Positions 1 to 64,000 of a stretch of DNA of 64,000 nt are shown in pieces; the stretch's first letter is position 1; every line of letters begins with the position of its first letter. Below the pieces are notes generated by a model. The model did no database searches. It was not told the origin of the DNA and was given only the letters and a program-made list of their open reading frames with translations. The stretch is taken from contig JBAYLD010000002.1 of the NCBI GenBank assembly GCA_041664265.1, positions 35,505-99,504 of the forward strand, written 5' to 3'. The position numbers and the translations under genes are program-made. The DNA is from Minisyncoccota bacterium. GTDB taxonomy: Bacteria > Patescibacteriota > Minisyncoccia > Phycocordibacterales > Phycocordibacteraceae.

Positions 1-87
1 CTTTGTATCTTCGCCACTGCTCATTTATTTATCAGTCGGATCAGCCATACAAGTACCTAGTTAATCTAGCAGATACCCCAGAAATCG

Positions 88-1299
88 TCAACGCGCTTCG
101 TCAACCACGACCGAGATCGAGGAAGGGTCCTGGGGGAAGGTCTGCCGCCAGAAGGGCCGGAGGATGATAATCGCCCGCTTCACCTCCGGATAGTTGGTGA
201 GCGCCACCTCGGCGGATGAGCGGGTCTCTCCGGCGATGGCAGCCGCGATACGCGCCGAATCGACCGTGTAGATAAGCGACGCGGTGCCAGAGAGGGTAAA
301 CGAAAACGACGGCGCGTCCGGGTCGAGTGTGCCATCGGGAGTGAGCTGGAGGCTATCCGTTGAAGCAAGCGTCAGCGGCTCGCCCTGATAGTTGAGGCCA
401 GCGACCGAGGAGGCGATCGCCTTGGCGAGGGCAGCATTAGGGAAGACGACTGCCGTGATGGTCCCCTGCTCTTTTATATCCGCCTGACCTGTCGTCTCGG
501 AGGGAGTCGTAGAAAGTTCCTGATAGGTAGTGACGGATGCGCCGGGCACGAGTACGTATCCTGCTGGAATCCGCTCCTCTATGCTCGCGACGAGATCGGT
601 ACCGAGAGCAGCGGTGAGAGCCTCCCTCGTCTTTGTTTCAGTCGCGGCATCTACTACCGGCACCGAGCCAGAAGCGCCACCCGTCATCGCTGCCGAGGAG
701 CGAGCATATACCTGGCTCGCTTGCGGCGTTCCGGCGAATCCGGGAACAGTGAAAGAGGTCGGGCCGACGTTATATGAATCCCCCGGCTGGTCGGCAAACG
801 CCTTCGCTGTTATGCTGCCGGGCTTCGCCGTCGTACCGCCCGGTATAGTGACCGGCGCGTGGATGCGGAAGATAAGCCCCGCAGAAGTCGCGAAGCGCGT
901 GTTCGTGACCAGCTTCTGTGCCTGTGTTTGTGTGTTGTAGATAGTGATGTTCCCTGAGGCAGAGGAGGTTACTGTTTTGGTGCCGCTCCCTGTCACGCTC
1001 TGTGACGCGGTCTTCTCCGCGGTGATTATCTCGAACGGCAGCGCACCGGCGCTCTGGCTCGCCGTGAAGGAACTCTGTACCGCAGCAGAGACAGTGTTCG
1101 GCGTGACCTCGACCTTGGCGTTAGAGAAGTAGAAGAGCGCGCCTACCGAGGCGGCGATAACGAGGACAATAACGATGAATGTTAGATAAGGGAACTGGGA
1201 CTTTTGCCGCGGCTCGCGGCCGCTGGGCGGGTTATTGGCTGGTGCTGGTGAGGTCTCTTTACGCCGAGAAGGCGGGACAATGTCATCAAGTGTGCGCAT
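88..1299 (-). CDS. hypothetical membrane-anchored extracytoplasmic protein (N-terminal TM helix, Thr/Ser/Ala-rich)
   Basis: 403-aa ORF; basic N-terminus followed by hydrophobic helix FPYLTFIVIVLVIAASVGALFYF; no recognisable catalytic motif. Confidence 0.45.
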   Translation of the reverse strand: MRTLDDIVPPSRRKETSPAPANNPPSGREPRQKSQFPYLTFIVIVLVIAASVGALFYFSNAKVEVTPNTVSAAVQSSFTASQSAGALPFEIITAEKTASQSVTGSGTKTVTSSASGNITIYNTQTQAQKLVTNTRFATSAGLIFRIHAPVTIPGGTTAKPGSITAKAFADQPGDSYNVGPTSFTVPGFAGTPQASQVYARSSAAMTGGASGSVPVVDAATETKTREALTAALGTDLVASIEERIPAGYVLVPGASVTTYQELSTTPSETTGQADIKEQGTITAVVFPNAALAKAIASSVAGLNYQGEPLTLASTDSLQLTPDGTLDPDAPSFSFTLSGTASLIYTVDSARIAAAIAGETRSSAEVALTNYPEVKRAIIILRPFWRQTFPQDPSSISVVVDEAR

Positions 1300-1350
1300 G
1301 TCTGGGATTATACCACCTCACCCCGCCCTGCAACCCCGCTGTGTAAAAAT

Positions 1351-1373
1351 TCCGTAAGGTGACACCTTACGGA
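1351..1373. repeat. palindrome TCCGTAAGGTGACACCTTACGGA (family B copy) overlapping 3' end of downstream ORF
   Basis: perfect inverted repeat; same GGTGACACC/CCGTAAGG core recurs at 18014-18056 and 60282-60328. Confidence 0.7.
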
Positions 1374-2401
1374 GTGCGATGCTGGAAGTAGAGCGACATG
1401 AGGAGGAGTTCGAGATCGGGAGGCATGGCAGTTGTTTGGCGGACAATGCCGCCGAGATGGCTCGCGAGAACGGGGACGATCTTTGGCGGATCGTCTGAGA
1501 GCCAGAGCTTGCCAAGATCTCCCGCTTCAAGCGCCTGTCGAAAAGCGGCGATCTCTGAATCGCGCGCGAGTAAGAAGATGACGCGCGGCAAGGGGTGCTT
1601 CTCCGCGATAGAGGTGAATTCGCTTATAACCTTGTCTACCCATGAGCGATCGTCGGCATCGTTCGCTATTTCGGCCAAGGCGATAAAAAGGCCCTTGTGT
1701 ACCACCGAGATAGAAATGATGGATCCCGTCGCGTCGAGGATCAGCGCGTCGCGCTCGTGCGGGAAGGCGATGCGCATCGCCTGATACCGCAACGAGCTGC
1801 CGACGATCGAGAGGATGTGCTTGGTATGGAAAATGCCGCGAAGCGTTGCGTTGATACTGCCAGCTATCCTTTCGTCAATGAGCGATGTGAGGACGATAAC
1901 CGAGGCGCGGTGCGCCTTTCTGCCATATGGATCACGCGTCTCATATCCGTTTAAGATGGTGCCGATGATGCTCTCATTAGCGAGTATCTTCCTTGGCGTT
2001 GATGCCCTCGTTTTCTCGAGTGCCGTGGCAACCATGCTTTTGGTGAAGGTGAAGGGGTGATTCCGCTCGAAATTCTCTGTGCGTACGCTGGTCTCTTGCC
2101 AAGGAGTATCGATCGAGACGAGAATAGTGTCGCTGCGGCCGGTCCCGATGGCGCGCATGAGGATCGGCGTGCCCTCGCGGATCATCTCATTGCCAAGTAT
2201 CGCGAGGGCACGCAGCATCGCCTTCTCGTGCAATTCATCCTTTCGAACCTCTATAGGGAGACGGCGGGTGTAGAGCAGTGTCGGCGCTCCCTTCTCTGTA
2301 TAGTGCGCATACGCACCCGCGACCGACCCCACACCGATATTGATCAGTACGACCGGCTCCACGCCTCTCTCATTGTGGAATAGCTTTTGCAAAAAACTCA
2401 T
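1367..2401 (-). CDS. hypothetical protein, possibly actin/ASKHA-fold ATPase (FtsA/PilM-like); assignment weak
   Basis: 344-aa ORF; N-terminal VVLINIGVGSVAGAY resembles phosphate-1 loop of actin-like ATPases; no Walker motifs. Confidence 0.35.
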   Translation of the reverse strand: MSFLQKLFHNERGVEPVVLINIGVGSVAGAYAHYTEKGAPTLLYTRRLPIEVRKDELHEKAMLRALAILGNEMIREGTPILMRAIGTGRSDTILVSIDTPWQETSVRTENFERNHPFTFTKSMVATALEKTRASTPRKILANESIIGTILNGYETRDPYGRKAHRASVIVLTSLIDERIAGSINATLRGIFHTKHILSIVGSSLRYQAMRIAFPHERDALILDATGSIISISVVHKGLFIALAEIANDADDRSWVDKVISEFTSIAEKHPLPRVIFLLARDSEIAAFRQALEAGDLGKLWLSDDPPKIVPVLASHLGGIVRQTTAMPPDLELLLMSLYFQHRTP

Positions 2402-2405
2402 TCAC

Positions 2406-4154
2406 TTATTCTAACACTGCCTTGATACGCCGGACGCCGGCAGAGGACGCTTCTTCTTTCATAATCTTGAAATGACCAAGCTCAGCAGTGTTGTGCACAT
2501 GCGGCCCGCCGCAAAATTCTAGAGATGAACCGATGCGATAGACCGACACCATGTCGGGATATTTTGCACCAAACTCATGCTCAGCCCCGAGTTTCTCAGC
2601 CTCTTCTTTCGGTAGGGTAAGGTGTTCGACCGGCAGTGCCTGCTCAATCTGCTCGTTCACGATCTTCTCCACTTCTGCAATTTGCTCCGGAACCATCTTC
2701 TGTCCGTAGGAGAAATCAATGCGCAGGCGCTCGCCGGTGATATTGCTCCCCCGCTGGTGCACCTCGCTCCCAAGCACTCTTTGGAGCGCATTAAGGAGCA
2801 GGTGGTGCGCGGTGTGGAGCTTGGTGGTCGCCTCGCTCGCATCGGCGAGCCCGCCGGTAAACTTCTGTGCGGCGCCCGATCGCGAGAGCGCCTGATGCTC
2901 CGCCATCTTTGCCCGCACGACATCTATATCAATCGTGATACCGCGTTCTCTGGCGATTTCTTCAGTGAGTTCGATCGGGAATCCGTAGGTGGTGAAGAGC
3001 ATGAATGCATCAACGTTACTTCCCATCTTCTCCAGCTCGCGGAGGCCGTGTGAGAGCGTTTTCCTAAACTGCATTTCTTCTGCACGGAACTCGTCTTCAT
3101 GTCCTCCGGCAATCTCGCCGAGTATCGCCTCTTTAATACTGAGACGATCCATTTCGCGTATTGCGCGACGGATAAGGCGGCGCAGAACATATCCTTGCTC
3201 TGTGTTTGTAGGATGAAGTCCTGCATCAAACATGACGGAAGCCGCACGCACATGGTCCAAAATGATCCTGAACGCCCGAAGTTTGGACATCGTAAGTCCC
3301 GTATCTGATACGGGACTTACGATGTCCCTATATTGCATGCCCGAATGTTTTTCAAGCACCGCGCGCGCGGCATCAAAGGTGTCAATCAGAAAGACGTCAG
3401 AATTATCTCGTGTCGCCGCAGTCAGTCGCTCAAGGCCGCCGCCGAAATCGACGTTTTGTTGCGGGAGTTTGTCGAACGAGCCGCTCCCATTTTTCACATA
3501 CTCCATAAAGACCGAATTGCCGATCTCCATGAAGCGCCCACAATCGCAGTTCGGGTGGCACGTTTCTCCAAAGGCTGGGTCATGTGGCGTACCAAAATCA
3601 AAAAATATTTCAGAATCAGGACCGCCCAGCTCCCCTGCTGGCATCTTGTCAGGCGTACCGGAACGGCTCCACCAATTCTTCTTCGCATCATAAAAATGAA
3701 TGTGATCTTCAGGCACTCCTAATTTTTTCCAAATCTCTGCCGATTCGGTATCTCTTGGTAGATTAAACACTTCATCTCCGGCAAAGCAGGTCACCCAGAG
3801 CCGGTCCTTCGGGAGTTCGAGTTCTGTCGTTAAAAATTCGTAGAGCCACGGCAACTGCTCTTGTTTGAAATAATCCCCGAGCGACCAATTGCCGAGCATT
3901 TCAAAAAAAGTCGTGTGGCGATTGTCACCCACTTCTTCAATATCCTGTGCGCGGAAGCAGGTTTGTGAATTCGCTAATCGCTTCCCCGCCGAGTGCGGCT
4001 GGCCGAGAAGATATGGCACCAGGGGCTGCATGCCGCTGCTAGTGAAGAGCGTCGTCGGGTCGTTCTCGGGCACGATCGGTGCCGAGGGGATAATCGTGTG
4101 CCCTCGCTTGGCGAAAAACTCCAGATAGCGCCTGCGCACCTCGTTGACGGTCAT
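2406..4154 (-). CDS. alaS: alanyl-tRNA synthetase, short form (catalytic + tRNA-recognition + editing domains, lacks C-terminal C-Ala domain)
   Basis: N-terminus FFAKRGHTIIPSAPIVP...TLFTSSGMQ...FRAQDIEEVG; editing HTAHHLL and CGGPHV motifs; 582 aa vs ~870 typical. Confidence 0.85.
   Translation of the reverse strand: MTVNEVRRRYLEFFAKRGHTIIPSAPIVPENDPTTLFTSSGMQPLVPYLLGQPHSAGKRLANSQTCFRAQDIEEVGDNRHTTFFEMLGNWSLGDYFKQEQLPWLYEFLTTELELPKDRLWVTCFAGDEVFNLPRDTESAEIWKKLGVPEDHIHFYDAKKNWWSRSGTPDKMPAGELGGPDSEIFFDFGTPHDPAFGETCHPNCDCGRFMEIGNSVFMEYVKNGSGSFDKLPQQNVDFGGGLERLTAATRDNSDVFLIDTFDAARAVLEKHSGMQYRDIVSPVSDTGLTMSKLRAFRIILDHVRAASVMFDAGLHPTNTEQGYVLRRLIRRAIREMDRLSIKEAILGEIAGGHEDEFRAEEMQFRKTLSHGLRELEKMGSNVDAFMLFTTYGFPIELTEEIARERGITIDIDVVRAKMAEHQALSRSGAAQKFTGGLADASEATTKLHTAHHLLLNALQRVLGSEVHQRGSNITGERLRIDFSYGQKMVPEQIAEVEKIVNEQIEQALPVEHLTLPKEEAEKLGAEHEFGAKYPDMVSVYRIGSSLEFCGGPHVHNTAELGHFKIMKEEASSAGVRRIKAVLE
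3285..3327. repeat. 43-bp palindromic element (family A) inserted in frame in alaS, translated as DIVSPVSDTGLTMSK
   Basis: GGACATCGTAAGTCCCGTATC|GATACGGGACTTACGATGTCC; core also in leuS, uvrA, uvrC. Confidence 0.8.
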
Positions 4155-4216
4155 ATGACCAAAGTATCGTGCCCTGGCATTTTACGCAATGCAAAATAAA
4201 GCGTATATTGCGCATA

Positions 4217-5488
4217 ATGAAATACGACATCCACACACTTAAAAACGGTCTTCGAGTCATCCTTGTGCCCATGAAGGAGGCGGCTACGGCAACCGCGATC
4301 ATTATGACCGGCACGGGCTCACGGTATGAAAATAAGAAAGAAAATGGGCTCGCCCACTTTCTCGAACACATGTTCTTCAAGGGCACAAAAAAACGACCAA
4401 ACGCACAGACTATCAGCAGCGAGCTCGAGGCGATCGGGAGCGTCTATAATGCTTTTACCGCAAAGGATCATACCGCTTATTGGGCTAAGGTGTCGAAACA
4501 GTACCTCGATACGGCGATCGATGTGTTGAGCGATATGTTCCTCAACTCGACACTGGCATCGAAGGAAATCACGAAAGAACGCGGCACCATTATCCAAGAG
4601 ATCGACATGTATGAAGACATGCCGATGAACAACGTGGACAATGTGTTCGAGGAGCTCATCTTCGGTGCGGAGCATCCGCTCGGGCGAACGATTCTTGGGC
4701 CGAAGGAAAATATTCGTACGTTCAGCCGAAAAGATTTTGCAGAATATTTGAAAAGGAACTACACCTCCGAGAACACGGTCGTCTGCATCGCAGGGTCATT
4801 CTCCACCCCGAAGGTGCTTGCAAAAATTCGCCGGGGGTTCGGGCAAATTAAACAAATCAAACAGCCGGCACTCGTGCCGTTTACCGGCGCACAATCTGCG
4901 CCGCGTATCGCGATTAAAGAAAAGAAAACAGACCAAACGCACCTTATGCTTGGCGTGCCCAGTTATCCGTATCTGCATAAAGACGAATATGCGCTCGCGG
5001 TGCTCGCGACTATCCTCGGACAAGGCATGAGCAGTCGCATCTTTATTGAAGTACGTGAAAAACGCGGGCTCGCGTATTCTGTGCGCGCATGGGCGGAGAA
5101 ATATCCCGATACCGGCTATTTCGTCGTGCAGGCAGGTATAGACCACAAGAAGGTACAAAAAGTAGTCGAGACGATCCTTGCTGAATTCAGGAAAATAAAA
5201 CGCGAAAATGTTTCGGCGGCAGAGCTGAAGAAAGCGAAGTCATTTATCAAAGGCACCCTGACGATTTCGCTTGAAACGAGCGACGGAGTTGCCGGCAACG
5301 CGGCTTCATCGCTTATAGCCATCGGCAAGATCCGCACGCTAGAAGAGAGCTTAAGAAATATCGACAAGGTTACCGCCGCTGACATTAAACGCGTTGCGAA
5401 TGACATTTTCCGCACCGAAAAACTGAACCTCGCCATAATCGGCCCGCAATCGCAGAAAGAAAAATTCCTTTCCCTTTTGCGCATCTAG
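4217..5488 (+). CDS. M16-family zinc peptidase (insulinase/pitrilysin-like)
   Basis: HFLEHM inverted zinc-binding HxxEH motif; start chosen at MKYDIHTLKNG (ORF track starts 48 nt earlier). Confidence 0.8.
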   Translation: MKYDIHTLKNGLRVILVPMKEAATATAIIMTGTGSRYENKKENGLAHFLEHMFFKGTKKRPNAQTISSELEAIGSVYNAFTAKDHTAYWAKVSKQYLDTAIDVLSDMFLNSTLASKEITKERGTIIQEIDMYEDMPMNNVDNVFEELIFGAEHPLGRTILGPKENIRTFSRKDFAEYLKRNYTSENTVVCIAGSFSTPKVLAKIRRGFGQIKQIKQPALVPFTGAQSAPRIAIKEKKTDQTHLMLGVPSYPYLHKDEYALAVLATILGQGMSSRIFIEVREKRGLAYSVRAWAEKYPDTGYFVVQAGIDHKKVQKVVETILAEFRKIKRENVSAAELKKAKSFIKGTLTISLETSDGVAGNAASSLIAIGKIRTLEESLRNIDKVTAADIKRVANDIFRTEKLNLAIIGPQSQKEKFLSLLRI

Positions 5489-5533
5489 ATATCCTCTATT
5501 ATCTACGACCGTTACAAATAAGTGAGATTCATT

Positions 5534-6205
5534 CTATATCCAATTGATTGGCGTTTGGCCGCGAGAAGCGAGGTAGGCGTTCGCCTTAGAGAAGTGCTTA
5601 GAGCCGAAGAAGCCAGAGGCGGCGGAGAAGGGCGAGGGGTGCGGCGCTTCGAGGACGAGATGTTTGGTGCGATCAATATGCGCTCCCTTCGCCTTCGCGT
5701 AGTTGCCCCAGAGCATGAAGACGAGATGCTCGCTCTCATCTCCGAGCGTGCGGATTACAGCGTCGGTAAATTGCTCCCAGCCGTGATTTTGATGCGAACC
5801 AGCGTTATGAGCACGAACAGTGAGCGTCGCGTTGAGCAACAAAACGCCCTGTTTTGCCCATCGCGATAGATCGCCGTTATTTTTTGTAGACACCGGGTGT
5901 CCACAATCACTTTCGATCTCTTTGAAGATGTTTTGTAGAGATGGAGGTACGGCAATTTTTTCATCCACTGCAAAAGCCAATCCATTCGCCTGCCCTATTC
6001 CGTGATACGGGTCCTGACCAAGAATCACCACTTTTACCTTATCAAAAGGACACAAGTCGAATGCGCGAAAAATGTTCTTAGGCGCGGGGTACACCTTCCC
6101 TTCTTTGTATTCACTCTTCACAAAGGCCGTGAGCTTTACGAAATATTCCTTTTCAAACTCGCCTCCCAAATGCTTCGCCCATAATGATTCTATCTTTACG
6201 GTCAT
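5534..6205 (-). CDS. ung: uracil-DNA glycosylase, family 1
   Basis: GQDPYH water-activating motif, HPSPFS, WAKQGVLLLN; start at MTVKIESLW with RBS AAAGGAG upstream. Confidence 0.85.
   Translation of the reverse strand: MTVKIESLWAKHLGGEFEKEYFVKLTAFVKSEYKEGKVYPAPKNIFRAFDLCPFDKVKVVILGQDPYHGIGQANGLAFAVDEKIAVPPSLQNIFKEIESDCGHPVSTKNNGDLSRWAKQGVLLLNATLTVRAHNAGSHQNHGWEQFTDAVIRTLGDESEHLVFMLWGNYAKAKGAHIDRTKHLVLEAPHPSPFSAASGFFGSKHFSKANAYLASRGQTPINWI
5885..5905. repeat. palindrome TGTAGACACCGGGTGTCCACA (family C) inside ung
   Basis: near-identical 20-mer at 48831-48851 (intergenic); variant GATGGACACTCCGTGTCCATC at 6215-6235. Confidence 0.7.
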
Positions 6206-6214
6206 ACTCCTTTT

Positions 6215-6235
6215 GATGGACACTCCGTGTCCATC
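6215..6235. repeat. palindrome GATGGACACTCCGTGTCCATC immediately upstream of ung RBS
   Basis: perfect 9-bp arms; lies between nuclease stop (6246) and ung start (6205). Confidence 0.6.
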
Positions 6236-6245
6236 ATTTTTTCGT

Positions 6246-7034
6246 TCATGTTCCTGCATTTTTCTTCTTATTTTCAGTATGTAGAGCGAGCAGTTTCTTC
6301 CCCGCCATGTCGCGGTACTGGCAATAGTCGCAGTCCGGATGTGCGTCGGGTATCGCGTCGCTGTCGAGGCATTTTTTTATATTCAAGAGCGTACGCTCTA
6401 TCCAAGAATCATCGCCCTCGTAGGGTATAAGCGTCAATTCAAAATTAAGGACACCGTCAAACGCCCCCCTGTCTTTGTCGGCATTCGCATAAACGAAATA
6501 GCCGGTGTTAGAAACCTTGAAGCCGCTTCTCCGGAAGAGCCATTGGTAGGTCTCCATCTGGCGCTTGTATCCCTCATGCCAGTCTTCGTCGAGGGATTCT
6601 ATCCGCGCGTCCTTACTGGTCGATTTGTAATCAACAATGATGAGCTCGCCGTCAGGCTTGACCCACACGTCATCTATCGCTCCCGATATCCGGAACCCTG
6701 TCGGCTCATGCGTAATTTCTATGCCTTTAAAGTTCTCGCGCCAGACATTCAGGTTCGCGTGTTCGAAAGGAATAGCGTCGAGCCCATAGGCCTGCATGAG
6801 CGGATGAGTCGTCGCCTCAGCTCGGTGGATATCAAACTCCTTTTTTAGCAGTGCATCAACGGCAGAGTTCAGGCTGAAGGGATAGCCGGGCGGTCGGGCG
6901 GTGCCGAGCTTGTTATCCAGATAAAAGCAACGCGGGCAGTCAATGAATAAGCTTATCTTCGACCGTGAGAGTCGCCAATTACTGCCGCCATAATTCCATC
7001 CGGGATTCCGATCCGGCTTGTAGTATTTGCTCAT
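6246..7034 (-). CDS. Cas4-like / RecB-family PD-(D/E)xK nuclease with 4 Cys (Fe-S), no CRISPR context
   Basis: motifs GAIDDVW, IVDYKST, QMETYQWL; N-terminal CPRC and C-terminal CDYC cysteine pairs. Confidence 0.6.
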   Translation of the reverse strand: MSKYYKPDRNPGWNYGGSNWRLSRSKISLFIDCPRCFYLDNKLGTARPPGYPFSLNSAVDALLKKEFDIHRAEATTHPLMQAYGLDAIPFEHANLNVWRENFKGIEITHEPTGFRISGAIDDVWVKPDGELIIVDYKSTSKDARIESLDEDWHEGYKRQMETYQWLFRRSGFKVSNTGYFVYANADKDRGAFDGVLNFELTLIPYEGDDSWIERTLLNIKKCLDSDAIPDAHPDCDYCQYRDMAGKKLLALHTENKKKNAGT

Positions 7035-7552
7035 GGCGTGGTTTTGAAATACGCGACCACGGATGCGCCGGTGTCAAAATCGACGTAGACGCTATTGACG
7101 GCGAAATCAAAGGTACCGTTTCCGTCATCGCGATACAGTTCAACGGCATATGATCGGCCCGGCTCGGTCGCCCGCAGAAGCTGCACAGGCACGGAGCTAC
7201 GAGGGCCATCTACGCGCGCGGCGCCAAGCACGTTCCCGAGGTTGCCGCTGGTTACCTCGCGCACGGCGACCCAGACACCCGGTGGCGGCACCGTGATCGA
7301 CTCGACCATAACCACGCTACCGGAGGATTGGTCTGCCACGGATACTGCGCCGCTCTTTTCTGTACCAAGGTTGGCGTCTTGTGTGCCGGAAAGAGGAGAG
7401 TCTGCTCCCCGCTGGTCGATAGGCAAAACAGGGAGAGAGAAGTTGCCGCTGAGGAAATAGGAGCCCGCGAGCAAGGCGCCGAGCATGATTCCGGCAACGA
7501 AGGAACCGACCGAGAAGCCGAAGGTACTGGTAGAGAAAGTGTTGCGCGTCAT
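7031..7552 (-). CDS. hypothetical membrane-anchored protein
   Basis: 173-aa ORF, N-terminal TM helix; 4-nt overlaps with both neighbours. Confidence 0.45.
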   Translation of the reverse strand: MTRNTFSTSTFGFSVGSFVAGIMLGALLAGSYFLSGNFSLPVLPIDQRGADSPLSGTQDANLGTEKSGAVSVADQSSGSVVMVESITVPPPGVWVAVREVTSGNLGNVLGAARVDGPRSSVPVQLLRATEPGRSYAVELYRDDGNGTFDFAVNSVYVDFDTGASVVAYFKTTP

Positions 7553-8418
7553 AGAGAAGAGCTGTTGTCCGCAGCACCAGGGAGCTCAAGGAGCCCATCG
7601 GCCTCTGCGAGGAGTTCGCCGATCCTCTCAGGTGACAAATGCAGCACGTCAAGTGCACGACGATCTTTCATAATAGTGTCGACCGCGATCACTCCCTGTT
7701 CGATAAGGAGCCGCTTCTCGGCGTGGGAAATACCGGTCAAGGTGGTGATCGGATACACTTTCGCGCGGCTCATGCGCATGAAGAGGCTGTTATCCGTCGG
7801 ATAGCCCCATCCGAGGAGTTCGACGCCCGCGCATTCGCCATACGCGATGGCTTCAGAGGTGAACTTAGTGTTCGTCACCAAGAGTCCACGGTCGATTGGA
7901 CACACGCGAGCTCCCTCGTTGCAGGAAAAAATGTCCTCGAAGCGGCTCTTCACATACAGGGCGACTTTCAGGTCAGTCTTGTAACTCGGGTCGTTATGAT
8001 ACTTCAACTCGGCGGCGAGATGGACGCCTTGTTCCGGATGCGATGCGTAGAGATCGATCTCGTGCATCACGCATCTTCCTTGCAGCAATTTGCGTGTCTC
8101 GACCTGCCATCCTTCTGCGCGATAGAGGTGTGAGACGAAGTCTTCAAATGGGTGACCGGTAGGCCCGAGCTCAAGAAGCGCACGTCGGAGCGCATAGCGG
8201 GCAGCGATCGGACGAGCCTCTTTGCGCAAGAGTGCGAAGGCGCGTGCATAAATCTCTCGCGAGGGAGCTCCCGGCACGACGGTGCTCGTGATTGCCTCGG
8301 CTATGCGTGCCGCGGTGTGTTCGCCTGCTCCTGCTCGTTTCAGAGAGATACCGAGGCGCACAGGATCAAAGATCTCGCTCGACCCATCGGCCTTAACGAT
8401 AGTTGGGAGAGGCGTCAT
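7549..8418 (-). CDS. ATP-cone domain fused to Mrr-like restriction-endonuclease (PD-(D/E)xK) domain
   Basis: IVKADGSSEIFDPVRLGISLKRAG ATP-cone start; HEIDLYA...AELKYH catalytic D...ExK; GLLVTNTKFTSEA Mrr C-terminal motif; start at MTPLPTIVK gives 4-nt overlap with upstream gene. Confidence 0.55.
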   Translation of the reverse strand: MTPLPTIVKADGSSEIFDPVRLGISLKRAGAGEHTAARIAEAITSTVVPGAPSREIYARAFALLRKEARPIAARYALRRALLELGPTGHPFEDFVSHLYRAEGWQVETRKLLQGRCVMHEIDLYASHPEQGVHLAAELKYHNDPSYKTDLKVALYVKSRFEDIFSCNEGARVCPIDRGLLVTNTKFTSEAIAYGECAGVELLGWGYPTDNSLFMRMSRAKVYPITTLTGISHAEKRLLIEQGVIAVDTIMKDRRALDVLHLSPERIGELLAEADGLLELPGAADNSSSL

Positions 8419-8825
8419 AGTCTGCTTGTCGTCGCTATACTCCCGTTCACTGTCGCGAATATCGGCAAATCGACAGGTGCAGAGATTGTTGCAGAGAATG
8501 TCGCGCGCGTTGGCACCTGCAAGCATACTCCTCCGTCATCTACAAGCGTGAGTGCGACTAAAATGCCGCTCTCTGATCCTTCGCCCGCCAGAGAAGCCTC
8601 GGCACCTACGCTTGTGCAGGCATTTGGGGCCTCGAGTGATCCGGTAATCGTGTGCACCCCTTTTTTAAAAGAATCGCGCAGGGCAACGGATGGCGTGTGT
8701 GTCACTTCGGCGCGCGAGAGTGGCGCCTGGGCAACGTCGCCCGTCCGCGGTACCGAGAATACGAAACTCACGATGAGAAAAAAAACGATGATGGCCGCGG
8801 CGATCCAGAGGCGTGTATGGCTCAT
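8415..8825 (-). CDS. hypothetical small secreted/membrane-anchored protein
   Basis: 136 aa, N-terminal hydrophobic segment LWIAAAIIVFFLIVSFVF. Confidence 0.4.
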   Translation of the reverse strand: MSHTRLWIAAAIIVFFLIVSFVFSVPRTGDVAQAPLSRAEVTHTPSVALRDSFKKGVHTITGSLEAPNACTSVGAEASLAGEGSESGILVALTLVDDGGVCLQVPTRATFSATISAPVDLPIFATVNGSIATTSRL

Positions 8826-9802
8826 GCGACAATAATACCACCACCGGCCAACTCGCCGCTATGACTTGCTTCGCCGGAAGCGCTGACGCGAGGCGAGTAA
8901 AAAACGATCGACTGGCCGGGCGCAGGGATATCGGGCAGCGACTGTGCGGGGATGAAGCAATCCCCTTCAACCCTTCCTTGTATGTGCGGACCGCGATAAC
9001 GGTACTGAGCCTCGGTGACGCGCGCCGACGCGGCAAACCAATTTGCATCGGTGAAGGAGATCTCATGCATCGGCGCGGATCGCGTCCTTGCGGTTCTGAT
9101 CTCTTTTTTTTCAACGTCCTTCCCGATTACATACCACACGTCATTCGATCCTTCTTTTCCGATGCGTTGGCCGATAGTGTACAAAAGCGCCGGGTTAGCA
9201 CTCCCCAATTCACGCAATAAAAATTCTTTGATGGAGACCGCACCGAGGAAGCAGACGCCCTGGCTGTCTTTCTTCTCTGCGACCGGCAGGTTGAATTTTT
9301 TTGCGAGCTTGCGTACGTCTTCTTTCTTCATGTTCCCTACCGGAAACAGTGTTGCGTCCACTATATCCTTGGGCACGGCCCAGAGGAAGTAGCTCTGGTC
9401 CTTTTCGCCCGCGCGATAATGCCCCATCGCGATCGCATCAGCGCCGGCATCCATCGCGAAGCGATAACATGCGCCGAACTTTACCTCCTTATTGCACATC
9501 ACATCGGGATTTGGTGTCCGACCGGAGCGATATTCTTCGAGCAGATATTCAACAACGCTTTTTTTATACTCCGCACTTGCGTCAAAAGTAAGGAATGGGA
9601 TCCGGAGCCGCGCCGCCACCCGCATCGCATCGCGGCGCTCTGTGGCCCAGGTACACGGCATCCCAGGCGGATACCAGCCTTTGATAAACACGCCTGTCAC
9701 GCGTGCGCCAGCCCTCTGCAAGAGCGCGGCAGACACCGCGGAGTCCACGCCTCCAGACAGGCCAACAAACACTTTTTTCCCGCGCACCTCTTTCATCTCC
9801 AT
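8822..9802 (-). CDS. mnmA: tRNA-specific 2-thiouridylase MnmA
   Basis: VFVGLSGGVDSAVSA PP-loop; FIKGWYP; CNKEVKFG; 326 aa. Confidence 0.85.
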   Translation of the reverse strand: MEMKEVRGKKVFVGLSGGVDSAVSAALLQRAGARVTGVFIKGWYPPGMPCTWATERRDAMRVAARLRIPFLTFDASAEYKKSVVEYLLEEYRSGRTPNPDVMCNKEVKFGACYRFAMDAGADAIAMGHYRAGEKDQSYFLWAVPKDIVDATLFPVGNMKKEDVRKLAKKFNLPVAEKKDSQGVCFLGAVSIKEFLLRELGSANPALLYTIGQRIGKEGSNDVWYVIGKDVEKKEIRTARTRSAPMHEISFTDANWFAASARVTEAQYRYRGPHIQGRVEGDCFIPAQSLPDIPAPGQSIVFYSPRVSASGEASHSGELAGGGIIVA

Positions 9803-9825
9803 GCGTGTATGTAACCATGATTTGA

Positions 9826-9854
9826 CTTTATTCGATAGTGTTGATAAGCTATAT
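9826..9854 (+). promoter_or_regulatory. candidate sigma70-type promoter TTGACT-N17-TAAGCT for the NUDIX gene
   Basis: same TTGACT-N17-TAAGCT architecture recurs at 51347-51375. Confidence 0.35.
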
Positions 9855-9895
9855 CCGGATTGAAATAAAAATAAAGATGGAGAAAGGAGGTTCGC

Positions 9896-10330
9896 ATGTC
9901 CGGACCACTGCGAGTAACTCTCGTGATGCGGTGTTTTGTCGTAAATGAGGCGGGGAGGCTTCTCCTCATGAAGCGGTCATTGTCTGATCCCTACAAAAAA
10001 GGGTTATGGGAATGTCCGGGAGGAAAAGTCGATACCGCAGAAGATCTGTGGTGTGCGGGTATACGGGAGGTCGAGCAAGAAACAGGGTTCCTAGTGGAGC
10101 CAGTCGCACCTCTCACCTATGTCGACAATCATGTGATTCGTGAAGGAAAATACAAAGGAAACCTTTATGTTCAGGTGATTGGCGTCGCGCGCGTTATAGC
10201 CGGAACACTGCGGTTAAGTACAGAACACGAAGCTGGGGTGTGGATCTCGTACGATAACGTGTTCCTCTACGATCTTGCTCCCAAGATTAAAGAAGCCGCT
10301 ATCGCACTCAAAGAATACCTCACGAAGTAA
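9896..10330 (+). CDS. NUDIX hydrolase
   Basis: Nudix box GGKVDTAEDLWCAGIREVEQETG; RBS AAAGGAGG upstream. Confidence 0.75.
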   Translation: MSGPLRVTLVMRCFVVNEAGRLLLMKRSLSDPYKKGLWECPGGKVDTAEDLWCAGIREVEQETGFLVEPVAPLTYVDNHVIREGKYKGNLYVQVIGVARVIAGTLRLSTEHEAGVWISYDNVFLYDLAPKIKEAAIALKEYLTK

Positions 10331-10333
10331 CCG

Positions 10334-10377
10334 AATCGCAGGAAGAGGCCGTATGCCCTCCTGCGATTTTTTATTTT
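10334..10377 (+). terminator. rho-independent terminator
   Basis: AATCGCAGGA...TCCTGCGATT stem followed by TTTTTATTTTG. Confidence 0.7.
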
Positions 10378-10395
10378 GCGAGTCTGACTCGCAAC

Positions 10396-11292
10396 CTAAT
10401 TCAAAAACTTCCGGATGTTTGATTGGTGAGTGGTAAACGTTTTTGCATAATGCATGAGGCCATCGTTGCCGGTGAGGTAGTAGAAATAGTCGGTCTGGGC
10501 GGGGTGGAGCGCCGCTTCAAGCGATTCAAGACCGGGATTCGCGATCGGCACTGCCGGGAACCCTTTATGCTCGTACGTCTCGCGCGCGGCGTCGACTTGA
10601 AGCGGCATGTCGCGCTCGAGGCGGTTCCAAAGGATGCCGGACACGAGGCGCTTGTCGGTAATGCCACGGGCCTCTTTCTCGATAAGGGACGCCATCATGA
10701 CAATTTCAGAGAGCGAATGCCCTGACGCTCGTGTCTCCTCAGCAAGAGGCGCCGTCTGAGCGTTGAAATTATCACGCATGTCCCTCACGATTGATTCTGC
10801 ATCTGCCGAAGGCGAGAAGAAATAAGTATCGGGGAAGAGGTACCCCTCGTGAGGCTCCCCGATCGATGCAAAGTCCGCCGCGGATATTCCGGGGAACGCC
10901 TCTTCGACTTGCGCCGCAATCTCTCGCACCGTCACCCCTTCGATGAAGGTAATCCGCGTTAAAGGGAGTCCGAATGCGCCCGTCACGAGCCGACGTGCGA
11001 TGGTAAATACGTTTTGAGGTGACTCGAACCGGTACGCGCCCGCTTGTATGCGGGTGCTCTTTGCACCAAGGCGCACCAACAACTCCAAGGACATCGGGTG
11101 AGCGATCACACGCGCATCAGCAAGCCCTCGCGCGACTTGGGGTGCGGACAGTCCTTGTGCGACGACTACAATGCTCCCCGAAGGAAAATCGGCTGGTGGC
11201 GAAATGAACGAACGATATCCGCCTATGGAGACCGCAGCGAACGCCAGCATCGCGATCCACGGCCAATTCGTTTTAAAGAAAGCAAGATACAT
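10396..11292 (-). CDS. mltG: endolytic murein transglycosylase MltG (YceG-like)
   Basis: N-terminal TM, YceG-like domain with conserved LIEKEA and catalytic-region motifs. Confidence 0.75.
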   Translation of the reverse strand: MYLAFFKTNWPWIAMLAFAAVSIGGYRSFISPPADFPSGSIVVVAQGLSAPQVARGLADARVIAHPMSLELLVRLGAKSTRIQAGAYRFESPQNVFTIARRLVTGAFGLPLTRITFIEGVTVREIAAQVEEAFPGISAADFASIGEPHEGYLFPDTYFFSPSADAESIVRDMRDNFNAQTAPLAEETRASGHSLSEIVMMASLIEKEARGITDKRLVSGILWNRLERDMPLQVDAARETYEHKGFPAVPIANPGLESLEAALHPAQTDYFYYLTGNDGLMHYAKTFTTHQSNIRKFLN

Positions 11293-12671
11293 TACACCGG
11301 CAGGTTAACAGGTGCTTCGCTCGTTGCCGACTGGATGCGCCCGAGGCTCGGTGTCTCGATCGCACGCGACGGGATATGGAAGATCGTCGCGAGCTCCTCG
11401 GTGCTCATCACCATCGCCTTGTCGGGGTGGAAGCCGAAGGTAAACGGCGGATGGAAGTATTGGCGGCGGCGATACGCTTCTACGAGCGCGGTGCGGATTT
11501 TATTTTTTAATTTATCGGTGCCGATCTCCCAAGGATAATCATCAAACTGCATCATCCAGCTGCCGGCACCCGCCTTGATCCCATTCCACCCTTCTGAAGA
11601 GAATTGTTTGAAGATATTCATGAGGGCAAAGAGATTTACCACTCTGAATTTCTGGTCTGCGTTGACGAGATATATGCCGCGTATGCCGACATCAAAGGCG
11701 GGTTTGGTGACATTGCGCTCAATGGCGGCGATTTTCTCCATCTGACCCTTGGTCGGGTTGGGGAACCCAGGGACCTCCTTCCCCGATACAGGATCGGTAT
11801 ACGGCATACGTGTCTCCTCCCGCATTTTCTTCACAAGATCCTTTGCCTCATCCTTCCAATCAAAGGGCTTTCCATTATCTTTTAATTTGTGATACTTCTC
11901 GCCCTTATGCACACGGATCATAATCTGGAGCCACAACTGTTCACCCTTGCCCATTGAGCCCATAAACTCAATAAGGTTGGCGAGCGGGTCGGTCTGCTCC
12001 TCCTCCTTTTGTATCTTGTCCAAGCCGTATTCAACATAGGTTTTGATCGGGAGCGGGTCAGGGTCGGTATGGATGAAGTCACACCCCCAGATTCCTGAGC
12101 CCCATTTCTCAAGACTTAAATCAGCAAATCGCGTGTAGTCGGGTGCTTCAGTTATCTGTATGCTCGGATACTGCGCATAGAGCTGAGTCTCAATGACGGA
12201 GCGAAAGAATGTCCGCGTCCAGATGAAGAAGTGCACCTGACCCTCTATAGAGGCGATCTCAAGCGACCACCAGGGGCGCACTCCCCCTTTGATCCAACGA
12301 ACATACCAGGTACCCTCGCCCGGAGAGAGATGGATACCCGAGAAGAAAGTCTCCATCGCAAGCGGCGTCTTGATAAGGTTGCGCGGCGGTTTGATCTCAA
12401 GGAGTATCATCTCTTGTGCTGCGATAAACTCTGATCGCCGCCACGCGATCCAGAGCCCCCACGCGCCGCCGAGGAGCAGAGCTGGTAGCCACAAGGGCGC
12501 GATAAAGAGCGCGAGCGAGAGCGCGAGTGAGACCACTTTGGGCATGAAGATGAACGAGACCAGCAGGATCATCGCCCCGAGGATGAGGATCGGCCACTCC
12601 GGAAGGCGGAAGCCGGATTGCGCGGTGGACTTGCTCGTTAACTTTTCAAGTTTGTCTAAGAACGGAAGCAT
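11292..12671 (-). CDS. hypothetical membrane protein (two N-terminal TM helices + ~380-aa soluble domain), function unknown
   Basis: 459 aa; no ATPase or enzymatic motifs recognised. Confidence 0.45.
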   Translation of the reverse strand: MLPFLDKLEKLTSKSTAQSGFRLPEWPILILGAMILLVSFIFMPKVVSLALSLALFIAPLWLPALLLGGAWGLWIAWRRSEFIAAQEMILLEIKPPRNLIKTPLAMETFFSGIHLSPGEGTWYVRWIKGGVRPWWSLEIASIEGQVHFFIWTRTFFRSVIETQLYAQYPSIQITEAPDYTRFADLSLEKWGSGIWGCDFIHTDPDPLPIKTYVEYGLDKIQKEEEQTDPLANLIEFMGSMGKGEQLWLQIMIRVHKGEKYHKLKDNGKPFDWKDEAKDLVKKMREETRMPYTDPVSGKEVPGFPNPTKGQMEKIAAIERNVTKPAFDVGIRGIYLVNADQKFRVVNLFALMNIFKQFSSEGWNGIKAGAGSWMMQFDDYPWEIGTDKLKNKIRTALVEAYRRRQYFHPPFTFGFHPDKAMVMSTEELATIFHIPSRAIETPSLGRIQSATSEAPVNLPV

Positions 12672-12681
12672 ATGACAAGTA

Positions 12682-12714
12682 TAGCAACAAAAAGCGGCGC
12701 CAGAAGCGCCGCTT
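12682..12714 (-). terminator. rho-independent terminator after sigma-like gene
   Basis: AAGCGGCGC-TTCTG-GCGCCGCTT stem then TTTTGTTG on minus strand. Confidence 0.65.
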
Positions 12715-12717
12715 TGT

Positions 12718-13788
12718 TTATACTGCCGCGTAGCGGCCGTCTTTCATCCGTTTGAAGTAGCGCGAATCGTTCAAATTCACCAAGATGGTGTTGTCCTTCA
12801 CAAAACGAGCTTTCTTGACGTGCTTGATGATCTCGTCTTTCTTCATCGGGCCTTTCTCCTCAAGCGTCTCGCGAATAACGTCGCGCACAACGCCCGGCGT
12901 ATAGCCCCACTCGGTGAGCGCGTAGAGTCCGCGGCCGACGAGTACGAAACGAGGATCCTTGATGAGCTCGTTGTGCGTTGTCGCGACGTGCGCCTTCTTG
13001 GAGAAGAGGTTGCTGATCGCCTTCGAGACTTCAGAGAAGTGCATCGGAGCGCCGTGGCGCTTGATAGCGAGATAGGCGTAATCGCGGATGCCCTTGATAC
13101 GGATGGCAGGTGCGCTCATCTTGCCCCACTGGGCAAGCGGGTTCCTGCCGATATGCTTAGAGAGCGAGAGCCAGCGCTTCAAGACCTCCTCGTTCTTGTA
13201 GGCGTCGTTGACCGACTTGAGCTCATCAAGAAAGCGATCGAGGATCTCGGCTTCAGAGACGACCTCGTCATCCGGGAGCGACGCATACAGCTTCGAGAGC
13301 GCGTCATGGATATGTTTTGCGGCCGTGGCATCGACATGCCAGCGCGCGAGGAAGTCGTTTGTCTCGCGCTCGCGGAAGAACGCCGAGTCAACCATGAGGA
13401 GGAAGCGGAATCGGTTGCGGCTCTTCTCATCCTTCCCGAGTGCGGAAAGAAGCGTTTCTTCGGGCACGATGGCGCCGAGCGAGTCAATGTAGCGTGCGAG
13501 ATCCTCAAACGCTCCCTGCGATTCTTTAAAAATCTTGCTCGCGCGAATCGCGTCGAGTCCGGCAGCCTCGATCTGGCGCACGCGCTCGCGGGTGATGCTC
13601 GAGCGATCGCCGATCGCTTCAAGTGTCTCGCGTTCGGCGTTCGTGCCGAGGCCAAAACGGCGCACCAAAACGTCGCGCGCGCGTTCTGGAGCGGCGGCGA
13701 GGAGCCGCTTCACCAGCGCAGCGCTATCAAAGGAAAAGGAGGCTGCGGCAATAGCCGAAGATTTCCCGATCTTTTTAGTTTTGGTCAT
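12718..13788 (-). CDS. sigma-70 region-4-like HTH DNA-binding protein
   Basis: RARDVLVRRFGL...ETLEAIGDRSSITRERVRQIEAAGL is a sigma region 4 HTH; start taken at MTKTKKIG (alternative MKKMTK at 13797). Confidence 0.5.
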   Translation of the reverse strand: MTKTKKIGKSSAIAAASFSFDSAALVKRLLAAAPERARDVLVRRFGLGTNAERETLEAIGDRSSITRERVRQIEAAGLDAIRASKIFKESQGAFEDLARYIDSLGAIVPEETLLSALGKDEKSRNRFRFLLMVDSAFFRERETNDFLARWHVDATAAKHIHDALSKLYASLPDDEVVSEAEILDRFLDELKSVNDAYKNEEVLKRWLSLSKHIGRNPLAQWGKMSAPAIRIKGIRDYAYLAIKRHGAPMHFSEVSKAISNLFSKKAHVATTHNELIKDPRFVLVGRGLYALTEWGYTPGVVRDVIRETLEEKGPMKKDEIIKHVKKARFVKDNTILVNLNDSRYFKRMKDGRYAAV

Positions 13789-13855
13789 TTTTTTCATGTG
13801 GTGTAATTTATAGCAAACGCTTAATAAAGAGTCAACCCCTCTGTCAATAGCTGGA

Positions 13856-16228
13856 CTATACCACAAGATTCAGGATCTTACCCGGGACGTAGACGACCCG
13901 CTTTGGCTCCTGCCCGCCGAGTGCTGCAGCGACTGTCGGGATCTTCAGTGCCTCAGCCGTTACTGCCTCCTCAGAGGCGTCCTGTGCGAGCGTGACCGAG
14001 CCACGACGCTTGCCGTTCACCTGTACGATGACTTCTTTTTCGCTCGCTACTATTACAACGGCTGCTGGCCATACCTGTTTGTGCACGCTCCCTTCCCCAC
14101 CGAGTTTTTCCCACAAATCTTCTGCGAGGTGCGGGGCGAAGGGCGCGAGCATAATCACTAGCTGAGCGAGAGTATCTTTGGAAATACTCTCCTGTTTCTC
14201 CAATTCGTTTACAAGAATCATGAGCGTTGAAATGCTGGTATTGAATTTAAAGCGATCACCGTCCTGCGCGACCTTCACGCTCGTGCGTGCGAGTGCTTGC
14301 TGTATTTCTGGACTTACGAAGTCCTTACATTCGGTTCCCGTATCTAGGGACTTCGTAAGTCCCTCTATATTCCGGTCCACGAGGCGATCAATTCGTTCCA
14401 AAAACTTCCGCATCGCAGCAACACCGTCGAGATTCCAGGGGTAGCTCCCTGGCTCGTTGTAAGGACCGATGAAGGCGAGATAGATTCGCACCGCATCGGC
14501 GCCATGCTTCTGCACAAACTCATCCGGATTAATGACATTCCCTTTTGACTTGCTCATCTTAGCTCCGTCGGGACCCATAATGAGCCCGCGATTAAAGCGC
14601 TCGGTGAATGGCTCTTCGACCGGCACGAGTGCGAGATCATAGAGCGCCTGCGTGAAGAAGCGCGCATAGAGTAGGTGCATCGTGGTGTGTTCGCTCCCGC
14701 CCGAATAGCGATTGATCGGCAGCCACTTTTTCATCAACTCAGTATCAGAAAAAGCATTTGAATCTTTGGGGTCAAGATAGCGCAAGAAATACCACGAAGA
14801 ATCCACGAACGTATCGAGCGTGTCATACTCTGGCGTCCAACCCTCGCCGAAGATGCGCGTGACGCGCTCCTGCAATTCTTTAGATGAGGCGAGGGGCGAC
14901 TTGCCGGTGGGAGTGAAGTCCGCATCAGTCGGCAGGAGCCAGGGCAGGTGTTCGGCCGGTATCGCGTGTGGAGTACCCTCCGGATCGTAGACAATCGGTA
15001 TCGGGCATCCCCAATATCTCTGCCGGCTCACGAGCCAATCGCGCAGGCGATATTGTGTCGCCTTCTCGCCCCCGATGCTCGCGACGGTATCCCAATCAAC
15101 AAATTCAGCCTCACGTATCGGCAGATTGAACTTCTCCGCGAATTCACGGTCCCGTTCATCATATGCAGGGACAGCCATGATACCACCGGTGCCATACGAA
15201 CCTAGGACGTAGTCGGCGACGTAAATTGGAATCTCTTCTTTTGTCGCTGGATTGACTGCCATGACACCCTCCAACTTCACGCCCGTCTTCTCTTTATTCT
15301 CACTCCGCTCCCGCTCAGTCTTCTTCTTGGTCGCTTCCACATATGCCTCAACTTCTTTCGCATTCATGAGGGGTTTACGAAACCCTTCATCTTGAAGCAG
15401 TGAATGCTCCGGAGCAAGCACGAGGTACGTCGCGCCGAAGATCGTATCGGGTCTAGTTGTAAACACTTCGATATACGGACTTACGATGTCCGTAGATTCA
15501 GAATCGGATGTTCTAACATTGAATTTTATCTTCGCACCTTCTGACTTCCCTATCCAGGCTCTCTGCGCCTCTTTAATCTCTTCGCGCCACGGGAGCGTGT
15601 CGAGCCCTGTGAGGAGCCGCTCAGCATGCTGGGTTATTTTTAAGAACCACTGCGTCAAACGTTTTTCTTCAACCTCTGTGCCGCAGCGCTCGCAGCAGCC
15701 GTCAAGTACCTGTTCATTAGCGAGTACGGTCAAACACTTCGGACACCATTTCACCGCTGCCTCTCGTCGCTCAGCGAGTCCGTGCTCAAAGAGCTTCGCG
15801 AAGAGCCACTGCGTCCACTGGTAATAGCTCGGCTCACAGGTCACCACTTCTTTACTCCAATCAAACGATGCGCCCATAGAGGCAAGCTGCTCGCGCATGC
15901 GTGTCATATTGGCGTAGGTCCACGCCTTAGGGTCCTCGCCATGCTTCATCGCCGCGTTCTCAGCCGGGAGTCCGAAGGCGTCAAAGCCGATCGGGAAGAG
16001 GACATTCTTCCCTTGTGCGCGCAGGAGGCGCGCATAGATATCGGTTACCGCGAAGGCATACCAATGGCCGATGTGCAGATCTCCCGATGGGTACGGGAAT
16101 TCAACAAGGAGGTAATACGGCTCCTTACCGCCAGCTGGCGGATCATCAGAGAGATCGGCACGATATAGATCAAGCTCCGCCCACTTCGCTTGGACTTTTT
16201 TTTCTATTTCTCGGTGGTCATACGCCAT
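13856..16228 (-). CDS. leuS: leucyl-tRNA synthetase
   Basis: HIGH motif PYPSGDLHIGHW, KMSKS, editing and anticodon-binding regions; 790 aa. Confidence 0.9.
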   Translation of the reverse strand: MAYDHREIEKKVQAKWAELDLYRADLSDDPPAGGKEPYYLLVEFPYPSGDLHIGHWYAFAVTDIYARLLRAQGKNVLFPIGFDAFGLPAENAAMKHGEDPKAWTYANMTRMREQLASMGASFDWSKEVVTCEPSYYQWTQWLFAKLFEHGLAERREAAVKWCPKCLTVLANEQVLDGCCERCGTEVEEKRLTQWFLKITQHAERLLTGLDTLPWREEIKEAQRAWIGKSEGAKIKFNVRTSDSESTDIVSPYIEVFTTRPDTIFGATYLVLAPEHSLLQDEGFRKPLMNAKEVEAYVEATKKKTERERSENKEKTGVKLEGVMAVNPATKEEIPIYVADYVLGSYGTGGIMAVPAYDERDREFAEKFNLPIREAEFVDWDTVASIGGEKATQYRLRDWLVSRQRYWGCPIPIVYDPEGTPHAIPAEHLPWLLPTDADFTPTGKSPLASSKELQERVTRIFGEGWTPEYDTLDTFVDSSWYFLRYLDPKDSNAFSDTELMKKWLPINRYSGGSEHTTMHLLYARFFTQALYDLALVPVEEPFTERFNRGLIMGPDGAKMSKSKGNVINPDEFVQKHGADAVRIYLAFIGPYNEPGSYPWNLDGVAAMRKFLERIDRLVDRNIEGLTKSLDTGTECKDFVSPEIQQALARTSVKVAQDGDRFKFNTSISTLMILVNELEKQESISKDTLAQLVIMLAPFAPHLAEDLWEKLGGEGSVHKQVWPAAVVIVASEKEVIVQVNGKRRGSVTLAQDASEEAVTAEALKIPTVAAALGGQEPKRVVYVPGKILNLVV
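14310..14363. repeat. 54-bp family-A palindromic element in frame in leuS (translated GLTKSLDTGTECKDFVSP)
   Basis: GGACTTACGAAGTCC...GGACTTCGTAAGTCCC; shares GAATGTAAGGACTTCG with uvrA copy at 63855-63876. Confidence 0.8.
15475..15493. repeat. 19-bp family-A half element ACGGACTTACGATGTCCGT in frame in leuS (translated TDIVSPY)
   Basis: same GGACATCGTAAGTCC core and same DIVSP peptide as alaS copy. Confidence 0.75.
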
Positions 16229-16264
16229 GAGGGTTCAACAAGATTCAACTTTCGGAATTCGGAT

Positions 16265-17236
16265 TTAAGGTTGAACCTTGGTATTGAACGGCGGAAAGAA
16301 CGCGGGATCAATCGTCCGGTCGAAGCATACCTGCCCCGCGCCGTGCTGCCAGTTGTCTTGCAACGAACCCTTTATGCCCGCCGGCGTAGGTACCGAGGAA
16401 AATTCGCGGCCCTCGAACGAGATGGTTTGATTCCCGCGGCTTTCTGCATTGAACACCGCGCAAAGCTTGAATGAGAGCCCCTCGCCTGGCTGATAAACAT
16501 AAGGCTCTCCTGTTTGAGGATCGACCGGCAGCGGGCCGAACGAGAGCGAGTTGTTGAGGTCGGCAATCGTTCCCGGCAATTTTTGTTTCGCTTGGTAATA
16601 GGTGGTGATTTGGGATTGGATATTCTGTAAGTCGCCCACCTTCTGTGCATCAAAGCGCGCAAGGCGCGCTTGGCCCGGAGTGCCGACGATAAAGAATCCT
16701 GAAATTATCGTGGCAGCCGCGAGAATCGCGACGCCGATACGTACCCAATTTCTCCGGTTGGGGAACGCATCCCAGTACCCCTTCAGGTCTGCGCTGAAGT
16801 GCATGAAGACTCCCGCCGCAACCAGCAAGATGACCAGCACCTTGAGCAAAAAGGCGGTCGTGAGCGTCTCGCCGTTTAAGAAGGTGGTGAGGAGCGTAAT
16901 AAGATCTATCGCGATGGTGATCCCGGCGACAAAGAGCGTCAATATAAGCGCCCACCGACGCACCCAGATATCTTTGCGGGAAGGATCGCGAGAAATGTCT
17001 TGGTGTATGAGCTTCATGAGGAATAGATAGGCCGGAAGCAGGACAATAAGCGACGCCATCTCGTAGCTGATGCCGCTCTGGTAGGGGTCGGCCGGGAAGA
17101 AGGAAAGCGCGTCAGGAAACGAATAGTTAATGTAATCGAAGATAAGGAAGATGAATGCGATCACGCTCCAATAAAAAGAGACCATCGCTCCTGCCCACAA
17201 GAAGAAATCCTTCGGTGTTATTTTGGTGGTGTTCAT
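16265..17236 (-). CDS. hypothetical polytopic membrane protein with C-terminal soluble domain
   Basis: 323 aa, about 6 TM helices then a Gly/Pro-rich domain. Confidence 0.45.
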   Translation of the reverse strand: MNTTKITPKDFFLWAGAMVSFYWSVIAFIFLIFDYINYSFPDALSFFPADPYQSGISYEMASLIVLLPAYLFLMKLIHQDISRDPSRKDIWVRRWALILTLFVAGITIAIDLITLLTTFLNGETLTTAFLLKVLVILLVAAGVFMHFSADLKGYWDAFPNRRNWVRIGVAILAAATIISGFFIVGTPGQARLARFDAQKVGDLQNIQSQITTYYQAKQKLPGTIADLNNSLSFGPLPVDPQTGEPYVYQPGEGLSFKLCAVFNAESRGNQTISFEGREFSSVPTPAGIKGSLQDNWQHGAGQVCFDRTIDPAFFPPFNTKVQP

Positions 17237-17244
17237 AGAGGCGC

Positions 17245-17253
17245 ATTATACCA
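17245..17253 (-). promoter_or_regulatory. extended -10 element TGGTATAAT 8 nt upstream of ATG (leaderless-type)
   Basis: minus-strand TTTATGGTATAAT; same motif at 33904, 35393, 43066, 45874, 48524/48541, 63940. Confidence 0.45.
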
Positions 17254-17254
17254 T

Positions 17255-17320
17255 AAAAACAGAAACCCCCGCGCAAGCTCTGCAAGCGCGGGGGTCGATT
17301 GTGCATACCGGGTATGCACA
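17255..17320 (-). terminator. terminator hairpin CCCCCGCGC...GCGCGGGGG + T-tract, preceded by perfect palindrome TGTGCATACCGGGTATGCACA
   Basis: minus-strand stem followed by TTTCTGTTTTT; second 21-bp palindrome at 17300-17320. Confidence 0.6.
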
Positions 17321-17323
17321 TGA

Positions 17324-17875
17324 TTAGGTCGGTTCGGGAACAGGTTCTGCTTCGGGCTTCTGACTTCTCAACCATTGAAGCCCCTTCTTGAGCCACTCCA
17401 GCACCTTGTTTTTGCCGGGAGGTCGCGGGATGCAGATTGAAAAGTATACCCACGCGATCCAACATATTACCGAGGCGAACAAAAATAATGGAATCATCAA
17501 GCTAGCCTTATTCCTCAAAGGTGAGGCCAACACGCCTAACAGTATGGACCAAATGAGTCCGCAAACCAATATTGTGAATATTCGCAAGGGCGTCCGATGA
17601 AAGATAGAAAGCCAGAGTCTGTTGTTTACCAGAAACTCAGTCTCCTCGTACTCCACTCTTCGGATAAGGACTCCTACAACAACTGTAGTAATCGAGACGT
17701 ACCCTACGATTAGAGGAATGAATTTGATCACCAAAGCCGCCCAGAGAAATACAAAAGCCAGAACCAGTGACCACTTCTCGAACTTAAACTTTGTTACTTC
17801 TCCGATGAGCTCTTGGGTGCTATCACACACCCACTGTGCCGCGCTCAACAACTTGCCATCTATCCATCTGAGCAT
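17324..17875 (-). CDS. hypothetical membrane protein
   Basis: 183 aa, 4 predicted TM helices. Confidence 0.4.
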   Translation of the reverse strand: MLRWIDGKLLSAAQWVCDSTQELIGEVTKFKFEKWSLVLAFVFLWAALVIKFIPLIVGYVSITTVVVGVLIRRVEYEETEFLVNNRLWLSIFHRTPLRIFTILVCGLIWSILLGVLASPLRNKASLMIPLFLFASVICWIAWVYFSICIPRPPGKNKVLEWLKKGLQWLRSQKPEAEPVPEPT

Positions 17876-18013
17876 TTCAATTCCCTCCTTCCTTTTCTCG
17901 TTAGTAGTTAGTACATCCGGCGCTTAGCATACCGGATCTAATATATCCGTCAACTATCCAAAACAGAATGCGGTCGCATCATGTTGTGGATACCTGTTGC
18001 GAGCGTTTGAGAC

Positions 18014-18056
18014 CGCGAGGTGACACCTTACGGTTGCCGTAAGGTGTCACCTCGCG
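18014..18056. repeat. 43-bp family-B palindrome just downstream of ychF (terminator-like)
   Basis: CGCGAGGTGACACCTTACGG-TTG-CCGTAAGGTGTCACCTCGCG; same sequence occurs in frame in uvrC at 60282-60328. Confidence 0.75.
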
Positions 18057-18061
18057 TCCCG

Positions 18062-19159
18062 CTAGCCGTGGAGGAATACCATCACATCGCCGTCCTTGAC
18101 GATGTAATCCTTCCCTTCTGTTCGCACTTTTGCAGTCTCGCGCGCGGCGGCCCACGAGCCGGCAGAGAGGAGATCGTCGGTCGAGACGACTTCAGCGCGG
18201 ATAAACTTATCCAAAAAGTCGTTGTGGATAGCGGCGCCGGCAACCGGCGCCGTACTCCCCGCTTGAATCGTCCACGCGCGCGTCTCGTCGGTGCCGGTGG
18301 TAAAAAATGAGATCAGCCCGAGCGTGTCATAGGCGCTGCGAATCAGACTCGCAAGCCCGTCTTCTTGGGCGCCGAATTCTTGGCGGAAGGTGTGGCGGTC
18401 TTCATCAGCGACGTCATTCAACTCACGCTCGATCGCGGCGTCGACGCGTACGTAGCGCGACCCGAGCGCTTTAATGAGCTCATACGCCCGCTCCGCGCGG
18501 CCATCTGCGAGTTCATCGAGATTGTGCCCGCCATTTTTTGTATTAAGCGCATAGAGGATCGGCTTCATGGTGAGCAGGTTTAAGGTCGCGATGCGCTTCT
18601 TCTCATCGTCGGTGATCCCCGCGTGGAGAGCGAGCTTCCCTGCAGCAAAAGTTTGTTCGAGTTTGGCAAGCACAGCATCCTCCTCGATCGCATCCTTGCG
18701 TCCGGCCTTGATGTCGCCTGCGATCTTGTCGCGGCGCTTACGCACCTGTTCGGCATCGGCGAGCGCGAGTTCCACATTGATGATCTCGATATCCTTATAG
18801 GGCTCGATAGCCTCTTCGACGTGGGTGATGTTTGGATCGTCAAAGAAGCGCACCACTTCGAGTATCGCATCTGTCTCGCGGATATTCGCGAGGAATTGGT
18901 TCCCGAGCCCCTCTCCGTCTGCGGCACCCTTCACCAGCCCCGCGATGTCTACGAACTCGATCGCCGCCGGGATCGTTTTTGCCGATTTTGACAGGTCCGC
19001 GAGCTTCTCGAGCCGCGCATCCGGCACACCGACCACACCCACTGATGGGTCGATGGTGCAGAATGGATAATTCTCCGCCGGCACCGACGCCTTCGTGAGC
19101 GCGTTAAAGAGCGTGGACTTCCCCACGTTCGGCAATCCGACAATGCCTATCTTCAGCAT
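18062..19159 (-). CDS. ychF: ribosome-binding ATPase YchF (Obg-family GTPase)
   Basis: GIVGLPNVGKSTLFNALT G1 motif, NxxE, TGS-like C-terminus; start at MLKIGIVG. Confidence 0.85.
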   Translation of the reverse strand: MLKIGIVGLPNVGKSTLFNALTKASVPAENYPFCTIDPSVGVVGVPDARLEKLADLSKSAKTIPAAIEFVDIAGLVKGAADGEGLGNQFLANIRETDAILEVVRFFDDPNITHVEEAIEPYKDIEIINVELALADAEQVRKRRDKIAGDIKAGRKDAIEEDAVLAKLEQTFAAGKLALHAGITDDEKKRIATLNLLTMKPILYALNTKNGGHNLDELADGRAERAYELIKALGSRYVRVDAAIERELNDVADEDRHTFRQEFGAQEDGLASLIRSAYDTLGLISFFTTGTDETRAWTIQAGSTAPVAGAAIHNDFLDKFIRAEVVSTDDLLSAGSWAAARETAKVRTEGKDYIVKDGDVMVFLHG

Positions 19160-19216
19160 GTTACCCACTATTGCCTTTTTCTATTCAAATTTCAAGCCCA
19201 AGAATATTCAACTTAT

Positions 19217-19261
19217 GACAAAAAAGAAAGGACCTAACAAGTTTTAAGCTTGTCAGGTCCT
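19217..19261 (-). terminator. rho-independent terminator closing the AT-rich operon
   Basis: AGGACCTGACAAG-CTTAAAAC-TTGTTAGGTCCT then TTCTTTTTTGT on minus strand. Confidence 0.6.
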
Positions 19262-19301
19262 GTGTTTGCTACAACAACTTAATCAACTTTGATTTGTACA
19301 A

Positions 19302-20111
19302 TCACACCTGTGTCTTCCTTACCAAGGCGAAACCATCGGTCTGAAGCAGGATGCCTTTCTTTCGTTCGATGTAACTTAAGATATCTTCTTGAATGTCCTT
19401 GGGGTATTCTCCCCATCGCTTATTCAAGAAAAATTCGACGATTGAAATTACGTCTCGCATATTGCCCGCTATTGGCAAGTGTAATTCTGAATTGGCACTG
19501 CATGTTGATACTTCTATCGATCTGGTTTTGGCCAATTCATAGAATATATCGAGTGCGCTATCGATGGTTAAAGAATGATAACTTTCTTTCATTAACCGGG
19601 ATTTGAATGTAGATCTGAATTCGTGAATGTCATCATTTTTTCTTAAAACAACAACTAGACAACCATCAGAATTCAGCATGTCCAACATCCTCTTGTAAAT
19701 TCGCGGCAACACATCTCGTGCAAACGGAAGATGCGATACCAAGATTACATCGAATGAATTACTCGGCACAAAATCATCAAAAGTAGAGGGATTAATTTCT
19801 ACTTCAGCATACGGAGGAAATTGCTTTGCAATCAATCGCAATCGTTTTATTAAATCCTTGCTCGGCTCAAGCAAAGTTATGCTTACTCTTTTAAGTCGCC
19901 GAGCTCTGATTTTATTTAACGACAACCGAAGATATTCGCCATTTCCTGAACCAATGTCCAAAAGATTCAAATTATCTCGATTGAGTAATTTCCTTAGCAG
20001 ATTCGCTAGCACCGCTGATGATTTTTCCTTTTCGCTGGTGTACTTCAAGAATGTTTCGAAGACCGACTCTTCTTGTTTATCAAGATATTCGAATCCAACG
20101 TCTTTCCCCAT
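19302..20111 (-). CDS. class I SAM-dependent methyltransferase
   Basis: motif I LLDIGSGNGEY; AT-rich codon usage unlike flanks. Confidence 0.65.
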   Translation of the reverse strand: MGKDVGFEYLDKQEESVFETFLKYTSEKEKSSAVLANLLRKLLNRDNLNLLDIGSGNGEYLRLSLNKIRARRLKRVSITLLEPSKDLIKRLRLIAKQFPPYAEVEINPSTFDDFVPSNSFDVILVSHLPFARDVLPRIYKRMLDMLNSDGCLVVVLRKNDDIHEFRSTFKSRLMKESYHSLTIDSALDIFYELAKTRSIEVSTCSANSELHLPIAGNMRDVISIVEFFLNKRWGEYPKDIQEDILSYIERKKGILLQTDGFALVRKTQV

Positions 20112-20221
20112 GACATTTCACCTCCTTCCATTTTATTTAACCCAACTAATTACAAGTTATGGATGGGCGTAAAATAGAAAGGGTGCACCATTACTGATGC
20201 ACCCCACTTAATCCAATAAGA

Positions 20222-21316
20222 TCATGGCGTTCGGATTCCGCGAAGCGGTTCCTCCCCAAAGGTTAGGAACCACAGACTTCGATAATCCTCCCAAACCAAT
20301 GGTCTCATGCTTGTTCCGACAAACAGCTGTTCCAGAATCTGCCTTGCCTCAAGATAATACTCAAGGCGATTGGCTTCTGGATCTTTAAGAGTTGCCTCAT
20401 GGTACTTATGCATTTGCAGAGTATTGATGGTAGGGAACTTGTTAATGTGATCCTTGAAGCAACCGAAGTGGTACTCCATCACATCCAATGGTTCCGTCCC
20501 GACAATGTAGGCGAAATTCACTTCGTACCCTAATCCTCGCGCGAAATCCATGGATTCGCAGGCGTCTCGGAGACTGACCGCCCTCTTCTCCTTTCGCAAC
20601 AGACCTCGACGTTCGAACGTTTCTAATGAGAAGCAGATGCCAAATGGCTGAATCTCGGCGATACTTCTCAACCAATCTTTGCTTATGATCTGCGAACCGA
20701 GATAAAAGATCTTGCCAACAAACTTGTATTCCATCGAGACCTTCTTTAAGGTACGAAGAAATCGGCAAAGATCTTCGCTATTTTCATAGCAACCGGTCAC
20801 AATCGAGATCTGCACCAGATGAGACAAGTCGGTCAATCCGTACTTGGACATCCACCCTTCAAAGAATTCTCTCAGATCGAAGTCGGTTATCAGTTTCTTC
20901 CTATCATAAGGAACCTGATATGCCGCATAACAGAACTTGCAGCCGTGGCATGAAGTTCTGGAATTCGGATTGATATTGAGCGATGTCCCTTTCCTCCGTG
21001 GATAGTGGGAATCGCAAATATCTTCAGTCGGTCCTATCGCCTGTCCGATAACCGTATTCTGCAAAAGCAGAATATTATTGTCGACTACAGTGAAGGGACT
21101 CTCCTGATTAATCGGCAACGCGAAGTAATAATCAAGTTCCTCTCGCTGTTTAGCGTAATTAAACAGATTGCTGTCGGCCAAATGAAGGGCCATCCGCATC
21201 CTGTTGTAATCACACTCGAAGTTAACACCGTTGATGTTAAGAGCGATGAACAATACATCTTCCAGAGGTATGTTATACCTCTCCGCAAGCCGCACAACCG
21301 TGTTGATTTCTAACAT
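20222..21316 (-). CDS. hypothetical protein with CxxCxxC motif (possible Fe-S enzyme), unknown family
   Basis: 364 aa; SCHGCKFCY is not the canonical radical-SAM CxxxCxxC; no other motif recognised. Confidence 0.45.
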   Translation of the reverse strand: MLEINTVVRLAERYNIPLEDVLFIALNINGVNFECDYNRMRMALHLADSNLFNYAKQREELDYYFALPINQESPFTVVDNNILLLQNTVIGQAIGPTEDICDSHYPRRKGTSLNINPNSRTSCHGCKFCYAAYQVPYDRKKLITDFDLREFFEGWMSKYGLTDLSHLVQISIVTGCYENSEDLCRFLRTLKKVSMEYKFVGKIFYLGSQIISKDWLRSIAEIQPFGICFSLETFERRGLLRKEKRAVSLRDACESMDFARGLGYEVNFAYIVGTEPLDVMEYHFGCFKDHINKFPTINTLQMHKYHEATLKDPEANRLEYYLEARQILEQLFVGTSMRPLVWEDYRSLWFLTFGEEPLRGIRTP

Positions 21317-21319
21317 GAC

Positions 21320-22168
21320 TCATAATCCTCCTTTTGAATTTGTCACTACCTCGAGGAAATGATTCCTTCTTTGACAGATGATTAGAGTAGTCAGTACCGG
21401 TACCGAGATAGCGCCGTGCCGTTTAACGATTTCTGAGATGTGTCCAAAGAATCTTGAACGCTTCTCTTCCTCGACTTCAACGATCTTGGGAAAGGTATTG
21501 AGTAGTTTCGGATATGTCTGATCGTCATAGTTGTACACGGTCAGATATTTCCTCAAGTAAATCGGGTAGAACAAGGGATTTGCGACAACCTCTTGTTCTC
21601 TGTGATTTAACTTCAATAACACACCCTCATTCACGTTGTTTACAGTCGATTCATCGGGATAGACATCCGGTAGAAACTCATGATAGGCGTTGTTGATTTC
21701 AGCAGTAACCGATGAATCGTCCTGAAAGAAACTATTCCAGACCAGGATGAGATGACCCGACTTATTGAGCACATCGGAAACTTGTTTGAACTTGTCCCCC
21801 TCGCTCAACCAATGAAATGCTGTGAAGGCCAGAATCGCGTCAAACTTTTCCGCAACCCGGAAATTCTCGAATGTATCCTCGATAATCTCGACATTCTTGA
21901 ACGAACTCGTCTGTTCCCTGGCAATTGCTGCCAGACGTGCGCCCGGTTCGATAGCAACAATATGACAACCGAGCTTAGCAAGCTCGATGGTCGCAATGCC
22001 ACTGCCAGCTCCGATTTCCATTAAACGAGAACTACCATCAATCCCACATTGCTCTTTGATATCTGAGAACAGCGCAACCGGATATCCCGGACGAACTGAA
22101 TGATAATTGTCAGCATATACGTCAAATGACGCATTGAAGATATTTTTCCCTTTGAACATCATAGTCAT
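21320..22168 (-). CDS. class I SAM-dependent methyltransferase
   Basis: motif I LMEIGAGSGIAT; 4-nt overlap with upstream gene. Confidence 0.7.
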   Translation of the reverse strand: MTMMFKGKNIFNASFDVYADNYHSVRPGYPVALFSDIKEQCGIDGSSRLMEIGAGSGIATIELAKLGCHIVAIEPGARLAAIAREQTSSFKNVEIIEDTFENFRVAEKFDAILAFTAFHWLSEGDKFKQVSDVLNKSGHLILVWNSFFQDDSSVTAEINNAYHEFLPDVYPDESTVNNVNEGVLLKLNHREQEVVANPLFYPIYLRKYLTVYNYDDQTYPKLLNTFPKIVEVEEEKRSRFFGHISEIVKRHGAISVPVLTTLIICQRRNHFLEVVTNSKGGL

Positions 22169-22749
22169 TCTCCTTTTATGGTTGATTGATGTAAGAACTG
22201 CATGAACCGATCTTTAACATCGACCAATTCTAATGGCCGACGGAAGTCACGGCGTCCACCGAGTTCAATTTTTGCAACAATGAATCCCGGTCCTTGCCTG
22301 AAATGCAATATAGCACGCCTTAGATCTTTCTGATTATTTACCACCTGTACATACCGATAACCAACAGTAAGTGCTAGTTGATCGAGATGAGCGGAATCAG
22401 ACATTGATTTTTCTTCGTTACAAGAACCATAAGCACTATTATCAATAACGATATGAAGCAAATTTTCAGGTTGCTTATTGCCTATCGTTACAATAGAGCC
22501 AAGATTCATCAACAAACTTGCATCACCATCAATTATTACCACCCGCTTAGTGGGGCACGAGATAGCTAATCCCAACCCAATTGATGATGCGAGTCCCAAT
22601 GAACCGGGAACATAGATATTTCTGACTGAGTCGAATTTTTCGAAAACCTCTCGAGAAATCAACCCCGTTGTTGAAATATTGACTGTATCCGCCGGATCAA
22701 TCACTCTCATAATGGTTTCAATTGCTTCTTTTCTTTTCATCTTTGCCAC
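22165..22749 (-). CDS. TPP-dependent 2-oxoacid decarboxylase, beta subunit (ComE / phosphonopyruvate decarboxylase C-half-like)
   Basis: TPP-binding IDGDASLLMNLGS...N motif. Confidence 0.65.
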   Translation of the reverse strand: MAKMKRKEAIETIMRVIDPADTVNISTTGLISREVFEKFDSVRNIYVPGSLGLASSIGLGLAISCPTKRVVIIDGDASLLMNLGSIVTIGNKQPENLLHIVIDNSAYGSCNEEKSMSDSAHLDQLALTVGYRYVQVVNNQKDLRRAILHFRQGPGFIVAKIELGGRRDFRRPLELVDVKDRFMQFLHQSTIKGE

Positions 22750-23276
22750 CCCCTCTTTAGTAACAAGAATGTAGGAAGTTTGACCTTACGCATTTTTTGG
22801 AACATTGAAGTGACAAGTATCGGTATGTCTTGCCCTCCAAAAACCACAAATGGTAAACCAAATGACCGAAGCAAAGCTTCAGTTGCCCCACCTGTTGTTA
22901 AGTGTTGCACCGCATCTTCACCCTCGCATCCACGATAAGATACCGTAAAAAAGACCGGGATCTTATAAGGAACAAGTAGAGACGCAATGTCGTTTGAAGC
23001 AGCGAAAAGACCGGAGTTTTGCATATAGACGATGGGAGTTTTGCCAGCAAAGTATGCGCCAGCCACTAACCCAACGGCTTCAGACTCGCGGTTAGCAGAC
23101 ACATGAAGCATCTTAGGCTCATCAATAAAATTCTTAATGATATGCCTTAACACTCCACATGGAACTCCAGATACAAAATCGACACCAAATTTTAAGAACT
23201 GCTGGTGCATTTGATCTGCTTTTTCGCTACGTCTTCCATCCAGCACATTGAATACACTTCCTTCATCTGTGTTCAC
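22737..23276 (-). CDS. TPP-dependent 2-oxoacid decarboxylase, alpha subunit (ComD / Ppd N-half-like)
   Basis: GVDFVSGVPCGVL pyrimidine-binding domain; GTG start with RBS AAAGGAGGAAAT. Confidence 0.65.
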   Translation of the reverse strand: MNTDEGSVFNVLDGRRSEKADQMHQQFLKFGVDFVSGVPCGVLRHIIKNFIDEPKMLHVSANRESEAVGLVAGAYFAGKTPIVYMQNSGLFAASNDIASLLVPYKIPVFFTVSYRGCEGEDAVQHLTTGGATEALLRSFGLPFVVFGGQDIPILVTSMFQKMRKVKLPTFLLLKRGWQR

Positions 23277-23329
23277 GTTTATTTCCTCCTTTTTATTTTA
23301 TTTAGTATGTCAAAGAGCCCCTGTCTTCC

Positions 23330-23365
23330 TTGAGAACATCTCAAGGGCGGTTGCATTTTATCATT
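23330..23365 (-). promoter_or_regulatory. candidate promoter TTGACA-N17-ATAAAA (with TG) for the decarboxylase/MT sub-operon
   Basis: minus-strand TTGACAAATCTAATAATTAAATGATAAAAT in the 141-nt gap after the ABC gene. Confidence 0.35.
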
Positions 23366-23418
23366 TAATTATTAGATTTGTCAATACATTGCTCTGTTAT
23401 ACAAAATGTGTTGATATT

Positions 23419-25239
23419 TTATTCATGCAATCCTATATGCAACTCATAGAGATGACGATAGATGCCTCCTTCGATCAGCACGAGATCATCGTGGCTACCG
23501 CTTTCAGCAATATGACCTTCCTTTAGAACGAGTATCTTCCCCGCCTTGCGTACCGTCGAGAGTCGATGCGCGATGATGAATGTTGTGCGATTGTGCATGA
23601 GCTTCTCGAGTGCACTCGTAACGAAACGTTCGGTTTCTGAATCAAGTGCCGAGGTCGGCTCGTCAAGAATGAGAATCTCTGGATCACGTAAAATTGCGCG
23701 CGCAATGGCGATTCTTTGCTTTTGCCCCACCGAGAGTTTAATACCGCGCTCGCCGACGAGTGTCTGATATCCATTCGGCAAATCTGTGATGTACTCATCT
23801 ATGTGTGCCTCGCGTGCGGCGTGTGCAATTTGTTCTTCTGTTGCATCAAACATCCCGTAGCAAATGTTGTTACGAATAGTATCATTGAAAAGCGCAACTT
23901 CTTGCGGGACGACAGCGATGCGTGTACGCAAGTCAGTAAGGTCCCAATGGCGTGTATCGAGACCATCAACCATCACACTGCCTGCACTTGGGAAATAATA
24001 TCCAGACACTAGCGAGACGGTCGTACTCTTCCCTCCGCCGGACTCGCCGACGAGTGCGATGACTTCACCTGGGTTAACAGTAAATGACATGTTAGAGAGC
24101 ACCTCGGCCTGATCGGCGTCATAATGAAACGAAACATGATCAAACGCGATTCGCCCTGAATGTTCAGTCGGTACTGTGGCGGTAATGGGGTGATAATTTT
24201 CTTCTTTCTCGTTAAAAACTCTTTCGAGTTGGCCAGCTGCGGTCAAACCATTCTGGACCATCTGCCAACTTTGACCGAGAGCGACAAAAGGCCCAAAGAA
24301 CATGAGAGCATACCCATTCAGAGCGATAAGCTCTCCAACGGTCATTGAGCCATTCGCTACTGAGCTCGCCGAAGCAACAAAAACGGTAAGCTGTGTGAGA
24401 AATACAATAGTACGTTGAAAGAATCCCGCATTGCTCCATATTCGGTCAAGGGAATGCCAAAGCTGGCCAGTTTTCCCTGCGAGATTTTTCTGCACCTTGG
24501 CAATCTCGTACTTTTCTGCGGCTGCCTGCTTTACTGAAGCAACTTGTTGTACTGCTGCCGCTGCATCGTCCCAATATTCATTCCACGATTCATGAGCGAT
24601 GTGATCAATTGTGGCAACCGGTCGTAACATAAATACGAGTACCACGCCATAGAAAAGAACACCGGCTGCTAGCACACCAGCCATCGGAAGACTTATTGTT
24701 GCCGCAAGAATAATGCCGATTGCAACCGAGAGGAGTTGCGGCCCAATCTGAATTGCGTTCTGCATGATCGACGAAATGCGCCATCCTGCCATACTAATCT
24801 TAGAAAGTACCCCGTTTATGTGTTCATTGGAGTGATATGTAAGCGGAAGTTTGAAAAGATGAGCGAATCCTTCGGTCTGAATAGCAAGATGGGACTGCAC
24901 ATCAATCGTGCGACGTTTGCGATCCATCACCCAGTCGATGCTATTTGCCACAACCTGAATGACCGCCCAAATAGCGAGCATGAGTGCCCAAAATGGAAAT
25001 GTGCCGCCGTTTGTTTTTCCTTGCGAAAGACTGATGAGCGCATCAAAAAATCGCCCAGTGATGTAAGGTACTGCGCCATTAGCAACTGCAGAAATAAAAC
25101 CAAGAAAACCAAGTACAAAAAATTCGTTACGATAACGGCGAGTGTGCCGCCAGATACCTCGTATACCCTCGCGCATAGACACCGGCTCTGTCCTTATTTC
25201 TTCAACTGCATCCTCGTCGGAATCCTTAATATCGATCAT
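23419..25239 (-). CDS. ABC exporter, fused permease + ATPase (MsbA-like type I)
   Basis: six N-terminal TM helices; Walker A GESGGGKST; signature LSVGQKQRIAIARA; Walker B ILILDEPTSALD. Confidence 0.85.
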   Translation of the reverse strand: MIDIKDSDEDAVEEIRTEPVSMREGIRGIWRHTRRYRNEFFVLGFLGFISAVANGAVPYITGRFFDALISLSQGKTNGGTFPFWALMLAIWAVIQVVANSIDWVMDRKRRTIDVQSHLAIQTEGFAHLFKLPLTYHSNEHINGVLSKISMAGWRISSIMQNAIQIGPQLLSVAIGIILAATISLPMAGVLAAGVLFYGVVLVFMLRPVATIDHIAHESWNEYWDDAAAAVQQVASVKQAAAEKYEIAKVQKNLAGKTGQLWHSLDRIWSNAGFFQRTIVFLTQLTVFVASASSVANGSMTVGELIALNGYALMFFGPFVALGQSWQMVQNGLTAAGQLERVFNEKEENYHPITATVPTEHSGRIAFDHVSFHYDADQAEVLSNMSFTVNPGEVIALVGESGGGKSTTVSLVSGYYFPSAGSVMVDGLDTRHWDLTDLRTRIAVVPQEVALFNDTIRNNICYGMFDATEEQIAHAAREAHIDEYITDLPNGYQTLVGERGIKLSVGQKQRIAIARAILRDPEILILDEPTSALDSETERFVTSALEKLMHNRTTFIIAHRLSTVRKAGKILVLKEGHIAESGSHDDLVLIEGGIYRHLYELHIGLHE

Positions 25240-25283
25240 CTAGGCAGTATACACCTCGGTTCTTCGAGCAGAAACGAAGAATA

Positions 25284-25769
25284 TTATAGCGTTTCCTTCA
25301 GCGCCAACGCCCGTTCAATATAGCGTTCGCCATCCTCTCCCCAATCAAAATATTGCTTGATGTCTTTCGGGTCTATGAGTTTTATTTCGGTAACATCGCC
25401 GTCGGGATCTGAGACGAATTCCCCTATCGGTTCAACAATACAGACGGAACGGGTTTGTAGGGTTCGATCCGGCTCGAAGGCCTCCAAATAACCAAAAACC
25501 TTTTGCTTTAGGACGCGCATATTTGTCTCTTCAAACACCTCGCGCACAACTGCTTCTTCAAAGGTTTCGCGGGGTTCTACTCCACCTCCGGGCGGTCCCC
25601 AGGATTTTTTCTCTTCAGCGTACACAACAACGAGCTTGTCGCCACAAAAACAATAGGCGTGTACTCCCTTTATTTTTTCTCCATTCAGCTCTTCAGGCGA
25701 ATCAATATCGCGGTACACAAATGGTATGGTTTGTTTGTCGCGGTTGGTTAGTGTTGAGTGAATTTCCAT
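25284..25769 (-). CDS. NUDIX hydrolase (paralog of 45200-45697)
   Basis: GPPGGGVEPRETFEEAVVREVFEETN Nudix box; ~75% identical to second copy. Confidence 0.75.
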   Translation of the reverse strand: MEIHSTLTNRDKQTIPFVYRDIDSPEELNGEKIKGVHAYCFCGDKLVVVYAEEKKSWGPPGGGVEPRETFEEAVVREVFEETNMRVLKQKVFGYLEAFEPDRTLQTRSVCIVEPIGEFVSDPDGDVTEIKLIDPKDIKQYFDWGEDGERYIERALALKETL

Positions 25770-25953
25770 TTTGCGAATGATTATACTTGATAACTATAAC
25801 GGTAGCGATTTAAGAGCCGGCCGCTTAGTTTTCCTCTTTCGGCCACCTCGCGGGACTGTTCGACGGTCCGGCGGCGGAAGTTCAATAGTGAATGTAAAAG
25901 GAATACCTTTACCCCTGTCTCCAAAATATTGGTTCATATGGGACAAACGATTC

Positions 25954-26541
25954 CTATTTTGAGCATATGATATGGGCATTTTCGCTTGTTTCGGGTAAGA
26001 AATCAACTACGCGCCGTATGAAATTGAATCCGGCATCATTCGTGTATTCAATTTCAAAAATGTCCGGATACGAAACCGTAAAGAAAAAATCCTTTGGGAA
26101 ACCGAATTGCTGGACACAAAACTCACTCAGCACCGTCCCGTGTGTACTAACCGCGACCGCACTCGCAGGATGTCTCTCGGCTATTTTCTTTAGCGTCGAA
26201 AAAAAGCGATGATTCGCTTCATCGATACTCTCACCGCCTTTGAATTTAAAATCTCTGTTCCCAACAATTTCTGTATGGAAGAGCGCTGCGTCGCCACGGT
26301 AGTCGAGCTCAACAAGCCCACTGTCTTCTATGGCAGGGAGCGATACCTTCGCGGATAATGGGGCGATCGTCTGTAACGCTCTCGGTAAGCGAGAACTATA
26401 CAGACAATCAATCGGTTGTTCCCAGAGATCGGCCATCTGTACGGCTTGAGTCGTGCCGCGCGACGAAAGATCGATATATCTGTTGGTGGCAGAGTCCCGA
26501 GTGTATTCAACGGACGCATGCCGTATGAGAAACAGCCGCAT
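25954..26541 (-). CDS. histidine phosphatase family protein (phosphoglycerate-mutase-like)
   Basis: LIRHAS catalytic RHG-type motif near N-terminus. Confidence 0.6.
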   Translation of the reverse strand: MRLFLIRHASVEYTRDSATNRYIDLSSRGTTQAVQMADLWEQPIDCLYSSRLPRALQTIAPLSAKVSLPAIEDSGLVELDYRGDAALFHTEIVGNRDFKFKGGESIDEANHRFFSTLKKIAERHPASAVAVSTHGTVLSEFCVQQFGFPKDFFFTVSYPDIFEIEYTNDAGFNFIRRVVDFLPETSENAHIICSK

Positions 26542-26604
26542 AAGGTAATTATACTATGATATTGAATAGATGTCGAGTCTGCGAGATGTGCTAGGCTTCA
26601 GGCT

Positions 26605-27798
26605 ATGAGTCGCCGCATTCTACTGGTGGCAGACTACGGCGCCCCGTATATCGGCGGCATGGAAATTCATGCCGAAGAGTGCGCCCGACATTTTGAGCAG
26701 CGCGGCGATCTCGCTGGAGTATGTCTCATGCCTCTTGCCGACAGTGTCGACGCGCTCCCCCACTTTCAAAAAAGTACATCGCTCTGTGCGCCGATCACGA
26801 AGCTCTCACTGTCCTCGATCTTCACGCCTGAAGAACTCGAACACGTTATCACGGATAACGGAACTATGGACGACACCGTTCTTTTTTTTAACAGTGTGTA
26901 TTGGGTGCGCATTCTTGGGGATTTGAAACAACGATTCCCTTCTTTAAAGATTTTCGTCCGTTCGGGTGGCAACGATATCTTCCAAGCTCGCGTCGAAGGC
27001 ACGGGCGACACTCTGAAAGAACGCCAAGCGTACATTGTTCAGCAGATCACGTCGTATGCCGATGGCCTCATTGTCAACAGTGCGTTTAGCCGGCAACGCC
27101 TCGCCATCCTCGGTATTCCGGAAGAACACATGTGCGTTGTTTCTGGAGGCGTAGACACTTCACGATTCACCCCAGCCGGCCAAGAAGAAAGAAATGCCGT
27201 AAGAGAAACCCTCGGATTACCGAAGAATCACGTTATTGTTCTCGCTGTATGCCGCTTAGTGCCCTTTAAGGGCATGGAGCAAACGCTCTCGATCCTGAGT
27301 CGCCTGCAAACGCAAGCTACTTTCCTTTATCTGATAATCGGAGACGGCCCAGAACGCGCATCGCTTGAACGCCACGCACAGCAAATCGGGATAGAAAAAC
27401 AGGTTCGATTCCTTGGTGTAGTACCTCATCAAACCATACCGGACTATTTTCGAGCCGCAGATGTCTACGGTTATTTCCCAAGGCTGGAAACTATGCACGA
27501 GTCAGGAGGCACGTACGTGCACACCGAGACGATGGGTCGCAGTTTCTGTGAAGCGATGGCGGCAGCGCTGCCGATAGTTTCTTCGCATGTGGGCGGCATA
27601 GAAGAGATCGTGCGCACGGGCGAGCACGGTTTCTTGACTCAAGACGTGCGCACGGGCGAAGAAGAACGAGCGCTCGCGCAGCTTATAGACGATCCACTTC
27701 TCCGCAAGCAGTTCGGTGAACGGGCACGCCAGCATGCTACGGAACACTATTCATGGGAAGCCGTCTGTTCAAGCTACCTAAGCTTTTTCTCACTATGA
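26605..27798 (+). CDS. glycosyltransferase family 1 (GT4-like)
   Basis: C-terminal E-x7-E region HESGGTYVHTETMGRSFCEAMAAALPIV. Confidence 0.7.
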   Translation: MSRRILLVADYGAPYIGGMEIHAEECARHFEQRGDLAGVCLMPLADSVDALPHFQKSTSLCAPITKLSLSSIFTPEELEHVITDNGTMDDTVLFFNSVYWVRILGDLKQRFPSLKIFVRSGGNDIFQARVEGTGDTLKERQAYIVQQITSYADGLIVNSAFSRQRLAILGIPEEHMCVVSGGVDTSRFTPAGQEERNAVRETLGLPKNHVIVLAVCRLVPFKGMEQTLSILSRLQTQATFLYLIIGDGPERASLERHAQQIGIEKQVRFLGVVPHQTIPDYFRAADVYGYFPRLETMHESGGTYVHTETMGRSFCEAMAAALPIVSSHVGGIEEIVRTGEHGFLTQDVRTGEEERALAQLIDDPLLRKQFGERARQHATEHYSWEAVCSSYLSFFSL

Positions 27799-28910
27799 AG
27801 ATTGCCATTGTCTGTGGAAGAGATATCGAACGGGCGCGCGATACTGATGGAGGTTCAATACTTATTCGGAACCTAGCACATGAACTGCGTCGACAAGGAC
27901 ACGGTATCACGATATACACACCCTCACATGCCTCCTATGGGGGATCCGAGCAATACTTTTTAGACCGCATAGCAATCAGTCAACGCTGGGGCGCATATTT
28001 TGACGACGGGAAGCTCCACAAGTACGACCGCGTGTATATATTCCACGTCGCGAACACATTCGGCCTCTTCGAAGGAAATCGTTGCCCTCTCTCGCGCACG
28101 GTGCTCTTCCCCATGCTCTTGGGAGCGTTTTACCGCCTCTTTCAGAGCGTTCCCCCAGAATATATACGGGCTGAAAAGGAGGCGCTGAAAGCGGCTCATT
28201 ATATCGCCACTCCATCTGCCGCCGAACAGGATGTATTAAGGGATTTTTACCATGTCCCTAAGGAGAAGATCTTCATCACGCGCCGCGGCTATGACCCCTC
28301 GATTTTTAAACCGCTTCTGCGGACACATATTCCCAAAGACCGACTCGATATCGTGTGTGCCAATGCACTCAAACCGCAAAAAGATCAGCGATTCTTTGTT
28401 GACCTTGTCGCAACGGCACGCGAATACATACCGGAAATAGTCATACACCTTGCCGGCATCGGCGAGATGAATGGCAACGCAGGGTACGGAAACTACGCAC
28501 GAGCATTGAAACGAGAAGTGGCCGAGCGCGGCCTTACGCCGCACTTCATCTTCCATGAACTTTTGTCCCAGTCTGCAGTGAATAGGCTCATGCAGGAGTG
28601 TCACCTCGCGTTCTATCCCTCTCGCACAGAAACGTTTGGCAAGTCCGTTCTCGAAAGCGTCGTGACGGGGCTCCCCACTATCGTGCTCAACGACGTTCCG
28701 GCTTATGACGAATTCCTCGAACATGCTTATACCTGCATAAAAATCACGCGGTCAGCGACGGCGGCATTCGAAGCTATTGAGACGTTGCGTACTGATCCGA
28801 AGCGCTATCGCGCGCTAAGCGAGAATGGCATCGCCATTGCGCCCCGATTCACTTGGGAGCGGGTGGTTGCAGATTTCCTACACGACTCTGAAGCGCGTAT
28901 AGGCTCCTGA
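27795..28910 (+). CDS. glycosyltransferase family 1
   Basis: ETFGKSVLESVVTGLPTIV; start MKIAIVCG overlaps upstream stop (ATGA). Confidence 0.7.
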   Translation: MKIAIVCGRDIERARDTDGGSILIRNLAHELRRQGHGITIYTPSHASYGGSEQYFLDRIAISQRWGAYFDDGKLHKYDRVYIFHVANTFGLFEGNRCPLSRTVLFPMLLGAFYRLFQSVPPEYIRAEKEALKAAHYIATPSAAEQDVLRDFYHVPKEKIFITRRGYDPSIFKPLLRTHIPKDRLDIVCANALKPQKDQRFFVDLVATAREYIPEIVIHLAGIGEMNGNAGYGNYARALKREVAERGLTPHFIFHELLSQSAVNRLMQECHLAFYPSRTETFGKSVLESVVTGLPTIVLNDVPAYDEFLEHAYTCIKITRSATAAFEAIETLRTDPKRYRALSENGIAIAPRFTWERVVADFLHDSEARIGS

Positions 28911-28983
28911 CCGCCGAATTGCATTTGCCGCCTGCGGGCGTATTATCGCGATAGAAAACTAAAACGACAAAAGGAGGTGTCCC

Positions 28984-29898
28984 ATGTGTTCTTTGAAAGT
29001 TCTGAAGATTGATCTCATCAACCGTTGTAACGCAGCTTGTCCCTTCTGCCCGTATCACGCCGCACGAGTGCATCAAGCACCGCTCTCGCGATTGTCTATA
29101 ACCGACGTGCAAGGAATCGTTCTCGGTTGCAGGCGATTGGGGATCACCCCCCAGTTTAAATTCTCGGGGCGAGGCGAGGCGACGGTCCATCCGGATTTTC
29201 CTGAGATGGTACGACTCGCTAGTGCAGAAGGGTTCCAGACAAGACTCATCACCAACGGCCTTCTGCTCCGTACGCACGCTTCGGTACTCGCCGAGTGCGG
29301 TACCGACGTCGTCGTATCGATCCACGGCAATGAAGCAACTCATGATGCGGTGATCGGTAAGCGCGGAGCGCTCTGCCTCGCGGAGGCCGGTATCGAAGCA
29401 GTGGCGGCTCGCGGTGCATCAGTGACCGTCGGGATCATCCTCACGCCGGATACCATCGAGGATCTGGAGGAGATCGGAGCACGCTATGCATCTCAAGAAA
29501 AAGTGCGCGTGCGCGTTCATCACAACTTCGACACGCACGTTCGAGAGTCGCTGTCACCGCACGCGGTACAAGCGGCACTTGCCCGACTCAAAGAGCGGTT
29601 TCCGAACATCCGTACCGTTCCCCATGTACCTGAAGAGTTGTTGGATCGTTATTACAGCACGAACGGGTTCGTACTCCAGCCGCACGCTTGTACGCATTTT
29701 ATCGAGGAGGTAGAGATCTCTTCTGACGGTATGGTGAGCGTGTGCGGAGCCGCTCCCTTCGGCAACATACGCAACGAGCCGTTCGAGCATCTTGTAGCAA
29801 GCAACTCACGCACGTCCTTTATGGCGACTATCGCAGGCGAGCTGCGATCTGCCGATGGGCTCGCAGCGACGCGCTGCGATCGCTGCTGCTACCAGTAA
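28984..29898 (+). CDS. radical SAM protein with C-terminal Cys-rich auxiliary-cluster domain
   Basis: CNAACPFCPY CxxxCxxC; C-terminal Cys cluster ending CDRCCYQ; RBS AAAGGAGG. Confidence 0.75.
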   Translation: MCSLKVLKIDLINRCNAACPFCPYHAARVHQAPLSRLSITDVQGIVLGCRRLGITPQFKFSGRGEATVHPDFPEMVRLASAEGFQTRLITNGLLLRTHASVLAECGTDVVVSIHGNEATHDAVIGKRGALCLAEAGIEAVAARGASVTVGIILTPDTIEDLEEIGARYASQEKVRVRVHHNFDTHVRESLSPHAVQAALARLKERFPNIRTVPHVPEELLDRYYSTNGFVLQPHACTHFIEEVEISSDGMVSVCGAAPFGNIRNEPFEHLVASNSRTSFMATIAGELRSADGLAATRCDRCCYQ

Positions 29899-29900
29899 CC

Positions 29901-29938
29901 ACACTTCCCCGCGCACCACGGGGAAGTGTTTTTCGTTT
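29901..29938 (+). terminator. rho-independent terminator
   Basis: ACACTTCCCC-GCGCACCAC-GGGGAAGTGT then TTTTTCGTTT. Confidence 0.75.
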
Positions 29939-29966
29939 GACGCGTGCGCACCTTCCTCGTACTGTA
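29938..29966 (+). promoter_or_regulatory. candidate promoter TTGACG-N17-TACTGT for rel-like gene
   Basis: located between terminator and ATG at 29975. Confidence 0.35.
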
Positions 29967-29974
29967 TCTACTAT

Positions 29975-31042
29975 ATGAGCAGCGGCACGTACACAGAAGC
30001 TGATATCGAGAGACTCATACCCCCGCGAGTCAGCGTCGATCCTACCGCCGTCACCTGCATCAAACAAGCATGGGCATTCGCACAAAGGGTGCATGCCGGG
30101 CAACGCCGCCGTTCGGGCGAGCCGTATACTGAACACCTTTTTCAAACAACGAAGATGCTTGGCGCGCTCGACATGGGCGCACCGACACTCATCGCAGGTA
30201 TCCTGCACGACACGCTTGAAGACACGCAAACGTGCGAGGCGGATCTCGCCGAAGCCTTTGGGACTGATGTCGCCTTCCTCGTTGCTGGCCTGACAAAATT
30301 GAAGCGGGAGAAATCAAAACAAGGACGGCACGAAGGGACGCCCTATTATGCAAACAATTTGCGCAAGCTCCTTCTCGCAGCAGCACAGGATGTGCGGATC
30401 CTTATCATCAAGCTCTGCGACCGGCTGCACAATATGCAAACGCTCTCTCATATGCCTGCCGAAACACAAAAGCGCGTCTCACTCGAGACGCGCAATGTGT
30501 ATGTGCCGGTTGCTGAACGGCTCGGCATGCATACCATCAAGCGAGAACTTGAGGATCTGGCCTTTGCCTATCTTGAGCCGGACTCGTTTAAAAAGGCTTG
30601 TCGTCTCTTCAAGAAGTGTAAATCGGAACACGAAATAAGCATCATCGAGGCGACCGCCACGCTCCAATTAGAGCAGGCGATACACGCACGCATACCCTTC
30701 CGTATCGAACAGCGAGACAAAGGCATTTGCAGTTTTTATCAGAAACTTGAACGGAAGGAATGGGAACTTTCACAGATAAACGACATCATCACGCTGCAGG
30801 TCATCGTCCCTAACGCCGATGATTGCTATATCATGCTCGGGAAGATTCACGGCCTCTGGCATCCTATTCATGGCAAGTTTAAAGACTATATCGCCTTCCC
30901 CAAGCCAAACGGATTCCAATGTCTGCGTACGACAGTCGGTGCGGAATCGTTGGGTATTCTCGAAATACAGATTTATTCAGACGATATGTATGAACGCGCG
31001 AAGTACGGATTCGCGGTTCTCCTCGCCCGCAACGAATACTAA
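29975..31042 (+). CDS. small RelA/SpoT-family (p)ppGpp hydrolase/synthetase (HD + synthetase domains, no TGS/ACT)
   Basis: HD motif ILHDTLEDT; synthetase motif KDYIAFPKPNGFQCLRTTV; start at MSSGTYTE. Confidence 0.65.
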   Translation: MSSGTYTEADIERLIPPRVSVDPTAVTCIKQAWAFAQRVHAGQRRRSGEPYTEHLFQTTKMLGALDMGAPTLIAGILHDTLEDTQTCEADLAEAFGTDVAFLVAGLTKLKREKSKQGRHEGTPYYANNLRKLLLAAAQDVRILIIKLCDRLHNMQTLSHMPAETQKRVSLETRNVYVPVAERLGMHTIKRELEDLAFAYLEPDSFKKACRLFKKCKSEHEISIIEATATLQLEQAIHARIPFRIEQRDKGICSFYQKLERKEWELSQINDIITLQVIVPNADDCYIMLGKIHGLWHPIHGKFKDYIAFPKPNGFQCLRTTVGAESLGILEIQIYSDDMYERAKYGFAVLLARNEY

Positions 31043-31046
31043 CGTT

Positions 31047-31238
31047 TCAGCTCGTGGGCAACTCAACAAAGAAGGTTGACCCCTTATCTCTCCCCTCTGA
31101 CTCGGCGCGGATCGTGCCGCCATGCGCCTCGGCGATCTGCTTCGCGATATAGAGGCCGTCATCGCGAGCGCCGAGAGATGCTTTATGCTCATAGTATATG
31201 CTATATTTCCGCATATATGACTGAAGTTCTGTTCGCAA
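31047..31238 (-). pseudogene. chimeric fragment carrying duplicated last 32 codons of the histidine kinase gene
   Basis: C-terminal [31 protein letters not shown] identical to HK 32072-33727. Confidence 0.5.
31063..31159. repeat. 97-bp direct repeat copy 1 (HK 3' end)
   Basis: matches 32088-32184 with one mismatch (31079 c / 32104 g). Confidence 0.85.
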
Positions 31239-31771
31239 TTGGCATGTCTATTATCTTTATATTCAGTCTCTTCGCTTTATTGTTTACGCTTTTGAGACTC
31301 AGAGATTCTCTTTTTGTAGAAATCCCATTTATTTCAACACGAAGACGGGCTGTTGAATCAGTGGTAAACGCTCTTTCTCTCTCAGACAAATCAGTACTTT
31401 ATGATCTTGGCTGTGGCAATGCCGAGGTTCTTAAAACGGCAATACAAAAAACGCCTAGAGCGCGGGGTGTTGGTATTGAACAAGGCTATATTCCTTTCAT
31501 TCTTTCAAAGGTCAAAACGAGAAAAATGCCAATTATTATTCACCACCAAGACATATTTGATACTGACCTATCCAATGCGTCGCACATTTATTGCTATTTG
31601 TCAGATTCAATGATGCAAAAACTATCGCACAAGTTTTTGCATGAATGTAAGAAAGGAGCGCGTATCGTTTCTTGCGATTTTCAGGTACCCAACATACCAC
31701 TAATTCAAACTATTTCGTTAGAAGCCAAGAATGATACACTGGCCCGTTCTCTATACATTTATCAGATATAA
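31217..31771 (+). CDS. membrane-anchored class I SAM-dependent methyltransferase
   Basis: TM helix [20 protein letters not shown] then motif [13 protein letters not shown]; start uncertain (alternative 31178). Confidence 0.5.
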
Positions 31772-31774
31772 AGT

Positions 31775-31803
31775 AACAGCCACACTTGGTTGCGTGTGGC
31801 TGT
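31775..31803. terminator. bidirectional hairpin between convergent genes
   Basis: AACAGCCACAC-TTGGTTGC-GTGTGGCTGTT. Confidence 0.55.
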
Positions 31804-31813
31804 TAATGAGCTG

Positions 31814-31987
31814 TTATTCACTATCTACATAACCTATGTTTTTCATGTGTCTACCCTCACATGCAGGACATATCCCACCGTCTGGGTCACATTCCTCGCA
31901 ATGAACACAGCCACAATCCCTGCACACCCAAATCCTCGCACTATCTTCGTTATTGCCACACCTTGGACACCGATCGAATGTCGCCAT
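31814..31987 (-). CDS. small zinc-ribbon protein with four CxxC pairs
   Basis: MATFDRCPRCG...CRDCGCVHCEECDPDGGICPACEG; RBS GGGAGGAAAG upstream of ATG. Confidence 0.5.
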   Translation of the reverse strand: MATFDRCPRCGNNEDSARIWVCRDCGCVHCEECDPDGGICPACEGRHMKNIGYVDSE

Positions 31988-32071
31988 TTTCTTTCCTCCC
32001 ATTTCAAAATTGTTAAAACAACACACAAACCCTCTAACACTATCTACTTACAGTATAACATGTCCGCCCTG

Positions 32072-33727
32072 TTATACAACAGGAAATTCAACAAAGAAGG
32101 TTGAGCCCTTATCTCTCCCCTCTGACTCGGCGCGGATCGTGCCGCCATGCGCCTCGGCGATCTGCTTCGCGATATAGAGGCCGTAGCCCGTAGAGTGGAC
32201 GTTTACCCGCTGCGAATCCTTACCGTGCCCGCCCTCGGTGAAGAGGTGCTTCTTGTCGTCTTCATCGATCCCGATGCCGGTATCCTTCACCGCAAACACA
32301 AGCTTGCCGTCATCGCGCTTGAGTGAGACGGCGATAGAGCCTGACGACGTGTAATTGATCGAGTTGTCAATAATATTGCGTAGCACGTGGTCGCTCAACT
32401 GCGCTTTATCCCCCGTCATCTGATACGAAGCACCATCGGCAACAAACGTGAGTGTGAGTCCCTTCCGCTCTGCGGCCGCCCTCGCCTTCTCGACTGCCTC
32501 TCTCGCGAGCGCTTCCAGATCAAACGGCTCCTTCACATACGTCACAGCGCCCTTCTTCAAGTTTGACGCTTTGAGGATGTTGGACACCGAATCAGCGCCC
32601 TGGCGCGACTCGATGAGTGCTTGATCCACAAATGGCTTCATCCCGTCTGGCGGCGTGCCAAAATCTCCCTGCGAGATCGCGGCGAACGCTCCCGCATCCT
32701 TCGTCAAGAATCCCTTAACCTCGTGCCCAATGAAGTGCAGCAGCCCCTCCTGTCGCTCGTTGGTGTCTTGGAGCTCTTCTGCAAGCTTTTGGATCTTCTC
32801 ACGCTGAGCAATCTCGCGCTTAACACCGCGCACCAACAAAATGCCGGCGATAAGCACGAAAATGAGGGTTACCGAGGTGATAATTCGAACATCCTCAACC
32901 GTGCGTATAAAGAGGAGTGAGAGTACCGAGAGCCAGAACGCTGCCACTAATGCTTGTGCGCCAATCAAGCGCACGTTGAAAGCTCGATACTGCACGATAA
33001 GGTAGGCGAGGAACGCAACAAATACAGGCGCCCCGAAGAGTCCGTATCTTCCTATAGACCAATCTTGAGAGAACACTTCGACAATGTTCCCGATAGAAAA
33101 ACTGAGTAAAAATAAAACGATACCGACCGCGAGCAGAGCAGTTCGCTTTTTTACTACAGATTCTTTTGCCTTTATTAAGACAAAGATGGCGAAACCGATA
33201 ATGAGCAGCGTATATAGAATTTCTATTGCGTATCCGTACGTTGCAAGTATTCCTTCAGAGGCCGCGCGATCACAATTCGATATGTCATATCCCAACAAAC
33301 CAAGTCTCGTTGAAGCGAAAACAAATGTCGGTAAAAGTGGGAAGAGAAAAAGAATCTTTTGTAAGACTGAAAGATCTTTTTTAAAGACATATACATAAAA
33401 GAAGTAGAACGAGAAGAAATATACGAGTGGTTCACACACTATCTCCAGAGCCCAAAAGAACATTGTGTAAGAAGGAAATTCCGTCGCCCAAAGTACCAAG
33501 TCACTAAAAACCCAGAGCGAAAAGAAGATTGAGGTAAGCAATAGAAGGATACTCGAAAATTCCTTCCGGCCATAGATAAAGATAAAGAGCGCGATTAGTA
33601 GTGTCGGGATGATCGAACCAAGGTGTGAGTAATAAATAAAAGACTCAAAGACGTTGTCCGAAAATACGAGAAATTGGGATGGCGCCCATTCGCACGCTTG
33701 TATGAGGTTGAAGACTTCGGGTGTCAT
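32072..33727 (-). CDS. sensor histidine kinase with polytopic N-terminal membrane domain
   Basis: H-box LLHFIGHEVKGF; HATPase_c G-boxes [16 protein letters not shown]. Confidence 0.8.
   Translation of the reverse strand: MTPEVFNLIQACEWAPSQFLVFSDNVFESFIYYSHLGSIIPTLLIALFIFIYGRKEFSSILLLLTSIFFSLWVFSDLVLWATEFPSYTMFFWALEIVCEPLVYFFSFYFFYVYVFKKDLSVLQKILFLFPLLPTFVFASTRLGLLGYDISNCDRAASEGILATYGYAIEILYTLLIIGFAIFVLIKAKESVVKKRTALLAVGIVLFLLSFSIGNIVEVFSQDWSIGRYGLFGAPVFVAFLAYLIVQYRAFNVRLIGAQALVAAFWLSVLSLLFIRTVEDVRIITSVTLIFVLIAGILLVRGVKREIAQREKIQKLAEELQDTNERQEGLLHFIGHEVKGFLTKDAGAFAAISQGDFGTPPDGMKPFVDQALIESRQGADSVSNILKASNLKKGAVTYVKEPFDLEALAREAVEKARAAAERKGLTLTFVADGASYQMTGDKAQLSDHVLRNIIDNSINYTSSGSIAVSLKRDDGKLVFAVKDTGIGIDEDDKKHLFTEGGHGKDSQRVNVHSTGYGLYIAKQIAEAHGGTIRAESEGRDKGSTFFVEFPVV
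32088..32184. repeat. 97-bp direct repeat copy 2 (native 3' end of HK gene)
   Basis: see 31063-31159. Confidence 0.85.
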
Positions 33728-33894
33728 AGTTGGGAGTATGCAGAAGGATCAAACTGGTCAGGAATCTCATCTTCAGTCTGAAAATAGGTGAAATCCTGCC
33801 GCACCATATATCGGTAATAAGCCGCACCAACAGAGAGCCCTACAAGCACAAAAAGAACCACTGTGTAGATAATGCTCGATCTGCCTATTTGCAT
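33724..33894 (-). CDS. 56-aa single-TM protein, stop overlaps HK start (ATGA)
   Basis: MQIGRSSIIYTVVLFVLVGLSVGAAYYRYMVRQDF...; own TGGTATACT -10 at 33904-33912; not in ORF track (<60 aa). Confidence 0.4.
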   Translation of the reverse strand: MQIGRSSIIYTVVLFVLVGLSVGAAYYRYMVRQDFTYFQTEDEIPDQFDPSAYSQL

Positions 33895-33916
33895 ATGCTA
33901 ATTAGTATACCACTAC

Positions 33917-33960
33917 AGAAAAGTAAAGGGCCCAGCAAGTTTTACAACTTGCCAGGCCCC
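33917..33960 (-). terminator. rho-independent terminator after Hsp70-like gene
   Basis: GGGGCCTGGCAAG-TTGTAAAAC-TTGCTGGGCCC then TTTACTTTTCTG on minus strand. Confidence 0.6.
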
Positions 33961-33979
33961 ATTTCAACATTTCGCAGTT

Positions 33980-35260
33980 TTAGTATCTCGAGGCACTCAG
34001 TCCGAGGCCGTAGGCTACGCTTGTGAATGCATCGATTGAAAGAAGCTTCTCCTCTCCGAATCGGCTTGAAAAGATCTTGCGGATTCTCGGTATGAACGAG
34101 GACCCGCCGGTTAAAAGAACTGAATCAATGTCTGATGCAGAAACCCCAGAGCGAGAGAGCACATCATCCACGCACTCCTCGATCTTTTGGAATTTGTCTT
34201 CCGCCAGCGTCTCGAACTCCTCCCGCGTAATTGTTTCGTGAATCTCTATACCTCTTTCGCAAAAATCGATGACTGACGAACTTTCGTTGGATAATTCGCA
34301 TTTCGCCTTCTCGATAACACGGAATAACTTGTACCCGAGATTCTCTACAACGAGAGTACGGAGATTTTCCAAGGCACGCTGGTCCTCCACACCAACTCCG
34401 GGGAGAGACCGCATGAATTGGAGTGTCTTTCGATCGCGAAGCAGTGGAATCCTATGCCACTGACATAGGGTATGCGGAATCCACGATGGGAAATCGAGAA
34501 TCTGACCCCCGGGCATCGGATTCAGAGTTCGTACCCCTCTGCCAAAATGCTTTGCCAACTTCTCCCACATAATGGAAGCATCTAAGGCATCGCCCGCAAC
34601 ATAAACACCGCCTGTGGCGAGAATGTCACTTTTCCGATTCTCATTCGGATCATGTTTCCCCCCACGAAGTCGCATTACTACGAAATCGGACGTTCCTCCC
34701 CCAAAATCACCCATGAGCACTAGTTTCTCTTCTCCCTCTCGAAGATGTGATTCATGCGCCATGGTCGCCGCAATCGGTTCATACATGAAGTGAACATTGG
34801 TAAATCCGGATCGTAATACTGCATCCCTCAACCTTTCTTCGGCAAGGAGATCTAATTCCTTATCCTCAGAAAAGACAACCGGGCGTCCAATAATGACCGT
34901 ATCCACTACATGTCCAGCATGAAGCTCTCCGCGATGTTTAACAGCCTTCAGAATCAGAGCAATTAAGTCTTCAATCTGGTAGCGCTTGCCAAAAACATAC
35001 GTCTCGACAAAACTTCTGTCTGGCAAGAATGCCTTAATAGACTGCATGAAGCGTCCATACGTCCCACCATAGTCTAAATACTGATCTATGGCGTCCTGTC
35101 CGATACTGATGCTGTTCTCCTCATCGAAGAAAAGCACCGACTTGAGAGATTCTCTAGAACTACTGGTTGGATCAATGTCTACTATCTCCACATTCCCATC
35201 TTGCGCAATGGCAAGTATGGAATTTGTGGTTCCGAAATCAAGACCAAAGGTTATACTCAT
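33980..35260 (-). CDS. Hsp70-family ATPase, nucleotide-binding domain only (no substrate-binding domain)
   Basis: GLDFGTTNS, DFGGGTSD, VLLTGGSSFIP phosphate/adenosine motifs; 426 aa. Confidence 0.75.
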   Translation of the reverse strand: MSITFGLDFGTTNSILAIAQDGNVEIVDIDPTSSSRESLKSVLFFDEENSISIGQDAIDQYLDYGGTYGRFMQSIKAFLPDRSFVETYVFGKRYQIEDLIALILKAVKHRGELHAGHVVDTVIIGRPVVFSEDKELDLLAEERLRDAVLRSGFTNVHFMYEPIAATMAHESHLREGEEKLVLMGDFGGGTSDFVVMRLRGGKHDPNENRKSDILATGGVYVAGDALDASIMWEKLAKHFGRGVRTLNPMPGGQILDFPSWIPHTLCQWHRIPLLRDRKTLQFMRSLPGVGVEDQRALENLRTLVVENLGYKLFRVIEKAKCELSNESSSVIDFCERGIEIHETITREEFETLAEDKFQKIEECVDDVLSRSGVSASDIDSVLLTGGSSFIPRIRKIFSSRFGEEKLLSIDAFTSVAYGLGLSASRY

Positions 35261-35387
35261 TCCATTCTCCTTTCTTTTACGTTATTGAGTTATTCAAGGT
35301 TCAATTGTCCTGTCCTCACTGCATCCAAAGAGAGCGTATCATAGAATGTGCATGTTGGCAAGACCCGTCCTTGCGTATCAAATATAA

Positions 35388-35402
35388 ATATGGTATAAAC
35401 TA
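35388..35402 (+). promoter_or_regulatory. extended -10-like TATGGTATAAA upstream of B12-radical SAM operon
   Basis: about 65 nt upstream of ATG 35467; RBS GGGAAGGAG. Confidence 0.35.
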
Positions 35403-35466
35403 TACAGTCTAGTTCGTTCTTTGAAAGCCCAATAAACGTCAAATAAAATTAGGGAAGGAGTCAGCA

Positions 35467-37026
35467 ATGTCAGCAAAAACAATAGCACTGGTTACACCGC
35501 GCACCTTGTCACACCGAACCGCCGAAGAAACCCTGGCCCTGGGATATCTTGCCAGCGTCTTACGTGAAAACGGCTATTTGGTCACTATCGTGGATGGCTG
35601 GCTTCGCGGCATCAGCTCGTCTGAAATCGTCAACATCATCGCCAAAGATGTCCCGGACATCATCTGCATGTCCAGCTACCGTTCGAACCTCGAACAAGCA
35701 AAGGAACTTCTTGGAGCCATAACCGGAAGATTTGGGAACATCCCCACAATATGTGGCGGATATGGCCCAACCTTCCATGACAAAGATTTCTTAGACGCTG
35801 GATTCTCCGTGGTTGTTCGTGGTGAAGCGGAGCACATGATTGTGTCTCTTATTGACGAAATTGTATCGCACCGCAGTTTGTCCAGTGTCCCTGGAATTAC
35901 CTTCAATAATTGCAATGCCACAATTCGCACAAAACGCGTCGAGTCGATTCGAAACATCGACTCAATACCGTTCCCTGCACGCGATGAAATCGGATTTGCA
36001 ATCAAAAGGAAAAACCCAGTCCACGTTTGTACCTCTCGTGGTTGCGAAGCTCATTGTTCATTCTGTTCAATCTTTGCATTCGCGAGTGGTGCTTCTAAAA
36101 TGCACCGCTGGCGAGGGAGAGTAGTTCAGAACATCATTGATGAACTTCGCTACTTGTACGAGGAATTCGGCGTCACCCATATTAAATTTGTGGATGACAG
36201 TTTTCTCGAACCCCCACGAGATAGTCACTGGGTTGCTGAGTTCGTGGAGGCATTGTTGAGACATAATCTACCGTTGCGTTTTAGAACGCAGGTTCGTGCC
36301 GACAGACTCAACGATGATATCGTTAGAGGTTTGAAACAGGCCGGATGGTTCGCGACAAGTGTCGGGATAGAGAATGCCTCAGCATCCGCTCTCAAGCGAA
36401 TGGGGAAAACATCCTCGTCAGAGGATAATTGGAAGGCTCTGGAATTGCTACGCCGACACGGGATCTATGTGCAGATGGGAATGATTCTCTTTGACGATGC
36501 AACAACTATCGACGAACTTGAGACAAATTACCGCTTTCTTGTGCATCACGATTGGGTTGTCACAAAAGGGATCTTCTCGGAGATGTTTGCTGCGACGGGA
36601 ACGCTCTACACCGAGAGATTGTCTCGCGACGGACTTCTTGTGACCAACAAAGAACAAAACCACAGTTACCTAGTGAGGGACATTCGAGCAATGCGTGTGT
36701 ATCAAATGCTTAAGGCATGGCACAAATCACACGCGAGTCTTTATGACTGGGTCATTGACCCAATCACGGCTCCCAAGGTATTGCCGGATGAGGGTTATGT
36801 CTGTGTTCATGAAATCTGTAAGGAAATTATTACCTGTGACACACAAATGTTCCGCCGCGTTCTCGACCACGTGACATCTAGTGCGCCTGAAAGTGACGTT
36901 GATGTTGTAACATCCGCAATAACTGAGCAATCCCGTTTCTACGCTTGCATACAGTCGCAGATACAAGAGATTTACGATTGTTATGATCTCGTGTATGACG
37001 GGGTTCCAAACCAGTTCCTAAATTGA
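35467..37026 (+). CDS. B12-binding (class B) radical SAM enzyme
   Basis: N-terminal cobalamin-binding Rossmann region; CEAHCSFCS CxxxCxxC; 519 aa. Confidence 0.8.
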   Translation: MSAKTIALVTPRTLSHRTAEETLALGYLASVLRENGYLVTIVDGWLRGISSSEIVNIIAKDVPDIICMSSYRSNLEQAKELLGAITGRFGNIPTICGGYGPTFHDKDFLDAGFSVVVRGEAEHMIVSLIDEIVSHRSLSSVPGITFNNCNATIRTKRVESIRNIDSIPFPARDEIGFAIKRKNPVHVCTSRGCEAHCSFCSIFAFASGASKMHRWRGRVVQNIIDELRYLYEEFGVTHIKFVDDSFLEPPRDSHWVAEFVEALLRHNLPLRFRTQVRADRLNDDIVRGLKQAGWFATSVGIENASASALKRMGKTSSSEDNWKALELLRRHGIYVQMGMILFDDATTIDELETNYRFLVHHDWVVTKGIFSEMFAATGTLYTERLSRDGLLVTNKEQNHSYLVRDIRAMRVYQMLKAWHKSHASLYDWVIDPITAPKVLPDEGYVCVHEICKEIITCDTQMFRRVLDHVTSSAPESDVDVVTSAITEQSRFYACIQSQIQEIYDCYDLVYDGVPNQFLN

Positions 37027-37039
37027 AGGAGGTATTGAA

Positions 37040-38176
37040 GTGAAAATAGAAAATATAGGATGGACACTCGGAAACGATTGTCCATATAGATGTATACATT
37101 GTTACTCAACCATTGTCCGAAACAAGGGACGGAATCTGACGGTGCGGGACATCGAACGTATTGTCGGGCAAATTGCCTCTGTGAACGTGCGAACGGTAAA
37201 CCTTGGAGGAAATGAGCCAATCTTCACGAACGGCCTTAGCCTGAAAGACACCCTCCTGCCACACGTCGTCCGGTCTCTGTATGACGCGCACGTCATGGTT
37301 GGCCTCACGACGGCAGGAATTAGTTTGAACCATTTGGAACGGTTCTACCCAGAATCACTCTCGTTCCTTAACGACGTGGATGTTAGCCTAGATAGCCCCT
37401 TCTTCGAAGAGCATAACGCTAATCGTGGGGCACTACTCTTCAACCATGCACTCAAGGCATTGAGGATTTGTAACGAGTACGGAATCAACAAAACGATCGT
37501 GATGTGCGGAATGAATTGGAATTTGAGCAATCGACACATTGATGAACTAGTTCGGCTAGCGCGAAAATTTCGTGCTTTCATCAGAATAAATTTCATCAAG
37601 CCGACCGAGCCAGAACACATGGAGAAAGTACCTGACGCTACGACATATTACCGTGCGACAAACCGACTGCTCTCACAGTGCCATTCAGTCGAGATAGATG
37701 AGCCTTTGATTGCAGTCGCCGCAAATCTGCCTCACAAGAAGGGCTGTCCGTGTGGTTCGAAATCATTTCGGATTCACTCGATTACCCCTGACGGTACTGT
37801 GCCAGTTAGTCCATGCGTATTCGCGCATGATTACAAGGTCGGTGACATTCTTGTTGACGAACTCATCGATATTGTCGCTTTCGAGCAGTTCCGAGCTTTC
37901 ATTGACCGGTGTGCGAAACCAAGTTCCATCGAAGGGTGCCAGGACTGCCAGCACATTGAAACCTGCCGTGGGGGATGTGCGTCTCGCGCTTACCTCACCG
38001 AGAAGTTCAAAACTGGTAAAATTAATCTTCTTGTGCGTGACCCATATTGTATTCGGGATATGGAAAAAAATGGTTCGAAAAAGCCAACGATCAATAGTGT
38101 CGAGGAATTGTCACAACAAGGACTAACACTCGTGCATCGAGACTATCTTTGTACCATTATCGCAAAACCGAAATAG
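37040..38176 (+). CDS. radical SAM enzyme with C-terminal SPASM domain
   Basis: CPYRCIHCY CxxxCxxC; C-terminal Cys clusters GCPCGS...CQDCQHIETCRGGC; GTG start with RBS GGAGG. Confidence 0.8.
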   Translation: MKIENIGWTLGNDCPYRCIHCYSTIVRNKGRNLTVRDIERIVGQIASVNVRTVNLGGNEPIFTNGLSLKDTLLPHVVRSLYDAHVMVGLTTAGISLNHLERFYPESLSFLNDVDVSLDSPFFEEHNANRGALLFNHALKALRICNEYGINKTIVMCGMNWNLSNRHIDELVRLARKFRAFIRINFIKPTEPEHMEKVPDATTYYRATNRLLSQCHSVEIDEPLIAVAANLPHKKGCPCGSKSFRIHSITPDGTVPVSPCVFAHDYKVGDILVDELIDIVAFEQFRAFIDRCAKPSSIEGCQDCQHIETCRGGCASRAYLTEKFKTGKINLLVRDPYCIRDMEKNGSKKPTINSVEELSQQGLTLVHRDYLCTIIAKPK

Positions 38177-38198
38177 CTCATTGGTTCTTACATCAAAA

Positions 38199-38238
38199 AG
38201 GTTAGGCAATGTTATATGTTGCCTAGCCTTTTTTGTTT
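38199..38238 (+). terminator. rho-independent terminator
   Basis: AGGTTAGGCAA-TGTTATATG-TTGCCTAGCCT then TTTTTTG. Confidence 0.7.
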
Positions 38239-38246
38239 GTGATAAT

Positions 38247-38663
38247 ATGAATTCAGTTTATTTAGAATTAATTAATGAAAATATGCAGGATGATACAGTT
38301 AAGTCGACTGACTACGCTACAAAATTTATCGGCAGTGAAGTGGAAATAAAGATTGATCGCGCACTTCACTCAAAGCACCCTAAGTACGACTGGTCCTATG
38401 AGTTAAACTATGGCTTCGTTCCTGGCACGGCTTCCCCAGACGGCGAAGAGATTGACGCTTATCTACTTGGAGTAAATGAACCAGTGGAATCCTATAAAGG
38501 GAAATGCATCGCTGTTATTCATCGCCTTAACGATAATGATGACAAGCTCGTAGTTATCCCGACGACCATGGATAACGTGAGTGACGAAGATATTCAGAAG
38601 GCAACGAATTTCCAAGAACAGTTTTTCAAGTCTGAAATTACTCGTGGGTCTGAGAAGAAGTAG
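38247..38663 (+). CDS. inorganic pyrophosphatase-like small protein (weak assignment)
   Basis: SPDGEEIDAYLLGV resembles the PPase DGDPLDVLV region; start taken after terminator. Confidence 0.35.
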   Translation: MNSVYLELINENMQDDTVKSTDYATKFIGSEVEIKIDRALHSKHPKYDWSYELNYGFVPGTASPDGEEIDAYLLGVNEPVESYKGKCIAVIHRLNDNDDKLVVIPTTMDNVSDEDIQKATNFQEQFFKSEITRGSEKK

Positions 38664-39945
38664 TGCGTGCAATATCTGACCTGACTTTCTCAGTCACATA
38701 GGCAAAATCGTCGATTATTTTCTGCTCGTCTCCTACGAGAAGGTTGTCCTGCCATAACAGTTTCTTACCGCCTACGATTACTCCCTCGACGACTATTGAG
38801 TCGTTTGTGATTAAGCTGTCCACTGGATTGGTTCTCGAGAAATGACTCCCGCGAAGGAGTGTAATATCCGCCTTCTTTCCGGGCTCTATACTGCCAACCT
38901 CGGTAAACATCCTGAGTGACTTTGCTGGGCTTATTGTAATCATATCCAGTATATCTTGAGCTGAGACATGACATTCCTCCGGACAAAAACGGTTATGAAA
39001 AAAATAACAACGTCTCGCTTCAGAGAGGACGCTGAAAGTCCCAGCTGTAGCAACGCCGTCTGTAGCTATGCTCACTGAGATGTTGTTCTGTAACAATGAC
39101 CAAATATCGGCTGTATTATCGGCAACACGCAAATTTGAAGAAAGACAGTGAACGAGAGACGAGTTTGATCGGTTAATCAACGAAGCATCCTCTGAAGAGA
39201 GATTGTTCCCATGGATGAGAAGTGTTTGTTTACCTAAAAGGTTGTATTTTTGAAGTACGTGGACCGACGTCAATCCAAACGCATCCTTAGATTCAGCCTC
39301 GGTCTTTGCCGTCTCCGCGATATGAGCCATAATTAATATGTCAGAATATTTAGTCTTTAAATCTCGCGCTAAAGACAACATCTCTTCGCTCACTGTCCCA
39401 AGAGAGTGCACAAACAATGCTGGACGCGAAATGGACTGGTTCAGTCCCAAATAGAATTTTTCAAATTGTTCTTCAATATTCTCACCAAACTTACCAAGTT
39501 TCGGGCTTTGCATAAGCATATAGGCAGACACATTGCGCAGTCCAAACGGCTCAGAAGACTCGTTTGTCCTCCCTCCAGCAATTGTTGTCGCGCCGCTTCT
39601 AATAAGTTGTAACAATGAATAGTCACATATCAATCGCCGAGCATCCTCAATTGTACTGGAAACAGTGGATAGTCTATTTGTAAATTCTATATATTTCTCA
39701 AGATCATACCAACCGTTCATAAAGCCGGTGTAAATAGTCTCCCCGAGATGTACGTGCGCGTTTATAAATCCCGGAGAAACAATGAGCCCAGAAGCATCGA
39801 TTGTCTCTTCCCCCGCCCTCAAATCGCCTTCATAATCGCCCTTGCCGACCACTGCGATAGAATCATCTACAATGTAAATATAACCGTGAGGGATAATCTC
39901 ACGATTTGCATTTTGGGTGATAATTGTTGCATTTTGTATCAGCAT
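38638..39945 (-). CDS. amidohydrolase-family metal-dependent deaminase (MTA/SAH or guanine deaminase-like)
   Basis: GFINAHVHL metal-binding motif; start at MLIQNATIITQ. Confidence 0.65.
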   Translation of the reverse strand: MLIQNATIITQNANREIIPHGYIYIVDDSIAVVGKGDYEGDLRAGEETIDASGLIVSPGFINAHVHLGETIYTGFMNGWYDLEKYIEFTNRLSTVSSTIEDARRLICDYSLLQLIRSGATTIAGGRTNESSEPFGLRNVSAYMLMQSPKLGKFGENIEEQFEKFYLGLNQSISRPALFVHSLGTVSEEMLSLARDLKTKYSDILIMAHIAETAKTEAESKDAFGLTSVHVLQKYNLLGKQTLLIHGNNLSSEDASLINRSNSSLVHCLSSNLRVADNTADIWSLLQNNISVSIATDGVATAGTFSVLSEARRCYFFHNRFCPEECHVSAQDILDMITISPAKSLRMFTEVGSIEPGKKADITLLRGSHFSRTNPVDSLITNDSIVVEGVIVGGKKLLWQDNLLVGDEQKIIDDFAYVTEKVRSDIARTTSSQTHE

Positions 39946-39951
39946 CTTAAT

Positions 39952-39986
39952 ATAAAAAATAAGGAGCGGCTTTCGCCTGCTCCTTA
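39952..39986 (-). terminator. rho-independent terminator after tmk
   Basis: ATAAGGAGC-AGGCGAAAGCC-GCTCCTTAT then TTTTTTAT on minus strand. Confidence 0.6.
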
Positions 39987-40580
39987 TGATAAAACACTTT
40001 CCACGTGGTGGGAAATAAGTGCGCTGATTCCCTCTACCGACAGAGAACCATCGACTACCACCCATGAAGCTTCTTTTGAGAGATCGAGAAAAACTTCTCT
40101 CTGCTTTCGGAAGAACTCGTTGCTCATCAGATCGAACTTGCTTTGCTCCAATTTCTTGTCCTTTCGGTGAGCCGCCTCCTCAATGTCAACATCAAGAAGC
40201 AATGTTAACTTTGGTCTCAAGCCGTTAATGGCAAGCGTAATGGCATTGAGGAGAAACGACCTAGAAAACCCGAGTGATTCGAAATAACTTACAAACGACC
40301 CGACTCCGCGATCACAGATGACGATTCCATTGCTTGAGATGAATGGAACGATTACCTGCGAAAAGAGTTGCGCTTTGCAAGCTAGGAAAGAAAAGAGTTC
40401 GACTTCCGGTGGCCTAGATTCTCCGCTGGTTAACACCTTCCGTATTCCTCTCCCAAGCTCCGTGCTTCCGAGGTCTTTTACTACGATCACATCTTTCCCT
40501 TGTTGTTGCAGATACTCCTTGAGAAGCTCGCACTGCGTTGTCTTTCCAACACCATCAACACCTTCGATTTCGATAATCAT
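39984..40580 (-). CDS. tmk: thymidylate kinase
   Basis: P-loop IEGVDGVGKTTQ; start at MIIEIEG with RBS GGAGGG. Confidence 0.8.
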   Translation of the reverse strand: MIIEIEGVDGVGKTTQCELLKEYLQQQGKDVIVVKDLGSTELGRGIRKVLTSGESRPPEVELFSFLACKAQLFSQVIVPFISSNGIVICDRGVGSFVSYFESLGFSRSFLLNAITLAINGLRPKLTLLLDVDIEEAAHRKDKKLEQSKFDLMSNEFFRKQREVFLDLSKEASWVVVDGSLSVEGISALISHHVESVLS

Positions 40581-40639
40581 TTTACCCTCCAATCTGATTT
40601 CCATGTTAAGAACAATGCTTCGGCACCATCCGAACGCTC

Positions 40640-40672
40640 TGTTTATATTGTAGCATACCTTTACAGATAATG
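40640..40672 (-). promoter_or_regulatory. candidate promoter TTGCAT-N17-TACAAT for tmk
   Basis: minus-strand TTGCATTATCTGTAAAGGTATGCTACAAT about 60 nt upstream of start. Confidence 0.35.
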
Positions 40673-40708
40673 CAAGCCCCCCCAGTTTGCAACGTATTTT
40701 AAGCCTTC

Positions 40709-42493
40709 TTATGGCTGGTATTCGCTCAGCTTTATAGCACCGAGAACGTACAGCCTCGTCATTGCTCGCGTTAGCGCAACATACAAGAGATCTTTCTGAA
40801 TTCGCTTTTTCTCCTCTTCATGTTCATCAATATTGTCACTTATTCTCCCGTTTCTGAATGAATGCCCGTCTATACCTACAATGAATACTGTGTCGAACTC
40901 GACACCCTGGGATTCCGCCATGGTTAATACATGAACCCGTGGATCATTCTGGAAGTGGAGTCTGAACGGCTCGAGATATTCAGCGCGTCTTGCAATAATA
41001 CCAACAGTGGGATCAGCCGCGGCGTTGAACGTCTTTTGTATATAATGAACCTGCTCCTCTTGTGTGTGCAGAATTTGTTCTTCAACCATTGGGCCATCTT
41101 TACTACTGCTCGGGACTGATATTGCATATCCTAGATCTCGAATATATGAGAGTATTTGTCGTGTACTTCGATAGACTCTTCCCAACTCAACGTGCTTATC
41201 TCCTGTTATGTTTTCTCCGATATCGTCCCAAGTGCGAATAGTCCCCACATTAATCTGCTGAGCCATATCGCCCACATATAATATTGACTTCGTATCAGTC
41301 GACAGACACCGTTTCAACAGTATCAATTGTTCCGGTAGGTAGTTCTGAAATTCATCGACAAGAATAAGTGAATACGCAAGCGCTGATTTTATGTAGCGCT
41401 CCTTTGGGACACCAAATTTTTCAAAAAATGCCAGCAAAAGAAACGTCAGATCAAACCTGTCGAGTACACCATGGGCTTTCTGCCGATCGAACGTCTTCAG
41501 AGCAGCTGGACTAAGATGTTGAGCATAGAGAGATTTTAACGCAACAAATGAACGGCGGCCAAATACGCATTTCAGTCCTTTTCTAAGCAACTTTAATTTC
41601 TCGTATTCATAAGCATCCCGTTCCTCATCATTGTCGCCGAATCTAAATGTGAACTCATGACCAGATATGTTGAGTATTTCAAATGCCCACTCCCAGAACG
41701 TGGTGATGCACACCCCTTTAATACCGAGATCGGGAAGGATCTCGGAAAAGTATTCTTTGGTAGCGGAATCTTGCACAAAGACAATAACTGAACCTCTATA
41801 GAAAAGCGAAGATGTATCAATTGACTGCATCAAAAATGCAATCCTGTGGAACGCGAGTGTTGTTTTGCCTGAACCTGCGGGACCGGATATTACCAGAGAT
41901 CCTTTGTGATGTGCTCGAATAATTTGATCCTGGGCTTTCTCCATTTGGGCCACTATTTCAGGGAGCGCAAACCCTGATTTCCGCTGGGTGAAAGGTTCTC
42001 GATATATGACTTCCCACAGGGCGTTCAGAGTTTCGCGAGTGTAGGAAAGAATTTTCTGGTCAATTATTGTAAACTTCTCCTTAGAGAGAAGCTGCGCCAT
42101 CTTTTTCTCCCCGCTCGGGAGTGTGTACGCGACGTCCCCAAGATTCTCAAAACGTATTGACGATATGGGTGCAACCCACGAATATATAGCCTCTTCTGAT
42201 AGGTTAAAGGTCGCGAAGTAAACAGTCACGATTTCTGGTGAAGATTCATATACCAATTCACATTTTATGAAGTAAGGAGTCTTATTGAGAAAAGTCAATT
42301 CTTCAATCCTTTGACTAAGATAGTAGAGCCGATTCGAATGCACGCCCAGATCGTCACTTCGAATACGGAAAGTCTCACTTTCCGCCTTTTCTTTCTGAGC
42401 AGTAATTACTTCGCGTGAATTGACGATTGTCTTACGCACTGCAATTAAATGCTTTCTCAAGCCAGATAGTAACTGTTCTTTGGTGGCTTCCAT
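40709..42493 (-). CDS. UvrD/HelD-family (helicase IV-like) superfamily-1 helicase
   Basis: Walker A GPAGSGKTT; LILVDEFQNY; YRSTRQIL; LYVALTRAM. Confidence 0.75.
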   Translation of the reverse strand: MEATKEQLLSGLRKHLIAVRKTIVNSREVITAQKEKAESETFRIRSDDLGVHSNRLYYLSQRIEELTFLNKTPYFIKCELVYESSPEIVTVYFATFNLSEEAIYSWVAPISSIRFENLGDVAYTLPSGEKKMAQLLSKEKFTIIDQKILSYTRETLNALWEVIYREPFTQRKSGFALPEIVAQMEKAQDQIIRAHHKGSLVISGPAGSGKTTLAFHRIAFLMQSIDTSSLFYRGSVIVFVQDSATKEYFSEILPDLGIKGVCITTFWEWAFEILNISGHEFTFRFGDNDEERDAYEYEKLKLLRKGLKCVFGRRSFVALKSLYAQHLSPAALKTFDRQKAHGVLDRFDLTFLLLAFFEKFGVPKERYIKSALAYSLILVDEFQNYLPEQLILLKRCLSTDTKSILYVGDMAQQINVGTIRTWDDIGENITGDKHVELGRVYRSTRQILSYIRDLGYAISVPSSSKDGPMVEEQILHTQEEQVHYIQKTFNAAADPTVGIIARRAEYLEPFRLHFQNDPRVHVLTMAESQGVEFDTVFIVGIDGHSFRNGRISDNIDEHEEEKKRIQKDLLYVALTRAMTRLYVLGAIKLSEYQP

Positions 42494-42514
42494 GAATGAG
42501 ACTCGGATTTTTGT

Positions 42515-43048
42515 TTACGCCTTCGCAAGTCCTTGGTTTTTACGCTGTTTGAGATACAGATTTTTGAAGTAGGTAGGGACATCGGGAAAATACTTCTTGA
42601 ACTGCTTTTCCGGCAAATATTGGATGGAGCGTATGATCTTCCGGCAGCCCTTTTGTCCGCACGCGCATTTCATTTCCCAGAAATCATCACCTTCTATAAT
42701 AGAGTAATCTATAGTTACCTCCTCGCCCTCTTTGATAGGCTTGAGGGCGACGATAACATACTTTCCTTTTACGCTCTTGTCCGACTTGTTAACAATGATA
42801 GTCCCATTGATTCCCGCATTAGGATTACACGAATGATTAAGATATTGATTAGGGTATTCAGGATCTATCCACTTATCTTTTCCCACACCTATCCAATTCG
42901 GATAAGAAAGGGACTCTTCTTTGTTGGTGACCGTAAGAAATCTTGCCTCACCACGTATTTCTTGAATGGCTTCACCCTTCTTAATTTTCTCTCCGGCAGA
43001 AACTCCCTTGCCTTCGATAGGACTTGAGCAAATATAAATATGCTTCAT
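42515..43048 (-). CDS. SET-domain protein-lysine methyltransferase-like
   Basis: NHSCNPN, EEVTIDY, post-SET CACGQKGCRKI; start at MKHIYICSS. Confidence 0.7.
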   Translation of the reverse strand: MKHIYICSSPIEGKGVSAGEKIKKGEAIQEIRGEARFLTVTNKEESLSYPNWIGVGKDKWIDPEYPNQYLNHSCNPNAGINGTIIVNKSDKSVKGKYVIVALKPIKEGEEVTIDYSIIEGDDFWEMKCACGQKGCRKIIRSIQYLPEKQFKKYFPDVPTYFKNLYLKQRKNQGLAKA

Positions 43049-43065
43049 GTTTTTCGGTGCCGCGA

Positions 43066-43074
43066 TTATACCAT
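43066..43074 (-). promoter_or_regulatory. extended -10 TGGTATAAT upstream of SET/helicase operon
   Basis: minus-strand CTTTATGGTATAAT, 18 nt before ATG, no RBS. Confidence 0.45.
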
Positions 43075-43108
43075 AAAGAAAGCCCCTCGTGGATATCCAC
43101 AAAGGGCT

Positions 43109-43681
43109 TTAACTCTTTCGTCTTGCGATCAAGAAGGTTGCCAGATGCACCGCCAGATGACTTGTCGGATATGCCAACTCTTCCCATCGTTTAAGTCTCA
43201 GAAGGACTGAGACGAGAAGGAGAGAGTACGCGAGTGTCCAGATGAGCCACGGCAACGGCCTTTCGACCTCCCTACCCGCAAGCTGTCCACGGAACATGGG
43301 CAGGAATGACAAGACGGTACTGACCTGGTAGAGCAAACTCGCAATCACGACATTGGTAAAAGCCCAGATGACCGTAACCGCTCCGTCTGCACCTACAAAA
43401 GCCCAGTCCGTTTTGTCTGGCCAACTGAACCGCTTCTTCACAATCGCGTAGCAGAAGGTGCTAATGGCCGCTACCGCACAAGCCGCCGGAAGAATGTTCT
43501 TCACCCAGTCGCCGGTGAGCACGGAGTACGACGCAAGGTCAACTATCCCTCCGAGCGCCCAGATGCTCCACGAGCCGGTGTTTATCTTCTCGCCAGCGCC
43601 TCTGTTGTAAATGAAGTAGCCGACCAGCTGCACCGCTCCGGCCGCAAAGCCGAGAACGACTGAAATCTCTGTGATGCCCAT
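43109..43681 (-). CDS. hypothetical polytopic membrane protein
   Basis: 190 aa, about 6 TM helices. Confidence 0.4.
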   Translation of the reverse strand: MGITEISVVLGFAAGAVQLVGYFIYNRGAGEKINTGSWSIWALGGIVDLASYSVLTGDWVKNILPAACAVAAISTFCYAIVKKRFSWPDKTDWAFVGADGAVTVIWAFTNVVIASLLYQVSTVLSFLPMFRGQLAGREVERPLPWLIWTLAYSLLLVSVLLRLKRWEELAYPTSHLAVHLATFLIARRKS

Positions 43682-43834
43682 CTGGCACCTCCTTTCTGTT
43701 TATTTGTCTGACGTTAAAAGACCAAGGTATCTGACACCTCGTCACCCTGTCGAGGGCGAGGAAACCTCCCAAATACCACCTCTTTATATCATAGCACATC
43801 TTCCTAAAAAATGCAAGAGGTGCGTAGGACAGCC

Positions 43835-44488
43835 CTATTTAATTAGGTTGTTGAACGCGTCATATGTTGGCTCGAATCCGTACACCGCTTTAAATAAAGC
43901 GTTAAACTTGTCTTTTGTTGGATTTCCGCCTGATTTCTTGATGTTCCGTAAAAGATCAAGAATTTTCTCTTTACCAAACGCCTTAACAAGGGCTTCTACG
44001 GCAAAGCCCGATTCTTTATAGACTCCAGCACCGCCAGTATCGAAGAATTCTAGAAAACTAGAAAATGATGCTGGTTTCTTTTTGAACTGAATATCGCCAG
44101 AAACATACCCGCTCAACCCCTCGGTCAGCCATATAGGAGTATGGCCGCCGTTAGTACTCGCGCTGAAAAATAGATGGCAGAGCTCGTGGGTGAGAAGCGC
44201 ATTATATTCTTCAACAGAATGCGCCCTATCTGATTCTGTCCCCATTTTTTCCCTTGCGAGCAGGAATACTTTGCGGTGCTCAGACCACCCGACTACCCAG
44301 GACTCCGTATTTTTAGTTCGCAGACAATCAATCGTCGCTCGATCTTCAACAATAAATACAGGAGGTAGATGCTGAGTCCAACCAATATCAAAGAAATCAT
44401 TGAGCCGCTTCATCGCGGCTACGTACGATTCTTCCAATTCATTATGAACGGGTTTGACGGTCAGGTTGAATAGGTGGTCCATACACAT
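43835..44488 (-). CDS. HExxH metallopeptidase-like protein
   Basis: THELCHLFF HExxH motif. Confidence 0.5.
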   Translation of the reverse strand: MCMDHLFNLTVKPVHNELEESYVAAMKRLNDFFDIGWTQHLPPVFIVEDRATIDCLRTKNTESWVVGWSEHRKVFLLAREKMGTESDRAHSVEEYNALLTHELCHLFFSASTNGGHTPIWLTEGLSGYVSGDIQFKKKPASFSSFLEFFDTGGAGVYKESGFAVEALVKAFGKEKILDLLRNIKKSGGNPTKDKFNALFKAVYGFEPTYDAFNNLIK

Positions 44489-44489
44489 T

Positions 44490-45104
44490 TTATTCTCCTA
44501 TTGCCTTAGCCACCGCCTCCATATTTGGGAAGAATTTTTCAAATGCAGGGTCAACCATTGAAATATCCTCCCTCATAATCTGCATCTTTGTGAGCCCCGG
44601 AAAATAACGCTCCAGAAGCAGCCCCACCAGTCGCTCTTTGCGCCAATGTCGCACCTGATACTGATCAATAAGATACTGGATAGTCATATGCACTATTTCG
44701 TGCACGACAGTGCCCGTTATGCCTCCTTGTAACTTGATAGTGATACGAACTATCACCTCATTTATATTTGCATTGTAACTTCCCCCTGAGCCGTACTTCG
44801 TCAGGACAACGCTATATTCATTTCCCAGATGGAACGACGGCTCATTCCTCATTTTTTCAAATCCATCGGGGATAGCCTGCCACTCGCGTTGTAACGCGGC
44901 GGCGCACTCGGCATAATCAGTCTCAACATATTCGCGTTTCACCGCATGTATCACCTCGTCCTCGTTTGAGTCTTTATGTATTCCTTCAGGAAGCTTGGCA
45001 AAGCCTGCAGGATATCCCTGTTCCAAATACCACGGAATTCTTTTTATAGCCTCCAGTACGCGCCGCACTTCCTGTTCAACGCCATATGAAATAGTGAGCT
45101 TCAT
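44490..45104 (-). CDS. HExxH metallopeptidase-like protein (paralogous architecture)
   Basis: VVHEIVHMTI HExxH motif. Confidence 0.5.
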   Translation of the reverse strand: MKLTISYGVEQEVRRVLEAIKRIPWYLEQGYPAGFAKLPEGIHKDSNEDEVIHAVKREYVETDYAECAAALQREWQAIPDGFEKMRNEPSFHLGNEYSVVLTKYGSGGSYNANINEVIVRITIKLQGGITGTVVHEIVHMTIQYLIDQYQVRHWRKERLVGLLLERYFPGLTKMQIMREDISMVDPAFEKFFPNMEAVAKAIGE

Positions 45105-45199
45105 AACTAATTTTTAGTAAACAATGGTGACTGCCTCCTTTTTTCCTGTCCCCTTTTTCCCAGTAACAACGTATTGTCCCACTACTTTTCCAATAATGT

Positions 45200-45697
45200 T
45201 CATAACGTCTCTTTTAGCAAAAGCGCACGCTCAAGCTGAGCATCACCACTCTCGCCCCAGTCAAAATACTTTTTCGCATCTTGCGGGTCAATGAGCTTTA
45301 TTTCTGTAACATCGCCATCAGGATCTGAAATGAATTCGCCTATCGGTTCAACGATGCACACCGAGCGAGCGCCCAGAGTCCGTTCTGGTTCTAAAATTTC
45401 CATATACCCGATCGCCTGTTGCTTCAGGACGCGCATATTCGTCTCTTCAAATACTTCGCGCACAACGGCTTCTTCAATCGTCTCACCAGGTTCTATTCCT
45501 CCCCCGGGTGGTCCCCAACTCCCCTTATTTTCTGCATACACAATGACGAGTTTATCACCGCAGAAGCAGAATCCATGCACCCCCTTCACTTTGGTTCCCT
45601 TCAGTTCATCAAATGCATCAAGATCACGATAGATAAAGGGTATCGTCTGCCCACTCGTGCGACTAACAAACGTCGAGCAGATTTCTTTGTGTGACAT
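45200..45697 (-). CDS. NUDIX hydrolase (paralog of 25284-25769)
   Basis: GPPGGGIEPGETIEEAVVREVFEETN. Confidence 0.75.
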   Translation of the reverse strand: MSHKEICSTFVSRTSGQTIPFIYRDLDAFDELKGTKVKGVHGFCFCGDKLVIVYAENKGSWGPPGGGIEPGETIEEAVVREVFEETNMRVLKQQAIGYMEILEPERTLGARSVCIVEPIGEFISDPDGDVTEIKLIDPQDAKKYFDWGESGDAQLERALLLKETL

Positions 45698-45708
45698 GTA
45701 TATATCAG

Positions 45709-45885
45709 TCAGAATAAAAATGCTCCATATAACCCAACCGCCTCGCGGATATTCGCGGTAAGTTCATCAAGGGTCTCTCCTTGCGTCACAATAGGTACAC
45801 TCACACCCTCCGCGACATAGCCACCATCGCTCTCGGAGATTTGAAAGATGATATGATACTTTTCATACTCAATAGTATACCACAA
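45709..45885 (-). CDS. HicB-like (UPF0150) antitoxin-domain small protein, non-AUG (TTG/ATT) start, no HicA partner seen
   Basis: translation ...YHIIFQISESDGGYVAEGVSVPIVTQGETLDELTANIREAVGLYGAFLF; TGGTATACT -10 at 45874-45882 overlaps the start region. Confidence 0.3.
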   Translation of the reverse strand: MWYTIEYEKYHIIFQISESDGGYVAEGVSVPIVTQGETLDELTANIREAVGLYGAFLF

Positions 45886-45895
45886 CGCACAGGAA

Positions 45896-46588
45896 TTATT
45901 CAGCTACCGCGAAGCAATAGAAGAGGCCGCCGCTGCCGGTCGTTGCCAGCTCCTCTAAGCTGCAGCCGCGTGAGAGATGGGACGAGTTCCATGACCTGGC
46001 TGCATCAGTATCGCTGGTGCCCTGCCGGTCATGATGCCCAACCATGGCACCGCCGCGGCGGTCTTCAGTCCAGTTGTCGCAGGTGACGTCTGTCGAGGTG
46101 GCGATAGCCCGGCCGTCGGGGCCCGAGCCAGTCAAGATGTCGTGCCAATTCGGCGTGTCGCCGCGGCCGTTTACTACCACACCCCTCTCGTCGAGCGCCG
46201 TCTGCTTGGTGATGAAGTTACCGTTGTGAAGCTGCTCTAAGCTCGAGGCGATCAACTCGCCGTTAAAGTTATTCCAGGGGCCGTTACCGATGCGGTCGCG
46301 TGCGTTTGTAGCCGACGTGTTCGAGGTTGCTTGCGTGCTCAAGTATGCGTGCCACGTCTTGTCGCCCGCGCCAGCCGAGCTCGCGAGCGTCTGACAATAG
46401 GCATCTGCACCCGCGAGCCCGCCCAAGTCACCGCCCCGGCCGGGATTCCTGCTCGTCACGAAGAAGGTCATCTCAGCTTGATTTTGCGATTGCGAGGGTA
46501 ACCCGGGCTGTCGCGAAGCGGCGAGGTACCAAATGCTTATGATCACGATCAGGCCGATGCCCAAACCAACGAGATATGGCGTCCGCAT
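45896..46588 (-). CDS. hypothetical secreted protein (signal anchor, Trp/Asn-rich domain)
   Basis: N-terminal TM LVGLGIGLIVIISIWYL; no known motif. Confidence 0.4.
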   Translation of the reverse strand: MRTPYLVGLGIGLIVIISIWYLAASRQPGLPSQSQNQAEMTFFVTSRNPGRGGDLGGLAGADAYCQTLASSAGAGDKTWHAYLSTQATSNTSATNARDRIGNGPWNNFNGELIASSLEQLHNGNFITKQTALDERGVVVNGRGDTPNWHDILTGSGPDGRAIATSTDVTCDNWTEDRRGGAMVGHHDRQGTSDTDAARSWNSSHLSRGCSLEELATTGSGGLFYCFAVAE

Positions 46589-46599
46589 ATTGTTTTATG

Positions 46600-47709
46600 T
46601 TAGGGGCTAACCGTGGTAATACTGACGGTCACTGGTGCTCCCGGGACTTGCGCTGATTCAACGATAGTCATCTCATAGGTGCCCTCTGCCACCAGCCCGG
46701 CGAAGATGCCGGTCGTCTTCGCGGTCTTGAAGGTGCCCTTTGAGGTGATCGTCGAACCAACGACGGTCGCCGTGCCGTTGTACGCGAGCGTGACATGCCC
46801 GGCCGGGATCGTGTCGATATCAATGTCGATCGTGCCTTGGTGCTGGCCTACACCATTTTTCGTCTTCAGGTTAGTGATAACCTTCAGCTGCGTGGCGGTG
46901 TTGGCGACGCCGTTAATCGTGATCGGGAACGCGCCCATGGTCGGCGGGATAGTCTCGAGCGGCGCTTCATACTGCCGATCCTTCACCTGGCCTTGGCCCA
47001 CCTGGCCAACGCGATCGAACAAGAGTTGCGTAGCGGGCAACGCGATATTCAGCGGGCCGGTCGGATAGCCGGGGCCAGAGACGCCGCCGGTGATAATCAC
47101 GCCCGCTCTCGCCTGCGCTTCGGGGGTCACATCCGCTCGCGCGGTCTCTGTCTGCCCAAACGCCATCAGGCTTTTAATCTTGGCCTCCAGCTCCTTGATC
47201 TTCGCTGTCAGCTCTTGGATCTTCTTTGTAGCGTCTGCCGCAGGCGTCTGTGCTACTTCTTCTTGTGCCTGAGCTTGTTCTTCAGGAGCGGCAATCGGCT
47301 TGGTAATCGCCTCTTCATTAGAATCTACAAGTGCTTTGTTAAGCTCCTTCCGCGTGAGCTCGCCCACGAATCCGGTCGCCGGGATGCCGTGTGCCTTTTG
47401 GAACTCGACAACCGCCTTCTTGGTCAGATCCATGAAGTTGCCCGTGATAATGATGTTCTTGTCGAAGAATCCTTCATCTTGCAATTCTTTTTGCAGACGA
47501 GCGACCTCGTCATCCTTTATCCCGAACCCGAGATTTTTTTCAAAATGGTTCCGCTCTGAAGATCCGGGGTTTGAAACTTCTCCGCCACTTCCCTCGCTGC
47601 CGTCCTCGCGCGCAAAAGCGGGAGAGACAATCATGAGTGCGAGAACCGTAATAAGAGCTATCACACCTGCCGAATAAACTTGTGGGATATGTATTGCGTG
47701 TGTTTTCAT
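46600..47709 (-). CDS. secreted protein with peptidoglycan-binding (PG_binding_1-like) domain, coiled coil and beta-rich C-terminus
   Basis: DDEVARLQKELQDEGFF...AVVEFQKAHGIPATGFVG. Confidence 0.5.
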   Translation of the reverse strand: MKTHAIHIPQVYSAGVIALITVLALMIVSPAFAREDGSEGSGGEVSNPGSSERNHFEKNLGFGIKDDEVARLQKELQDEGFFDKNIIITGNFMDLTKKAVVEFQKAHGIPATGFVGELTRKELNKALVDSNEEAITKPIAAPEEQAQAQEEVAQTPAADATKKIQELTAKIKELEAKIKSLMAFGQTETARADVTPEAQARAGVIITGGVSGPGYPTGPLNIALPATQLLFDRVGQVGQGQVKDRQYEAPLETIPPTMGAFPITINGVANTATQLKVITNLKTKNGVGQHQGTIDIDIDTIPAGHVTLAYNGTATVVGSTITSKGTFKTAKTTGIFAGLVAEGTYEMTIVESAQVPGAPVTVSITTVSP

Positions 47710-47765
47710 ATCCCGCCACCATACGAGGTAGCGCGTTAACTTTTCATTAAGAAAGATTCAAGGAA

Positions 47766-48266
47766 TTACCGCTTGTGCACGGCAAAGATGCGGATGGTGC
47801 GGAGCAACCCGTAAATGACTGCGGTGAGCACGACGTAGAGCGCAACTGCCGAGCCAAAAGGGATCGTCAGCCGGCCAAGCGTGAGATAGGCGAGGAGCCA
47901 CCACGCCGTTAGGGCGGCGGCGGAGCCGAAGGTAAAGGAGACGCGCCGGCGCGCGAGCGCCCACGAGAAGCCGATGACCAGCAGCGTGAGCAGAGTGAAG
48001 ATCCAATAGTTCGCGGTAAGTGCAGGCTGCAATGTTTCGTGGAGCGCGTACGCGACAACGGCGAGTGCCAGAGAAGAAAGGAGGAGGAGCGTCATGCCGA
48101 AGCGTAGTCCATGCGCGATAACGCGCAGGTGCGCGCGCTCGGCAGTATCGATCTCCCCGTCACGCATCGCGCGAATGTGCGCAAGCTCGCCCCAGATCGC
48201 CGTGCAGGCGCCGGTGAATGCGCCGAGCACTTGGCAGAAGAATAAGAAGAGGATCAGTTTTGTCAT
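47766..48266 (-). CDS. hypothetical membrane protein
   Basis: 166 aa, 4-5 TM helices. Confidence 0.4.
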   Translation of the reverse strand: MTKLILFLFFCQVLGAFTGACTAIWGELAHIRAMRDGEIDTAERAHLRVIAHGLRFGMTLLLLSSLALAVVAYALHETLQPALTANYWIFTLLTLLVIGFSWALARRRVSFTFGSAAALTAWWLLAYLTLGRLTIPFGSAVALYVVLTAVIYGLLRTIRIFAVHKR

Positions 48267-48291
48267 GGGTATGTATAGTGAACGTATCGAA

Positions 48292-48522
48292 CTATTTCTG
48301 CATCAGCGCCCCGAGCTCGGCGCGATATTTCTTCATCACCTCCATGCTTGCCTTCATCTCGTCTTCGCCGCCCTTCTTCCGCCGTTCGATCTCCTCGCCG
48401 ATCTTTTTGAAAAGCTGCGGATCCTTCGCCACAAGCTCAGTCATCTGCTCGCGCTGCGCCGCCGGCATATCCTTCAGCTTCCACTTGGCATATTGGTTGA
48501 TGAGAAAACTCTGGACGGACAT
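48292..48522 (-). CDS. hypothetical small charged protein
   Basis: start at MSVQSF; TGGTATACT directly upstream. Confidence 0.4.
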   Translation of the reverse strand: MSVQSFLINQYAKWKLKDMPAAQREQMTELVAKDPQLFKKIGEEIERRKKGGEDEMKASMEVMKKYRAELGALMQK

Positions 48523-48537
48523 ATGGTATAGTATACC
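48523..48537. promoter_or_regulatory. perfect palindrome TGGTATAGTATACCA = back-to-back extended -10 elements (bidirectional)
   Basis: reads TGGTATAGT on plus and TGGTATACT on minus. Confidence 0.45.
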
Positions 48538-48570
48538 AGTCAACTTATCATGTAGACAATAATATTCACT

Positions 48571-48822
48571 ATGGCAATAAACGCAGCATTATCAAAGCCC
48601 CTCAACCTCTCTCCTGAATTGGAGGCGGTTGTCGGCGCAGGCCCGATGCCGAGAACCGAAGTGGTTAAGCAGCTTTGGGTCTACATCAAGAAGCATGACC
48701 TGCAGAATCCCTCGAACAAGCGCAACATCCTCGCGGATGACAAGCTGAAGGCGATCTTCGGCGGCAAAGGCGAAGTGACGATGTTCGAGATGACCAAGCT
48801 CGTCTCGGCGCATTTGAAGTAA
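48571..48822 (+). CDS. SWIB/MDM2-domain protein
   Basis: LSPELEAVVG...RTEVVKQLWVYIKKHDLQNP...ILADDKLKAIFG typical SWIB. Confidence 0.7.
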   Translation: MAINAALSKPLNLSPELEAVVGAGPMPRTEVVKQLWVYIKKHDLQNPSNKRNILADDKLKAIFGGKGEVTMFEMTKLVSAHLK

Positions 48823-48830
48823 CGCATCGT

Positions 48831-48851
48831 TGTGGACACCGGGTGTCCACA
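48831..48851. repeat. palindrome TGTGGACACCGGGTGTCCACA (family C)
   Basis: copy of element inside ung (5885-5905). Confidence 0.7.
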
Positions 48852-48858
48852 GAATTAG

Positions 48859-48895
48859 AAAAAGGCGGCACCTAGGTGCCGCCTTTTGTCGTTTA
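48859..48895. terminator. bidirectional rho-independent terminator
   Basis: AAAAAGGCGGCACC-TAG-GTGCCGCCTTTTGTCGTTT. Confidence 0.75.
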
Positions 48896-48935
48896 GAGTC
48901 CAAGTTTCTGTTTCCAGTTTTCCTCGGCCTTTTGT

Positions 48936-50264
48936 TTACCCACCAAACACCCTGTTGAAGATGTAATCTACATTCTTAAGCTTCGCATCCAGATTGAAGC
49001 AGGCACGAAGTTCATCGCGTGTTACATACGCCATCACTTCTGCTTCTTCGCAGAGCGCGTCGAAGAAATCCGTTTCGTCCCCCCAACACTTGAGTGCGAC
49101 ACTGCGCACAATAGTGTGCGCATCCTCTCGCGGGAAGTTGCTCTTTTCTGCAACGAGCATCATGACGTCCTGAGAGAAGATAAGCCCCTTGGTCACGTCA
49201 AGATTACGCATCATTTTATTCGGGAAAACGCGCATGTTCTCGATGATTCCGGTCAGTCGAGCCAGTGCATAATCCACCAAGATCGACGAATCCGCGAAAA
49301 TCACACGCTCGGCCCCCGAATTATCCAGGCTTCGCTCGTGCCAGCAATTGGCCAGATTCTCAAGCGCCACCAGATAATTGACGCCCGGTACCCGCATCAA
49401 TCCCGAAATGTTCTCACTTCCGACGGGATTCTTCTTGTGCGGCATGGCGCTCGACCCCTTCTGAGTTGTACCAAACGGCTCCATCACTTCTCTGATTTCA
49501 GTTTGCGACAGGAGCCGAAGGTTGACCGAGATCTTCCCGATTGATGCAGCGAGGTTCGCGAGAGTAGACATATAGACAGCCGCAACGTCGCGCGAGATGA
49601 TCTGCGTAGCGATGATGGGCTTGAGGCCCAGTCTCGCACAAACCAGCTCCTCAATTTTCGGGTCGATGGTATACATGCCGACAGCTCCGCTCAACTTACC
49701 GACTGACACTTCTTCGCGCGCTTGGACAAGTCGCCAGCTATGACGAACGAGTTCTGCGTACCAGTTGGCGAGCTTCACACCAAATGTTATCGGCTCGGCA
49801 TGAATACCGTGAGTACGGCCGATTTCAGGAGTGTACTTGAACTCATACGCGCGCCTTTTTAAAACGCCCATGAGTCTCCCCACTCCCATGGTAATGACAT
49901 CAATACTGTCGCGCATCTGTAACGCAAGTGCCGTATCGACAATATCGTAGGACGTAAGCCCCCGGTGTAGCCACGATCGCAGTCCTTCAGGGATCTGCGG
50001 CGAGACGTGCATAAGAAATGCAATCACGTCATGTCCAATTCCTTCCTTTTTAACACCTCTCTCAATCCATCCTTTCTCGAGCCGGTTAATCTCCCTCGGG
50101 TCAATCACGATTTTATCGATCATGTCGGGCGGCACAGGGTATTTGAATTCCCCCCTGTCGCGTCTGACCCCTAACACTGTGGTTTCAACACGAAACCACG
50201 TAAGAAACTTATTCAACTCAGACCAGATAAACTCCATTTCACTCTGACTGTAACGCTTTAACAT
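48936..50264 (-). CDS. purB: adenylosuccinate lyase
   Basis: fumarate-lyase signature GSSAMPHKKNP; 442 aa. Confidence 0.9.
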   Translation of the reverse strand: MLKRYSQSEMEFIWSELNKFLTWFRVETTVLGVRRDRGEFKYPVPPDMIDKIVIDPREINRLEKGWIERGVKKEGIGHDVIAFLMHVSPQIPEGLRSWLHRGLTSYDIVDTALALQMRDSIDVITMGVGRLMGVLKRRAYEFKYTPEIGRTHGIHAEPITFGVKLANWYAELVRHSWRLVQAREEVSVGKLSGAVGMYTIDPKIEELVCARLGLKPIIATQIISRDVAAVYMSTLANLAASIGKISVNLRLLSQTEIREVMEPFGTTQKGSSAMPHKKNPVGSENISGLMRVPGVNYLVALENLANCWHERSLDNSGAERVIFADSSILVDYALARLTGIIENMRVFPNKMMRNLDVTKGLIFSQDVMMLVAEKSNFPREDAHTIVRSVALKCWGDETDFFDALCEEAEVMAYVTRDELRACFNLDAKLKNVDYIFNRVFGG

Positions 50265-50353
50265 GATTATTTCCTCCTTTCAAAGACCTATTTTAGGGTT
50301 AGAAAACTAAGCCATTCTGGACGCACCTTACCACACCTCTTCAATTCTTCAAT

Positions 50354-50424
50354 GTGGACCTACGGGGAGTCGGACCCCGACCTCGTGCATGCCATGCGCG
50401 CGTTCTACCGCTGAACTATAGGCC
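50354..50424 (-). tRNA. tRNA-Ala(GGC), atypical T-loop UCCGACU
   Basis: manual fold: acceptor GGGCCUA/UAGGUCC with G3:U70, D-stem GUUC/GAAC, anticodon loop AUGGCAU, T-stem CGGGG/CCCCG; one C-A mismatch in anticodon stem. Confidence 0.55.
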
Positions 50425-50539
50425 CGCTTTGTTTTTATATCTTACTTCCCTTTCCTCGCTTGCTCAAGCCGCGTTTGACTTTATTATACACTCATGCTAC
50501 TCTGCAAACAGAAAATAACCTGAATGAGGAGGTGTAGAA

Positions 50540-50980
50540 ATGAGAAAAGTTCTTTGCGTATGTATGACCAACACAGCCCGGAGCGTGATGCTGGCCGCCC
50601 TGCTCCGAAAAGTGCTCGGCGACGAGTCCCGGGTGGAGAGTGCTGGCGCTTCAAAAAAGGCCCGTGAGGGATCGCTGGCCAACGTCTATACCGACCATCT
50701 CATGCGGCATCGAGGGTTCAACCTCTCCGGTCACCAGAGCCGCTGGTTTGGGGATCTTGATCTCACTCAATTCACGCACATCGTGTGCGTGGATGAGAAG
50801 ACGGAGGAACAGGTTGTCTCACTCCTCGGTGGATACCGGATGATCGAGGTCCTCGTCGCCAATGAACGCGGCGGCGGGATACCCCTCGCACAGGGGGCGG
50901 GCTGGCAAGAACACCGAGCCGCTCTCTCTATAATGGAAAGAGTGGCTCCCGACATCGCGCGGCAAGTCCGTGGCGAATGA
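50540..50980 (+). CDS. low-molecular-weight protein-tyrosine phosphatase / ArsC-family protein
   Basis: P-loop CVCMTNTARS (CX5R); RBS GAGGAGG. Confidence 0.6.
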   Translation: MRKVLCVCMTNTARSVMLAALLRKVLGDESRVESAGASKKAREGSLANVYTDHLMRHRGFNLSGHQSRWFGDLDLTQFTHIVCVDEKTEEQVVSLLGGYRMIEVLVANERGGGIPLAQGAGWQEHRAALSIMERVAPDIARQVRGE

Positions 50981-50992
50981 GAAGGGCGGCTA

Positions 50993-51024
50993 AGCCCGGC
51001 GTACTAGGTACGCTGGGCTTTTTC
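50993..51024 (+). terminator. rho-independent terminator
   Basis: GCCCGGCGTAC-TAG-GTACGCTGGGC then TTTTTCT. Confidence 0.65.
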
Positions 51025-51129
51025 TATAACGCGCACGATTCCCCTTCTCATGCATCTGCTTCTTCCAAATAATACGTTATAATCAAATGGGTGTTCTTGG
51101 GCTTAAAAATCAGTTAGAAAGGAGAATCT

Positions 51130-51261
51130 CGTGAAAGATAAAAAATACGAAAAACCGGTTTTTATCAAGATGACCAAGATGACGTTCCTGCTCAACAGCA
51201 TCAAAACGAAGGGAAAAGGCGTCGTTTGTAGGCAGTGTTCTGGATGCCACGGCTGTCGATA
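51130..51261 (+). CDS. 43-aa Lys-rich peptide with Cys-rich C-terminus (CRQCSGCHGCR); candidate precursor peptide or metal-binding peptide
   Basis: GTG start 6 nt after RBS AGAAAGGAGAA; TATAAT at 51077-51082; terminator follows; not in ORF track. Confidence 0.4.
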
Positions 51262-51295
51262 AACCTCAAAACTCGGCGAGAACACCTCCCTTACC

Positions 51296-51327
51296 AAGCC
51301 TTCGGTTACTCCGAAGGCTTTTATTAT
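51296..51327 (+). terminator. rho-independent terminator
   Basis: AAGCCTTCGG-TTACT-CCGAAGGCTT then TTTATTATTG. Confidence 0.7.
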
Positions 51328-51423
51328 TGAACCATTACGGGAGCTTGACTTTTTCATGGTGGTATGCTAAGCTTTATCAAGGCAATTTGATCTCTCAAAT
51401 GAACGTGAGAAGGAGGTGCGGAA

Positions 51424-51861
51424 GTGAAGAAAAAAGTTCTTTGTGTTTGCGCTGGTAATACCTGCCGGAGTCCTATGATGGCAGCCTTGCTCCAAAAGGA
51501 ACTCGGTAACGAGTTCCAGATGGAGAGCGCGGGTTGGTTCAGGAATCAAGTTGGCGAGCCAGCGAGCGAAAATGCTGTATTTTTTATGAGGGTCAGAGGT
51601 ATCGATATCAGTGAACATAAAGCTCGCTGGATCAGAGATCTCGATCTCAAAGCATTCTCGCATATTGTGTGTGTGAATCCTGACATGGCATACAACATCC
51701 GGTCCAATCTCGAAAACGATCAGACAATGGTTCTCATCGCTGGAGTAGAGGTCGGAGGAGTGCCGGACCCGTATGGAAAAGGAAGAGACGCCTATCGTGA
51801 GTGTGCAAACCTTCTAGATAAGGCCATGCACGAAATCGCCGCGATAATCCGCAACTCTTAA
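51424..51861 (+). CDS. low-molecular-weight protein-tyrosine phosphatase
   Basis: canonical CVCAGNTCRS P-loop; GTG start with RBS AAGGAGG. Confidence 0.7.
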   Translation: MKKKVLCVCAGNTCRSPMMAALLQKELGNEFQMESAGWFRNQVGEPASENAVFFMRVRGIDISEHKARWIRDLDLKAFSHIVCVNPDMAYNIRSNLENDQTMVLIAGVEVGGVPDPYGKGRDAYRECANLLDKAMHEIAAIIRNS

Positions 51862-53744
51862 ACAACTGAAGCCCGACGTGATGAACGTCGGGCTTTCTTT
51901 ATTACACGGACTATTCCGTTGGTGGCATCCACTTCGATAAGATCTCCTGTTTTCAAAATCTGCGTCGCAACTTTGGTCCCCACGATGCAAGGAATTTTGA
52001 ACTCTCGTGAGAGAATCGCCGCATGCGAGACAATACCCCCTTCGTCAGTCACGATGGCTACAGATCTCTTACACGCCGCTATCATATCCGGTTTCGTCAT
52101 ATCGGTAACTAAAACTTCTCCAGACTGCACCGCGTACACATCGCCCCGCCGCGTATGTTTCTCGAAAATCACTCGCGCCTTTCCTGTCACTTTCCCGGGA
52201 TATGCAATCGACCCGACGATGATCGCTTTATCTTTTGGAGACGTTAATTCCTTGACTCGATGCCAAAGCTGGTCTGCGTCCTTTTTCAAAAAGATTTCCG
52301 ATTGTTTCTTTTTCCTTAGAACAGCATGACCTCGAGTCCGTTCAGCGATTATTTGTGCAGGAACCTTCTTCCCCTCTTTTGCAAGAGCGGTGAGCTCGTC
52401 AAAATCGTAGAAAAAGAGCTCTCCAGCAACGCGTATTTTATTTCTTCTGGCGATCTCGCCTAGCAATTGCCCTATGTATAGAAAGAAAAATTCTTTGGAG
52501 CAGCGCCTGAGCTTTAAGCGAATTTCTCCTATTTTTTTGAATGTCCGGTGGTTTGCCTTAACTCTCTCGAATTTCTTCATCCGCGACGCTTCGGTTTTCG
52601 TATATATCGCGCTGAATTTTTCCATCACACAAGTTAATGAAACGAGGGTCTTACGCATTTTCTCATCACTCAGTTTCTTGAAGTCGACATTCTTAAATTC
52701 TTGAGTAATTCGCTTCACTGTCGCTGCTATATCCTCGGCACGTTCCAAATATCTCTCACGGTTTTTCTGTTTCGAGAAAAAGGCATACCCCTTTTTCTCC
52801 TCATTGTCATGAGAACCGTTCAGATAAAAACAGTGACACATCTTCTTTTTGTAGAAGAAGATACTGGAGTTGCCCAGGTCGTGATTCGGGTTGGTAAGCC
52901 AAAAGAGCGGCATGGAGTTCTCTCTTGCCCAAAATTCAGCACTCCTTATTTCCGGCAAGAATGGAGATTCTTGCCCTTCACGAAGAGTTGTAATCGGGCG
53001 GCTCTGCACAATCCAAAACTTTCCTTCGGCATATGCCCACTCGACGTCGACCGGGAAGCCGTAATGATTTTCTATTTTTATGACTAACTTTGCGAGCTCC
53101 TTAATCTGTTGTTCCGAAAGTTTTTGCTCTCCTTGTGCGGTAACATCAATCAACGTGAGGTTATTCTTCGCTACCACGTAGCTATCCGGCGTTACCTGCC
53201 CGGACACCAGCTTCTCTCCAAGGCCGGAGACTGCCTCGATGATCATCTGATTATGGTCTTCGGTTACTGGATGCACCGAGAAGGCGACACCGGCAGTCTC
53301 AGCTTCAACCATCTCCTGTACTACCACCGCAACTGAGATGTTCGCAGTGTCGAGTCCTTGTTCAGAACGGTAGGAGACAGCACGAATAGTGAAGAGGGAC
53401 TCCCAACATTTCTCTACGTTCTCGAGCAGGTTTTCTTCCGTGGTGTTCAAATAACTCTCCAGCTGCCCCGCCCACGACGCACTCTTCGAATCTTCTGCAG
53501 TCGCGCTCGAGCGCACCGCGACCCGCTTCACACCGAGTTCTTTAAAAGCCTTTTTAATTTCTCCTGCCACATCCTCTGACATTTTCCCCTCCCCTTTAAA
53601 CTTCTCATAAGCACTTGAGAGAATCACAAACCCAGGCGGGACCGGTATCCCCGCCCACGTCATCTCGCCCAAGGACGCGCCCTTCCCGCCCGCGATCGCA
53701 GTGTCGTCTTTGGTTATGTCTTCAAACCACCGTATCCATTCCAT
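51858..53744 (-). CDS. PEP-utilizing enzyme (PpsA/PPDK-like ATP-grasp + phosphohistidine swivel domain, no C-terminal PEP/pyruvate TIM barrel)
   Basis: N-terminal nucleotide-binding region; C-terminal GGIVSHAAILSREFKIPCIVG mobile-His domain. Confidence 0.7.
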   Translation of the reverse strand: MEWIRWFEDITKDDTAIAGGKGASLGEMTWAGIPVPPGFVILSSAYEKFKGEGKMSEDVAGEIKKAFKELGVKRVAVRSSATAEDSKSASWAGQLESYLNTTEENLLENVEKCWESLFTIRAVSYRSEQGLDTANISVAVVVQEMVEAETAGVAFSVHPVTEDHNQMIIEAVSGLGEKLVSGQVTPDSYVVAKNNLTLIDVTAQGEQKLSEQQIKELAKLVIKIENHYGFPVDVEWAYAEGKFWIVQSRPITTLREGQESPFLPEIRSAEFWARENSMPLFWLTNPNHDLGNSSIFFYKKKMCHCFYLNGSHDNEEKKGYAFFSKQKNRERYLERAEDIAATVKRITQEFKNVDFKKLSDEKMRKTLVSLTCVMEKFSAIYTKTEASRMKKFERVKANHRTFKKIGEIRLKLRRCSKEFFFLYIGQLLGEIARRNKIRVAGELFFYDFDELTALAKEGKKVPAQIIAERTRGHAVLRKKKQSEIFLKKDADQLWHRVKELTSPKDKAIIVGSIAYPGKVTGKARVIFEKHTRRGDVYAVQSGEVLVTDMTKPDMIAACKRSVAIVTDEGGIVSHAAILSREFKIPCIVGTKVATQILKTGDLIEVDATNGIVRVIKKARRSSRRASVV

Positions 53745-53765
53745 TTCTCAAGTATATACCGTTTG

Positions 53766-53838
53766 TGGACCCTAGCGGACTTGAACCGCTTACCTCGTCA
53801 ATGCGAATGACGCGCTCTACCAGATGAGCTAAGGGCCC
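53766..53838 (-). tRNA. tRNA-Ala(CGC)
   Basis: GGGCCCU acceptor with G3:U70, D-arm UAGCUCAUCUGGUAGAGC, anticodon loop UUCGCAU, T-loop UUCAAGU. Confidence 0.8.
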
Positions 53839-53968
53839 TGCACGAGCGATTCTACCACGACCCCCGATTATTTTCATCGCCCTGTCCCACCACAGTATGC
53901 ACCCGCCGGGGTTGCATCTTCACAGAAACTTCATGTTAGACTGCCGACAGAATAGTTATTTTGACATC

Positions 53969-53984
53969 GGCCGCTTCGGCGGCC
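53969..53984 (+). promoter_or_regulatory. GGCCGC-UUCG-GCGGCC tetraloop hairpin in 5' leader of hydrolase gene
   Basis: perfect 6-bp GC stem with UUCG loop, 33 nt upstream of ATG. Confidence 0.4.
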
Positions 53985-54016
53985 TTAACCTGAAGAGGAG
54001 AGAAAGGAGGAGAAAT

Positions 54017-55084
54017 ATGCGTAGAAAAATATTGGTCCCGAAAAGAACCCCTGTTGCACCCCTATTGCGGCCGTGGATAGCCTCAATGGAGTACTGGGCG
54101 ACAATGATGAACCTGCCCCAGCACGACTGGAGTACGCCGCATCGGGTTGTCGCCGAGTGTGCCAATGCCAAACTCTTATATTTTGGCGGCAAGAAAACTG
54201 GGCGAGTGATGCTTATTAACCCGCCACAGGCGAGCCATAGCTCAAGCGGTTGCGACTTCGGTCCCGGTCGCTCGCTGGTACAAACGGCGGTCGCGTCCGG
54301 TATCGGCGAAGTTTATGCCATTGACTGGAAGAGCGCCGGCTTCGACCGACGAAATGAAGATATCGGCGATTTCGTCACCACCATGTACTCGTTCATCGAC
54401 GGACTCGATCGTGATGTCGATCTCAACGGCGTGTGTCAGGGCGGATGGCAGGCGGCAATCTATGCCGCATTGTATCCGGAAAGGGTTAGAACTCTCACGC
54501 TCGTCGCCTCGCCCATAGATTTCCATGGCGGGGAGAGCAAAATATCTGAATGGGTCAACGCCCTGCCGGACATCTGGTTCCAGAATCTGGTCGCGATGGG
54601 AAATGGCGTTCTCGACGGACGTTATATCCTGTTGGCATTTAAGATGATGCATCCGACAGAGCGGTTTGTCGAAGACAATTGGAAGCTCTATCTGAGCATT
54701 CTGGAAGGGAGATGGGAGGAAGTGCAACAGCAAGTTCATTTTAGGTCCTGGTATGACCGGGCCGTACAGAACCTGCCGGGTTCCTTCTACCTCCAAGTGG
54801 TTCGCGAGCTGTTTAAGAAGAATTCGCTGGTCAGGGGCGAACTAGAGATCCTCGGGCAGCGGGTAGATCTGAAAAAGATAACCTGCCCGACATTTCTCGT
54901 AACGGGTGATACCGACGATATCACCCCAGATCCACAGGCCTGTGCAATGAAGGACTGTGTGAGCACAAGCTGTTCCTGCCGGCACTTTGAAGTCGAGGGC
55001 GGGCATTTCGCCACCTTCGCCGGAAGTGGCGCAATGGGAAGATGGAAGGAAGAGATCTTCCCCGCCATCAAAACGGCGGGGTAG
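54017..55084 (+). CDS. alpha/beta-fold hydrolase, PhaC/PhaZ-like (GxCxGG nucleophile elbow)
   Basis: GVCQGGW lipase-box-like motif; start at MRRKILVPK after RBS AAAGGAGGAG. Confidence 0.55.
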   Translation: MRRKILVPKRTPVAPLLRPWIASMEYWATMMNLPQHDWSTPHRVVAECANAKLLYFGGKKTGRVMLINPPQASHSSSGCDFGPGRSLVQTAVASGIGEVYAIDWKSAGFDRRNEDIGDFVTTMYSFIDGLDRDVDLNGVCQGGWQAAIYAALYPERVRTLTLVASPIDFHGGESKISEWVNALPDIWFQNLVAMGNGVLDGRYILLAFKMMHPTERFVEDNWKLYLSILEGRWEEVQQQVHFRSWYDRAVQNLPGSFYLQVVRELFKKNSLVRGELEILGQRVDLKKITCPTFLVTGDTDDITPDPQACAMKDCVSTSCSCRHFEVEGGHFATFAGSGAMGRWKEEIFPAIKTAG

Positions 55085-55141
55085 GATACGAAAAAAGCAG
55101 ATAAGGAGGAAAAGTGTACACAGAAGACGAGCGCACAGGGC

Positions 55142-55178
55142 GGTGATTGCAAGAACTACGCAATCACCGCTTTTTTGT
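55142..55178 (+). terminator. rho-independent terminator
   Basis: GGTGATTGC-AAGAACTAC-GCAATCACC then TTTTTTG. Confidence 0.75.
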
Positions 55179-55197
55179 ATTCTCACCTCTCTTTCAG

Positions 55198-55268
55198 TCG
55201 GGCCGCCGGGAATCGAACCCGGTTCTTGCGCACCCCATGCGCAAATACTGCCGGTATACTACGGCCCG
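55198..55268 (-). tRNA. tRNA-Pro(GGG)
   Basis: C1:G72 acceptor CGGGCCG, anticodon loop AUGGGGU, T-arm CCGGGUUCGAUUCCCGG. Confidence 0.8.
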
Positions 55269-55286
55269 TTATGGAGATGTCCTCTG

Positions 55287-55357
55287 TCGGGCCGCCGGGA
55301 ATTGAACCCGGTCTACACGCACCCGAAGCGTGCGTACTACCGACATACTCCGGCCCG
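55287..55357 (-). tRNA. tRNA-Pro(CGG)
   Basis: C1:G72 acceptor, anticodon stem CACGC/GCGUG, loop UUCGGGU, T-loop UUCAAUU. Confidence 0.8.
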
Positions 55358-55375
55358 ACACAGAACACCTCCCGA

Positions 55376-55393
55376 GTGCGCCCTGCAGGATTC
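55376..55393. repeat. 18-bp duplicate of tRNA-Val 3' end (GTGCGCCCTGCAGGATTC)
   Basis: identical to 55526-55543. Confidence 0.7.
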
Positions 55394-55526
55394 TTTCCTT
55401 ACAGGAACAGTATACCTTGCGGATTTTTTGTTCACATTCGTTCCAAAAAATGCTCGCAAGGTCTTCTCATCCTGCACGCACGCCCCCCAGGCGTGCTAGA
55501 GCGCACTACGCCTGAAGACATGCTTG

Positions 55527-55600
55527 TGCGCCCTGCAGGATTCGAACCTGCGACCTTACGCGTGTGAAGCGTACGCTCTAACCAACTGAGCTAAGAGCGC
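55527..55600 (-). tRNA. tRNA-Val(CAC)
   Basis: D-arm UAGCUCAGUUGGUUAGAGC, anticodon stem UACGC/GCGUA, loop UUCACAC, T-arm GCAGGUUCGAAUCCUGC. Confidence 0.8.
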
Positions 55601-55629
55601 GCACACGACGTACCATACCAGACATTTGC

Positions 55630-56589
55630 TTAGATTCCCAGATTCGCGAGCGCGCTCCTCACTCTGCCGATCGGCAGGGCGAAGCCGATGTTCTGCGAAC
55701 CCTGCACCATCGCGACGTTGACGCCGACGGCTTCGCCCGTAAGGTTGACCAAGGGGCCGCCCGAATTGCCGGGGTTGATAGCGGCATCGGTCTGAATGAT
55801 GCCGGTCAAGGTCTCGGTGTTGCCTTGGCTATCTGAAGCGGTAATGCTCCGATCGAGCCCCGAGACGACCCCGACAGAGACCGAGTTGCTATATTGTCCA
55901 AGCGCATTCCCCACCGCGAATACTGACTGTGCGAGCCGGAGCGCCGAGGAGTCGCCAAGCGGGACAACCGGATACCCGCTCCCAGGGATCTTCACAACGG
56001 CGAGATCCTCGCTCGAGGAGCGCCACACGACCGTGCCCGACTGCTGGGCGCCGCTTGAGAGCAAGACGGTATACGTCGCGTTCGGCACATTCGGCACGAC
56101 GTGCTTGTTGGTGACGATATACCCGCTTGAGCGCACGAGGAATCCGGTCCCGGCCGAGATGCGTTCGGTCGTCGTGCCGACCTGCTCATACACCGGCACC
56201 CGTATTCCAAAATCGCGGAAGAAGGGATCATTACCAAACGGGTTCTCGTACGTTACTTGTAGCTTCGGCACTTCTCGGCTCTCGACGATCGAGACGACTG
56301 CTGGCGTCACCCTCGCCACGGCATCTTGGAGCGATAGCGTCTCCTCCTTCTGCACCACAATCTCACGCCGCACGGTCTCGGTAATGTTCGCGGCGGTGTT
56401 CGGTGCCGTCGAGCTCGCGAGCTCGGCGAGCTGGATGACTGAACCTTGGAGCATCGCAATGGAGTCTTCGAGCGTCGCTACCGAACGCGCGAGCTGCCCC
56501 CTCTCCTGATTCTCGTACACGAGCCCGCCCGCGAGTGCCACTATCGCTAGTAACGCCGCGAGCCAGAGATAATCAATGGTATCCTTCAT
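55630..56589 (-). CDS. trypsin-like serine protease (HtrA/DegP-family S1C, no PDZ)
   Basis: GNSGGPLV catalytic Ser motif, TNKHVV His region, N-terminal TM. Confidence 0.75.
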   Translation of the reverse strand: MKDTIDYLWLAALLAIVALAGGLVYENQERGQLARSVATLEDSIAMLQGSVIQLAELASSTAPNTAANITETVRREIVVQKEETLSLQDAVARVTPAVVSIVESREVPKLQVTYENPFGNDPFFRDFGIRVPVYEQVGTTTERISAGTGFLVRSSGYIVTNKHVVPNVPNATYTVLLSSGAQQSGTVVWRSSSEDLAVVKIPGSGYPVVPLGDSSALRLAQSVFAVGNALGQYSNSVSVGVVSGLDRSITASDSQGNTETLTGIIQTDAAINPGNSGGPLVNLTGEAVGVNVAMVQGSQNIGFALPIGRVRSALANLGI

Positions 56590-56714
56590 TTTTCCTATTA
56601 TACCGGATGCCGGGAGAATCGGTGCCTCACGATCGTGAGTGCCCCCTTATCCGCATTTATGGGGTGCGTTACCACTATGAACTCATGCGTACGCCGCATA
56701 GATGATGGGGAGCT

Positions 56715-58265
56715 TCATTTTGAAACGGTGAAGAACTTTTGCGGGATCTCATGCGCCGCGACAATAGATTCATTCTGGCTGTTCCTCTTGAGGAGAATGA
56801 TCATGTCGGTATCGAGGTATACAGGAGCCCATTCCGGATCGAACACTTTGGTAGTGATAAATGCTTGGCCCCACGGCGTATAGTCCCGGTAATAAAATAA
56901 AATTGCGTTAAATGCATAGGTTTTTTCCAATTCTTTGAAGAGAGCGGGATTCTCCATTGCGGCGATATATTCCCCATCAACAAATCGTTTGGTGTACGCC
57001 TCTGGGCGATTGTCGAAAAAGACCTTCTCACCTGGGAAAAGGCCGAAAATGGCGTATCCACCACTATCGTAGTTATTAAAGAGCGGCCCCTTGATTTCAT
57101 TTGCCTTGAAGAATTCAATGGCGTCATGAGCCCCCTCTTTGACGCCAATCCCGAAGTCGCTGCTCCGTTGTACCACCAGCCCCAGGGCGAGCACCATACC
57201 AGCCATTGCGAGAAGAAAAAAGAGCGGGAATGCCAGCATTTCTTTTGTGAGGAACTTGAACCTGCCGACCCCGTGCTCGCGAATTATTTCTATATTCGTT
57301 ACGGTTGCGGCAACGCCAACCAAGCCGAAAAGAGGAAAGTCCCGTATGGCAAACCAGCCCATGACACCATAGACCGCACTCACGATGAGGAGTGGCGCTG
57401 ATATTTTCCTCCACTGGACAAACGCGGCCACGATAGAGCTTACGAGCACCAACGCGACCAAAATCTTGTATGCAGAGAACGTATACGGATTCCCCATGTC
57501 CAAATGCTCCAAAAAGCTGATTGATTGGTTTTCAAATACTCGGTAGCTATATGAATCAAAGATATGAAAGGGGTATAGTGCGCCGCGTATAAACGAAGGG
57601 TTTGCCAACATCACCAGACAGGCAGCCAGCAACACGCGACCGAGCGCAACAGCTTTCGAAAAATGCTTGCGCACGAGAGACGATAAGAAGAAAACGCCGA
57701 TGATGAATGGGCCGAGGATAAACCCGACGTGCAGGTTTACCCAGAGGAGCTGTACGGCCGGCATGAGCCAGAGCCATTTTTTATCTATACTCCCTTCATC
57801 ATATCGCAGACACACCCACAGGAAGAACGCGGCAAAGAGGTAGGTGAATACTTCTGGCCGTACTTCTGCGCGAGAGGCTATCACCACGATGCCAACACAC
57901 GAGATGGTAAATAGTATCCACGGATGCGCCCTGTCTCGAATGAGGTCAAAGATAAGCCAAAAGGCAGCCACCATGCCGGCAATATAGAGAATGGATAACC
58001 CGGAAAAACCAACGACGGTGAAGAATAGAAAAAAGATAACACCCGACAACCAATGATGATTAACGAAGGGTGTACCGCCTTCGGTATACGAATAATAATT
58101 TGTCGTTACTACCGCGGTTCTCTCCGCGGCGCTCCCGGTCAATACTATTTCCCCATTCTTAATATGCCGACCGAGATCCGCGGTAAAAAGGTCGATCTTG
58201 ACCATGAGAGAAACAGTAAGGACGCTTGCCAATGCCAAAAACAATATCTTCTGGTTGGTCGTCAT
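56715..58265 (-). CDS. polytopic membrane protein with C-terminal soluble domain (possible GT-C-type glycosyltransferase)
   Basis: more than 10 TM helices; start at MTTNQKILF to avoid overlap with tRNA-Ala. Confidence 0.45.
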   Translation of the reverse strand: MTTNQKILFLALASVLTVSLMVKIDLFTADLGRHIKNGEIVLTGSAAERTAVVTTNYYSYTEGGTPFVNHHWLSGVIFFLFFTVVGFSGLSILYIAGMVAAFWLIFDLIRDRAHPWILFTISCVGIVVIASRAEVRPEVFTYLFAAFFLWVCLRYDEGSIDKKWLWLMPAVQLLWVNLHVGFILGPFIIGVFFLSSLVRKHFSKAVALGRVLLAACLVMLANPSFIRGALYPFHIFDSYSYRVFENQSISFLEHLDMGNPYTFSAYKILVALVLVSSIVAAFVQWRKISAPLLIVSAVYGVMGWFAIRDFPLFGLVGVAATVTNIEIIREHGVGRFKFLTKEMLAFPLFFLLAMAGMVLALGLVVQRSSDFGIGVKEGAHDAIEFFKANEIKGPLFNNYDSGGYAIFGLFPGEKVFFDNRPEAYTKRFVDGEYIAAMENPALFKELEKTYAFNAILFYYRDYTPWGQAFITTKVFDPEWAPVYLDTDMIILLKRNSQNESIVAAHEIPQKFFTVSK

Positions 58266-58277
58266 GACAATTACGAG

Positions 58278-58350
58278 TGGACCGTACAGGATTCGAACCT
58301 GCGACCCCCGCATTGCAAATGCGGTGCTCTACCAACTGAGCTAACGGCCC
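58278..58350 (-). tRNA. tRNA-Ala(UGC)
   Basis: GGGCCGU acceptor with G3:U70, anticodon loop UUUGCAA, T-arm GCAGGUUCGAAUCCUGU. Confidence 0.85.
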
Positions 58351-58365
58351 AACTTTTCTATCCTA

Positions 58366-58803
58366 TCATTCCTTGAAGTATTTCTCCAACACCGGAAGAT
58401 ACCCGGAAACAAATTCATGCTGATGCAATTCTTCAGCAGTTATCCAGGCAAAATCATTGTTTTCGAAACTAAGTTCGATCTTTCCTTCTTGGTACCGACA
58501 TTTAAAAACGACCAACATAACCTGATTCGCAGCCGCTCCTGGGTTATTCCAAGGACGTCGCATGATATCAATCATGTCTCCAATTTCAACTCGAAAGGCC
58601 TCCCCTAATTCCTCCCTTATTTCTCTCTTGAGAATTTCTTCAAGCGGAGTTTCTTCTTCTCCTTCGGCGATCTTTCCACCAGGTAATTCCCATTTCCCTC
58701 CATCGAAAAAATGCGTGGGTTCTTGCGTGATAAGCACCTTGCCGTCATTGTTTACGATAAGACCTTTTACTCCCACGTACGATATTTTGTTTTTATTACC
58801 CAT
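58366..58803 (-). CDS. NUDIX hydrolase
   Basis: GGKIAEGEEETPLEEILKREIREELG Nudix box. Confidence 0.7.
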   Translation of the reverse strand: MGNKNKISYVGVKGLIVNNDGKVLITQEPTHFFDGGKWELPGGKIAEGEEETPLEEILKREIREELGEAFRVEIGDMIDIMRRPWNNPGAAANQVMLVVFKCRYQEGKIELSFENNDFAWITAEELHQHEFVSGYLPVLEKYFKE

Positions 58804-58813
58804 GTTTTAAATA

Positions 58814-59776
58814 TCATCGTCCCAACGCGAGATTGACCAGATGCGAAAGGAATTCAGAGAACGAGACGCCGACCGCGGCGAGAGATTTGGGCATGAGCGA
58901 GCCCGCGGTGAGCCCCGGGAGCGTGTTCGTCTCGAGATAATAGACGCCCTTGGGCGTGACGATAAAGTCGCTCCGCGAATAGTGACGAAGGCCCAAGGCG
59001 CGATGCATCACCTTCGCTGCCCGTCGCAACTCCTCGGCGTTCACACGCGAGAAATTGCCGGGACAGACTTCATGCGTCTTGCCCGAATACTTCGCGGCAT
59101 ACGAGAAGAAGTCGCCGCCCTGCGGAATAATCTCGACCGGCGGTAAGGTATAGAGCACCTCGCCGCGCAGGCCTTCGACCACGCCCGCCGCCGCCTCCTT
59201 GCCTCGTATGTATTCTTCAACTAAGACGCCCGCCGCGCCCTCTGCAAAGAGCTGTTCGATAGCGGCAAGAACCGGCGCATAGCCGCCGACGACAGAAACA
59301 CCCACTGAAGAACCCCACCCGACCGGCTTCACGACAACCGGCTGATGGAAAGATCGAATAATCTCATGCGCTTCTCGTTCGCTCTCTTCGGCACGTTCGA
59401 TGTAATGGAACTTTGGGGTGAGCAATCCCGCCTCCTGCGCCCGCATCTTCGCCATCAACTTGTGCATCGCGAGATATGAACCGAATGAATCTGCGCCCGT
59501 ATACGGAATGCCAAAACGTTCGAGCAGTTTCTGTACTTCGCCGTCTTCGCCGTATTCGCCATGGAGACCGATGAGGACGAGATCGACTTGCCGCAACACG
59601 CGCTCGGGCGGCGTCGGGCGGCCACGGTCGTGCCACACGCCTTGTTTATCAATATAAATATCACGCGCGATGTAACGCTCCTCGCTTAGATTCGCGAGCA
59701 TCATCGCACCCGTCTGGAGCGAGACTTCATGCTCGCGGCTGGGCCCGCCGCGCAACACCCCGATGATGGTCTGCAT
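58814..59776 (-). CDS. ddl: D-alanine--D-alanine ligase
   Basis: ATP-grasp Ddl motifs, C-terminal LETNTLPGLT. Confidence 0.85.
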   Translation of the reverse strand: MQTIIGVLRGGPSREHEVSLQTGAMMLANLSEERYIARDIYIDKQGVWHDRGRPTPPERVLRQVDLVLIGLHGEYGEDGEVQKLLERFGIPYTGADSFGSYLAMHKLMAKMRAQEAGLLTPKFHYIERAEESEREAHEIIRSFHQPVVVKPVGWGSSVGVSVVGGYAPVLAAIEQLFAEGAAGVLVEEYIRGKEAAAGVVEGLRGEVLYTLPPVEIIPQGGDFFSYAAKYSGKTHEVCPGNFSRVNAEELRRAAKVMHRALGLRHYSRSDFIVTPKGVYYLETNTLPGLTAGSLMPKSLAAVGVSFSEFLSHLVNLALGR

Positions 59777-59795
59777 AGAAATAGTATACCAGGCC

Positions 59796-61127
59796 TCAAA
59801 TCAAAATTTGCACTCGCATCTCGCGCAAGTTTCTGCTTCTCGCTCTGCGATGACGTGCGAGAGAAAACCGATGTGCTTCAGAATTCGCCAGAACCGCGTC
59901 TGCTTCGCTTATTCCTGAAGTACGCGCTCCGATAACCTCGCGCGGGCGGTGCCGCTCGTCTTTCACCACAGCAACCACGGAGATCTTCATGCCAAACTCG
60001 ACAAGTACCGCCTCGGCCGCACGCTTCTGCGTGCGGCCGCCGTCTACGACGATCACTCGCGGAAACGGCCACTCGGGATGATTCAGTCGCCGTGTCAGAA
60101 TTTCCTTTAGCGAGGCAATATCATCATTTTTCATGTGGGACTTCGGAAGTCCCACATTCCCACGGATGCGGAATGTCCGATATTCTTTTTTCGCGGGAAC
60201 GCCATCTATGACCACCGTCATCACCCCAATCGCATTCGTACCCGAGAGGTGTGCAACGTCATATGCCTCAATCCGCAAGGTCCCGCGAGGTGTCACCTTA
60301 CGGCAACCGTAAGGTGACACCTCGCGGGACTCGTCCTTAATGAGCGAGACATCCTGGACATGATCGAGCGCGAAGAGCTCGCGGCGCCGCGCGGACGCGT
60401 CTTCGAAACGTTCTTCTTTAGCCGCGTGGCGCATTTCTTTTTCAAGCGCCAGACGCAACTCTTTGCCGCGCCCACTTAAAAAGAGCATCACATGACGAAT
60501 CGTGCGTCGATATTTTTTTGCATCAAACTCGCGCGGATATTGTTTGATTTGTTTATTGAATTCTATTTTTGCCTGATGATGTTTCCCGGGCGCTGTAACG
60601 GGCTTGGCTGTGTCAAAGAACGGAAATATCTTACGGATAAGCCGCAGAGCCTCTTTCAGCTGCGCCCCGCTCGGGAACGGCCCGTATATCGCGCGCAAGG
60701 TGACTCCTCGCAACAAGGTGACTCCTCGCCGCGAGGTGTCTCCTTGTTGCCCTTGTTGCTCTAAATCTTTGCCGCGCACGACAAGCACGCGCGGAATGTC
60801 TTCTTCGGTAATCACTGCATAAAGAAATGTCTTATCGTCCTTCCCTTCTGCATTCGCCGCCGGGTGATACTGCTTGATCAGCGCCGCCTCGCGCACGAGA
60901 GCCTCAAGCACCGTTGGGGTCGTCTCAAAGGCGACGCGATCGGCTTTGGTCACCATATCTACCACGCGCGGCCCGCGTGTTGCGATCAGGTCGTCATCAA
61001 AATAACTCCGCACCCGATCGCGGAGCGAAGTCGCCTTGCCAACATACAAGACTTTTCTGCCCTGCTTAAAGAGATACACCCCCGGGACATCCAGCAGATC
61101 AAACTTTTTTAGCTCGTTTCGTTGCAT
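59796..61127 (-). CDS. uvrC: excinuclease ABC subunit C, short form with in-frame repeat insertions
   Basis: GIY-YIG VPGVYLFKQGRKVLYVGKATSLRDRV; 443 aa; 29-nt overlap with uvrA. Confidence 0.8.
   Translation of the reverse strand: MQRNELKKFDLLDVPGVYLFKQGRKVLYVGKATSLRDRVRSYFDDDLIATRGPRVVDMVTKADRVAFETTPTVLEALVREAALIKQYHPAANAEGKDDKTFLYAVITEEDIPRVLVVRGKDLEQQGQQGDTSRRGVTLLRGVTLRAIYGPFPSGAQLKEALRLIRKIFPFFDTAKPVTAPGKHHQAKIEFNKQIKQYPREFDAKKYRRTIRHVMLFLSGRGKELRLALEKEMRHAAKEERFEDASARRRELFALDHVQDVSLIKDESREVSPYGCRKVTPRGTLRIEAYDVAHLSGTNAIGVMTVVIDGVPAKKEYRTFRIRGNVGLPKSHMKNDDIASLKEILTRRLNHPEWPFPRVIVVDGGRTQKRAAEAVLVEFGMKISVVAVVKDERHRPREVIGARTSGISEADAVLANSEAHRFSLARHRRARSRNLREMRVQILI
60134..60156. repeat. family-A palindrome TGTGGGACTTCGGAAGTCCCACA in frame in uvrC (VGLPKSH)
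   Basis: identical core to uvrA copy at 63822-63844. Confidence 0.8.
60282..60328. repeat. 47-bp family-B palindrome in frame in uvrC (REVSPYGCRKVTPRG)
   Basis: CCCGCGAGGTGTCACCTTACGG-CAA-CCGTAAGGTGACACCTCGCGGG. Confidence 0.8.
60696..60759. repeat. degenerate tandem/inverted family-B-like repeats in uvrC (QGDTSRRGVTLLRGVTL)
   Basis: CAAGGTGACTCCTCGC twice in tandem, then CGCGAGGTGTCTCCTTG. Confidence 0.6.
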
Positions 61128-63900
61128 GGCGTTTCAAGGCGTTGGCGAGATACTCGCCCGTATACGAACCCTGGGTGTCGGCAACCTCTTCGGGCGTACC
61201 CTTGGCGATAATCTTACCCCCGCCCGCCCCGCCCTCAGGGCCGAAGTCGATGACATAATCAGCACTCTTGATGATATCGAGATTGTGCTCAATGACAACG
61301 ACGGAGTTGCCGCGCCGCACGAGCTCCTGCAAGATCTCGATAAGCTTCTTCACATCCTCATAATGGAGACCGACCGTGGGCTCATCGAGGAGATAGATCG
61401 TCTTCATCGGCATAGGACGATAGAGCTCGCTCGCGATCTTGACCCTTTGAGCCTCGCCGCCGGAGAGCGTTGTCGCGCTCTGACCGAGAGTGAGGTATTC
61501 GAGCCCGGTCGCGTTGAGACTCGCGAGGCGGTCGGCAATCGCAGGGATGTCGCCGAAAAATTTCTCTGCCTCTTCGATGGTCATCTGGAGCACCTCATAA
61601 ATATTTTTGCCGCGATAGGTCACTTCGAGCGTCTCCTTCATAAAGCGTTTCCCTTCGCAGATATCGCAGGTGACATATACCGTCGGGAGGAAGTGCATCT
61701 CAACGGCGACCGAGCCATTGCCCTGGCACGCCTCGCAGCGGCCGCCAGGAACGTTGAAGGAGAATCGACCCGGCTTCCAGCCACGCGCACGTGCAGCGGC
61801 GGTCGAAGCGAAGAGATCGCGAATGTGCGTAAATGCGCCAGTGTAGGTCGCGGGGTTGCTGCGTGGCGTGCGGCCGATCGGCGATTGATCGATAAGCACG
61901 GCACGCCCGAGATATTCGGTACCGGTGAGTGATGCAACATGCTCAAGCTTCGTCTCGCGGCGAGTGAAGCGCGCGGCGATGTTGCGATGGAGAATATCGT
62001 AAAGGAACGTGGACTTCCCGCTCCCCGATACGCCAGTGATGCACACGAGCTTACCGAGCGGTACGTCAATATTCTGATTCACAAGATTGTGCAAAGTCGC
62101 GCCGCGCACCTTCAACCAGCCCTTCTCACTGATGCGGCGTTCTTCGGGCACGGGGATTTCTTTTTCTTGCCGCAGGTACGCGAGCGTGAGCGACTCCGCG
62201 GCGGAAGTCAGACTTCCTGACTTCTTCGCGGAGAGCAAATCATCGAGCCATCCGGCCGCGACAACCTTGCCGCCATGCACGCCTGCACCCGGTCCGATAT
62301 CCACGAGATAATCAGAAGAAAAGATAGTTTCTTCATCATGCTCGACCACAATGATCGTGTTGCCGAGCTCTTTGAGCGTAAGGAGCGTTTTGATGAGACG
62401 ATCATTGTCGCGCTGGTGCAGACCGATAGTTGGCTCATCAAGCACATAAAGGGCGCCTGTGAGTCCAGATCCAAGCTGGGACGCGAGGCGAATCCGCTGA
62501 GCTTCGCCTCCAGAAAGAGTAGCCGCCGAGCGGTTGAGTGTGAGGTAGTCGAGGCCGACATTCAGCATAAAGGTGAGGCGGCTCTCGATCTCCTTCAATA
62601 TCGGCATCGCGATATCGAATTTCATATCTGAGAGCTCGATAGTGTCTATAAAATCTTTTGCTTCTCTGATGGACATATTTGTAAAATCCACAATGTTCAC
62701 TCCGAGCCCATGTTTGGACTTCGTAAGTCTGGATTCAGAGGAGGACTTACGAGGTCCTTTCATTCCTGTGCTTTGCAGATACACGCGCAGCGACTCCGGC
62801 CTCAGGCGCTTCCCCTCGCACACCGGACACGGCTCTTCAGAGAAGAGCGACGCGGTACCGAGCCCGTGGCACTCCGGACACGCGCCATAGGGCGAGTTGA
62901 ATGAGAAGAGGCGCGGCTCCACCTCGGGGAATGACGCGCCATCTTCGGGACAAATAAATTTTGAAGAAAGAGTTTCCAACGTTCCATCAGCATGCTTTAT
63001 CTTCACCAAACCATTCGCCTCTTTGAGCGCGAGTTCGAGCGCCTCAGAGAGGCGCTCGCGCGCATTCGCCGTCGCGCGGGAGAATTCAGAGACGAAGATG
63101 GTGTCAACGACCGCGTCAATGTCGTGGCGCTTGTTCCGATCAAGCTCGATCTTCTCACGAAGCGACTGCGACTTGCCGTCGATCACGACGCGCTCATAGC
63201 CCTTGCCGAGAAGATCGTAGAGCAGTTGATAGTATTCACCCTTGCGCCCCACAACGACCGGCGCATAAATAGTCACAGCAGTCTTATCAACCGCGACACC
63301 CATCACTACAGGCGCTCCACAAGTCAGACTTCCAGAATCCGTATGTGAAGTCTGACTTCCTAAGTGCCTTTTTGCTTCCACTCTCTCAAACACCATTTTA
63401 ATCATCTCCTCCTTCGAGAGCCGCACGATCGGCACATCGTGGTGGATGCAGTAGGGCTGGCCCGCGCGCGCATAGAGCACGCGCAAATAATCATAAATCT
63501 CGGTCACCGTCGCAACCGTCGAACGCGGATTATTCGAGCGGCTCTTCTGGTCAATCGAGATGGCCGGCGAGAGGCCGGTGATCTCGTCGACGTCCGGCTT
63601 CGCCATTTGGTTCAAAAATTGCCGGGCATAGGCCGAGAGCGACTCGACGTAGCGTCGCTGGCCTTCTGCAAAAATAGTGTCGAAAGCGAGCGAACTCTTC
63701 CCCGAGCCCGAGAGCCCCGTAATAACCGTCATCGCCCCGCGCGGCATCGCGACATCGATATTCTTTAAATTATGGGTACGCGCGCCCTTCACGACGAGCC
63801 AGTCGCTCCCGTGCTTTGACGTGTGGGACTTCGGAAGTCCCACATCTGATGTGTGACTTCCGAAGTCCTTACATTCTTTGGTTTTGGTTGATTTCTTCAT
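61099..63900 (-). CDS. uvrA: excinuclease ABC subunit A
   Basis: two ABC ATPase modules (Walker [10 protein letters not shown] and GVSGSGKST), zinc-finger Cys pairs; 933 aa. Confidence 0.9.
62716..62757. repeat. family-A palindromic element in frame in uvrA ([16 protein letters not shown])
   Basis: GGACTTCGTAAGTC...GGACTTACGAGGTCC. Confidence 0.75.
63321..63366. repeat. family-A-related inverted/direct repeat in uvrA ([15 protein letters not shown])
   Basis: AGTCAGACTTCC...GAAGTCTGACTTCC. Confidence 0.6.
63822..63876. repeat. 55-bp family-A palindromic element in frame near uvrA N-terminus ([18 protein letters not shown])
   Basis: TGTGGGACTTCGGAAGTCCCACA + GACTTCCGAAGTCCTTACATTC. Confidence 0.8.
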
Positions 63901-63939
63901 GCAAAACCCCTGCCCGTGGAGGGGCAGGTACGGTATGAG

Positions 63940-63948
63940 TATACCACA
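63940..63948 (-). promoter_or_regulatory. extended -10 TGGTATACT upstream of uvrA
   Basis: minus-strand AATGTGGTATACT; palindromes CCCTGCCC..GGGCAGG and AGCAGGGGTACCCCTGCT nearby. Confidence 0.4.
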
Positions 63949-64000
63949 TTTCGAGTAGTTTTGACTGTAGCAGGGGTACCCCTGCTATTAAGATAGGAGT

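Follow-up and report, generated by a model that had tools for sequence, protein, structure and literature searches.

The palindromes of family B are probably REP/REPIN-type miniature palindromes of a REP-RAYT system in Paceibacteria/Kaiserbacteria (Patescibacteria, CPR), a reading to which we assign a probability of about 0.8. Because the family would be tied to a RAYT-like Y1 transposase, its occurrence both within genes and between them is accounted for without a dedicated function at each site. Systems of this kind are already known, although apparently not yet described in the CPR; a search of the literature for RAYTs or REPINs in CPR/Patescibacteria found no report.

The stretch analysed, referred to as the window, comprises 64,000 nucleotides of Minisyncoccota DNA. 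The palindrome was present at all three sites given in the original prediction, each on the minus strand. In uvrC, the repeat proved slightly longer than the predicted 60282-60328 and spans 60280-60330 as a perfect inverted repeat whose 24-nt arms are separated by a loop of 3 nt. Two REP cores in inverted orientation make up this doublet, which has the layout GTCCCGCG-AGGTGTCACCT-TACGG-CAA-CCGTA-AGGTGACACCT-CGCGGGAC. In the intergenic ychF copy at 18014-18056, perfect arms of 20 nt enclose a loop of 3 nt in the arrangement CGCG-core-TACGG-TTG-CCGTA-core-CGCG. The third copy, TCCGTAAGGTGACACCTTACGGA at 1351-1373, had been described as a half-copy, a description that is rejected. Its 23 nt form a complete palindrome whose centre is the sub-palindrome present within each arm of the long copies. 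The sequence is identical to the palindrome beside RAYT genes in related genomes and represents the family's basic unit, of which the long copies are inverted doublets. As predicted, this copy overlaps the 3' end of a gene, its CCG-TAA containing the stop codon of a 344-aa ORF (1367..2401, minus strand; no Pfam match) that lies directly 3' of alaS. A fourth family-B site, absent from the original prediction, is located in uvrC at 60693-60749 (minus strand) and consists of a degenerate cluster of three cores, each with a single mismatch (AGGTGACTCCT twice and AGGTGTCTCCT once) encoding QQGDTSRRGVTLLRGVTLR. A search of the window with the 15-mer CCGTAAGGTGWCACC, allowing up to two mismatches, gave nine matches where 0.09 were expected, a number reached in none of 100 shuffles. 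RNA folding energies were -50.9 kcal/mol for the ychF copy, -57.0 kcal/mol (z = -8.4) for the uvrC copy and -15.1 kcal/mol for 1351-1373, in agreement with the claim of stable hairpins. The window sites also bear out the proposed dual use of the element as an in-frame coding insert and an intergenic hairpin.

An 11-nt self-complementary sequence, AGGYGWCRCCT, forms the core of the family. The basic unit is a palindrome of about 21 nt in which the core stands between two outer stems, here CCGTA-AGGTGWCACCT-TACGG. In 743 kb from the window and related loci, the core was found at 198 sites compared with 1.2 expected, a census biased by the fetching of its DNA through pattern matches and RAYT-centred loci. 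When 185,579 species genomes were scanned with a 20-mer, 31 loci were recovered, 29 of them in CPR MAGs (Kaiserbacteria, Paceibacterota, Parcubacteria and 'Saccharibacteria'). The family is present in many Paceibacteria/Kaiserbacteria genomes, and MAG JBAZRE01 alone contains at least 13 sites matching the strict pattern. In each of the 11 exact two-core compounds the cores are inverted, and the outer stems vary but remain complementary. Chimeric arms (CGCG-core-TACGG) were also seen, and several unrelated palindrome families coexist alongside family B.

In related genomes (L007, L013, L015 and L021), a gene encoding a 223-aa Y1/HUH transposase is flanked by the same palindrome. Two of the three copies tested matched Pfam Y1_Tnp (PF01797) with 26.5 and 25.6 bits, while the third scored 22.0 against a cutoff of 23. 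The single NCBIfam match of the protein was 'REP-associated tyrosine transposase' (NF047646) at 34-35 bits, and its divergence, with 35 bits against a cutoff of 80, weakens the REP-RAYT assignment. A sequence-level search of the PDB with the transposase gave no match. The best Foldseek match, with E = 2.9e-6 and a TM of 0.63 on the target, was 4ER8_A, in which the E. coli RAYT is complexed with a REP hairpin; it ranked above the IS608, ISDra2 and IS200 transposases. Since the structure model has a pLDDT of 68.7 and a pTM of 0.74, the predicted RAYT fold is assigned with moderate confidence. The motifs NHFH (HUH) and NYVHCNP (Tyr) are conserved and correspond to the class-2 TnpA_REP type (PMC6006769, Table 1). 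The tyrosine is invariant in the homologues and the HUH motif is intact in 25 of 30; the absence of the second His in the other five also speaks against the assignment.

The syntenic order is fixed as MurJ, TPR protein, RAYT and rnpB, with one RAYT per locus and rnpB immediately 3'. The TPR gene is adjacent and divergent to RAYT in 32 of 32 loci with enough upstream sequence in the clade of at least 64% identity. This arrangement would fit a domesticated transposase. In 57 of 69 non-redundant RAYT loci a core element lies no more than 150 nt upstream of the gene start, and 20 of 66 have one on both sides; in the more distant RAYT clade (at most 62% identity) the same palindrome is usually found on both sides. 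The outer stems vary with the RAYT clade and stay complementary (CCGTA/TACGG, CCGCA/TGCGG, CCACG/CGTGG, GATG/CATC and GTCA/TGAC). Outer positions 2-5 pair above all 500 shuffles, with three to four pair types each. When RAYT, TPR and MurJ/RNR markers were sought in the 64-kb window and the adjoining 7 kb, none were found, a further weakness of the REP-RAYT reading; two candidate homologues originated in other samples. A cognate RAYT in the window's own genome is assumed. In IS200/IS605 insertion sequences, too, hairpins lie to one side of a Y1 HUH transposase gene or to both. Such an element would occur as a whole unit (tnpA plus ends) in multiple, mobile copies, whereas here there is one RAYT per locus at a syntenic position conserved across species, and the bare palindromes rather than the gene are dispersed.

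Coding sequence makes up about 86% of the DNA, yet ORFs contained 15 (12%) of the 125 non-redundant sites, the other 110 lying outside; by our own tally the intragenic share was roughly a quarter among pattern-selected sites, both samples being biased. Translation of the element in all frames showed that one frame of three is open, the others holding TGA or TAA, and every coding copy uses the open frame. Because only a single frame can be read, a recurring peptide results, the coding copies reading as REV[ST]PYGxRKV[ST]PRG or frame variants of it. In relatives, in-frame copies were found in UvrB (L003), a MurD-like ligase, MnmA, TrmD, Pol III delta', HisRS and a methyltransferase. In the window, uvrA as well as uvrC is affected.

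In the mechanism that we propose, the transposase would recognise the hairpin in single-stranded DNA (CCGTAAGGTGWCACCTTACGG) and copy or re-seed it round the chromosome, after which selection would purge every copy that breaks a gene. Because the genomes are so densely coding and one frame is open, the survivors would be limited to three classes, all of which occur in the window. The first would lie just 3' of a stop codon, as does the ychF copy, the second would overlap a gene end and donate TAA, as does 1351-1373, and the third would be inserted in-frame in a permissive loop or linker, as in uvrC.

The gene uvrC (59796..61127, minus strand; 443 aa, Pfam UvrC_RNaseH_dom) is host to several palindrome-derived segments. 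The region 60280-60330 is translated in UvrC as S-REVSPYGCRKVTPRG-T. UvrC orthologues of about 75% identity are near-invariant save for three hot spots at approximately residues 122-145, 266-284 and 323-334, which hold palindrome-derived peptides of several families and lengths. The REPIN sits in hot spot 2 and encodes SREVSPYGCRKVTPRGT, just N-terminal to the RIEAYD strand of the RNase H-like domain, whereas the degenerate cluster is in-frame at hot spot 1. 'GDTS/GVTL' peptides like those of the cluster fill hot spot 1 or 2 in about 30 orthologues. In a low-confidence UvrC model, hot spots 2 and 3 are coils with pLDDT below 50 between modelled elements. Relative to the orthologues, the coding copies change the length of the protein and are inserts, not substitutions. 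The occupancy, form and family of the segments vary between species, a pattern that fits repeated insertion and could also reflect decay. Since different forms and families occupy the same hot spots in about 110 UvrC orthologues, the colonisation was probably recurrent or long-lived. The uvrC segment is hypervariable and length-variable, not conserved at the protein level, and the original prediction of a palindrome used as coding sequence therefore withstands this comparison.

Known REP/REPIN-RAYT systems include the E. coli REP/BIME elements with TnpA_REP and the Pseudomonas REPINs (Bertels & Rainey 2011, PMC3116915; Bertels et al. 2017, PMC5581495; Quentin et al. 2018, PMC6006769). Family B resembles them in its short, over-represented and mostly extragenic palindromes, concentrated just 3' of ORFs, and in its inverted doublets that form one hairpin. 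The syntenic HUH/Y1 gene, one per locus and flanked by the same repeats, carries the class-2 motifs NHxH ... YxHxNP, and the nearest solved structure is that of the E. coli RAYT-REP complex. However, the host belongs to the CPR/Patescibacteria, and the CPR transposase, far under the NCBIfam RAYT cutoff, has a C-terminal extension of about 75 aa. The intragenic share is high, at about 12-25% in a biased sample compared with 14 of 1,067 in P. fluorescens SBW25 (PMC3116915). Furthermore, the palindromes are perfect with a conserved 11-nt self-complementary core. An unpaired GTAG or CGTC tag was sought at the element ends and none was found, the nearest sequence, GTAA, being inside the stem (CCGTAAGG); the lack of the unpaired GTAG tag of classical RAYT-associated REPs is another weakness of the REP-RAYT reading.

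GTAG/CGTC REPs wholly within ORFs, single or dimeric and encoding up to 20-30 aa, have been described (Di Nocera et al. 2013, PMC3733652). Many of these are in excinuclease ABC genes (uvrA, uvrB), polymerases and RecBCD; REP termini may donate stop codons, and REPs occur less than 20 bp from ORF 3' ends (PMC3733652). The window likewise shows intragenic, stop-donating and near-3'-end copies, and the genes affected are uvrC and uvrA, with UvrB in the relative noted above. Family B differs from those REPs in phylum, in repeat superfamily and in having neither tag, and also in that the same hot spots of one protein hold differing forms and families across the orthologues.

The palindromes might instead serve primarily as RNA hairpins with a function at the ends of genes, selected there as intrinsic terminators or as stabilisers of mRNA 3' ends, the coding copies being incidental. 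This is rather unlikely, although several observations favour it. The hairpins are very stable, 30 of the 125 non-redundant sites are no more than 12 nt from a stop codon, and a function as RNA elements has been suggested for REPs located 3' of ORFs (PMC3733652). The REPIN at the 3' end of ychF (18062..19168, minus strand; 368 aa) lies 5 nt past the stop, as originally predicted, and 138 nt ahead of the next same-strand gene, with a promoter-like site at 17953-17926 (minus strand) in between. Comparison of ychF 3' regions in relatives showed that L020, whose orthologue is 83% identical, keeps the element at the same place, 2 nt past the stop and identical at 40 of 43 nt, in front of downstream DNA that cannot be aligned. 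Such retention in two species despite diverged flanks is not predicted by pure selfish turnover and hints at selection or site-specific renewal; this persistence also weakens the REP-RAYT reading.

A GC-rich hairpin just past a stop codon resembles a Rho-independent terminator, and 1351-1373 has a U-run as well. This was the sole palindrome copy to pass the terminator scan, with a 10-bp stem and the tail ATTTTTAC, and it is followed by AATTTTTA on the transcribed strand; from these features, a terminator role is plausible for this short copy alone. The ychF copy was missed by the scan, as GGUCUCAAACGC comes next and there is no U-tract, and the uvrC copy, with no T-run after the stem, was not called either. 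The description of the intergenic copies as terminator-like fits 1351-1373, with its U-tract, and does not fit the ychF copy. Unlike Rho-independent terminators, which evolve locally as hairpins, the 43-51-nt copies have no U-tract, one of them is mid-ORF, and the family-B sequence is a shared repeat. Canonical terminators are found elsewhere in the window (12691-12715, 6214-6236 and 19229-19261), and its terminator-like count of 26 is no excess over the 21.3 +/- 4.9 of shuffled sequences. Moreover, termination at a 24-bp hairpin in the middle of uvrC or of the other housekeeping ORFs would be lethal to the gene, and selection for RNA hairpins leaves unexplained the presence of this sequence on the flanks of a transposase gene in dozens of genomes. 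The palindromes are probably not primarily terminators. A hairpin effect at mRNA 3' ends, whether as stabiliser, terminator or translation-termination brake, would be secondary, and could as an exapted role be compatible with a REP-RAYT system.

The Rickettsia palindromic elements (RPEs), reportedly described by Ogata and colleagues in 2000, offer another comparison; classical RPE-1 elements are about 100-150 bp long. Family B could consist of similar selfish palindromes without a dedicated transposase, spread via recombination, gene conversion or hairpin template switching, the Y1 gene being a mere target or neighbour, but we regard this as improbable. In both cases, a host-dependent bacterium with a small genome carries palindromic repeats in-frame in its housekeeping genes, where they are tolerated in surface loops. 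Such in-frame insertion is the hallmark of RPEs, which carry a CGTC tag and for which no transposase is known (PMC3733652). The window is itself without a RAYT, and the chimeric arms suggest core recombination between REP variants. Additionally, comparison of near-identical contig pairs gave no informative presence/absence indels, and neither an empty site nor a target duplication could be made out; that transposition was not seen directly fits this alternative and weakens the REP-RAYT reading. However, family-B elements are 21-51 bp long, lack the CGTC tag, reside in CPR rather than alphaproteobacterial hosts and are linked to a RAYT-like gene. The frequency of the element upstream of RAYT starts stands against a background of about one core per 4 kb overall, itself derived from DNA fetched for containing elements or RAYT genes. 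The outer stem co-varies with the RAYT clade, and the nearest solved relative of the enzyme is a RAYT that binds REP hairpins, both of which argue against an incidental neighbour.

It is very improbable that the palindrome is a protein-binding site, an operator or DNA-uptake sequence, built by mutation and drive instead of insertion. Its dyad symmetry is perfect, the motif is common to several species, and in many genomes two copies overlap the putative RAYT promoter, lying in L115 between TTGACT and TACAAT. However, the length-changing coding inserts, the two-core inverted doublets and the coexistence of unrelated palindrome families argue against it; sites right past stops and within ORFs are atypical of operators, and uptake sequences are not normally 21-51-nt hairpins tied to a Y1 transposase. 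Metagenome assembly artefacts are an almost negligible explanation: chimeric reads or assembler errors can create palindromes, and the two assemblies with the same uvrC region (JGI contig Ga0376277_0000960 and ENA contig ERZ27249449 k141_464617) may share reads, but dozens of independent MAGs and metagenomes, produced by different studies, carry this element in-frame or at the ends of genes, and the ORFs stay intact.

The three palindrome sites of the original prediction exist (60280-60330, 18014-18056 and 1351-1373), and all belong to family B, the dispersed palindromes built on the 11-nt core AGGYGWCRCCT. The copy at 60280-60330 lies in uvrC (minus-strand ORF 59796..61127, 443 aa), where it is read as S-REVSPYGCRKVTPRG-T; its 24-nt arms are perfectly complementary and enclose a loop of 3 nt. 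The copy at 18014-18056, with perfect 20-nt arms, lies 5 nt downstream of the stop codon of the minus-strand gene ychF (18062..19168) and 138 nt upstream of the next gene. The third, TCCGTAAGGTGACACCTTACGGA at 1351-1373, overlaps the end of the minus-strand ORF 1367..2401 and supplies its stop codon, CCG-TAA. It had been described as a half-copy, a description that has to be abandoned: it is a complete palindrome, CCGTA-AGGTGACACCT-TACGG, centred on the core. A fourth, degenerate cluster at 60693-60749, also in uvrC, was missing from the original prediction. The family-B motif was matched nine times in the window against 0.09 matches expected. The uvrC region is identical in the JGI (Ga0376277_0000960) and ENA (ERZ27249449 k141_464617) assemblies, which possibly derive from the same reads.

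The small palindrome AGGTG-W-CACCT is present in each arm of the long copies, and the commonest form in the window and in 31 loci of other genomes is the 21-nt palindrome CCGTA-AGGTGACACCT-TACGG. Two permutations of the two-core compound occur, CGCG-core-TACGG-nnn-CCGTA-core-CGCG, the type found in the window, and CCGTA-core-CGCGGCG-core-TACGG. The cores were inverted in all 11 exact compounds, and the outer stems vary among copies yet remain complementary, indicating that the long copies are inverted doublets, each folding as a single hairpin.

When 185,579 species, each represented by one genome, were scanned for a 20-mer, 31 loci were returned, 29 of them from Patescibacteria MAGs (Kaiserbacteria, Paceibacterota, Parcubacteria and 'Saccharibacteria'), with at least 13 sites in the single MAG JBAZRE01. 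The window's UvrC is itself recorded under a Candidatus Paceibacterota MAG. The two non-CPR genome matches, one each in Smithellaceae (L002) and Actinoplanes (L012), are consistent with the few chance matches estimated for this pattern. The same scan of viral contigs gave 0 matches and thus no sign of phage carriage.

In four species, two palindrome copies lie 8-40 nt upstream of the start of a gene encoding a protein of ~223 aa, and in two of these four a compound palindrome follows 1-2 nt past the stop. Two of three copies of the protein tested scored 26.5 and 25.6 bits against Pfam Y1_Tnp (IS200-like; cutoff 23), and the third scored 22.0, just below the cutoff. The sole NCBIfam match was 'REP-associated tyrosine transposase', under that model's cutoff. 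The protein has the motifs NHFH and NYVHCNP, a type that Quentin et al. tabulate as class-2 TnpA_REP (PMC6006769). A profile of this transposase, hereafter RAYT, matched no PDB sequence, so fold comparison was employed instead. The top PDB neighbor of the predicted structure, a model of moderate confidence (pLDDT 68.7, pTM 0.74), was 4ER8, the E. coli RAYT with a REP hairpin, which outranked the IS608, ISDra2 and IS200 transposases.

A metagenome scan for RAYT added 80 further loci at 100-48% identity. The core element was found within 150 nt upstream in 57 of 69 non-redundant loci and on both sides in 20 of 66. The core, AGG(T/C)G-W-C(A/G)CCT, is constant throughout these loci; the outer stem differs between RAYT clades, and its changes are always complementary. 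Pairing at outer positions 2-5 exceeded every one of 500 shuffles, with 3-4 pair types at each position. Among 30 aligned RAYT homologues (P0121-P0240, alignment A4) the catalytic Tyr is invariant, and HFN, HFD or NFN replaces HFH (HUH) in five; judged from these substitutions, some homologues may be catalytically altered. The RAYT-proximal palindrome lies between TTGACT and TACAAT with a 16-nt spacer (L115, about 2920-3003; also L117), and in L115 the TACAAT hexamer ends 6 nt before the ATG. This arrangement suggests a near-leaderless mRNA and an overlap of the palindrome with the RAYT promoter, possibly serving autoregulation.

RAYT is probably a domesticated gene and no insertion sequence. 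There is one copy at every locus, and in 32 of 32 loci, which are all those with sufficient upstream DNA in the clade of at least 64% RAYT identity, it adjoins and is divergent to the same gene for a TPR protein of ~800 aa. The wider order is MurJ, TPR, RAYT, RNase P RNA (rnpB) and class II RNR, with the RNase P RNA (RF00010, 110-123 bits) directly downstream of RAYT at L007 6811-7153 and L115 3747-4130. The 881 database homologues are uniformly ~223 aa, occur in CPR MAGs and are annotated as 'transposase' or 'hypothetical'. These features agree with the description of RAYTs by Bertels et al. (PMC5581495). In the window and 7 kb beyond it, tblastn found no RAYT, TPR, MurJ or RNR, and searches for the RAYT of the window's genome through the homologues P0180 and P0176 were negative or led to other samples. 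A cognate RAYT in that genome is assumed, and two copies of CCGTAAGGTGWCACCTTACGG would be expected upstream of it.

Family B together with this transposase probably forms a REP/REPIN-RAYT system in the sense of Bertels and Rainey (PMC3116915), the single unit being the REP and the inverted doublet the REPIN. It differs from known systems in its host, a CPR phylum, and in its divergent RAYT. Its palindromes also differ: they are perfect, share a conserved core and carry neither a GTAG nor a CGTC tag, and a comparatively high proportion of them is intragenic, with the same hot spots used recurrently. Di Nocera et al. described REPs contained in ORFs, with many of them in genes for excinuclease ABC and other repair functions, as well as REPs less than 20 bp from ORF ends and REP ends that supply stop codons (PMC3733652). 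Literature searches on palindromic in-frame elements, RAYT or REPIN in CPR/Patescibacteria found nothing relevant. To detect presence/absence polymorphism, 115 loci were compared all against all by blastn; this gave just two indels of at least 12 nt, neither a clean insertion, and these loci revealed neither an insertion event nor an empty site or target duplication. The sole element-associated indel between related contigs, at about 3964 in L072 relative to L073, is a 24-nt tandem duplication of a half-REP (GTACCGCGAGGC twice) adjoining RAYT.

The coexistence of coding and intergenic copies would follow if insertions were subsequently screened by purifying selection, the genome being very densely packed with genes. 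All-frame translation showed that the element has only one open frame per strand; the closed frames stop at TGA (AGG-TGA-CAC) or TAA (CCG-TAA-GG). All full-doublet coding copies are in the open frame, giving REV[ST]PYGxRKV[ST]PRG, while short or permuted coding forms read RKV[ST]PYG, (Q/R)GDT(S/L)R or RGVT(L/S), and the orientation without TGA reads SVRCHLT. Copies in the TAA frame are viable only at the very end of a gene, to which they give its stop codon; 1351-1373 is an example. Five fetched sites, this copy included, overlap the gene end by 6 nt with the same geometry. In a non-redundant census of 125 sites, biased by the manner in which the loci were fetched, 15 lay within ORFs, 30 no more than 12 nt from a stop codon, and the others elsewhere in the non-coding DNA (~14%).

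Forty aligned UvrC orthologues are near-invariant outside three hypervariable hot spots. Over ~111 orthologues, HS1 is 10-33 aa long and HS2 mostly 11-20 aa (minimum 10, with a few sequences wrongly parsed by the HS2 anchor); HS3 is a minimal 4 aa in 90 of 113. Peptides derived from family B, differing in form, are found at HS1 in ~21 orthologues and at HS2 in ~11, and peptides of other palindrome families occupy the same hot spots in others. In the window's UvrC, 17 of the 19 residues from LIKDE to RIEAYD are palindrome-encoded. The proposal that this segment is a palindrome insert withstood comparison with the orthologues because the segment is hypervariable and not a conserved protein sequence. 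The possibility was considered that uvrC is a pseudogene, and it was rejected since the ORF is intact and conserved. In the UvrC AlphaFold model, HS2 and HS3 appear as coils of low confidence lying between the modelled elements of the RNase H-like domain; the model is poor (pLDDT 52.8), so the inserts are not confidently placeable on the surface. The protein is short (443 aa); in Pfam its orthologues match only the GIY-YIG, UVR and RNase H-like domains, with no reported match to a C-terminal helix-hairpin-helix domain. The start of uvrC (59796-61127) overlaps the end of uvrA (61099-63900) by 29 nt.

In-frame family-B copies were also found in UvrB (L003 358-2478), a MurD-like ligase (L014 365-1705), MnmA (L005 3323-4288), TrmD (L009 2927-3634), DNA Pol III delta' (L022 2-616) and HisRS (L026 4618-5853) of other CPR genomes, and in a methyltransferase. 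Each of uvrA, uvrB and uvrC has a palindrome-derived insert somewhere in this lineage.

The palindromes fold as very stable RNA, as had been proposed. Their description as terminator-like applies to the short copy at 1351-1373, which has the tail ATTTTTAC, and fails for the ychF copy: U-tracts are absent at the ychF and uvrC copies, and a terminator scan that found canonical terminators elsewhere in the window called neither. An exact-protein look-up of YchF gave no match. In another species, an orthologue of ychF 83% identical to that of the window has the doublet 2 nt past the stop, in the same orientation and identical at 40 of 43 nt, and the DNA past the doublet is not alignable with the window. 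This conservation argues for selection on the ychF copy or its site-specific renewal, so that a role at the mRNA 3' end is possible. REPs near stop codons reportedly affect translation (Liang, Rudd and Deutscher, 2015). An origin of the repeats as convergent local terminators was rejected on their sequence identity across loci and genomes. CRISPR was rejected, as there are no arrays.

Perfect palindromes translated inside essential genes are a puzzle that a known class of mechanism explains, and REP-RAYT systems are extended to the Candidate Phyla Radiation. CPR genomes are about 1 Mb, highly gene-dense and commonly described as poor in mobile DNA. Because intergenic space is scarce, the surviving elements map protein sites that tolerate 7-17 extra residues, and they show how repeats can donate stop codons. 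They provide an independent, deep-branching case of REPs in UvrA/B/C, useful for the question of targeting versus tolerance. Palindrome-derived segments also inflate apparent protein divergence and can mislead the alignment, annotation and assembly of CPR MAGs.

That REPIN-RAYT in these minimal genomes is more than a tolerated parasite, acting as a permanent source of variation in protein loops and at gene ends, is quite unlikely, with odds of roughly one in eight. If it were so, permissive hot spots (for instance the three in UvrC, and others in UvrA/UvrB, aaRSs and Mur ligases) would be repeatedly re-seeded because existing REP-derived sequence is the preferred target, and the expression of nucleotide-excision-repair genes would be tuned by strong hairpins inside them or directly behind them. 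The conserved ychF copy and the fixed position of RAYT beside rnpB would then reflect a host-level function, and the unexplained association of REPs with uvr genes (Di Nocera et al. 2013, PMC3733652) would become testable.

Other palindromes occur in the window. A different 43-nt perfect palindrome ('family A', 3285-3327, GGACATCGTAAGTCCCGTATC-T-GATACGGGACTTACGATGTCC), without the family-B core, lies in-frame in an alaS-like ORF (2406..4154, minus), where it encodes DIVSPVSDTGLTMS; its RNA hairpin has -38.4 kcal/mol. A further class, TGTG-x5/6-CGG-x5/6-CACA, was found at 60133-60157, 63822-63844, 17300-17320 and 48831-48851. Two near-identical copies are in-frame, in HS3 of uvrC (VGLPKSH) and at the N-terminus of uvrA (GLPKSH), and compared with 90 of 113 orthologues the uvrC copy is an insertion. 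Two related copies are intergenic, one 3 nt past the stop of ORF 17324..17875 and the other beside a canonical terminator. The G+C content is 0.44-0.45 at 20001-24000 and 36001-44000 against 0.50-0.56 elsewhere in the window, and these stretches may be horizontally acquired islands.

Follow-up and report, generated by a model that had tools for sequence, protein, structure and literature searches.

Repeat units in alaS, leuS, uvrC and uvrA

The window (the whole stretch of 64,000 nt that was analysed) was found to carry a short palindromic core, GGACTT-NNN-AAGTCC, in four of its approximately 65 genes, namely alaS, leuS, uvrC and uvrA, with the copies being clustered. The identities of all four host genes were confirmed by Pfam. 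The source organism is a tiny groundwater bacterium of the Kaiserbacteria group within the candidate phyla radiation. A search with the pattern GGACTTNNNAAGTCC, allowing at most one mismatch, gave 10 matches in the window compared with 0.12 expected, a number never reached by shuffling (0 of 100 shuffles). These matches are at positions 3285 and 3313 (alaS), 14310, 14348 and 15477 (leuS), 60138 (uvrC) and 62716, 62743, 63826 and 63854 (uvrA). The bare octamer GGACTTCG alone showed no significant excess in the window (six observed against 2.6 expected), indicating that the enrichment signal is carried by the full palindrome. All 10 units are within intact ORFs. The original prediction of at least seven copies in the intact frames of essential genes was thus right as to the frames, while its count has been corrected to 10 units, arranged as four doublets and two singles. 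No direct pairs occur among these six family-A elements.

Family A is built on a palindrome of 15 bp, which is often lengthened by ATG-nnn and, at the opposite end, nnn'-CAT, with the variable triplets being mutually complementary. In its usual complete form the element comprises two such units as a doublet, inverted with respect to each other and placed 10–13 nt apart, with a total length of 40–55 bp. A non-palindromic 10-nt tail, AAACATGGGC, makes the 3' side asymmetric at about half of the independent sites elsewhere. Within 84 kb of the source genome 13 family-A units and two variant units were identified, a density which, on extrapolation, would correspond to at least ~100 units per genome. 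Two further palindromic families, B and C, are also present in the window (Table 1).

Table 1. Palindromic elements of families A, B and C and their positions in the window
Element	Location	Position	Strand	Description
Family-B single palindrome TCCGTAAGGTGACACCTTACGGA	gene end	1351..1373	.	
Family-A doublet	alaS	3285..3327	-	perfect 43-bp palindrome GGACATCGTAAGTCC-CGTATCTGATACG-GGACTTACGATGTCC
Family-A doublet	leuS	14310..14362	-	unit order reversed (ACG...CGT)
Variant unit GGGTTTACGAAACCC	leuS	15371..15385	-	flanks ATGA.../...TCAT; peptide GFRKP
Single family-A unit GGACTTACGATGTCC	leuS	15477..15491	-	peptide TDIVSPY
Family-B doublet	intergenic (between called genes)	18014..18056	.	perfect 43-bp palindrome
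Single family-A unit	uvrC	60133..60157	-	perfect 25-bp palindrome ATGTGGGACTTCGGAAGTCCCACAT
Family-B doublet (AGGTGWCACCT cores)	uvrC	60280..60330	-	perfect 51-bp palindrome
Decayed family-B repeat	uvrC	60698..60750	-	peptide DTSRRGVTLLRGVTL; 10-aa insert vs orthologue L001
Single family-C unit GGAAGTCAGACTTCC	uvrA, aa 560-568	62203..62217	-	net +15 nt vs three orthologues
Family-A doublet with AAACATGGGC tail	uvrA, aa 375-397	62706..62757	-	17-letter peptide
Family-C doublet (GAAGTC-N-GACTTC cores)	uvrA, aa ~178-197	63310..63369	-	13-letter peptide
Family-A doublet, CGG/CCG-centred	uvrA, N-terminus	63822..63875	-	18-letter peptide

The alaS doublet runs on, on the gene strand, into a tail-like AAACTTCGGG reaching to approximately position 3275; it encodes the peptide RDIVSPVSDTGLTMSKL and its RNA hairpin has an energy of -36.1 kcal/mol (z = -9.7). 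The doublet of leuS encodes EGLTKSLDTGTECKDFVSP (hairpin of -32.5 kcal/mol), the single family-A unit of uvrC encodes (N)VGLPKSH(M), and the perfect family-B doublet of uvrC encodes VSPYGCRKVTPRGT with a hairpin of -52.6 kcal/mol. The hairpin of the N-terminal uvrA doublet is -32 kcal/mol. It had been claimed that unrelated proteins share peptides through these copies, and the translations bear this out for DIVSP (RDIVSPV in AlaRS, TDIVSPY in LeuRS), ECKDF (TECKDFVSP in LeuRS, KECKDFGSH in UvrA) and VGLPKSH, which is present in UvrC and UvrA alike. To the two copies described in leuS the variant unit has to be added. The clustering described for uvrC-uvrA is real; rather than six copies of one element, it comprises five family-A units (three elements), two family-C inserts and two family-B inserts.

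Insertions relative to orthologues

Most of the segments are extra when compared with the UvrA of Geobacillus (2r6f) and the LeuRS of Thermus (1h3n). They are also patchy among the 30–31 close orthologues (70–90% identical) compared for each of UvrA, LeuRS and AlaRS, with most of these being without them. Net differences in codon alignments were +48, +42, +48, +15 and +21 nt, all divisible by 3, as had been anticipated for in-frame insertions.

The alaS segment is variably present among 31 AlaRS orthologues and adds 13 aa relative to the shortest. At the leuS doublet the protein is equal in length to Thermus LeuRS, the segment being an insertion relative to close orthologues only; it is missing in most of 30 of these and present in two (P0122 and P0125). 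The single family-A unit of leuS adds 8 aa when compared with Thermus LeuRS and is probably what is left of a doublet that lost its other half; one orthologue (P0158) has a full doublet peptide, GLTMSKHENPESRDIVSPY, at this site. At the site of the variant leuS unit the orthologues have GFRKS, GFTKS, WLTMS or DIVSP.

The tailed uvrA doublet is without counterpart in Geobacillus UvrA and adds a net 48 nt relative to two empty orthologues (L001 and L003). Each of its cores has decayed by 1 nt, and four orthologues (L002, L011, L012 and L014) carry the insert with perfect cores. Against three empty orthologues, the N-terminal uvrA doublet stands out as a clean addition of 48 nt. For the family-C doublet the net difference is +42 nt relative to L001, with the insert being common to L003, and in L062 the same loop holds a perfect family-C doublet with 21-nt arms. 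Compared with L001, where the site is empty, the single family-A unit of uvrC is a net gain of 21 nt, and other orthologues have a doublet in its place. Some orthologues possess different palindromic inserts in identical loops, and some inserts at these hot spots have no detectable palindrome (e.g., GLKPRKTEVRPNISEGNV in L061).

At the third uvrA site and the uvrC site, the insert seems to displace 3–5 host codons rather than being purely additive. Comparison of filled with empty sites yielded no target-site duplication and no sharp left end, the left ends being fuzzy. Many copies are old and common to orthologues; such copies do not demonstrate recent transposition, and it is the distribution of copies which suggests mobility.

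Distribution, reading frame and symmetry

The motif was expected to recur elsewhere if it were a repeat, and it was found in uvrB, tgt and one intergenic spacer of the source genome, as well as in unrelated genes of other Kaiserbacteria. The 25-mer of uvrC recurs identically in the intergenic spacer (L058:3056-3080). Loci from other genomes were gathered by a search for the CGT/ACG doublet. A scan of 185,579 species genomes for exact doublets matched 16 DNA stretches, 12 of which are titled Kaiserbacteria or Paceibacterota, with the other four being metagenome-assembled genomes titled 'uncultured Candidatus Saccharibacteria' or 'bacterium'. Exact doublets were also present on 35 metagenome contigs, and viral contigs had none. 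Nearly all distinct doublets (44 of 45) are within ORFs of at least 120 aa, and the hosts belong to at least 17 housekeeping gene families. These include the tRNA-related AlaRS, LeuRS, LysRS, GluRS, TGT, Dus and TrmD, together with UvrA, UvrB, UvrC, HolB, DHFR, ATP synthase gamma, a class-V aminotransferase and an epimerase.

The same DNA sequence is translated in two or three different frames, giving GLRKS/GLTKS, DFVSP or TYEV, which indicates that conservation is at the DNA level. No CGT-centred unit is in the phase in which a stop codon would arise (ACT TCG TAA). The tail is sense with respect to the host gene in 27 cases and antisense in two (approximately 11 to 2 when counted by independent site). 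Host genes are located on the G-rich strand, which is probably the leading strand.

The paired palindromes of family A can fold as a single long hairpin of -18 to -36 kcal/mol; for hairpins overall the range is -16 to -53 kcal/mol, with z-scores down to -10.7. Mutations in one arm are mirrored about the doublet centre in alaS (GGACAT/ATGTCC), at L005:4385 and in the uvrC of L003, and the GGACAT/ATGTCC variant is common to alaS and leuS. The inner spacer triplets co-vary (ATC/GAT, CTC/GAG, ACC/GGT, CCC/GGG and CGT/ACG). A variant centred on CGG/CCG occurs four times in the 84 kb of source genome and not at all in 374 kb from others, a comparison that is biased because the latter loci were found via the CGT/ACG doublet. 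The source genome has its own subfamily, which includes the identical 25-mers of uvrC and the intergenic spacer.

Related elements and possible origin

Several known systems resemble these repeats. Rickettsia palindromic elements (RPEs), found in Alphaproteobacteria and ~100–150 bp in size (Ogata et al., 2000, as summarised in PMC10969869), are likewise palindromic repeats which lie in frame in unrelated housekeeping genes and are translated, giving peptides common to unrelated proteins; they too form several families per genome, with old copies decaying. The units described here differ in being 15–25 bp, with doublets of 40–55 bp in which two 15-bp palindromes are nested, and in belonging to Kaiserbacteria/Paceibacterota, a phylum other than that of Rickettsia; kinship with RPEs in sequence is not expected. 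The original proposal of mobile in-frame elements like RPEs therefore holds as an analogy and not as membership of the RPE family, with mobility being suggested by copy distribution.

REPs and REPINs are similarly short, imperfect palindromic units repeated in the genome, in which inverted doublets, their spacer being less well conserved, fold into one long hairpin and act as the copied unit, and they share with the present elements genome-specific subfamilies and mostly vertical inheritance in one lineage. However, they are almost wholly extragenic (14 of 1,067 overlap genes in SBW25) with a spacing of 71–110 bp, whereas the present elements are nearly all intragenic (44 of 45) and only 40–55 bp. 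REPINs are mobilised by RAYT transposases, with RAYT being a single-copy HUH/Y1 transposase gene that is usually REP-flanked, and REPs number hundreds per genome (PMC3116915, PMC3337134). Neither a transposase Pfam domain nor a RAYT gene was found among the called genes of the 84 kb of source genome, and a crude motif scan of 557 kb gave no RAYT and no HUH/Y1-like motif.

MITEs (Correia, ERIC, Nezha and others) are also small non-autonomous inverted-repeat elements occasionally in frame within genes, but they consist of an internal segment enclosed by terminal inverted repeats, are accompanied by target-site duplications and can be traced to a parent insertion sequence (PMC10969869); the present element is wholly palindromic, with no duplication or parent element seen. 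Coding palindromes of Nematomorpha mitochondria and the byp elements of Magnusiomyces have in common with the present elements perfect inverted repeats with both arms coding, dynamic gain and loss, and a proposed active conversion that holds the arms identical. The nematomorph repeats are however locus-specific, up to 284 bp, encode conserved protein regions and are not dispersed (PMC6649704). Unlike byp elements, which are skipped by the ribosome, the elements here preserve the frame and are free of stops. PARCELs likewise consist of coding DNA that has dyad symmetry and has spread both inside genomes and from one genome to another, but they form tandem arrays of a 25-residue domain in accessory proteins of unknown function (frequently membrane proteins) rather than isolated inserts in the loops of core enzymes.

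Taken together, it is probable that these copies represent a lineage-specific family of very short nested-palindromic repeats of Kaiserbacteria/Paceibacterota, REPIN/RPE-like, non-autonomous, intragenic and translated. The sequence comparisons show that the copies are DNA-level repeats, inserted relative to orthologues, which have been copied into many sites that are not linked. The persisting copies occupy tolerant loops of housekeeping proteins, keeping the frame without a stop codon, and are translated, depending on phase, as GLxKS, DFxS(P) or TYEV peptides. The elements are found in unrelated genes of several genomes and form genome-specific subfamilies.

An unlikely alternative is that the palindromes arise in place, with template switching during replication or fold-back synthesis perfecting quasi-palindromes within flexible loops and the likeness between loci being due to convergence or occasional gene conversion. 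Hierarchical palindromes of palindromes with mirrored mutations are what template-switch conversion would produce, a process discussed for coding palindromes (PMC6649704); identical loops are struck repeatedly by different palindromes, and the lack of a transposase in the 84 kb of called genes and the 557-kb motif scan fits as well. However, identical cores of 15–25 nt, the 10-nt tail and subfamily mutations are found across at least 17 unrelated genes as well as between genes. Such shared cores, tail and diagnostic mutations are beyond convergence, so some copying between loci is required, with template switching probably contributing to the symmetry of the copies.

Slightly less likely still is that the repeats are retained for being useful and are neither selfish nor neutral DNA, serving either as a protein module (basic K/R/S-rich nucleic-acid-binding loops) or as a DNA or RNA signal (uptake, protein binding, RNase III or pausing). 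Many hosts do bind tRNA or DNA (aminoacyl-tRNA synthetases, TGT, Dus, TrmD, UvrABC and HolB), the peptides are basic, the tail is mostly sense and cores are perfectly conserved in some genomes, the last being biased by selection of loci through the CGT/ACG doublet. Informational genes dominate the small genomes of candidate phyla, and the host bias is therefore weak evidence. The differing frames, giving the unrelated peptides GLRKS, DFVSP and TYEV, and the intergenic copies argue against a module at the protein level, and most orthologues are without the inserts. Uptake sequences (Neisseria DUS, Haemophilus USS) originate by point mutation and are evenly spread; identity with them was rejected, as the copies are clustered in four of ~65 window genes and are all insertions relative to orthologues.

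It is very improbable that the elements go untranslated, either being lost from the mRNA or being skipped by the ribosome, which is known to hop in gene 60 of phage T4. A size of 27–55 nt and the palindromy do recall the Magnusiomyces byp elements (PMC6649704), and very stable hairpins lie within coding regions. Against this, the net lengths are 15, 21, 42, 48 and 48 nt, 44 of 45 doublets are in open frames that continue into homologous protein both before and after the insert, and CGT-centred units leave the stop-giving phase unused. Bypass or splicing would not impose such constraints, and a byp-like identity was rejected on these grounds. Artefacts of assembly or library preparation (inverted chimeras) can scarcely be credited even though all data are from metagenome-assembled contigs, as two separate assemblies, ENA k141_464617 and JGI Ga0376277_0000960, show complete identity across 22.8 kb, elements included, orthologous sites carry the same insert in assemblies of many different studies, and reading frames are kept throughout.

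If the copies are dispersed repeats, as is preferred here, copying between loci may depend on a hairpin or single strand, in the manner of REPIN/RAYT or IS200/IS605, or may proceed by templated strand switching. Symmetry of the doublets could be maintained by conversion (template switching) or by selection on the hairpin. The same loops might be refilled due to purifying selection elsewhere, or to preferred insertion into existing palindromes.

A broader proposal, put forward tentatively, is that these are previously undescribed ultra-short nested-palindromic replicators of Kaiserbacteria and relatives, in the form of REPIN-like doublets of 15-bp palindromes (families A, B and C and a GGACGT variant). 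They would be adapted to an intragenic existence, intergenic space being almost absent from the genome, repeatedly occupying the same loops of essential enzymes, with symmetry kept by conversion, and may be moved by a candidate single-strand hairpin transposase. The finding recalls the 'selfish DNA in genes' of Rickettsia, though the lineage is new and the form nested and much smaller, and, if the proposal is true, much of the variation in protein length within the candidate phyla radiation would stem from ultra-short palindromic replicators.

Family-A units in the window and their anatomy

The 64-kb window was found to contain 10 matches (with at most one mismatch) to the 15-nt palindrome GGACTT-NNN-AAGTCC, here called family A, compared with 0.12 expected, a number reached in none of 100 shuffles. 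The bare octamer GGACTTCG showed no significant enrichment in the window count. All 10 matches lie inside four minus-strand genes, those for AlaRS, LeuRS, UvrC and UvrA, and the peptides DIVSP, ECKDF and VGLPKSH, which the original prediction had attributed to translated palindromes, were each found in the translations.

Palindromic elements and other features of the window and related loci (positions without prefix refer to the window; L058 and L060 are other stretches of the same genome, L002, L003 and L062 loci from other genomes)
Feature	Position	Strand	Context
AlaRS gene (Pfam)	2406-4154	-	
LeuRS gene (Pfam)	13856-16228	-	
UvrC gene (Pfam)	59796-61127	-	
UvrA gene (Pfam)	61099-63900	-	
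Family-A doublet	3285-3327	-	AlaRS gene
Family-A doublet	14310-14362	-	LeuRS gene
Family-A doublet	62716-62757	-	UvrA gene
Family-A doublet	63826-63868	-	UvrA gene
Family-A single unit	15477	-	LeuRS gene
Family-A single unit	60138	-	UvrC gene
Variant unit GGGTTTACGAAACCC	15371		third unit in leuS
GGACGT/ACGTCC doublet	L058:6890-6975		tgt, just outside the window
Family B	60280-60330; 60698-60750		in frame in uvrC
Family B	18014-18056; 1351-1373; L060:19940-19974		between genes
Family C	62203-62217; 63310-63369		two uvrA loops
Family C	L003:8182-8221; L062:1138-1190, 1724-1782		same uvrA loops, other genomes
Palindrome TGATGGACACTCCGTGTCCATCA	6214-6236; L060:18164-18188		
Palindromes TGTGCATACCGGGTATGCACA, TGTGGACACCGGGTGTCCACA	17300-17320, 48831-48851		between genes
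Six tRNA genes	50355-58350	-	three clustered at 55198-55600
Large serine recombinase	L002:17020-18597		

A unit is commonly enclosed in ATG-nnn...nnn'-CAT with complementary triplets, as in the perfect 25-mer ATGTGGGACTTCGGAAGTCCCACAT of uvrC. The doublet consists of two inverted units (centred on CGT, then ACG) with a spacer of 10–13 nt; 13-nt spacers are usually palindromic themselves (nnnATCWGATn'n'n', the variable triplets co-varying), and doublets with such a spacer form a perfect palindrome of ~43 nt overall. Arm substitutions are mirrored across the doublet centre, not inside the unit, as seen in alaS (GGACAT...ATGTCC) and in two loci from other genomes (L005:4385 and the uvrC of L003), so it is the doublet that evolves as a unit. 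In other genomes a non-palindromic tail, AAACATGGGC, was present at about half of the independent sites; it is part of the element, since empty sites (orthologous loci without the insert) do not have it. The RNA hairpins predicted for family A range from -16 to -36 kcal/mol, and an Rfam search of the window returned six tRNAs only, with no known RNA family for the hairpins.

Two further families share aspects of this design. Family B (cores AGGTGACACCT / AGGTGTCACCT; AGGTGWCACCT) has the doublet design of family A and forms perfect palindromes of 43–51 bp, with a predicted RNA hairpin of -52.6 kcal/mol for a uvrC copy. Family C (GAAGTC-N-GACTTC) consists of both hexamers of the CGG-centred family-A core in swapped order, and in another genome the same two uvrA loops hold it with perfect arms of 21 and 24 nt. 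The perfect palindrome TGATGGACACTCCGTGTCCATCA occurs twice in the genome, one copy lying close to the start of the uracil-DNA glycosylase ORF and the other in the interval between dnaK and dnaJ. TGTGCATACCGGGTATGCACA and TGTGGACACCGGGTGTCCACA are perfect intergenic palindromes. All of these may be additional families or terminators.

Insertion loops in orthologous proteins

By sequence alignment, residues 1–31, 172–204, 375–397 and 560–568 of UvrA are without counterpart in Geobacillus UvrA (2r6f). The LeuRS copy at 15477 is an 8-aa insert relative to Thermus LeuRS (1h3n), and the region of the copy at 14310 is equal in length to that protein. Insert positions on the fold were taken solely from such alignments to PDB chains; an AlphaFold2 model of UvrA, built on 30 aligned sequences, was too poor to use (mean pLDDT 35).

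Close orthologues were collected for UvrA (30, 84–90% identical), LeuRS (30, 75–80%) and AlaRS (31, 70–81%). Every insert segment was variably present across these proteins, the majority being without it, and some orthologues carried different inserts at precisely the same loops. In codon alignments with empty relatives, the uvrA segments add a net +48, +42, +48 and +15 nt, and the uvrC segment +21 nt. The uvrC site holds a single unit in the window, a doublet in loci L002 and L014, a doublet and an extra unit in L003 and nothing in L001. The UvrA hot-spot loops hold several unrelated inserts in different genomes, with at least six at residues 375–397, among them HQARNSKQAPSTKFESP, DSEKSDFKNSKKSDFSESP and the long insert GLKPRKTEVRPNISEGNV of locus L061, which is not palindromic. 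From the alignment, inserts seem to have been gained or replaced independently and more than once at identical UvrA positions. Neither a target-site duplication nor exact element ends, a sharp left end included, were definable from the filled and empty sites at hand.

The host proteins are themselves reduced. A segment of ~115 aa matching residues 303–419 of Geobacillus UvrA is missing from UvrA, the domains detected in UvrC (443 aa) were limited to a GIY-YIG and an RNase H-like endonuclease domain, and AlaRS has 582 aa, a typical bacterial AlaRS having ~870 aa. Many LeuRS orthologues of the clade (P0126, P0128, P0133, P0138 and others) are about 950–1130 aa long with a NUDIX domain (PF00293), and some have alpha/beta-hydrolase domains too, a sign that domains may have been inserted into, or fused to, LeuRS in related Paceibacterota.

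Recurrence, subfamilies and distribution

A 132-kb contig named Candidatus Paceibacterota at NCBI encodes proteins identical to UvrA, LeuRS and AlaRS of the window, and the closest named relatives are Kaiserbacteria. Over 22.8 kb, elements included, an ENA and a JGI assembly of the contig do not differ.

The motif recurs elsewhere in the genome, with more units in uvrB, tgt and one intergenic spacer in 20 kb of flanking sequence; the 25-mer of uvrC is repeated exactly in the intergenic copy. The tgt gene has one single family-A unit and a GGACGT/ACGTCC doublet, which encodes the peptide KDVVRPDDIMSGRTTSRHG. At the site of this doublet other genomes have a GGACTT doublet, and the tail CATGGGCT is the same. 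Either all four arms changed in a coordinated, compensatory way to give the GGACGT form, or a sister family took over the site. LeuRS orthologues contain RTSDV...TSDVR-type peptides that resemble this variant. Subfamilies are genome-specific: a CGG/CCG-centred form has four copies in 84 kb of the window genome and none in 374 kb from other genomes, a comparison biased by those loci having been found through the CGT/ACG form. A GGACAT/ATGTCC variant is common to alaS and leuS. Among the other genomes, L002 has seven perfect units in 18.8 kb and L001 none.

A scan for the exact doublet recovered 16 stretches of DNA from 185,579 species genomes; among metagenome contigs, 35 carried it. Of the genome stretches, 12 have titles naming Kaiserbacteria or Paceibacterota, and the remaining four are MAGs labelled "uncultured Candidatus Saccharibacteria" or "bacterium". 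Viral contigs yielded no copies, and a phage origin is therefore unsupported. De-duplication left 45 distinct copies, 44 of them within ORFs of at least 120 aa. Further host genes encode UvrB, TGT, Dus, TrmD, LysRS, GluRS, the delta' subunit of DNA polymerase III, DHFR, ATP synthase gamma, a class-V aminotransferase and an epimerase; one doublet site lies upstream of ddl. Identical element DNA is translated as GLRKS/GLTKS, DFVSP or TYEV depending on phase, and the phase that would create a TAA was never used. Conservation is thus at the nucleic-acid level, and the use of multiple phases with avoidance of the TAA phase argues that ribosomes read through the elements.

Relation to known elements and possible mechanism

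Orthologue comparisons and recurrence bear out the original prediction of in-frame, translated palindromic inserts akin to the Rickettsia RPEs, a reading which was essentially right. RPEs are the nearest in behavior (in frame, translated, in several families), but they are ~150 bp long and rickettsial (PMC10969869). REPINs are the nearest in architecture, but are extragenic and bound to a RAYT gene (PMC3116915). One or two features are also shared with each of the MITEs, PARCELs, nematomorph coding palindromes and byp elements. Membership of the RPEs, REPINs or MITEs is unsupported, as each of these classes has one or more defining features that the elements lack or that are not established for them; the claim that they work in the manner of a REPIN or an RPE holds. 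Readings as uptake sequences, operators, bypass elements or artefacts were all considered and rejected. No description of such palindromic or repeat elements in Patescibacteria, the candidate phyla radiation or Kaiserbacteria was found in the open-access literature.

The comparisons show the elements to be dispersed DNA repeats that were inserted in frame. Copying between loci probably relies on a single-stranded hairpin as intermediate, in the manner of REPIN/RAYT or IS200/IS605, or on templated strand switching. The G-rich strand carries the host genes, and the tail is in sense orientation to the host gene in 27 cases and antisense in two (~11 and two by independent site). This bias fits strand-biased insertion into single-stranded DNA. 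It is confounded by gene orientation and peptide-level selection. Palindrome symmetry would be kept by conversion, as has been proposed for other coding palindromes (PMC6649704). No transposase Pfam domains were detected in 84 kb of the window genome, nor HUH...Y motifs in 557 kb of sequence by a regular-expression scan, which is a weak search. A 525-aa large serine recombinase (PF00239) lies a few kb from the seven perfect units of L002 and was set aside as belonging to a prophage or island, probably with no relation to the elements.

In-frame selfish palindromes have been viewed largely as a Rickettsia curiosity, and REP/REPIN sequences as extragenic by definition, whereas in this ultra-small candidate-phyla bacterium a REPIN-like architecture lies almost wholly within essential genes. 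The elements explain much of the unexplained length variation among orthologous UvrA, UvrB, UvrC, aminoacyl-tRNA synthetases and tRNA-modification enzymes of this group. For candidate-phyla proteins they can distort alignments, phylogenies and domain annotation, and they have a possible use as strain markers. Public metagenomes offer a large number of naturally filled and empty alleles, an accessible test system which could reveal how hairpin repeats spread, how perfect coding palindromes are kept up and how ribosomes handle hairpins of -30 to -50 kcal/mol.

Follow-up and report, generated by a model that had tools for sequence, protein, structure and literature searches.

The six minus-strand genes that run from mnmA to ung in the window (the whole stretch of 64,000 nucleotides analysed here) are, in our judgement, probably co-transcribed and translationally coupled housekeeping genes of a compact Kaiserbacteria-type genome (Paceibacteria, CPR) rather than one functional module. 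The run splits into two evolutionarily separable sub-blocks, A and B, and its third gene encodes a 289-aa member of a widespread, uncharacterised three-domain family, in which an ATP-cone is followed by an Mrr-like PD-(D/E)XK nuclease domain and an AF1548-like C-terminal domain. The features of the locus are collected in Table 1.

Table 1. Genes, protein domains and RNA structure of the run; the position of each feature is that in the window.
Feature	Position	Strand	Remarks
mnmA-like tRNA 2-thiouridine(34) synthase	8822-9802	-	326 aa; first of run
hyp136, N-terminal hydrophobic anchor	8415-8825	-	136 aa
ATP-cone/Mrr-type nuclease	7549-8418	-	289 aa
ATP-cone domain (about aa 1-85)	8164-8418	-	Pfam, AF2, Foldseek
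Mrr-like PD-(D/E)XK nuclease domain (about aa 86-205)	7804-8163	-	catalytic D122, E137, K139 (predicted)
AF1548-like C-terminal helical domain (about aa 206-280)	7579-7803	-	PF22357; 1Y88 alignment
DUF7282 protein, N-terminal hydrophobic anchor	7031-7552	-	173 aa; PF23951
Four-Cys RecB/Cas4-like PD-(D/E)XK nuclease	6246-7034	-	262 aa
Hairpin between PD-(D/E)XK nuclease gene and ung	6214-6236	-	10-bp stem, 3-nt loop
ung, family-1 uracil-DNA glycosylase	5534-6205	-	223 aa; own AAGGAG ribosome-binding site

The initial annotation had described five genes joined by 4-nt stop/start overlaps, with ung following after a hairpin, and both features were located. The overlap is ATGA at all four junctions, namely mnmA/hyp136 (8822-8825), hyp136/ATP-cone nuclease (8415-8418) and the two junctions that the DUF7282 gene shares with its neighbours, the ATP-cone nuclease gene (7549-7552) and the PD-(D/E)XK nuclease gene (7031-7034). 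A rough gene call of the window gives 48 co-directional adjacent gene pairs, seven of them joinable by an ATGA overlap, and four of these seven are the consecutive ones of this run; the chance of such a run, crudely estimated as (7/48)^4 multiplied by about 45 positions, is roughly 0.02. The start of ung is the ATG at 6205, with the AAGGAG located 5' of it, and the 40-nt spacer that separates this gene from the PD-(D/E)XK nuclease gene contains the hairpin. Folding of a 61-nt stretch with the spacer hairpin yields -15.6 kcal/mol (z = -3.55), which was equalled by 0 of 200 shuffles. No U-run is found 3' of the hairpin on the mRNA strand, a terminator-like T-run being present on the plus strand only. 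Co-transcription and translational coupling are plausible.

The identities given to the two terminal genes hold. The mnmA product matches PF03054 (tRNA_Me_trans, 3.4e-59) and scores 260 bits against the NCBIfam MnmA model NF001138, slightly below its cutoff of 284 bits, while the ung product reaches 319.7 bits with the NCBIfam equivalog NF003589 (cutoff 223) and matches PF03167 (3.9e-17). As for the two smaller proteins, the DUF7282 protein matches PF23951 (1.7e-9) and hyp136 has no match in Pfam, NCBIfam or PADLOC. Both are membrane-anchored, lack a link to nucleic acids and belong to the overlap run, which counts against a single DNA-surveillance module.

The start of the ATP-cone nuclease lies at codon 37 of the longest open reading frame, and it was accepted because the orthologues are 279-289 aa long and have an invariant M1; the 325-aa NCBI model of this protein is over-extended. 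The fusion of an ATP-cone to an Mrr-type nuclease, proposed from the letters of the window, is borne out by Pfam matches at the family level, by the AF2 model (pLDDT 95.5) and by PDB entry 1Y88. Although the window protein falls short of the Pfam ATP-cone cutoff (14.8 bits, cutoff 25.8), 95 of the 107 family members match this domain. The family profile aligns with NrdR residues 50-127, including the conserved positions K, E, F and K, and Foldseek matches the N-terminus to NrdR ATP-cones with an rmsd of 1.8 Å over 84 residues and a probability of 1.00. The window protein carries K9-A10, that is, an Ala at the second basic position of the canonical K-R/K pair of the ATP-cone regulators of dNTP supply; nucleotide binding by this cone is a prediction. 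Where the cones of NrdR and of the ribonucleotide reductases (NrdA, NrdD, NrdB) are joined to a reductase or a DNA-binding Zn-ribbon, the output domain here is a PD-(D/E)XK nuclease.

The nuclease domain was likewise confirmed, with Mrr_cat at 21.6 bits (cutoff 21). All 107 family sequences, at 30-42% identity with the window protein, have E120, D122, E137 and K139, and the predicted catalytic D-ExK triad is intact. Among the closest known systems is AF1548 from Archaeoglobus fulgidus (PDB 1Y88; family Mrr_cat + AF1548-like_C), which aligns with residues 94-275 of the window protein (sequence comparison gives E = 1.6e-20 and fold comparison 7.5e-14, with a TM of 0.76 on the target) and has the same D/E-x-K residues but, as a 199-residue chain, no ATP-cone. 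AF1548 is a structural-genomics entry, predicted from its structure to be a restriction endonuclease. The C-terminal domain aligns with 1Y88 residues 116-196, and PF22357 (AF1548-like_C) is matched in 56 of the 107 members. The family comprises 460 clusters at 50% identity (E ≤ 1e-30); among the 150 clusters listed, nearly all are full-length, with 275-290 aa.

The second nuclease of the run had been read as a four-Cys RecB/Cas4-family enzyme with no CRISPR nearby, and the data agree with this. It matches PDDEXK_1 (5.2e-17), and 22 homologues show no variation at C33, C36, C235, C238, D122, D135, K137, Q159 and Y163. It shares with the Cas4 and AddB-type Fe-S proteins of the RecB family the PDDEXK_1 domain, the D...D-x-K and Q-x3-Y motifs as well as four cysteines bracketing the core, although these are arranged as CxxC...CxxC instead of the C...CxxCx5C that is canonical for Cas4 and AddB-type proteins. 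Contrary to Cas4, it stays under the equivalog cutoff (TIGR00372, 37.8 against 65 bits), it adjoins, in relatives, an MGMT-like gene and ung, and TRF detected in the 64-kb window one 18-nt x 2.7 repeat and nothing like a CRISPR array. More than 8000 homologues exist, most of them labelled PD-(D/E)XK nuclease family protein.

The neighbourhood was compared in 80 loci from species-level genomes of one Kaiserbacteria-type clade. They keep the order hyp459-mltG-mnmA-hyp136-nuclease-(DUF7282)-PDDEXK-ung...alaS, with hyp136 found in 78 and DUF7282 in 57, and the housekeeping neighbours include AlaRS, LeuRS, an M16 peptidase, a NUDIX protein and YceG. Conservation of the gene order, which the initial annotation had put forward as a check, is thus real inside the clade, but it is confined to it and belongs to a larger syntenic block; with all 80 loci drawn from a single clade, this synteny is a poor guide to function in either direction. 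An overlap of -4 is kept between mnmA and hyp136 in 63/76 loci and between hyp136 and the ATP-cone nuclease in 70/78, and the nuclease→DUF7282 junction is -4 in 28/57 and -1 in 22/57 (either one in 50/57). DUF7282 and the PD-(D/E)XK nuclease are separated by a gap of 0-30 nt in 49/57. The distance from the latter to ung exceeds 150 nt in 40/64 loci, owing to an intervening MGMT-like gene (about 85 aa, PCHR motif) that is present in 40/80. The two nuclease genes are 1.4-3.3 kb apart in 9/76 loci, and in the two of these that were read (L004, L029) the DNA between them includes an opposite-strand Mur-ligase-like gene. Median identities to the window proteins are 75.7% for the ATP-cone nuclease, 75.5% for ung, 65.5% for mnmA (75 loci), 64.6% for alaS and 53.7% for the PD-(D/E)XK nuclease; at a median of 76% over 80 species, the ATP-cone nuclease equals ung, which is the most strongly conserved gene in the block, and exceeds AlaRS.

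These data bear on the model of the initial annotation, which makes the six genes a single DNA-surveillance or anti-phage module that senses nucleotide pools. Spelled out, infection would deplete or unbalance the (d)NTPs, and the ATP-cone/Mrr nuclease would sense this and, with the Cas4-like nuclease and Ung as its partners, would destroy foreign DNA, for instance DNA that contains uracil. The presence of two PD-(D/E)XK nucleases and ung within one overlapping run, with an order kept in 80 related genomes, is in keeping with such a module, and so is the Mrr-type catalytic fold and motif, common to type IV enzymes such as MspJI and AspBHI, whose nuclease domains Foldseek also found to resemble that of the window protein. 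However, the ATP-cone nuclease lacks the N-terminal modified-DNA reader (winged-helix or SRA-like) of the Mrr/MspJI type and lies outside any defence island, with housekeeping genes on both flanks. It has no PADLOC, phage or viral-contig match, viral fold matches being at the domain level only. Defence genes typically diversify, and this one is as conserved as ung. The shared order is part of the general synteny of a single clade, the two nucleases are separable, the PD-(D/E)XK nuclease→ung junction is mostly interrupted, and none of 87 distant loci joins the ATP-cone nuclease to the PD-(D/E)XK nuclease, ung or mnmA. A defence role is unlikely given the high conservation and the chromosomal synteny, and we regard the module proposal as a whole as highly improbable.

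The distant loci of the family, a biased sample in which 80 of the 87 come from one Bacteroidota-type subfamily, show other partners; no homologue of the PD-(D/E)XK nuclease, ung, mnmA, hyp136 or DUF7282 is found within 6 kb of the ATP-cone nuclease in any of them. A β-CASP hydrolase is present in 23/87 (as the next gene downstream in 15), a phosphorylase in 9/87, a PRPP synthetase in 8/87 and all three in 7. Together with the ATP-cone nuclease, the β-CASP/RMMBL hydrolase, the TIGR02645 phosphorylase and the PRK07199 PRPP synthetase make up a cassette of four genes, which Pontibacter actiniarum and Criblamydia sequanensis carry on plasmids. One reading of the cassette is that the nuclease would be a gated entry step of nucleotide salvage or nucleic-acid turnover, cutting imported or endogenous DNA or RNA whenever the adenylate or dNTP level requires it and working, in those other organisms, with a β-CASP exonuclease, an enzyme of the AMP/thymidine-phosphorylase family and PRPP synthetase. 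Since Kaiserbacteria, like CPR bacteria in general, are without de novo nucleotide synthesis, the nuclease would on this reading be a core gene in them. The very high conservation there is consistent with this proposal, as is the fact that the ATP-cone otherwise acts as a dNTP-homeostasis sensor in ribonucleotide reductase and NrdR. Even so, the cassette partners are absent from the 64-kb window and the 80 Kaiserbacteria loci, the sampling is biased, and salvage does not explain an equally frequent partner, a P-type ATPase; we consider the proposal, taken as a whole, rather unlikely.

The gene for that P-type cation or heavy-metal ATPase accompanies the nuclease in 28/87 distant loci; it directly follows the nuclease gene in 14, and in 13 of these it overlaps the nuclease stop. 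The start/stop overlap recurs in distant lineages (L084, L085, L168, L170). This association allows another reading, in which the nuclease fold would not cut DNA but would serve as an accessory with a regulatory or membrane-associated role, such as sensing ATP for a P-type ATPase or a membrane protein that it partners. In Kaiserbacteria, where its gene lies between those of two membrane-anchored proteins with conserved overlaps, hyp136 and DUF7282 would be its partners. An MgtC gene found 3' of the nuclease or DUF7282 gene in two loci (L171, L172) fits such a role. Nevertheless, the family-wide invariance of the four active-site positions argues for a working nuclease, and AF1548 and the C-terminal helical domain resemble nucleic-acid-binding modules; the accessory reading, with its Kaiserbacteria partners, appears very doubtful.

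The category that best fits the locus is that of the uber-operons, or mixed-function housekeeping gene strings of reduced genomes, in which, as here, co-directional overlapping genes for tRNA modification, envelope and repair follow one another and which, like this locus, are conserved only by descent inside one clade. Sub-block A consists of mnmA, hyp136, the ATP-cone nuclease and DUF7282, with stop/start overlaps kept across the clade, and sub-block B is a DNA-repair block of the four-Cys PD-(D/E)XK nuclease, the MGMT-like gene (in about half of the relatives) and ung. Sub-block B is sometimes cut off by an opposite-strand gene. Reading the ATP-cone nuclease as a plain housekeeping nuclease does not account for its conserved coupling to mnmA and a membrane-anchored protein.

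Within this housekeeping string, the ATP-cone nuclease is most likely an ATP/dATP-gated housekeeping nuclease. Its ATP-cone would bind ATP and/or dATP and turn the nuclease on or off, probably via oligomerisation, as in ribonucleotide reductase and NrdR, and cleavage of nucleic acids would thereby depend on the cellular adenylate/dNTP state. The purpose of this cleavage may be turnover, repair or nucleotide salvage, rather than the restriction of foreign DNA. It is this gene, for an uncharacterised nuclease with an ATP-sensing domain, that is of wider interest.

Six consecutive minus-strand genes make up the block studied here, and ATGA was read at all four junctions among the first five of them (mnmA to the PD-(D/E)XK nuclease gene), as expected from the 4-nt stop/start overlaps proposed in the initial annotation. 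The clustering of these overlaps is real and goes beyond the genomic background, since a rough gene prediction across the 64 kb gave 48 co-directional adjacent pairs, only seven of which could carry an ATGA overlap, and four of these seven form this one consecutive run. Between the stop of the PD-(D/E)XK nuclease gene and the start of ung, which is preceded by AAGGAG, there is a 40-nt spacer containing the hairpin that the same annotation had placed before ung; the 61-nt stretch around it reaches -15.6 kcal/mol (z = -3.55). This hairpin was considered as an intrinsic terminator of the operon and rejected, because it is not followed by a U-tract on the mRNA strand, the T-run being located on the opposite one. 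On the plus strand, the hairpin is followed by TTTTTTCGTT and looks like the terminator of a plus-strand transcript; no plus-strand gene ends at it. Regarding the start of the ATP-cone nuclease, the 289-aa version was preferred over the longest ORF of 325 aa because of the length of its orthologues (279-289 aa), their invariant M1 and the ATGA junction. The NCBI model P0001, named 'ATPase', starts 36 codons earlier and overlaps hyp136, the gene of a 136-aa anchored protein.

Coordinates of the features discussed, in the window and in related or distant loci
Feature	Sequence	Position	Strand	Basis	Remark
mnmA-like gene	window	8822-9802	-	ORF	326 aa
hyp136	window	8415-8825	-	ORF	136 aa
ATP-cone nuclease gene	window	7549-8418	-	ORF	289 aa
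DUF7282 protein gene	window	7031-7552	-	ORF	173 aa
PD-(D/E)XK nuclease gene	window	6246-7034	-	ORF	262 aa
ung	window	5534-6205	-	ORF	223 aa
Hairpin in spacer PD-(D/E)XK nuclease gene/ung	window	6214-6236		folding	10-bp stem
NCBI model P0001	window	7549-8526			325 aa
Sigma70_r4/HARE-HTH gene	window	12718-13866			382 aa
MGMT-like gene	L171	7876-8136			Kaiserbacteria-like genome
MGMT-like gene	L172	8308-8556			Kaiserbacteria-like genome
MGMT-like gene	L005	10157-10408			Kaiserbacteria-type relative
Insert between the two nuclease genes	L004	8826-10094			Kaiserbacteria-type relative
Insert between the two nuclease genes	L029	8868-12028			Kaiserbacteria-type relative
MgtC-family gene	L171	6379-6864			directly after ATP-cone nuclease
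MgtC-family gene	L172	3308-3817			directly after DUF7282
Cysteine desulfurase/ATP-cone nuclease pair	L087	4511-6870			Wolfebacteria MAG
Nuclease/P-type cation or heavy-metal ATPase stop-start overlap	L084	6001-9478
Nuclease/P-type cation or heavy-metal ATPase stop-start overlap	L085	6001-9413
Nuclease/P-type cation or heavy-metal ATPase stop-start overlap	L168	6001-9104
Nuclease/P-type cation or heavy-metal ATPase stop-start overlap	L170	3428-6834
Four-gene cassette	L173	1972-6597			Pontibacter actiniarum plasmid NZ_CP021236
Four-gene cassette	L174	6995-11602			Criblamydia sequanensis plasmid NZ_LK031773

The central protein of the run was correctly recognized in that annotation as an ATP-cone fused to an Mrr-type nuclease. 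Taken alone, it scores 21.6 bits against Mrr_cat (cutoff 21) and 14.8 bits against the ATP-cone profile PF03477, whose Pfam gathering cutoff is 25.8. The assignment is right because of the evidence from the family, the structural relatives and the model. Among the 107 homologues of alignment A2, which are 30-42% identical to the window protein, the ATP-cone was matched in 95 (E ≤ 1e-3), Mrr_cat also in 95 and AF1548-like_C in 56, with E120, D122, E137 and K139 invariant throughout; the protein thus combines a nuclease profile match with the conserved D...(D/E)xK residues of an intact PD-(D/E)XK active site. PDB entry 1Y88, the Archaeoglobus fulgidus protein AF1548, aligns to residues 94-275 with E = 1.6e-20. 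An AF2 model from a shallow alignment of 20 sequences (pLDDT 63) was replaced by a run with the 107 sequences, which reached a pLDDT of 95.5 and has at its N-terminus the fold of an ATP-cone, in which a β-hairpin leads into a bundle of helices. Foldseek superposes this region on the ATP-cone of NrdR with an rmsd of 1.8 Å over 84 residues (probability 1.00), many RNR cones also being matched, and the whole model matches 1Y88 (E = 7.5e-14) as well as the nuclease domains of MspJI and AspBHI. In the predicted cone, K9, F17 and K/R21 are conserved, but position 10 is Ala. Beyond the two domains of the initial annotation there is a third one, a helical domain at the C-terminus that AF1548 also has.

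Databases already record this architecture: its domains are in Pfam, NCBI uses the name 'ATP cone domain-containing protein', and 1Y88 is a structural-genomics entry. The 289-aa protein belongs to a family that is known, though uncharacterised. The literature search yielded neither experimental nor comparative work on the fusion of ATP-cone and nuclease, the only relevant text being the prediction of AF1548 as a restriction endonuclease in the GOS paper. The family comprises 460 clusters at 50% identity (E ≤ 1e-30); the groups in which it occurs include Bacteroidota, Chlamydiota and other CPR. Of the 150 clusters listed, nearly all are full-length (275-290 aa).

The remaining members of the run are of diverse nature. 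The mnmA-like product has the HUP domain PF03054 (3.4e-59) and scores 260.1 bits against NCBIfam NF001138, just below the cutoff of 284 bits; it is probably a genuine MnmA, though divergent or shortened. The ung product, annotated as uracil-DNA glycosylase, is clearly a family-1 UDG, with 319.7 bits for NF003589 (cutoff 223) and 282 bits for TIGR00628 (cutoff 186). The protein encoded by hyp136 has no family match and the 173-aa protein is a DUF7282 member; both have a hydrophobic anchor at the N-terminus, and no relatedness between the two is detectable. As for the 262-aa protein, annotated as a four-Cys RecB/Cas4-family Fe-S nuclease, the RecB-type part of the claim holds, whereas Cas4 proper was rejected. 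It matches PDDEXK_1 (5e-17), and C33, C36, C235 and C238 are invariant among 22 homologues, together with D122, D135-x-K137 and Q159...Y163, for which it is predicted to be a nuclease of the RecB family carrying a CxxC...CxxC metal site, the four cysteines clamping the nuclease core. The canonical pattern of Cas4 and AddB has one cysteine at the N-terminus and three at the C-terminus, and the arrangement seen here represents a variant of it with non-canonical spacing. Against the Cas4 equivalog TIGR00372 the protein scores 37.8 bits (cutoff 65), the PADLOC Cas4 models give only weak matches (E = 3e-11 to 1e-3), and no array-like CRISPR repeats occur in the 64 kb, in agreement with the initial annotation; its adjacent genes are DUF7282 and ung rather than cas1 or cas2. 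The PDB sequence search with this protein gave no meaningful match. Two divergent types of PD-(D/E)XK nuclease occupy this syntenic position: the window type, 61-85% identical in seven relatives (L017, L028, L040, L058, L062, L071 and L075) and with many database matches at 70-91% identity, and the majority type, 50-57% identical to the window protein. This may reflect a xenologous replacement.

The domains and the coupling of the genes stand, but not the interpretation of the block as a nucleotide-sensing module of DNA surveillance or defence. Type IV (Mrr-like) systems fuse a modified-DNA recognition domain to the nuclease, and the 289-aa protein has no such domain, its other domains being only the ATP-cone and AF1548-like_C. 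Contrary to the island or mobile context and patchy distribution of these systems, the block is flanked by genes for AlaRS, LeuRS, an M16 peptidase, a NUDIX protein, YceG and a sigma-like protein, and its synteny extends over 80 species. The ATP-cone nuclease had no match in PADLOC, phage records or IMG/VR contigs, and only domain-level fold matches in BFVD. Across the 80 species, the median identity to the window protein is 75.7% for the ATP-cone nuclease and 75.5% for Ung, followed by MnmA (65.5%), AlaS (64.6%) and the PD-(D/E)XK nuclease (53.7%), and purifying selection at the level seen for the ATP-cone nuclease is more in keeping with a core role in the cell than with immunity. The block is an ordinary housekeeping gene string.

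Conservation of the neighbourhood, which the initial annotation had proposed as a check, was found, but within a single clade. A scan of GTDB species genomes gave 213 relatives, the best 80 of which are all Kaiserbacteria/Paceibacteria-type MAGs, and the gene order in nearly all of these 80 is hyp459-mltG-mnmA-hyp136-nuclease-(DUF7282)-PDDEXK-ung, alaS usually following at some distance downstream. Since the six genes lie inside a longer block of vertical synteny, synteny alone cannot indicate a functional linkage. The Sigma70_r4/HARE-HTH gene of the window (HARE-HTH just below the Pfam cutoff) lies upstream of this block and, in L171, precedes hyp459 and YceG.

The junctions divide the gene run in two. 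In the relatives, the -4 overlap is kept between mnmA and hyp136 (63 of 76) and between hyp136 and the nuclease (70 of 78), and 50 of 57 have a -4 or -1 overlap between the nuclease and DUF7282. DUF7282 and the PD-(D/E)XK nuclease are normally separated by 0-30 nt (49/57), and the latter and ung by more than 150 nt (40/64). This wider gap is due to a small MGMT-like gene (about 85 aa, DNA_binding_1, PCHR motif), which intervenes in 40 of the 80 loci and which the window lacks. The arrangement suggests a repair trio, and its three members, the PD-(D/E)XK nuclease, the MGMT-like protein and Ung, are best interpreted as a cluster for the repair of base damage. The two nuclease genes are 1.4-3.3 kb apart in 9 of 76 loci; the inserts of the two loci read contain a Mur-ligase-like gene on the opposite strand, together with an asparagine-synthase-like gene in L029, which puts the nucleases in separate transcription units. 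In L171 and L172, the two are separated by several genes, including MgtC, and ung lies on the opposite strand in L172. The two nucleases are thus not obligatorily co-transcribed. These MgtC genes represent a further cation-transport-related neighbour of the ATP-cone nuclease block.

Outside this clade, the partners change. Homologues of PDDEXK, ung, mnmA, hyp136 and DUF7282 were found by tblastn within 6 kb of the ATP-cone nuclease in none of 87 distant loci, so that the gene order put forward in the initial annotation is not conserved there, an outcome which that annotation had named as refuting its reading. Because the 107-sequence alignment was too diverse, 80 of these 87 loci were retrieved from metagenomes with patterns of a 16-sequence Bacteroidota-type sub-alignment (A3) and are biased toward that subfamily. 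Different partners recur in them instead: P-type ATPases in 28 of the 87 (next gene downstream in 14, with an overlap at the nuclease stop in 13 of these), a β-CASP/RMMBL hydrolase in 23 (next downstream in 15), AAA_28 in 12, a TIGR02645 protein of the thymidine/AMP-phosphorylase family in nine and a PRK07199-type PRPP synthetase in eight, with Usp, copper/heavy-metal genes, SOD and type-II GAPDH also nearby. The nuclease/P-type ATPase pairs sit in copper or metal loci (HMA, CsoR, multicopper oxidase, YHS). In unrelated phyla, the nuclease, the β-CASP/RMMBL hydrolase, the archaeal-type TIGR02645 protein and the PRPP synthetase form a four-gene cassette, present on the plasmids of P. actiniarum and C. 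sequanensis and also in L085, L123 and L144; the one from Criblamydia adjoins a P-type ATPase, phosphoketolase, GlgP and acetate kinase. None of the β-CASP, phosphorylase or PRPP-synthetase partners occurs in the window or the 80 Kaiserbacteria loci. Genes for P-type ATPases, MgtC or β-CASP proteins were also considered as linked partners inside the window and rejected, none being present there. The nuclease gene of the Wolfebacteria MAG has a 4-nt overlap at its start with the gene of a 497-aa cysteine desulfurase (Aminotran_5), which occupies the upstream coupled position of mnmA and hyp136 in Kaiserbacteria. Cysteine desulfurases are the kind of enzyme supplying sulfur to MnmA, and this overlap may be coincidental or may point to a link with tRNA thiolation.

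As the most likely mechanism, the cone would bind ATP and/or dATP and control the nuclease, probably by way of oligomerisation as known for RNR and NrdR, so that nucleic-acid cleavage would track the nucleotide and energy state of the cell. The cassette found elsewhere suggests that nucleic acids are broken down to supply nucleotide salvage. De novo synthesis of nucleotides is generally lacking in CPR bacteria, which would make salvage an attractive reason for the conservation of the gene in Kaiserbacteria. However, salvage leaves unexplained both the equally frequent coupling to P-type ATPases and the clade's conserved overlaps with mnmA and the membrane-anchored protein, and the literature search gave nothing relevant on the four-gene cassette or on Kaiserbacteria salvage nucleases. 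A broader proposal, which we consider tentative and rather doubtful, is that proteins combining ATP-cone, Mrr-like and AF1548-C domains are an unstudied class of adenylate- or dATP-gated nucleases through which cleavage of nucleic acids responds to nucleotide and energy levels, with a clade-specific wiring into an undescribed stress or salvage pathway. Under this proposal, the gated nuclease would be a near-universal core gene in Kaiserbacteria, with translational coupling to mnmA and to a partner anchored in the membrane, and would be wired to β-CASP hydrolase/phosphorylase/PRPP-synthetase cassettes and P-type ATPases in Bacteroidota, Chlamydiota and other CPR.

The failure of the defence reading spares follow-up effort in that direction, and the useful remainder is a well-delimited protein family of about 460 clusters with a confident structural model. 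Its recurrent coupling to P-type ATPases and to the β-CASP/phosphorylase/PRPP-synthetase cassette is a lead that can be tested in the cultivable P. actiniarum. ATP-cones are classic allosteric sensors of dNTP supply, and in this family one is fused to a nuclease that is intact; should the cone gate cleavage, this would represent a new output for ATP-cone signalling, and could bear on the control of nucleic-acid turnover in CPR bacteria, given their dependence on nucleotide salvage.
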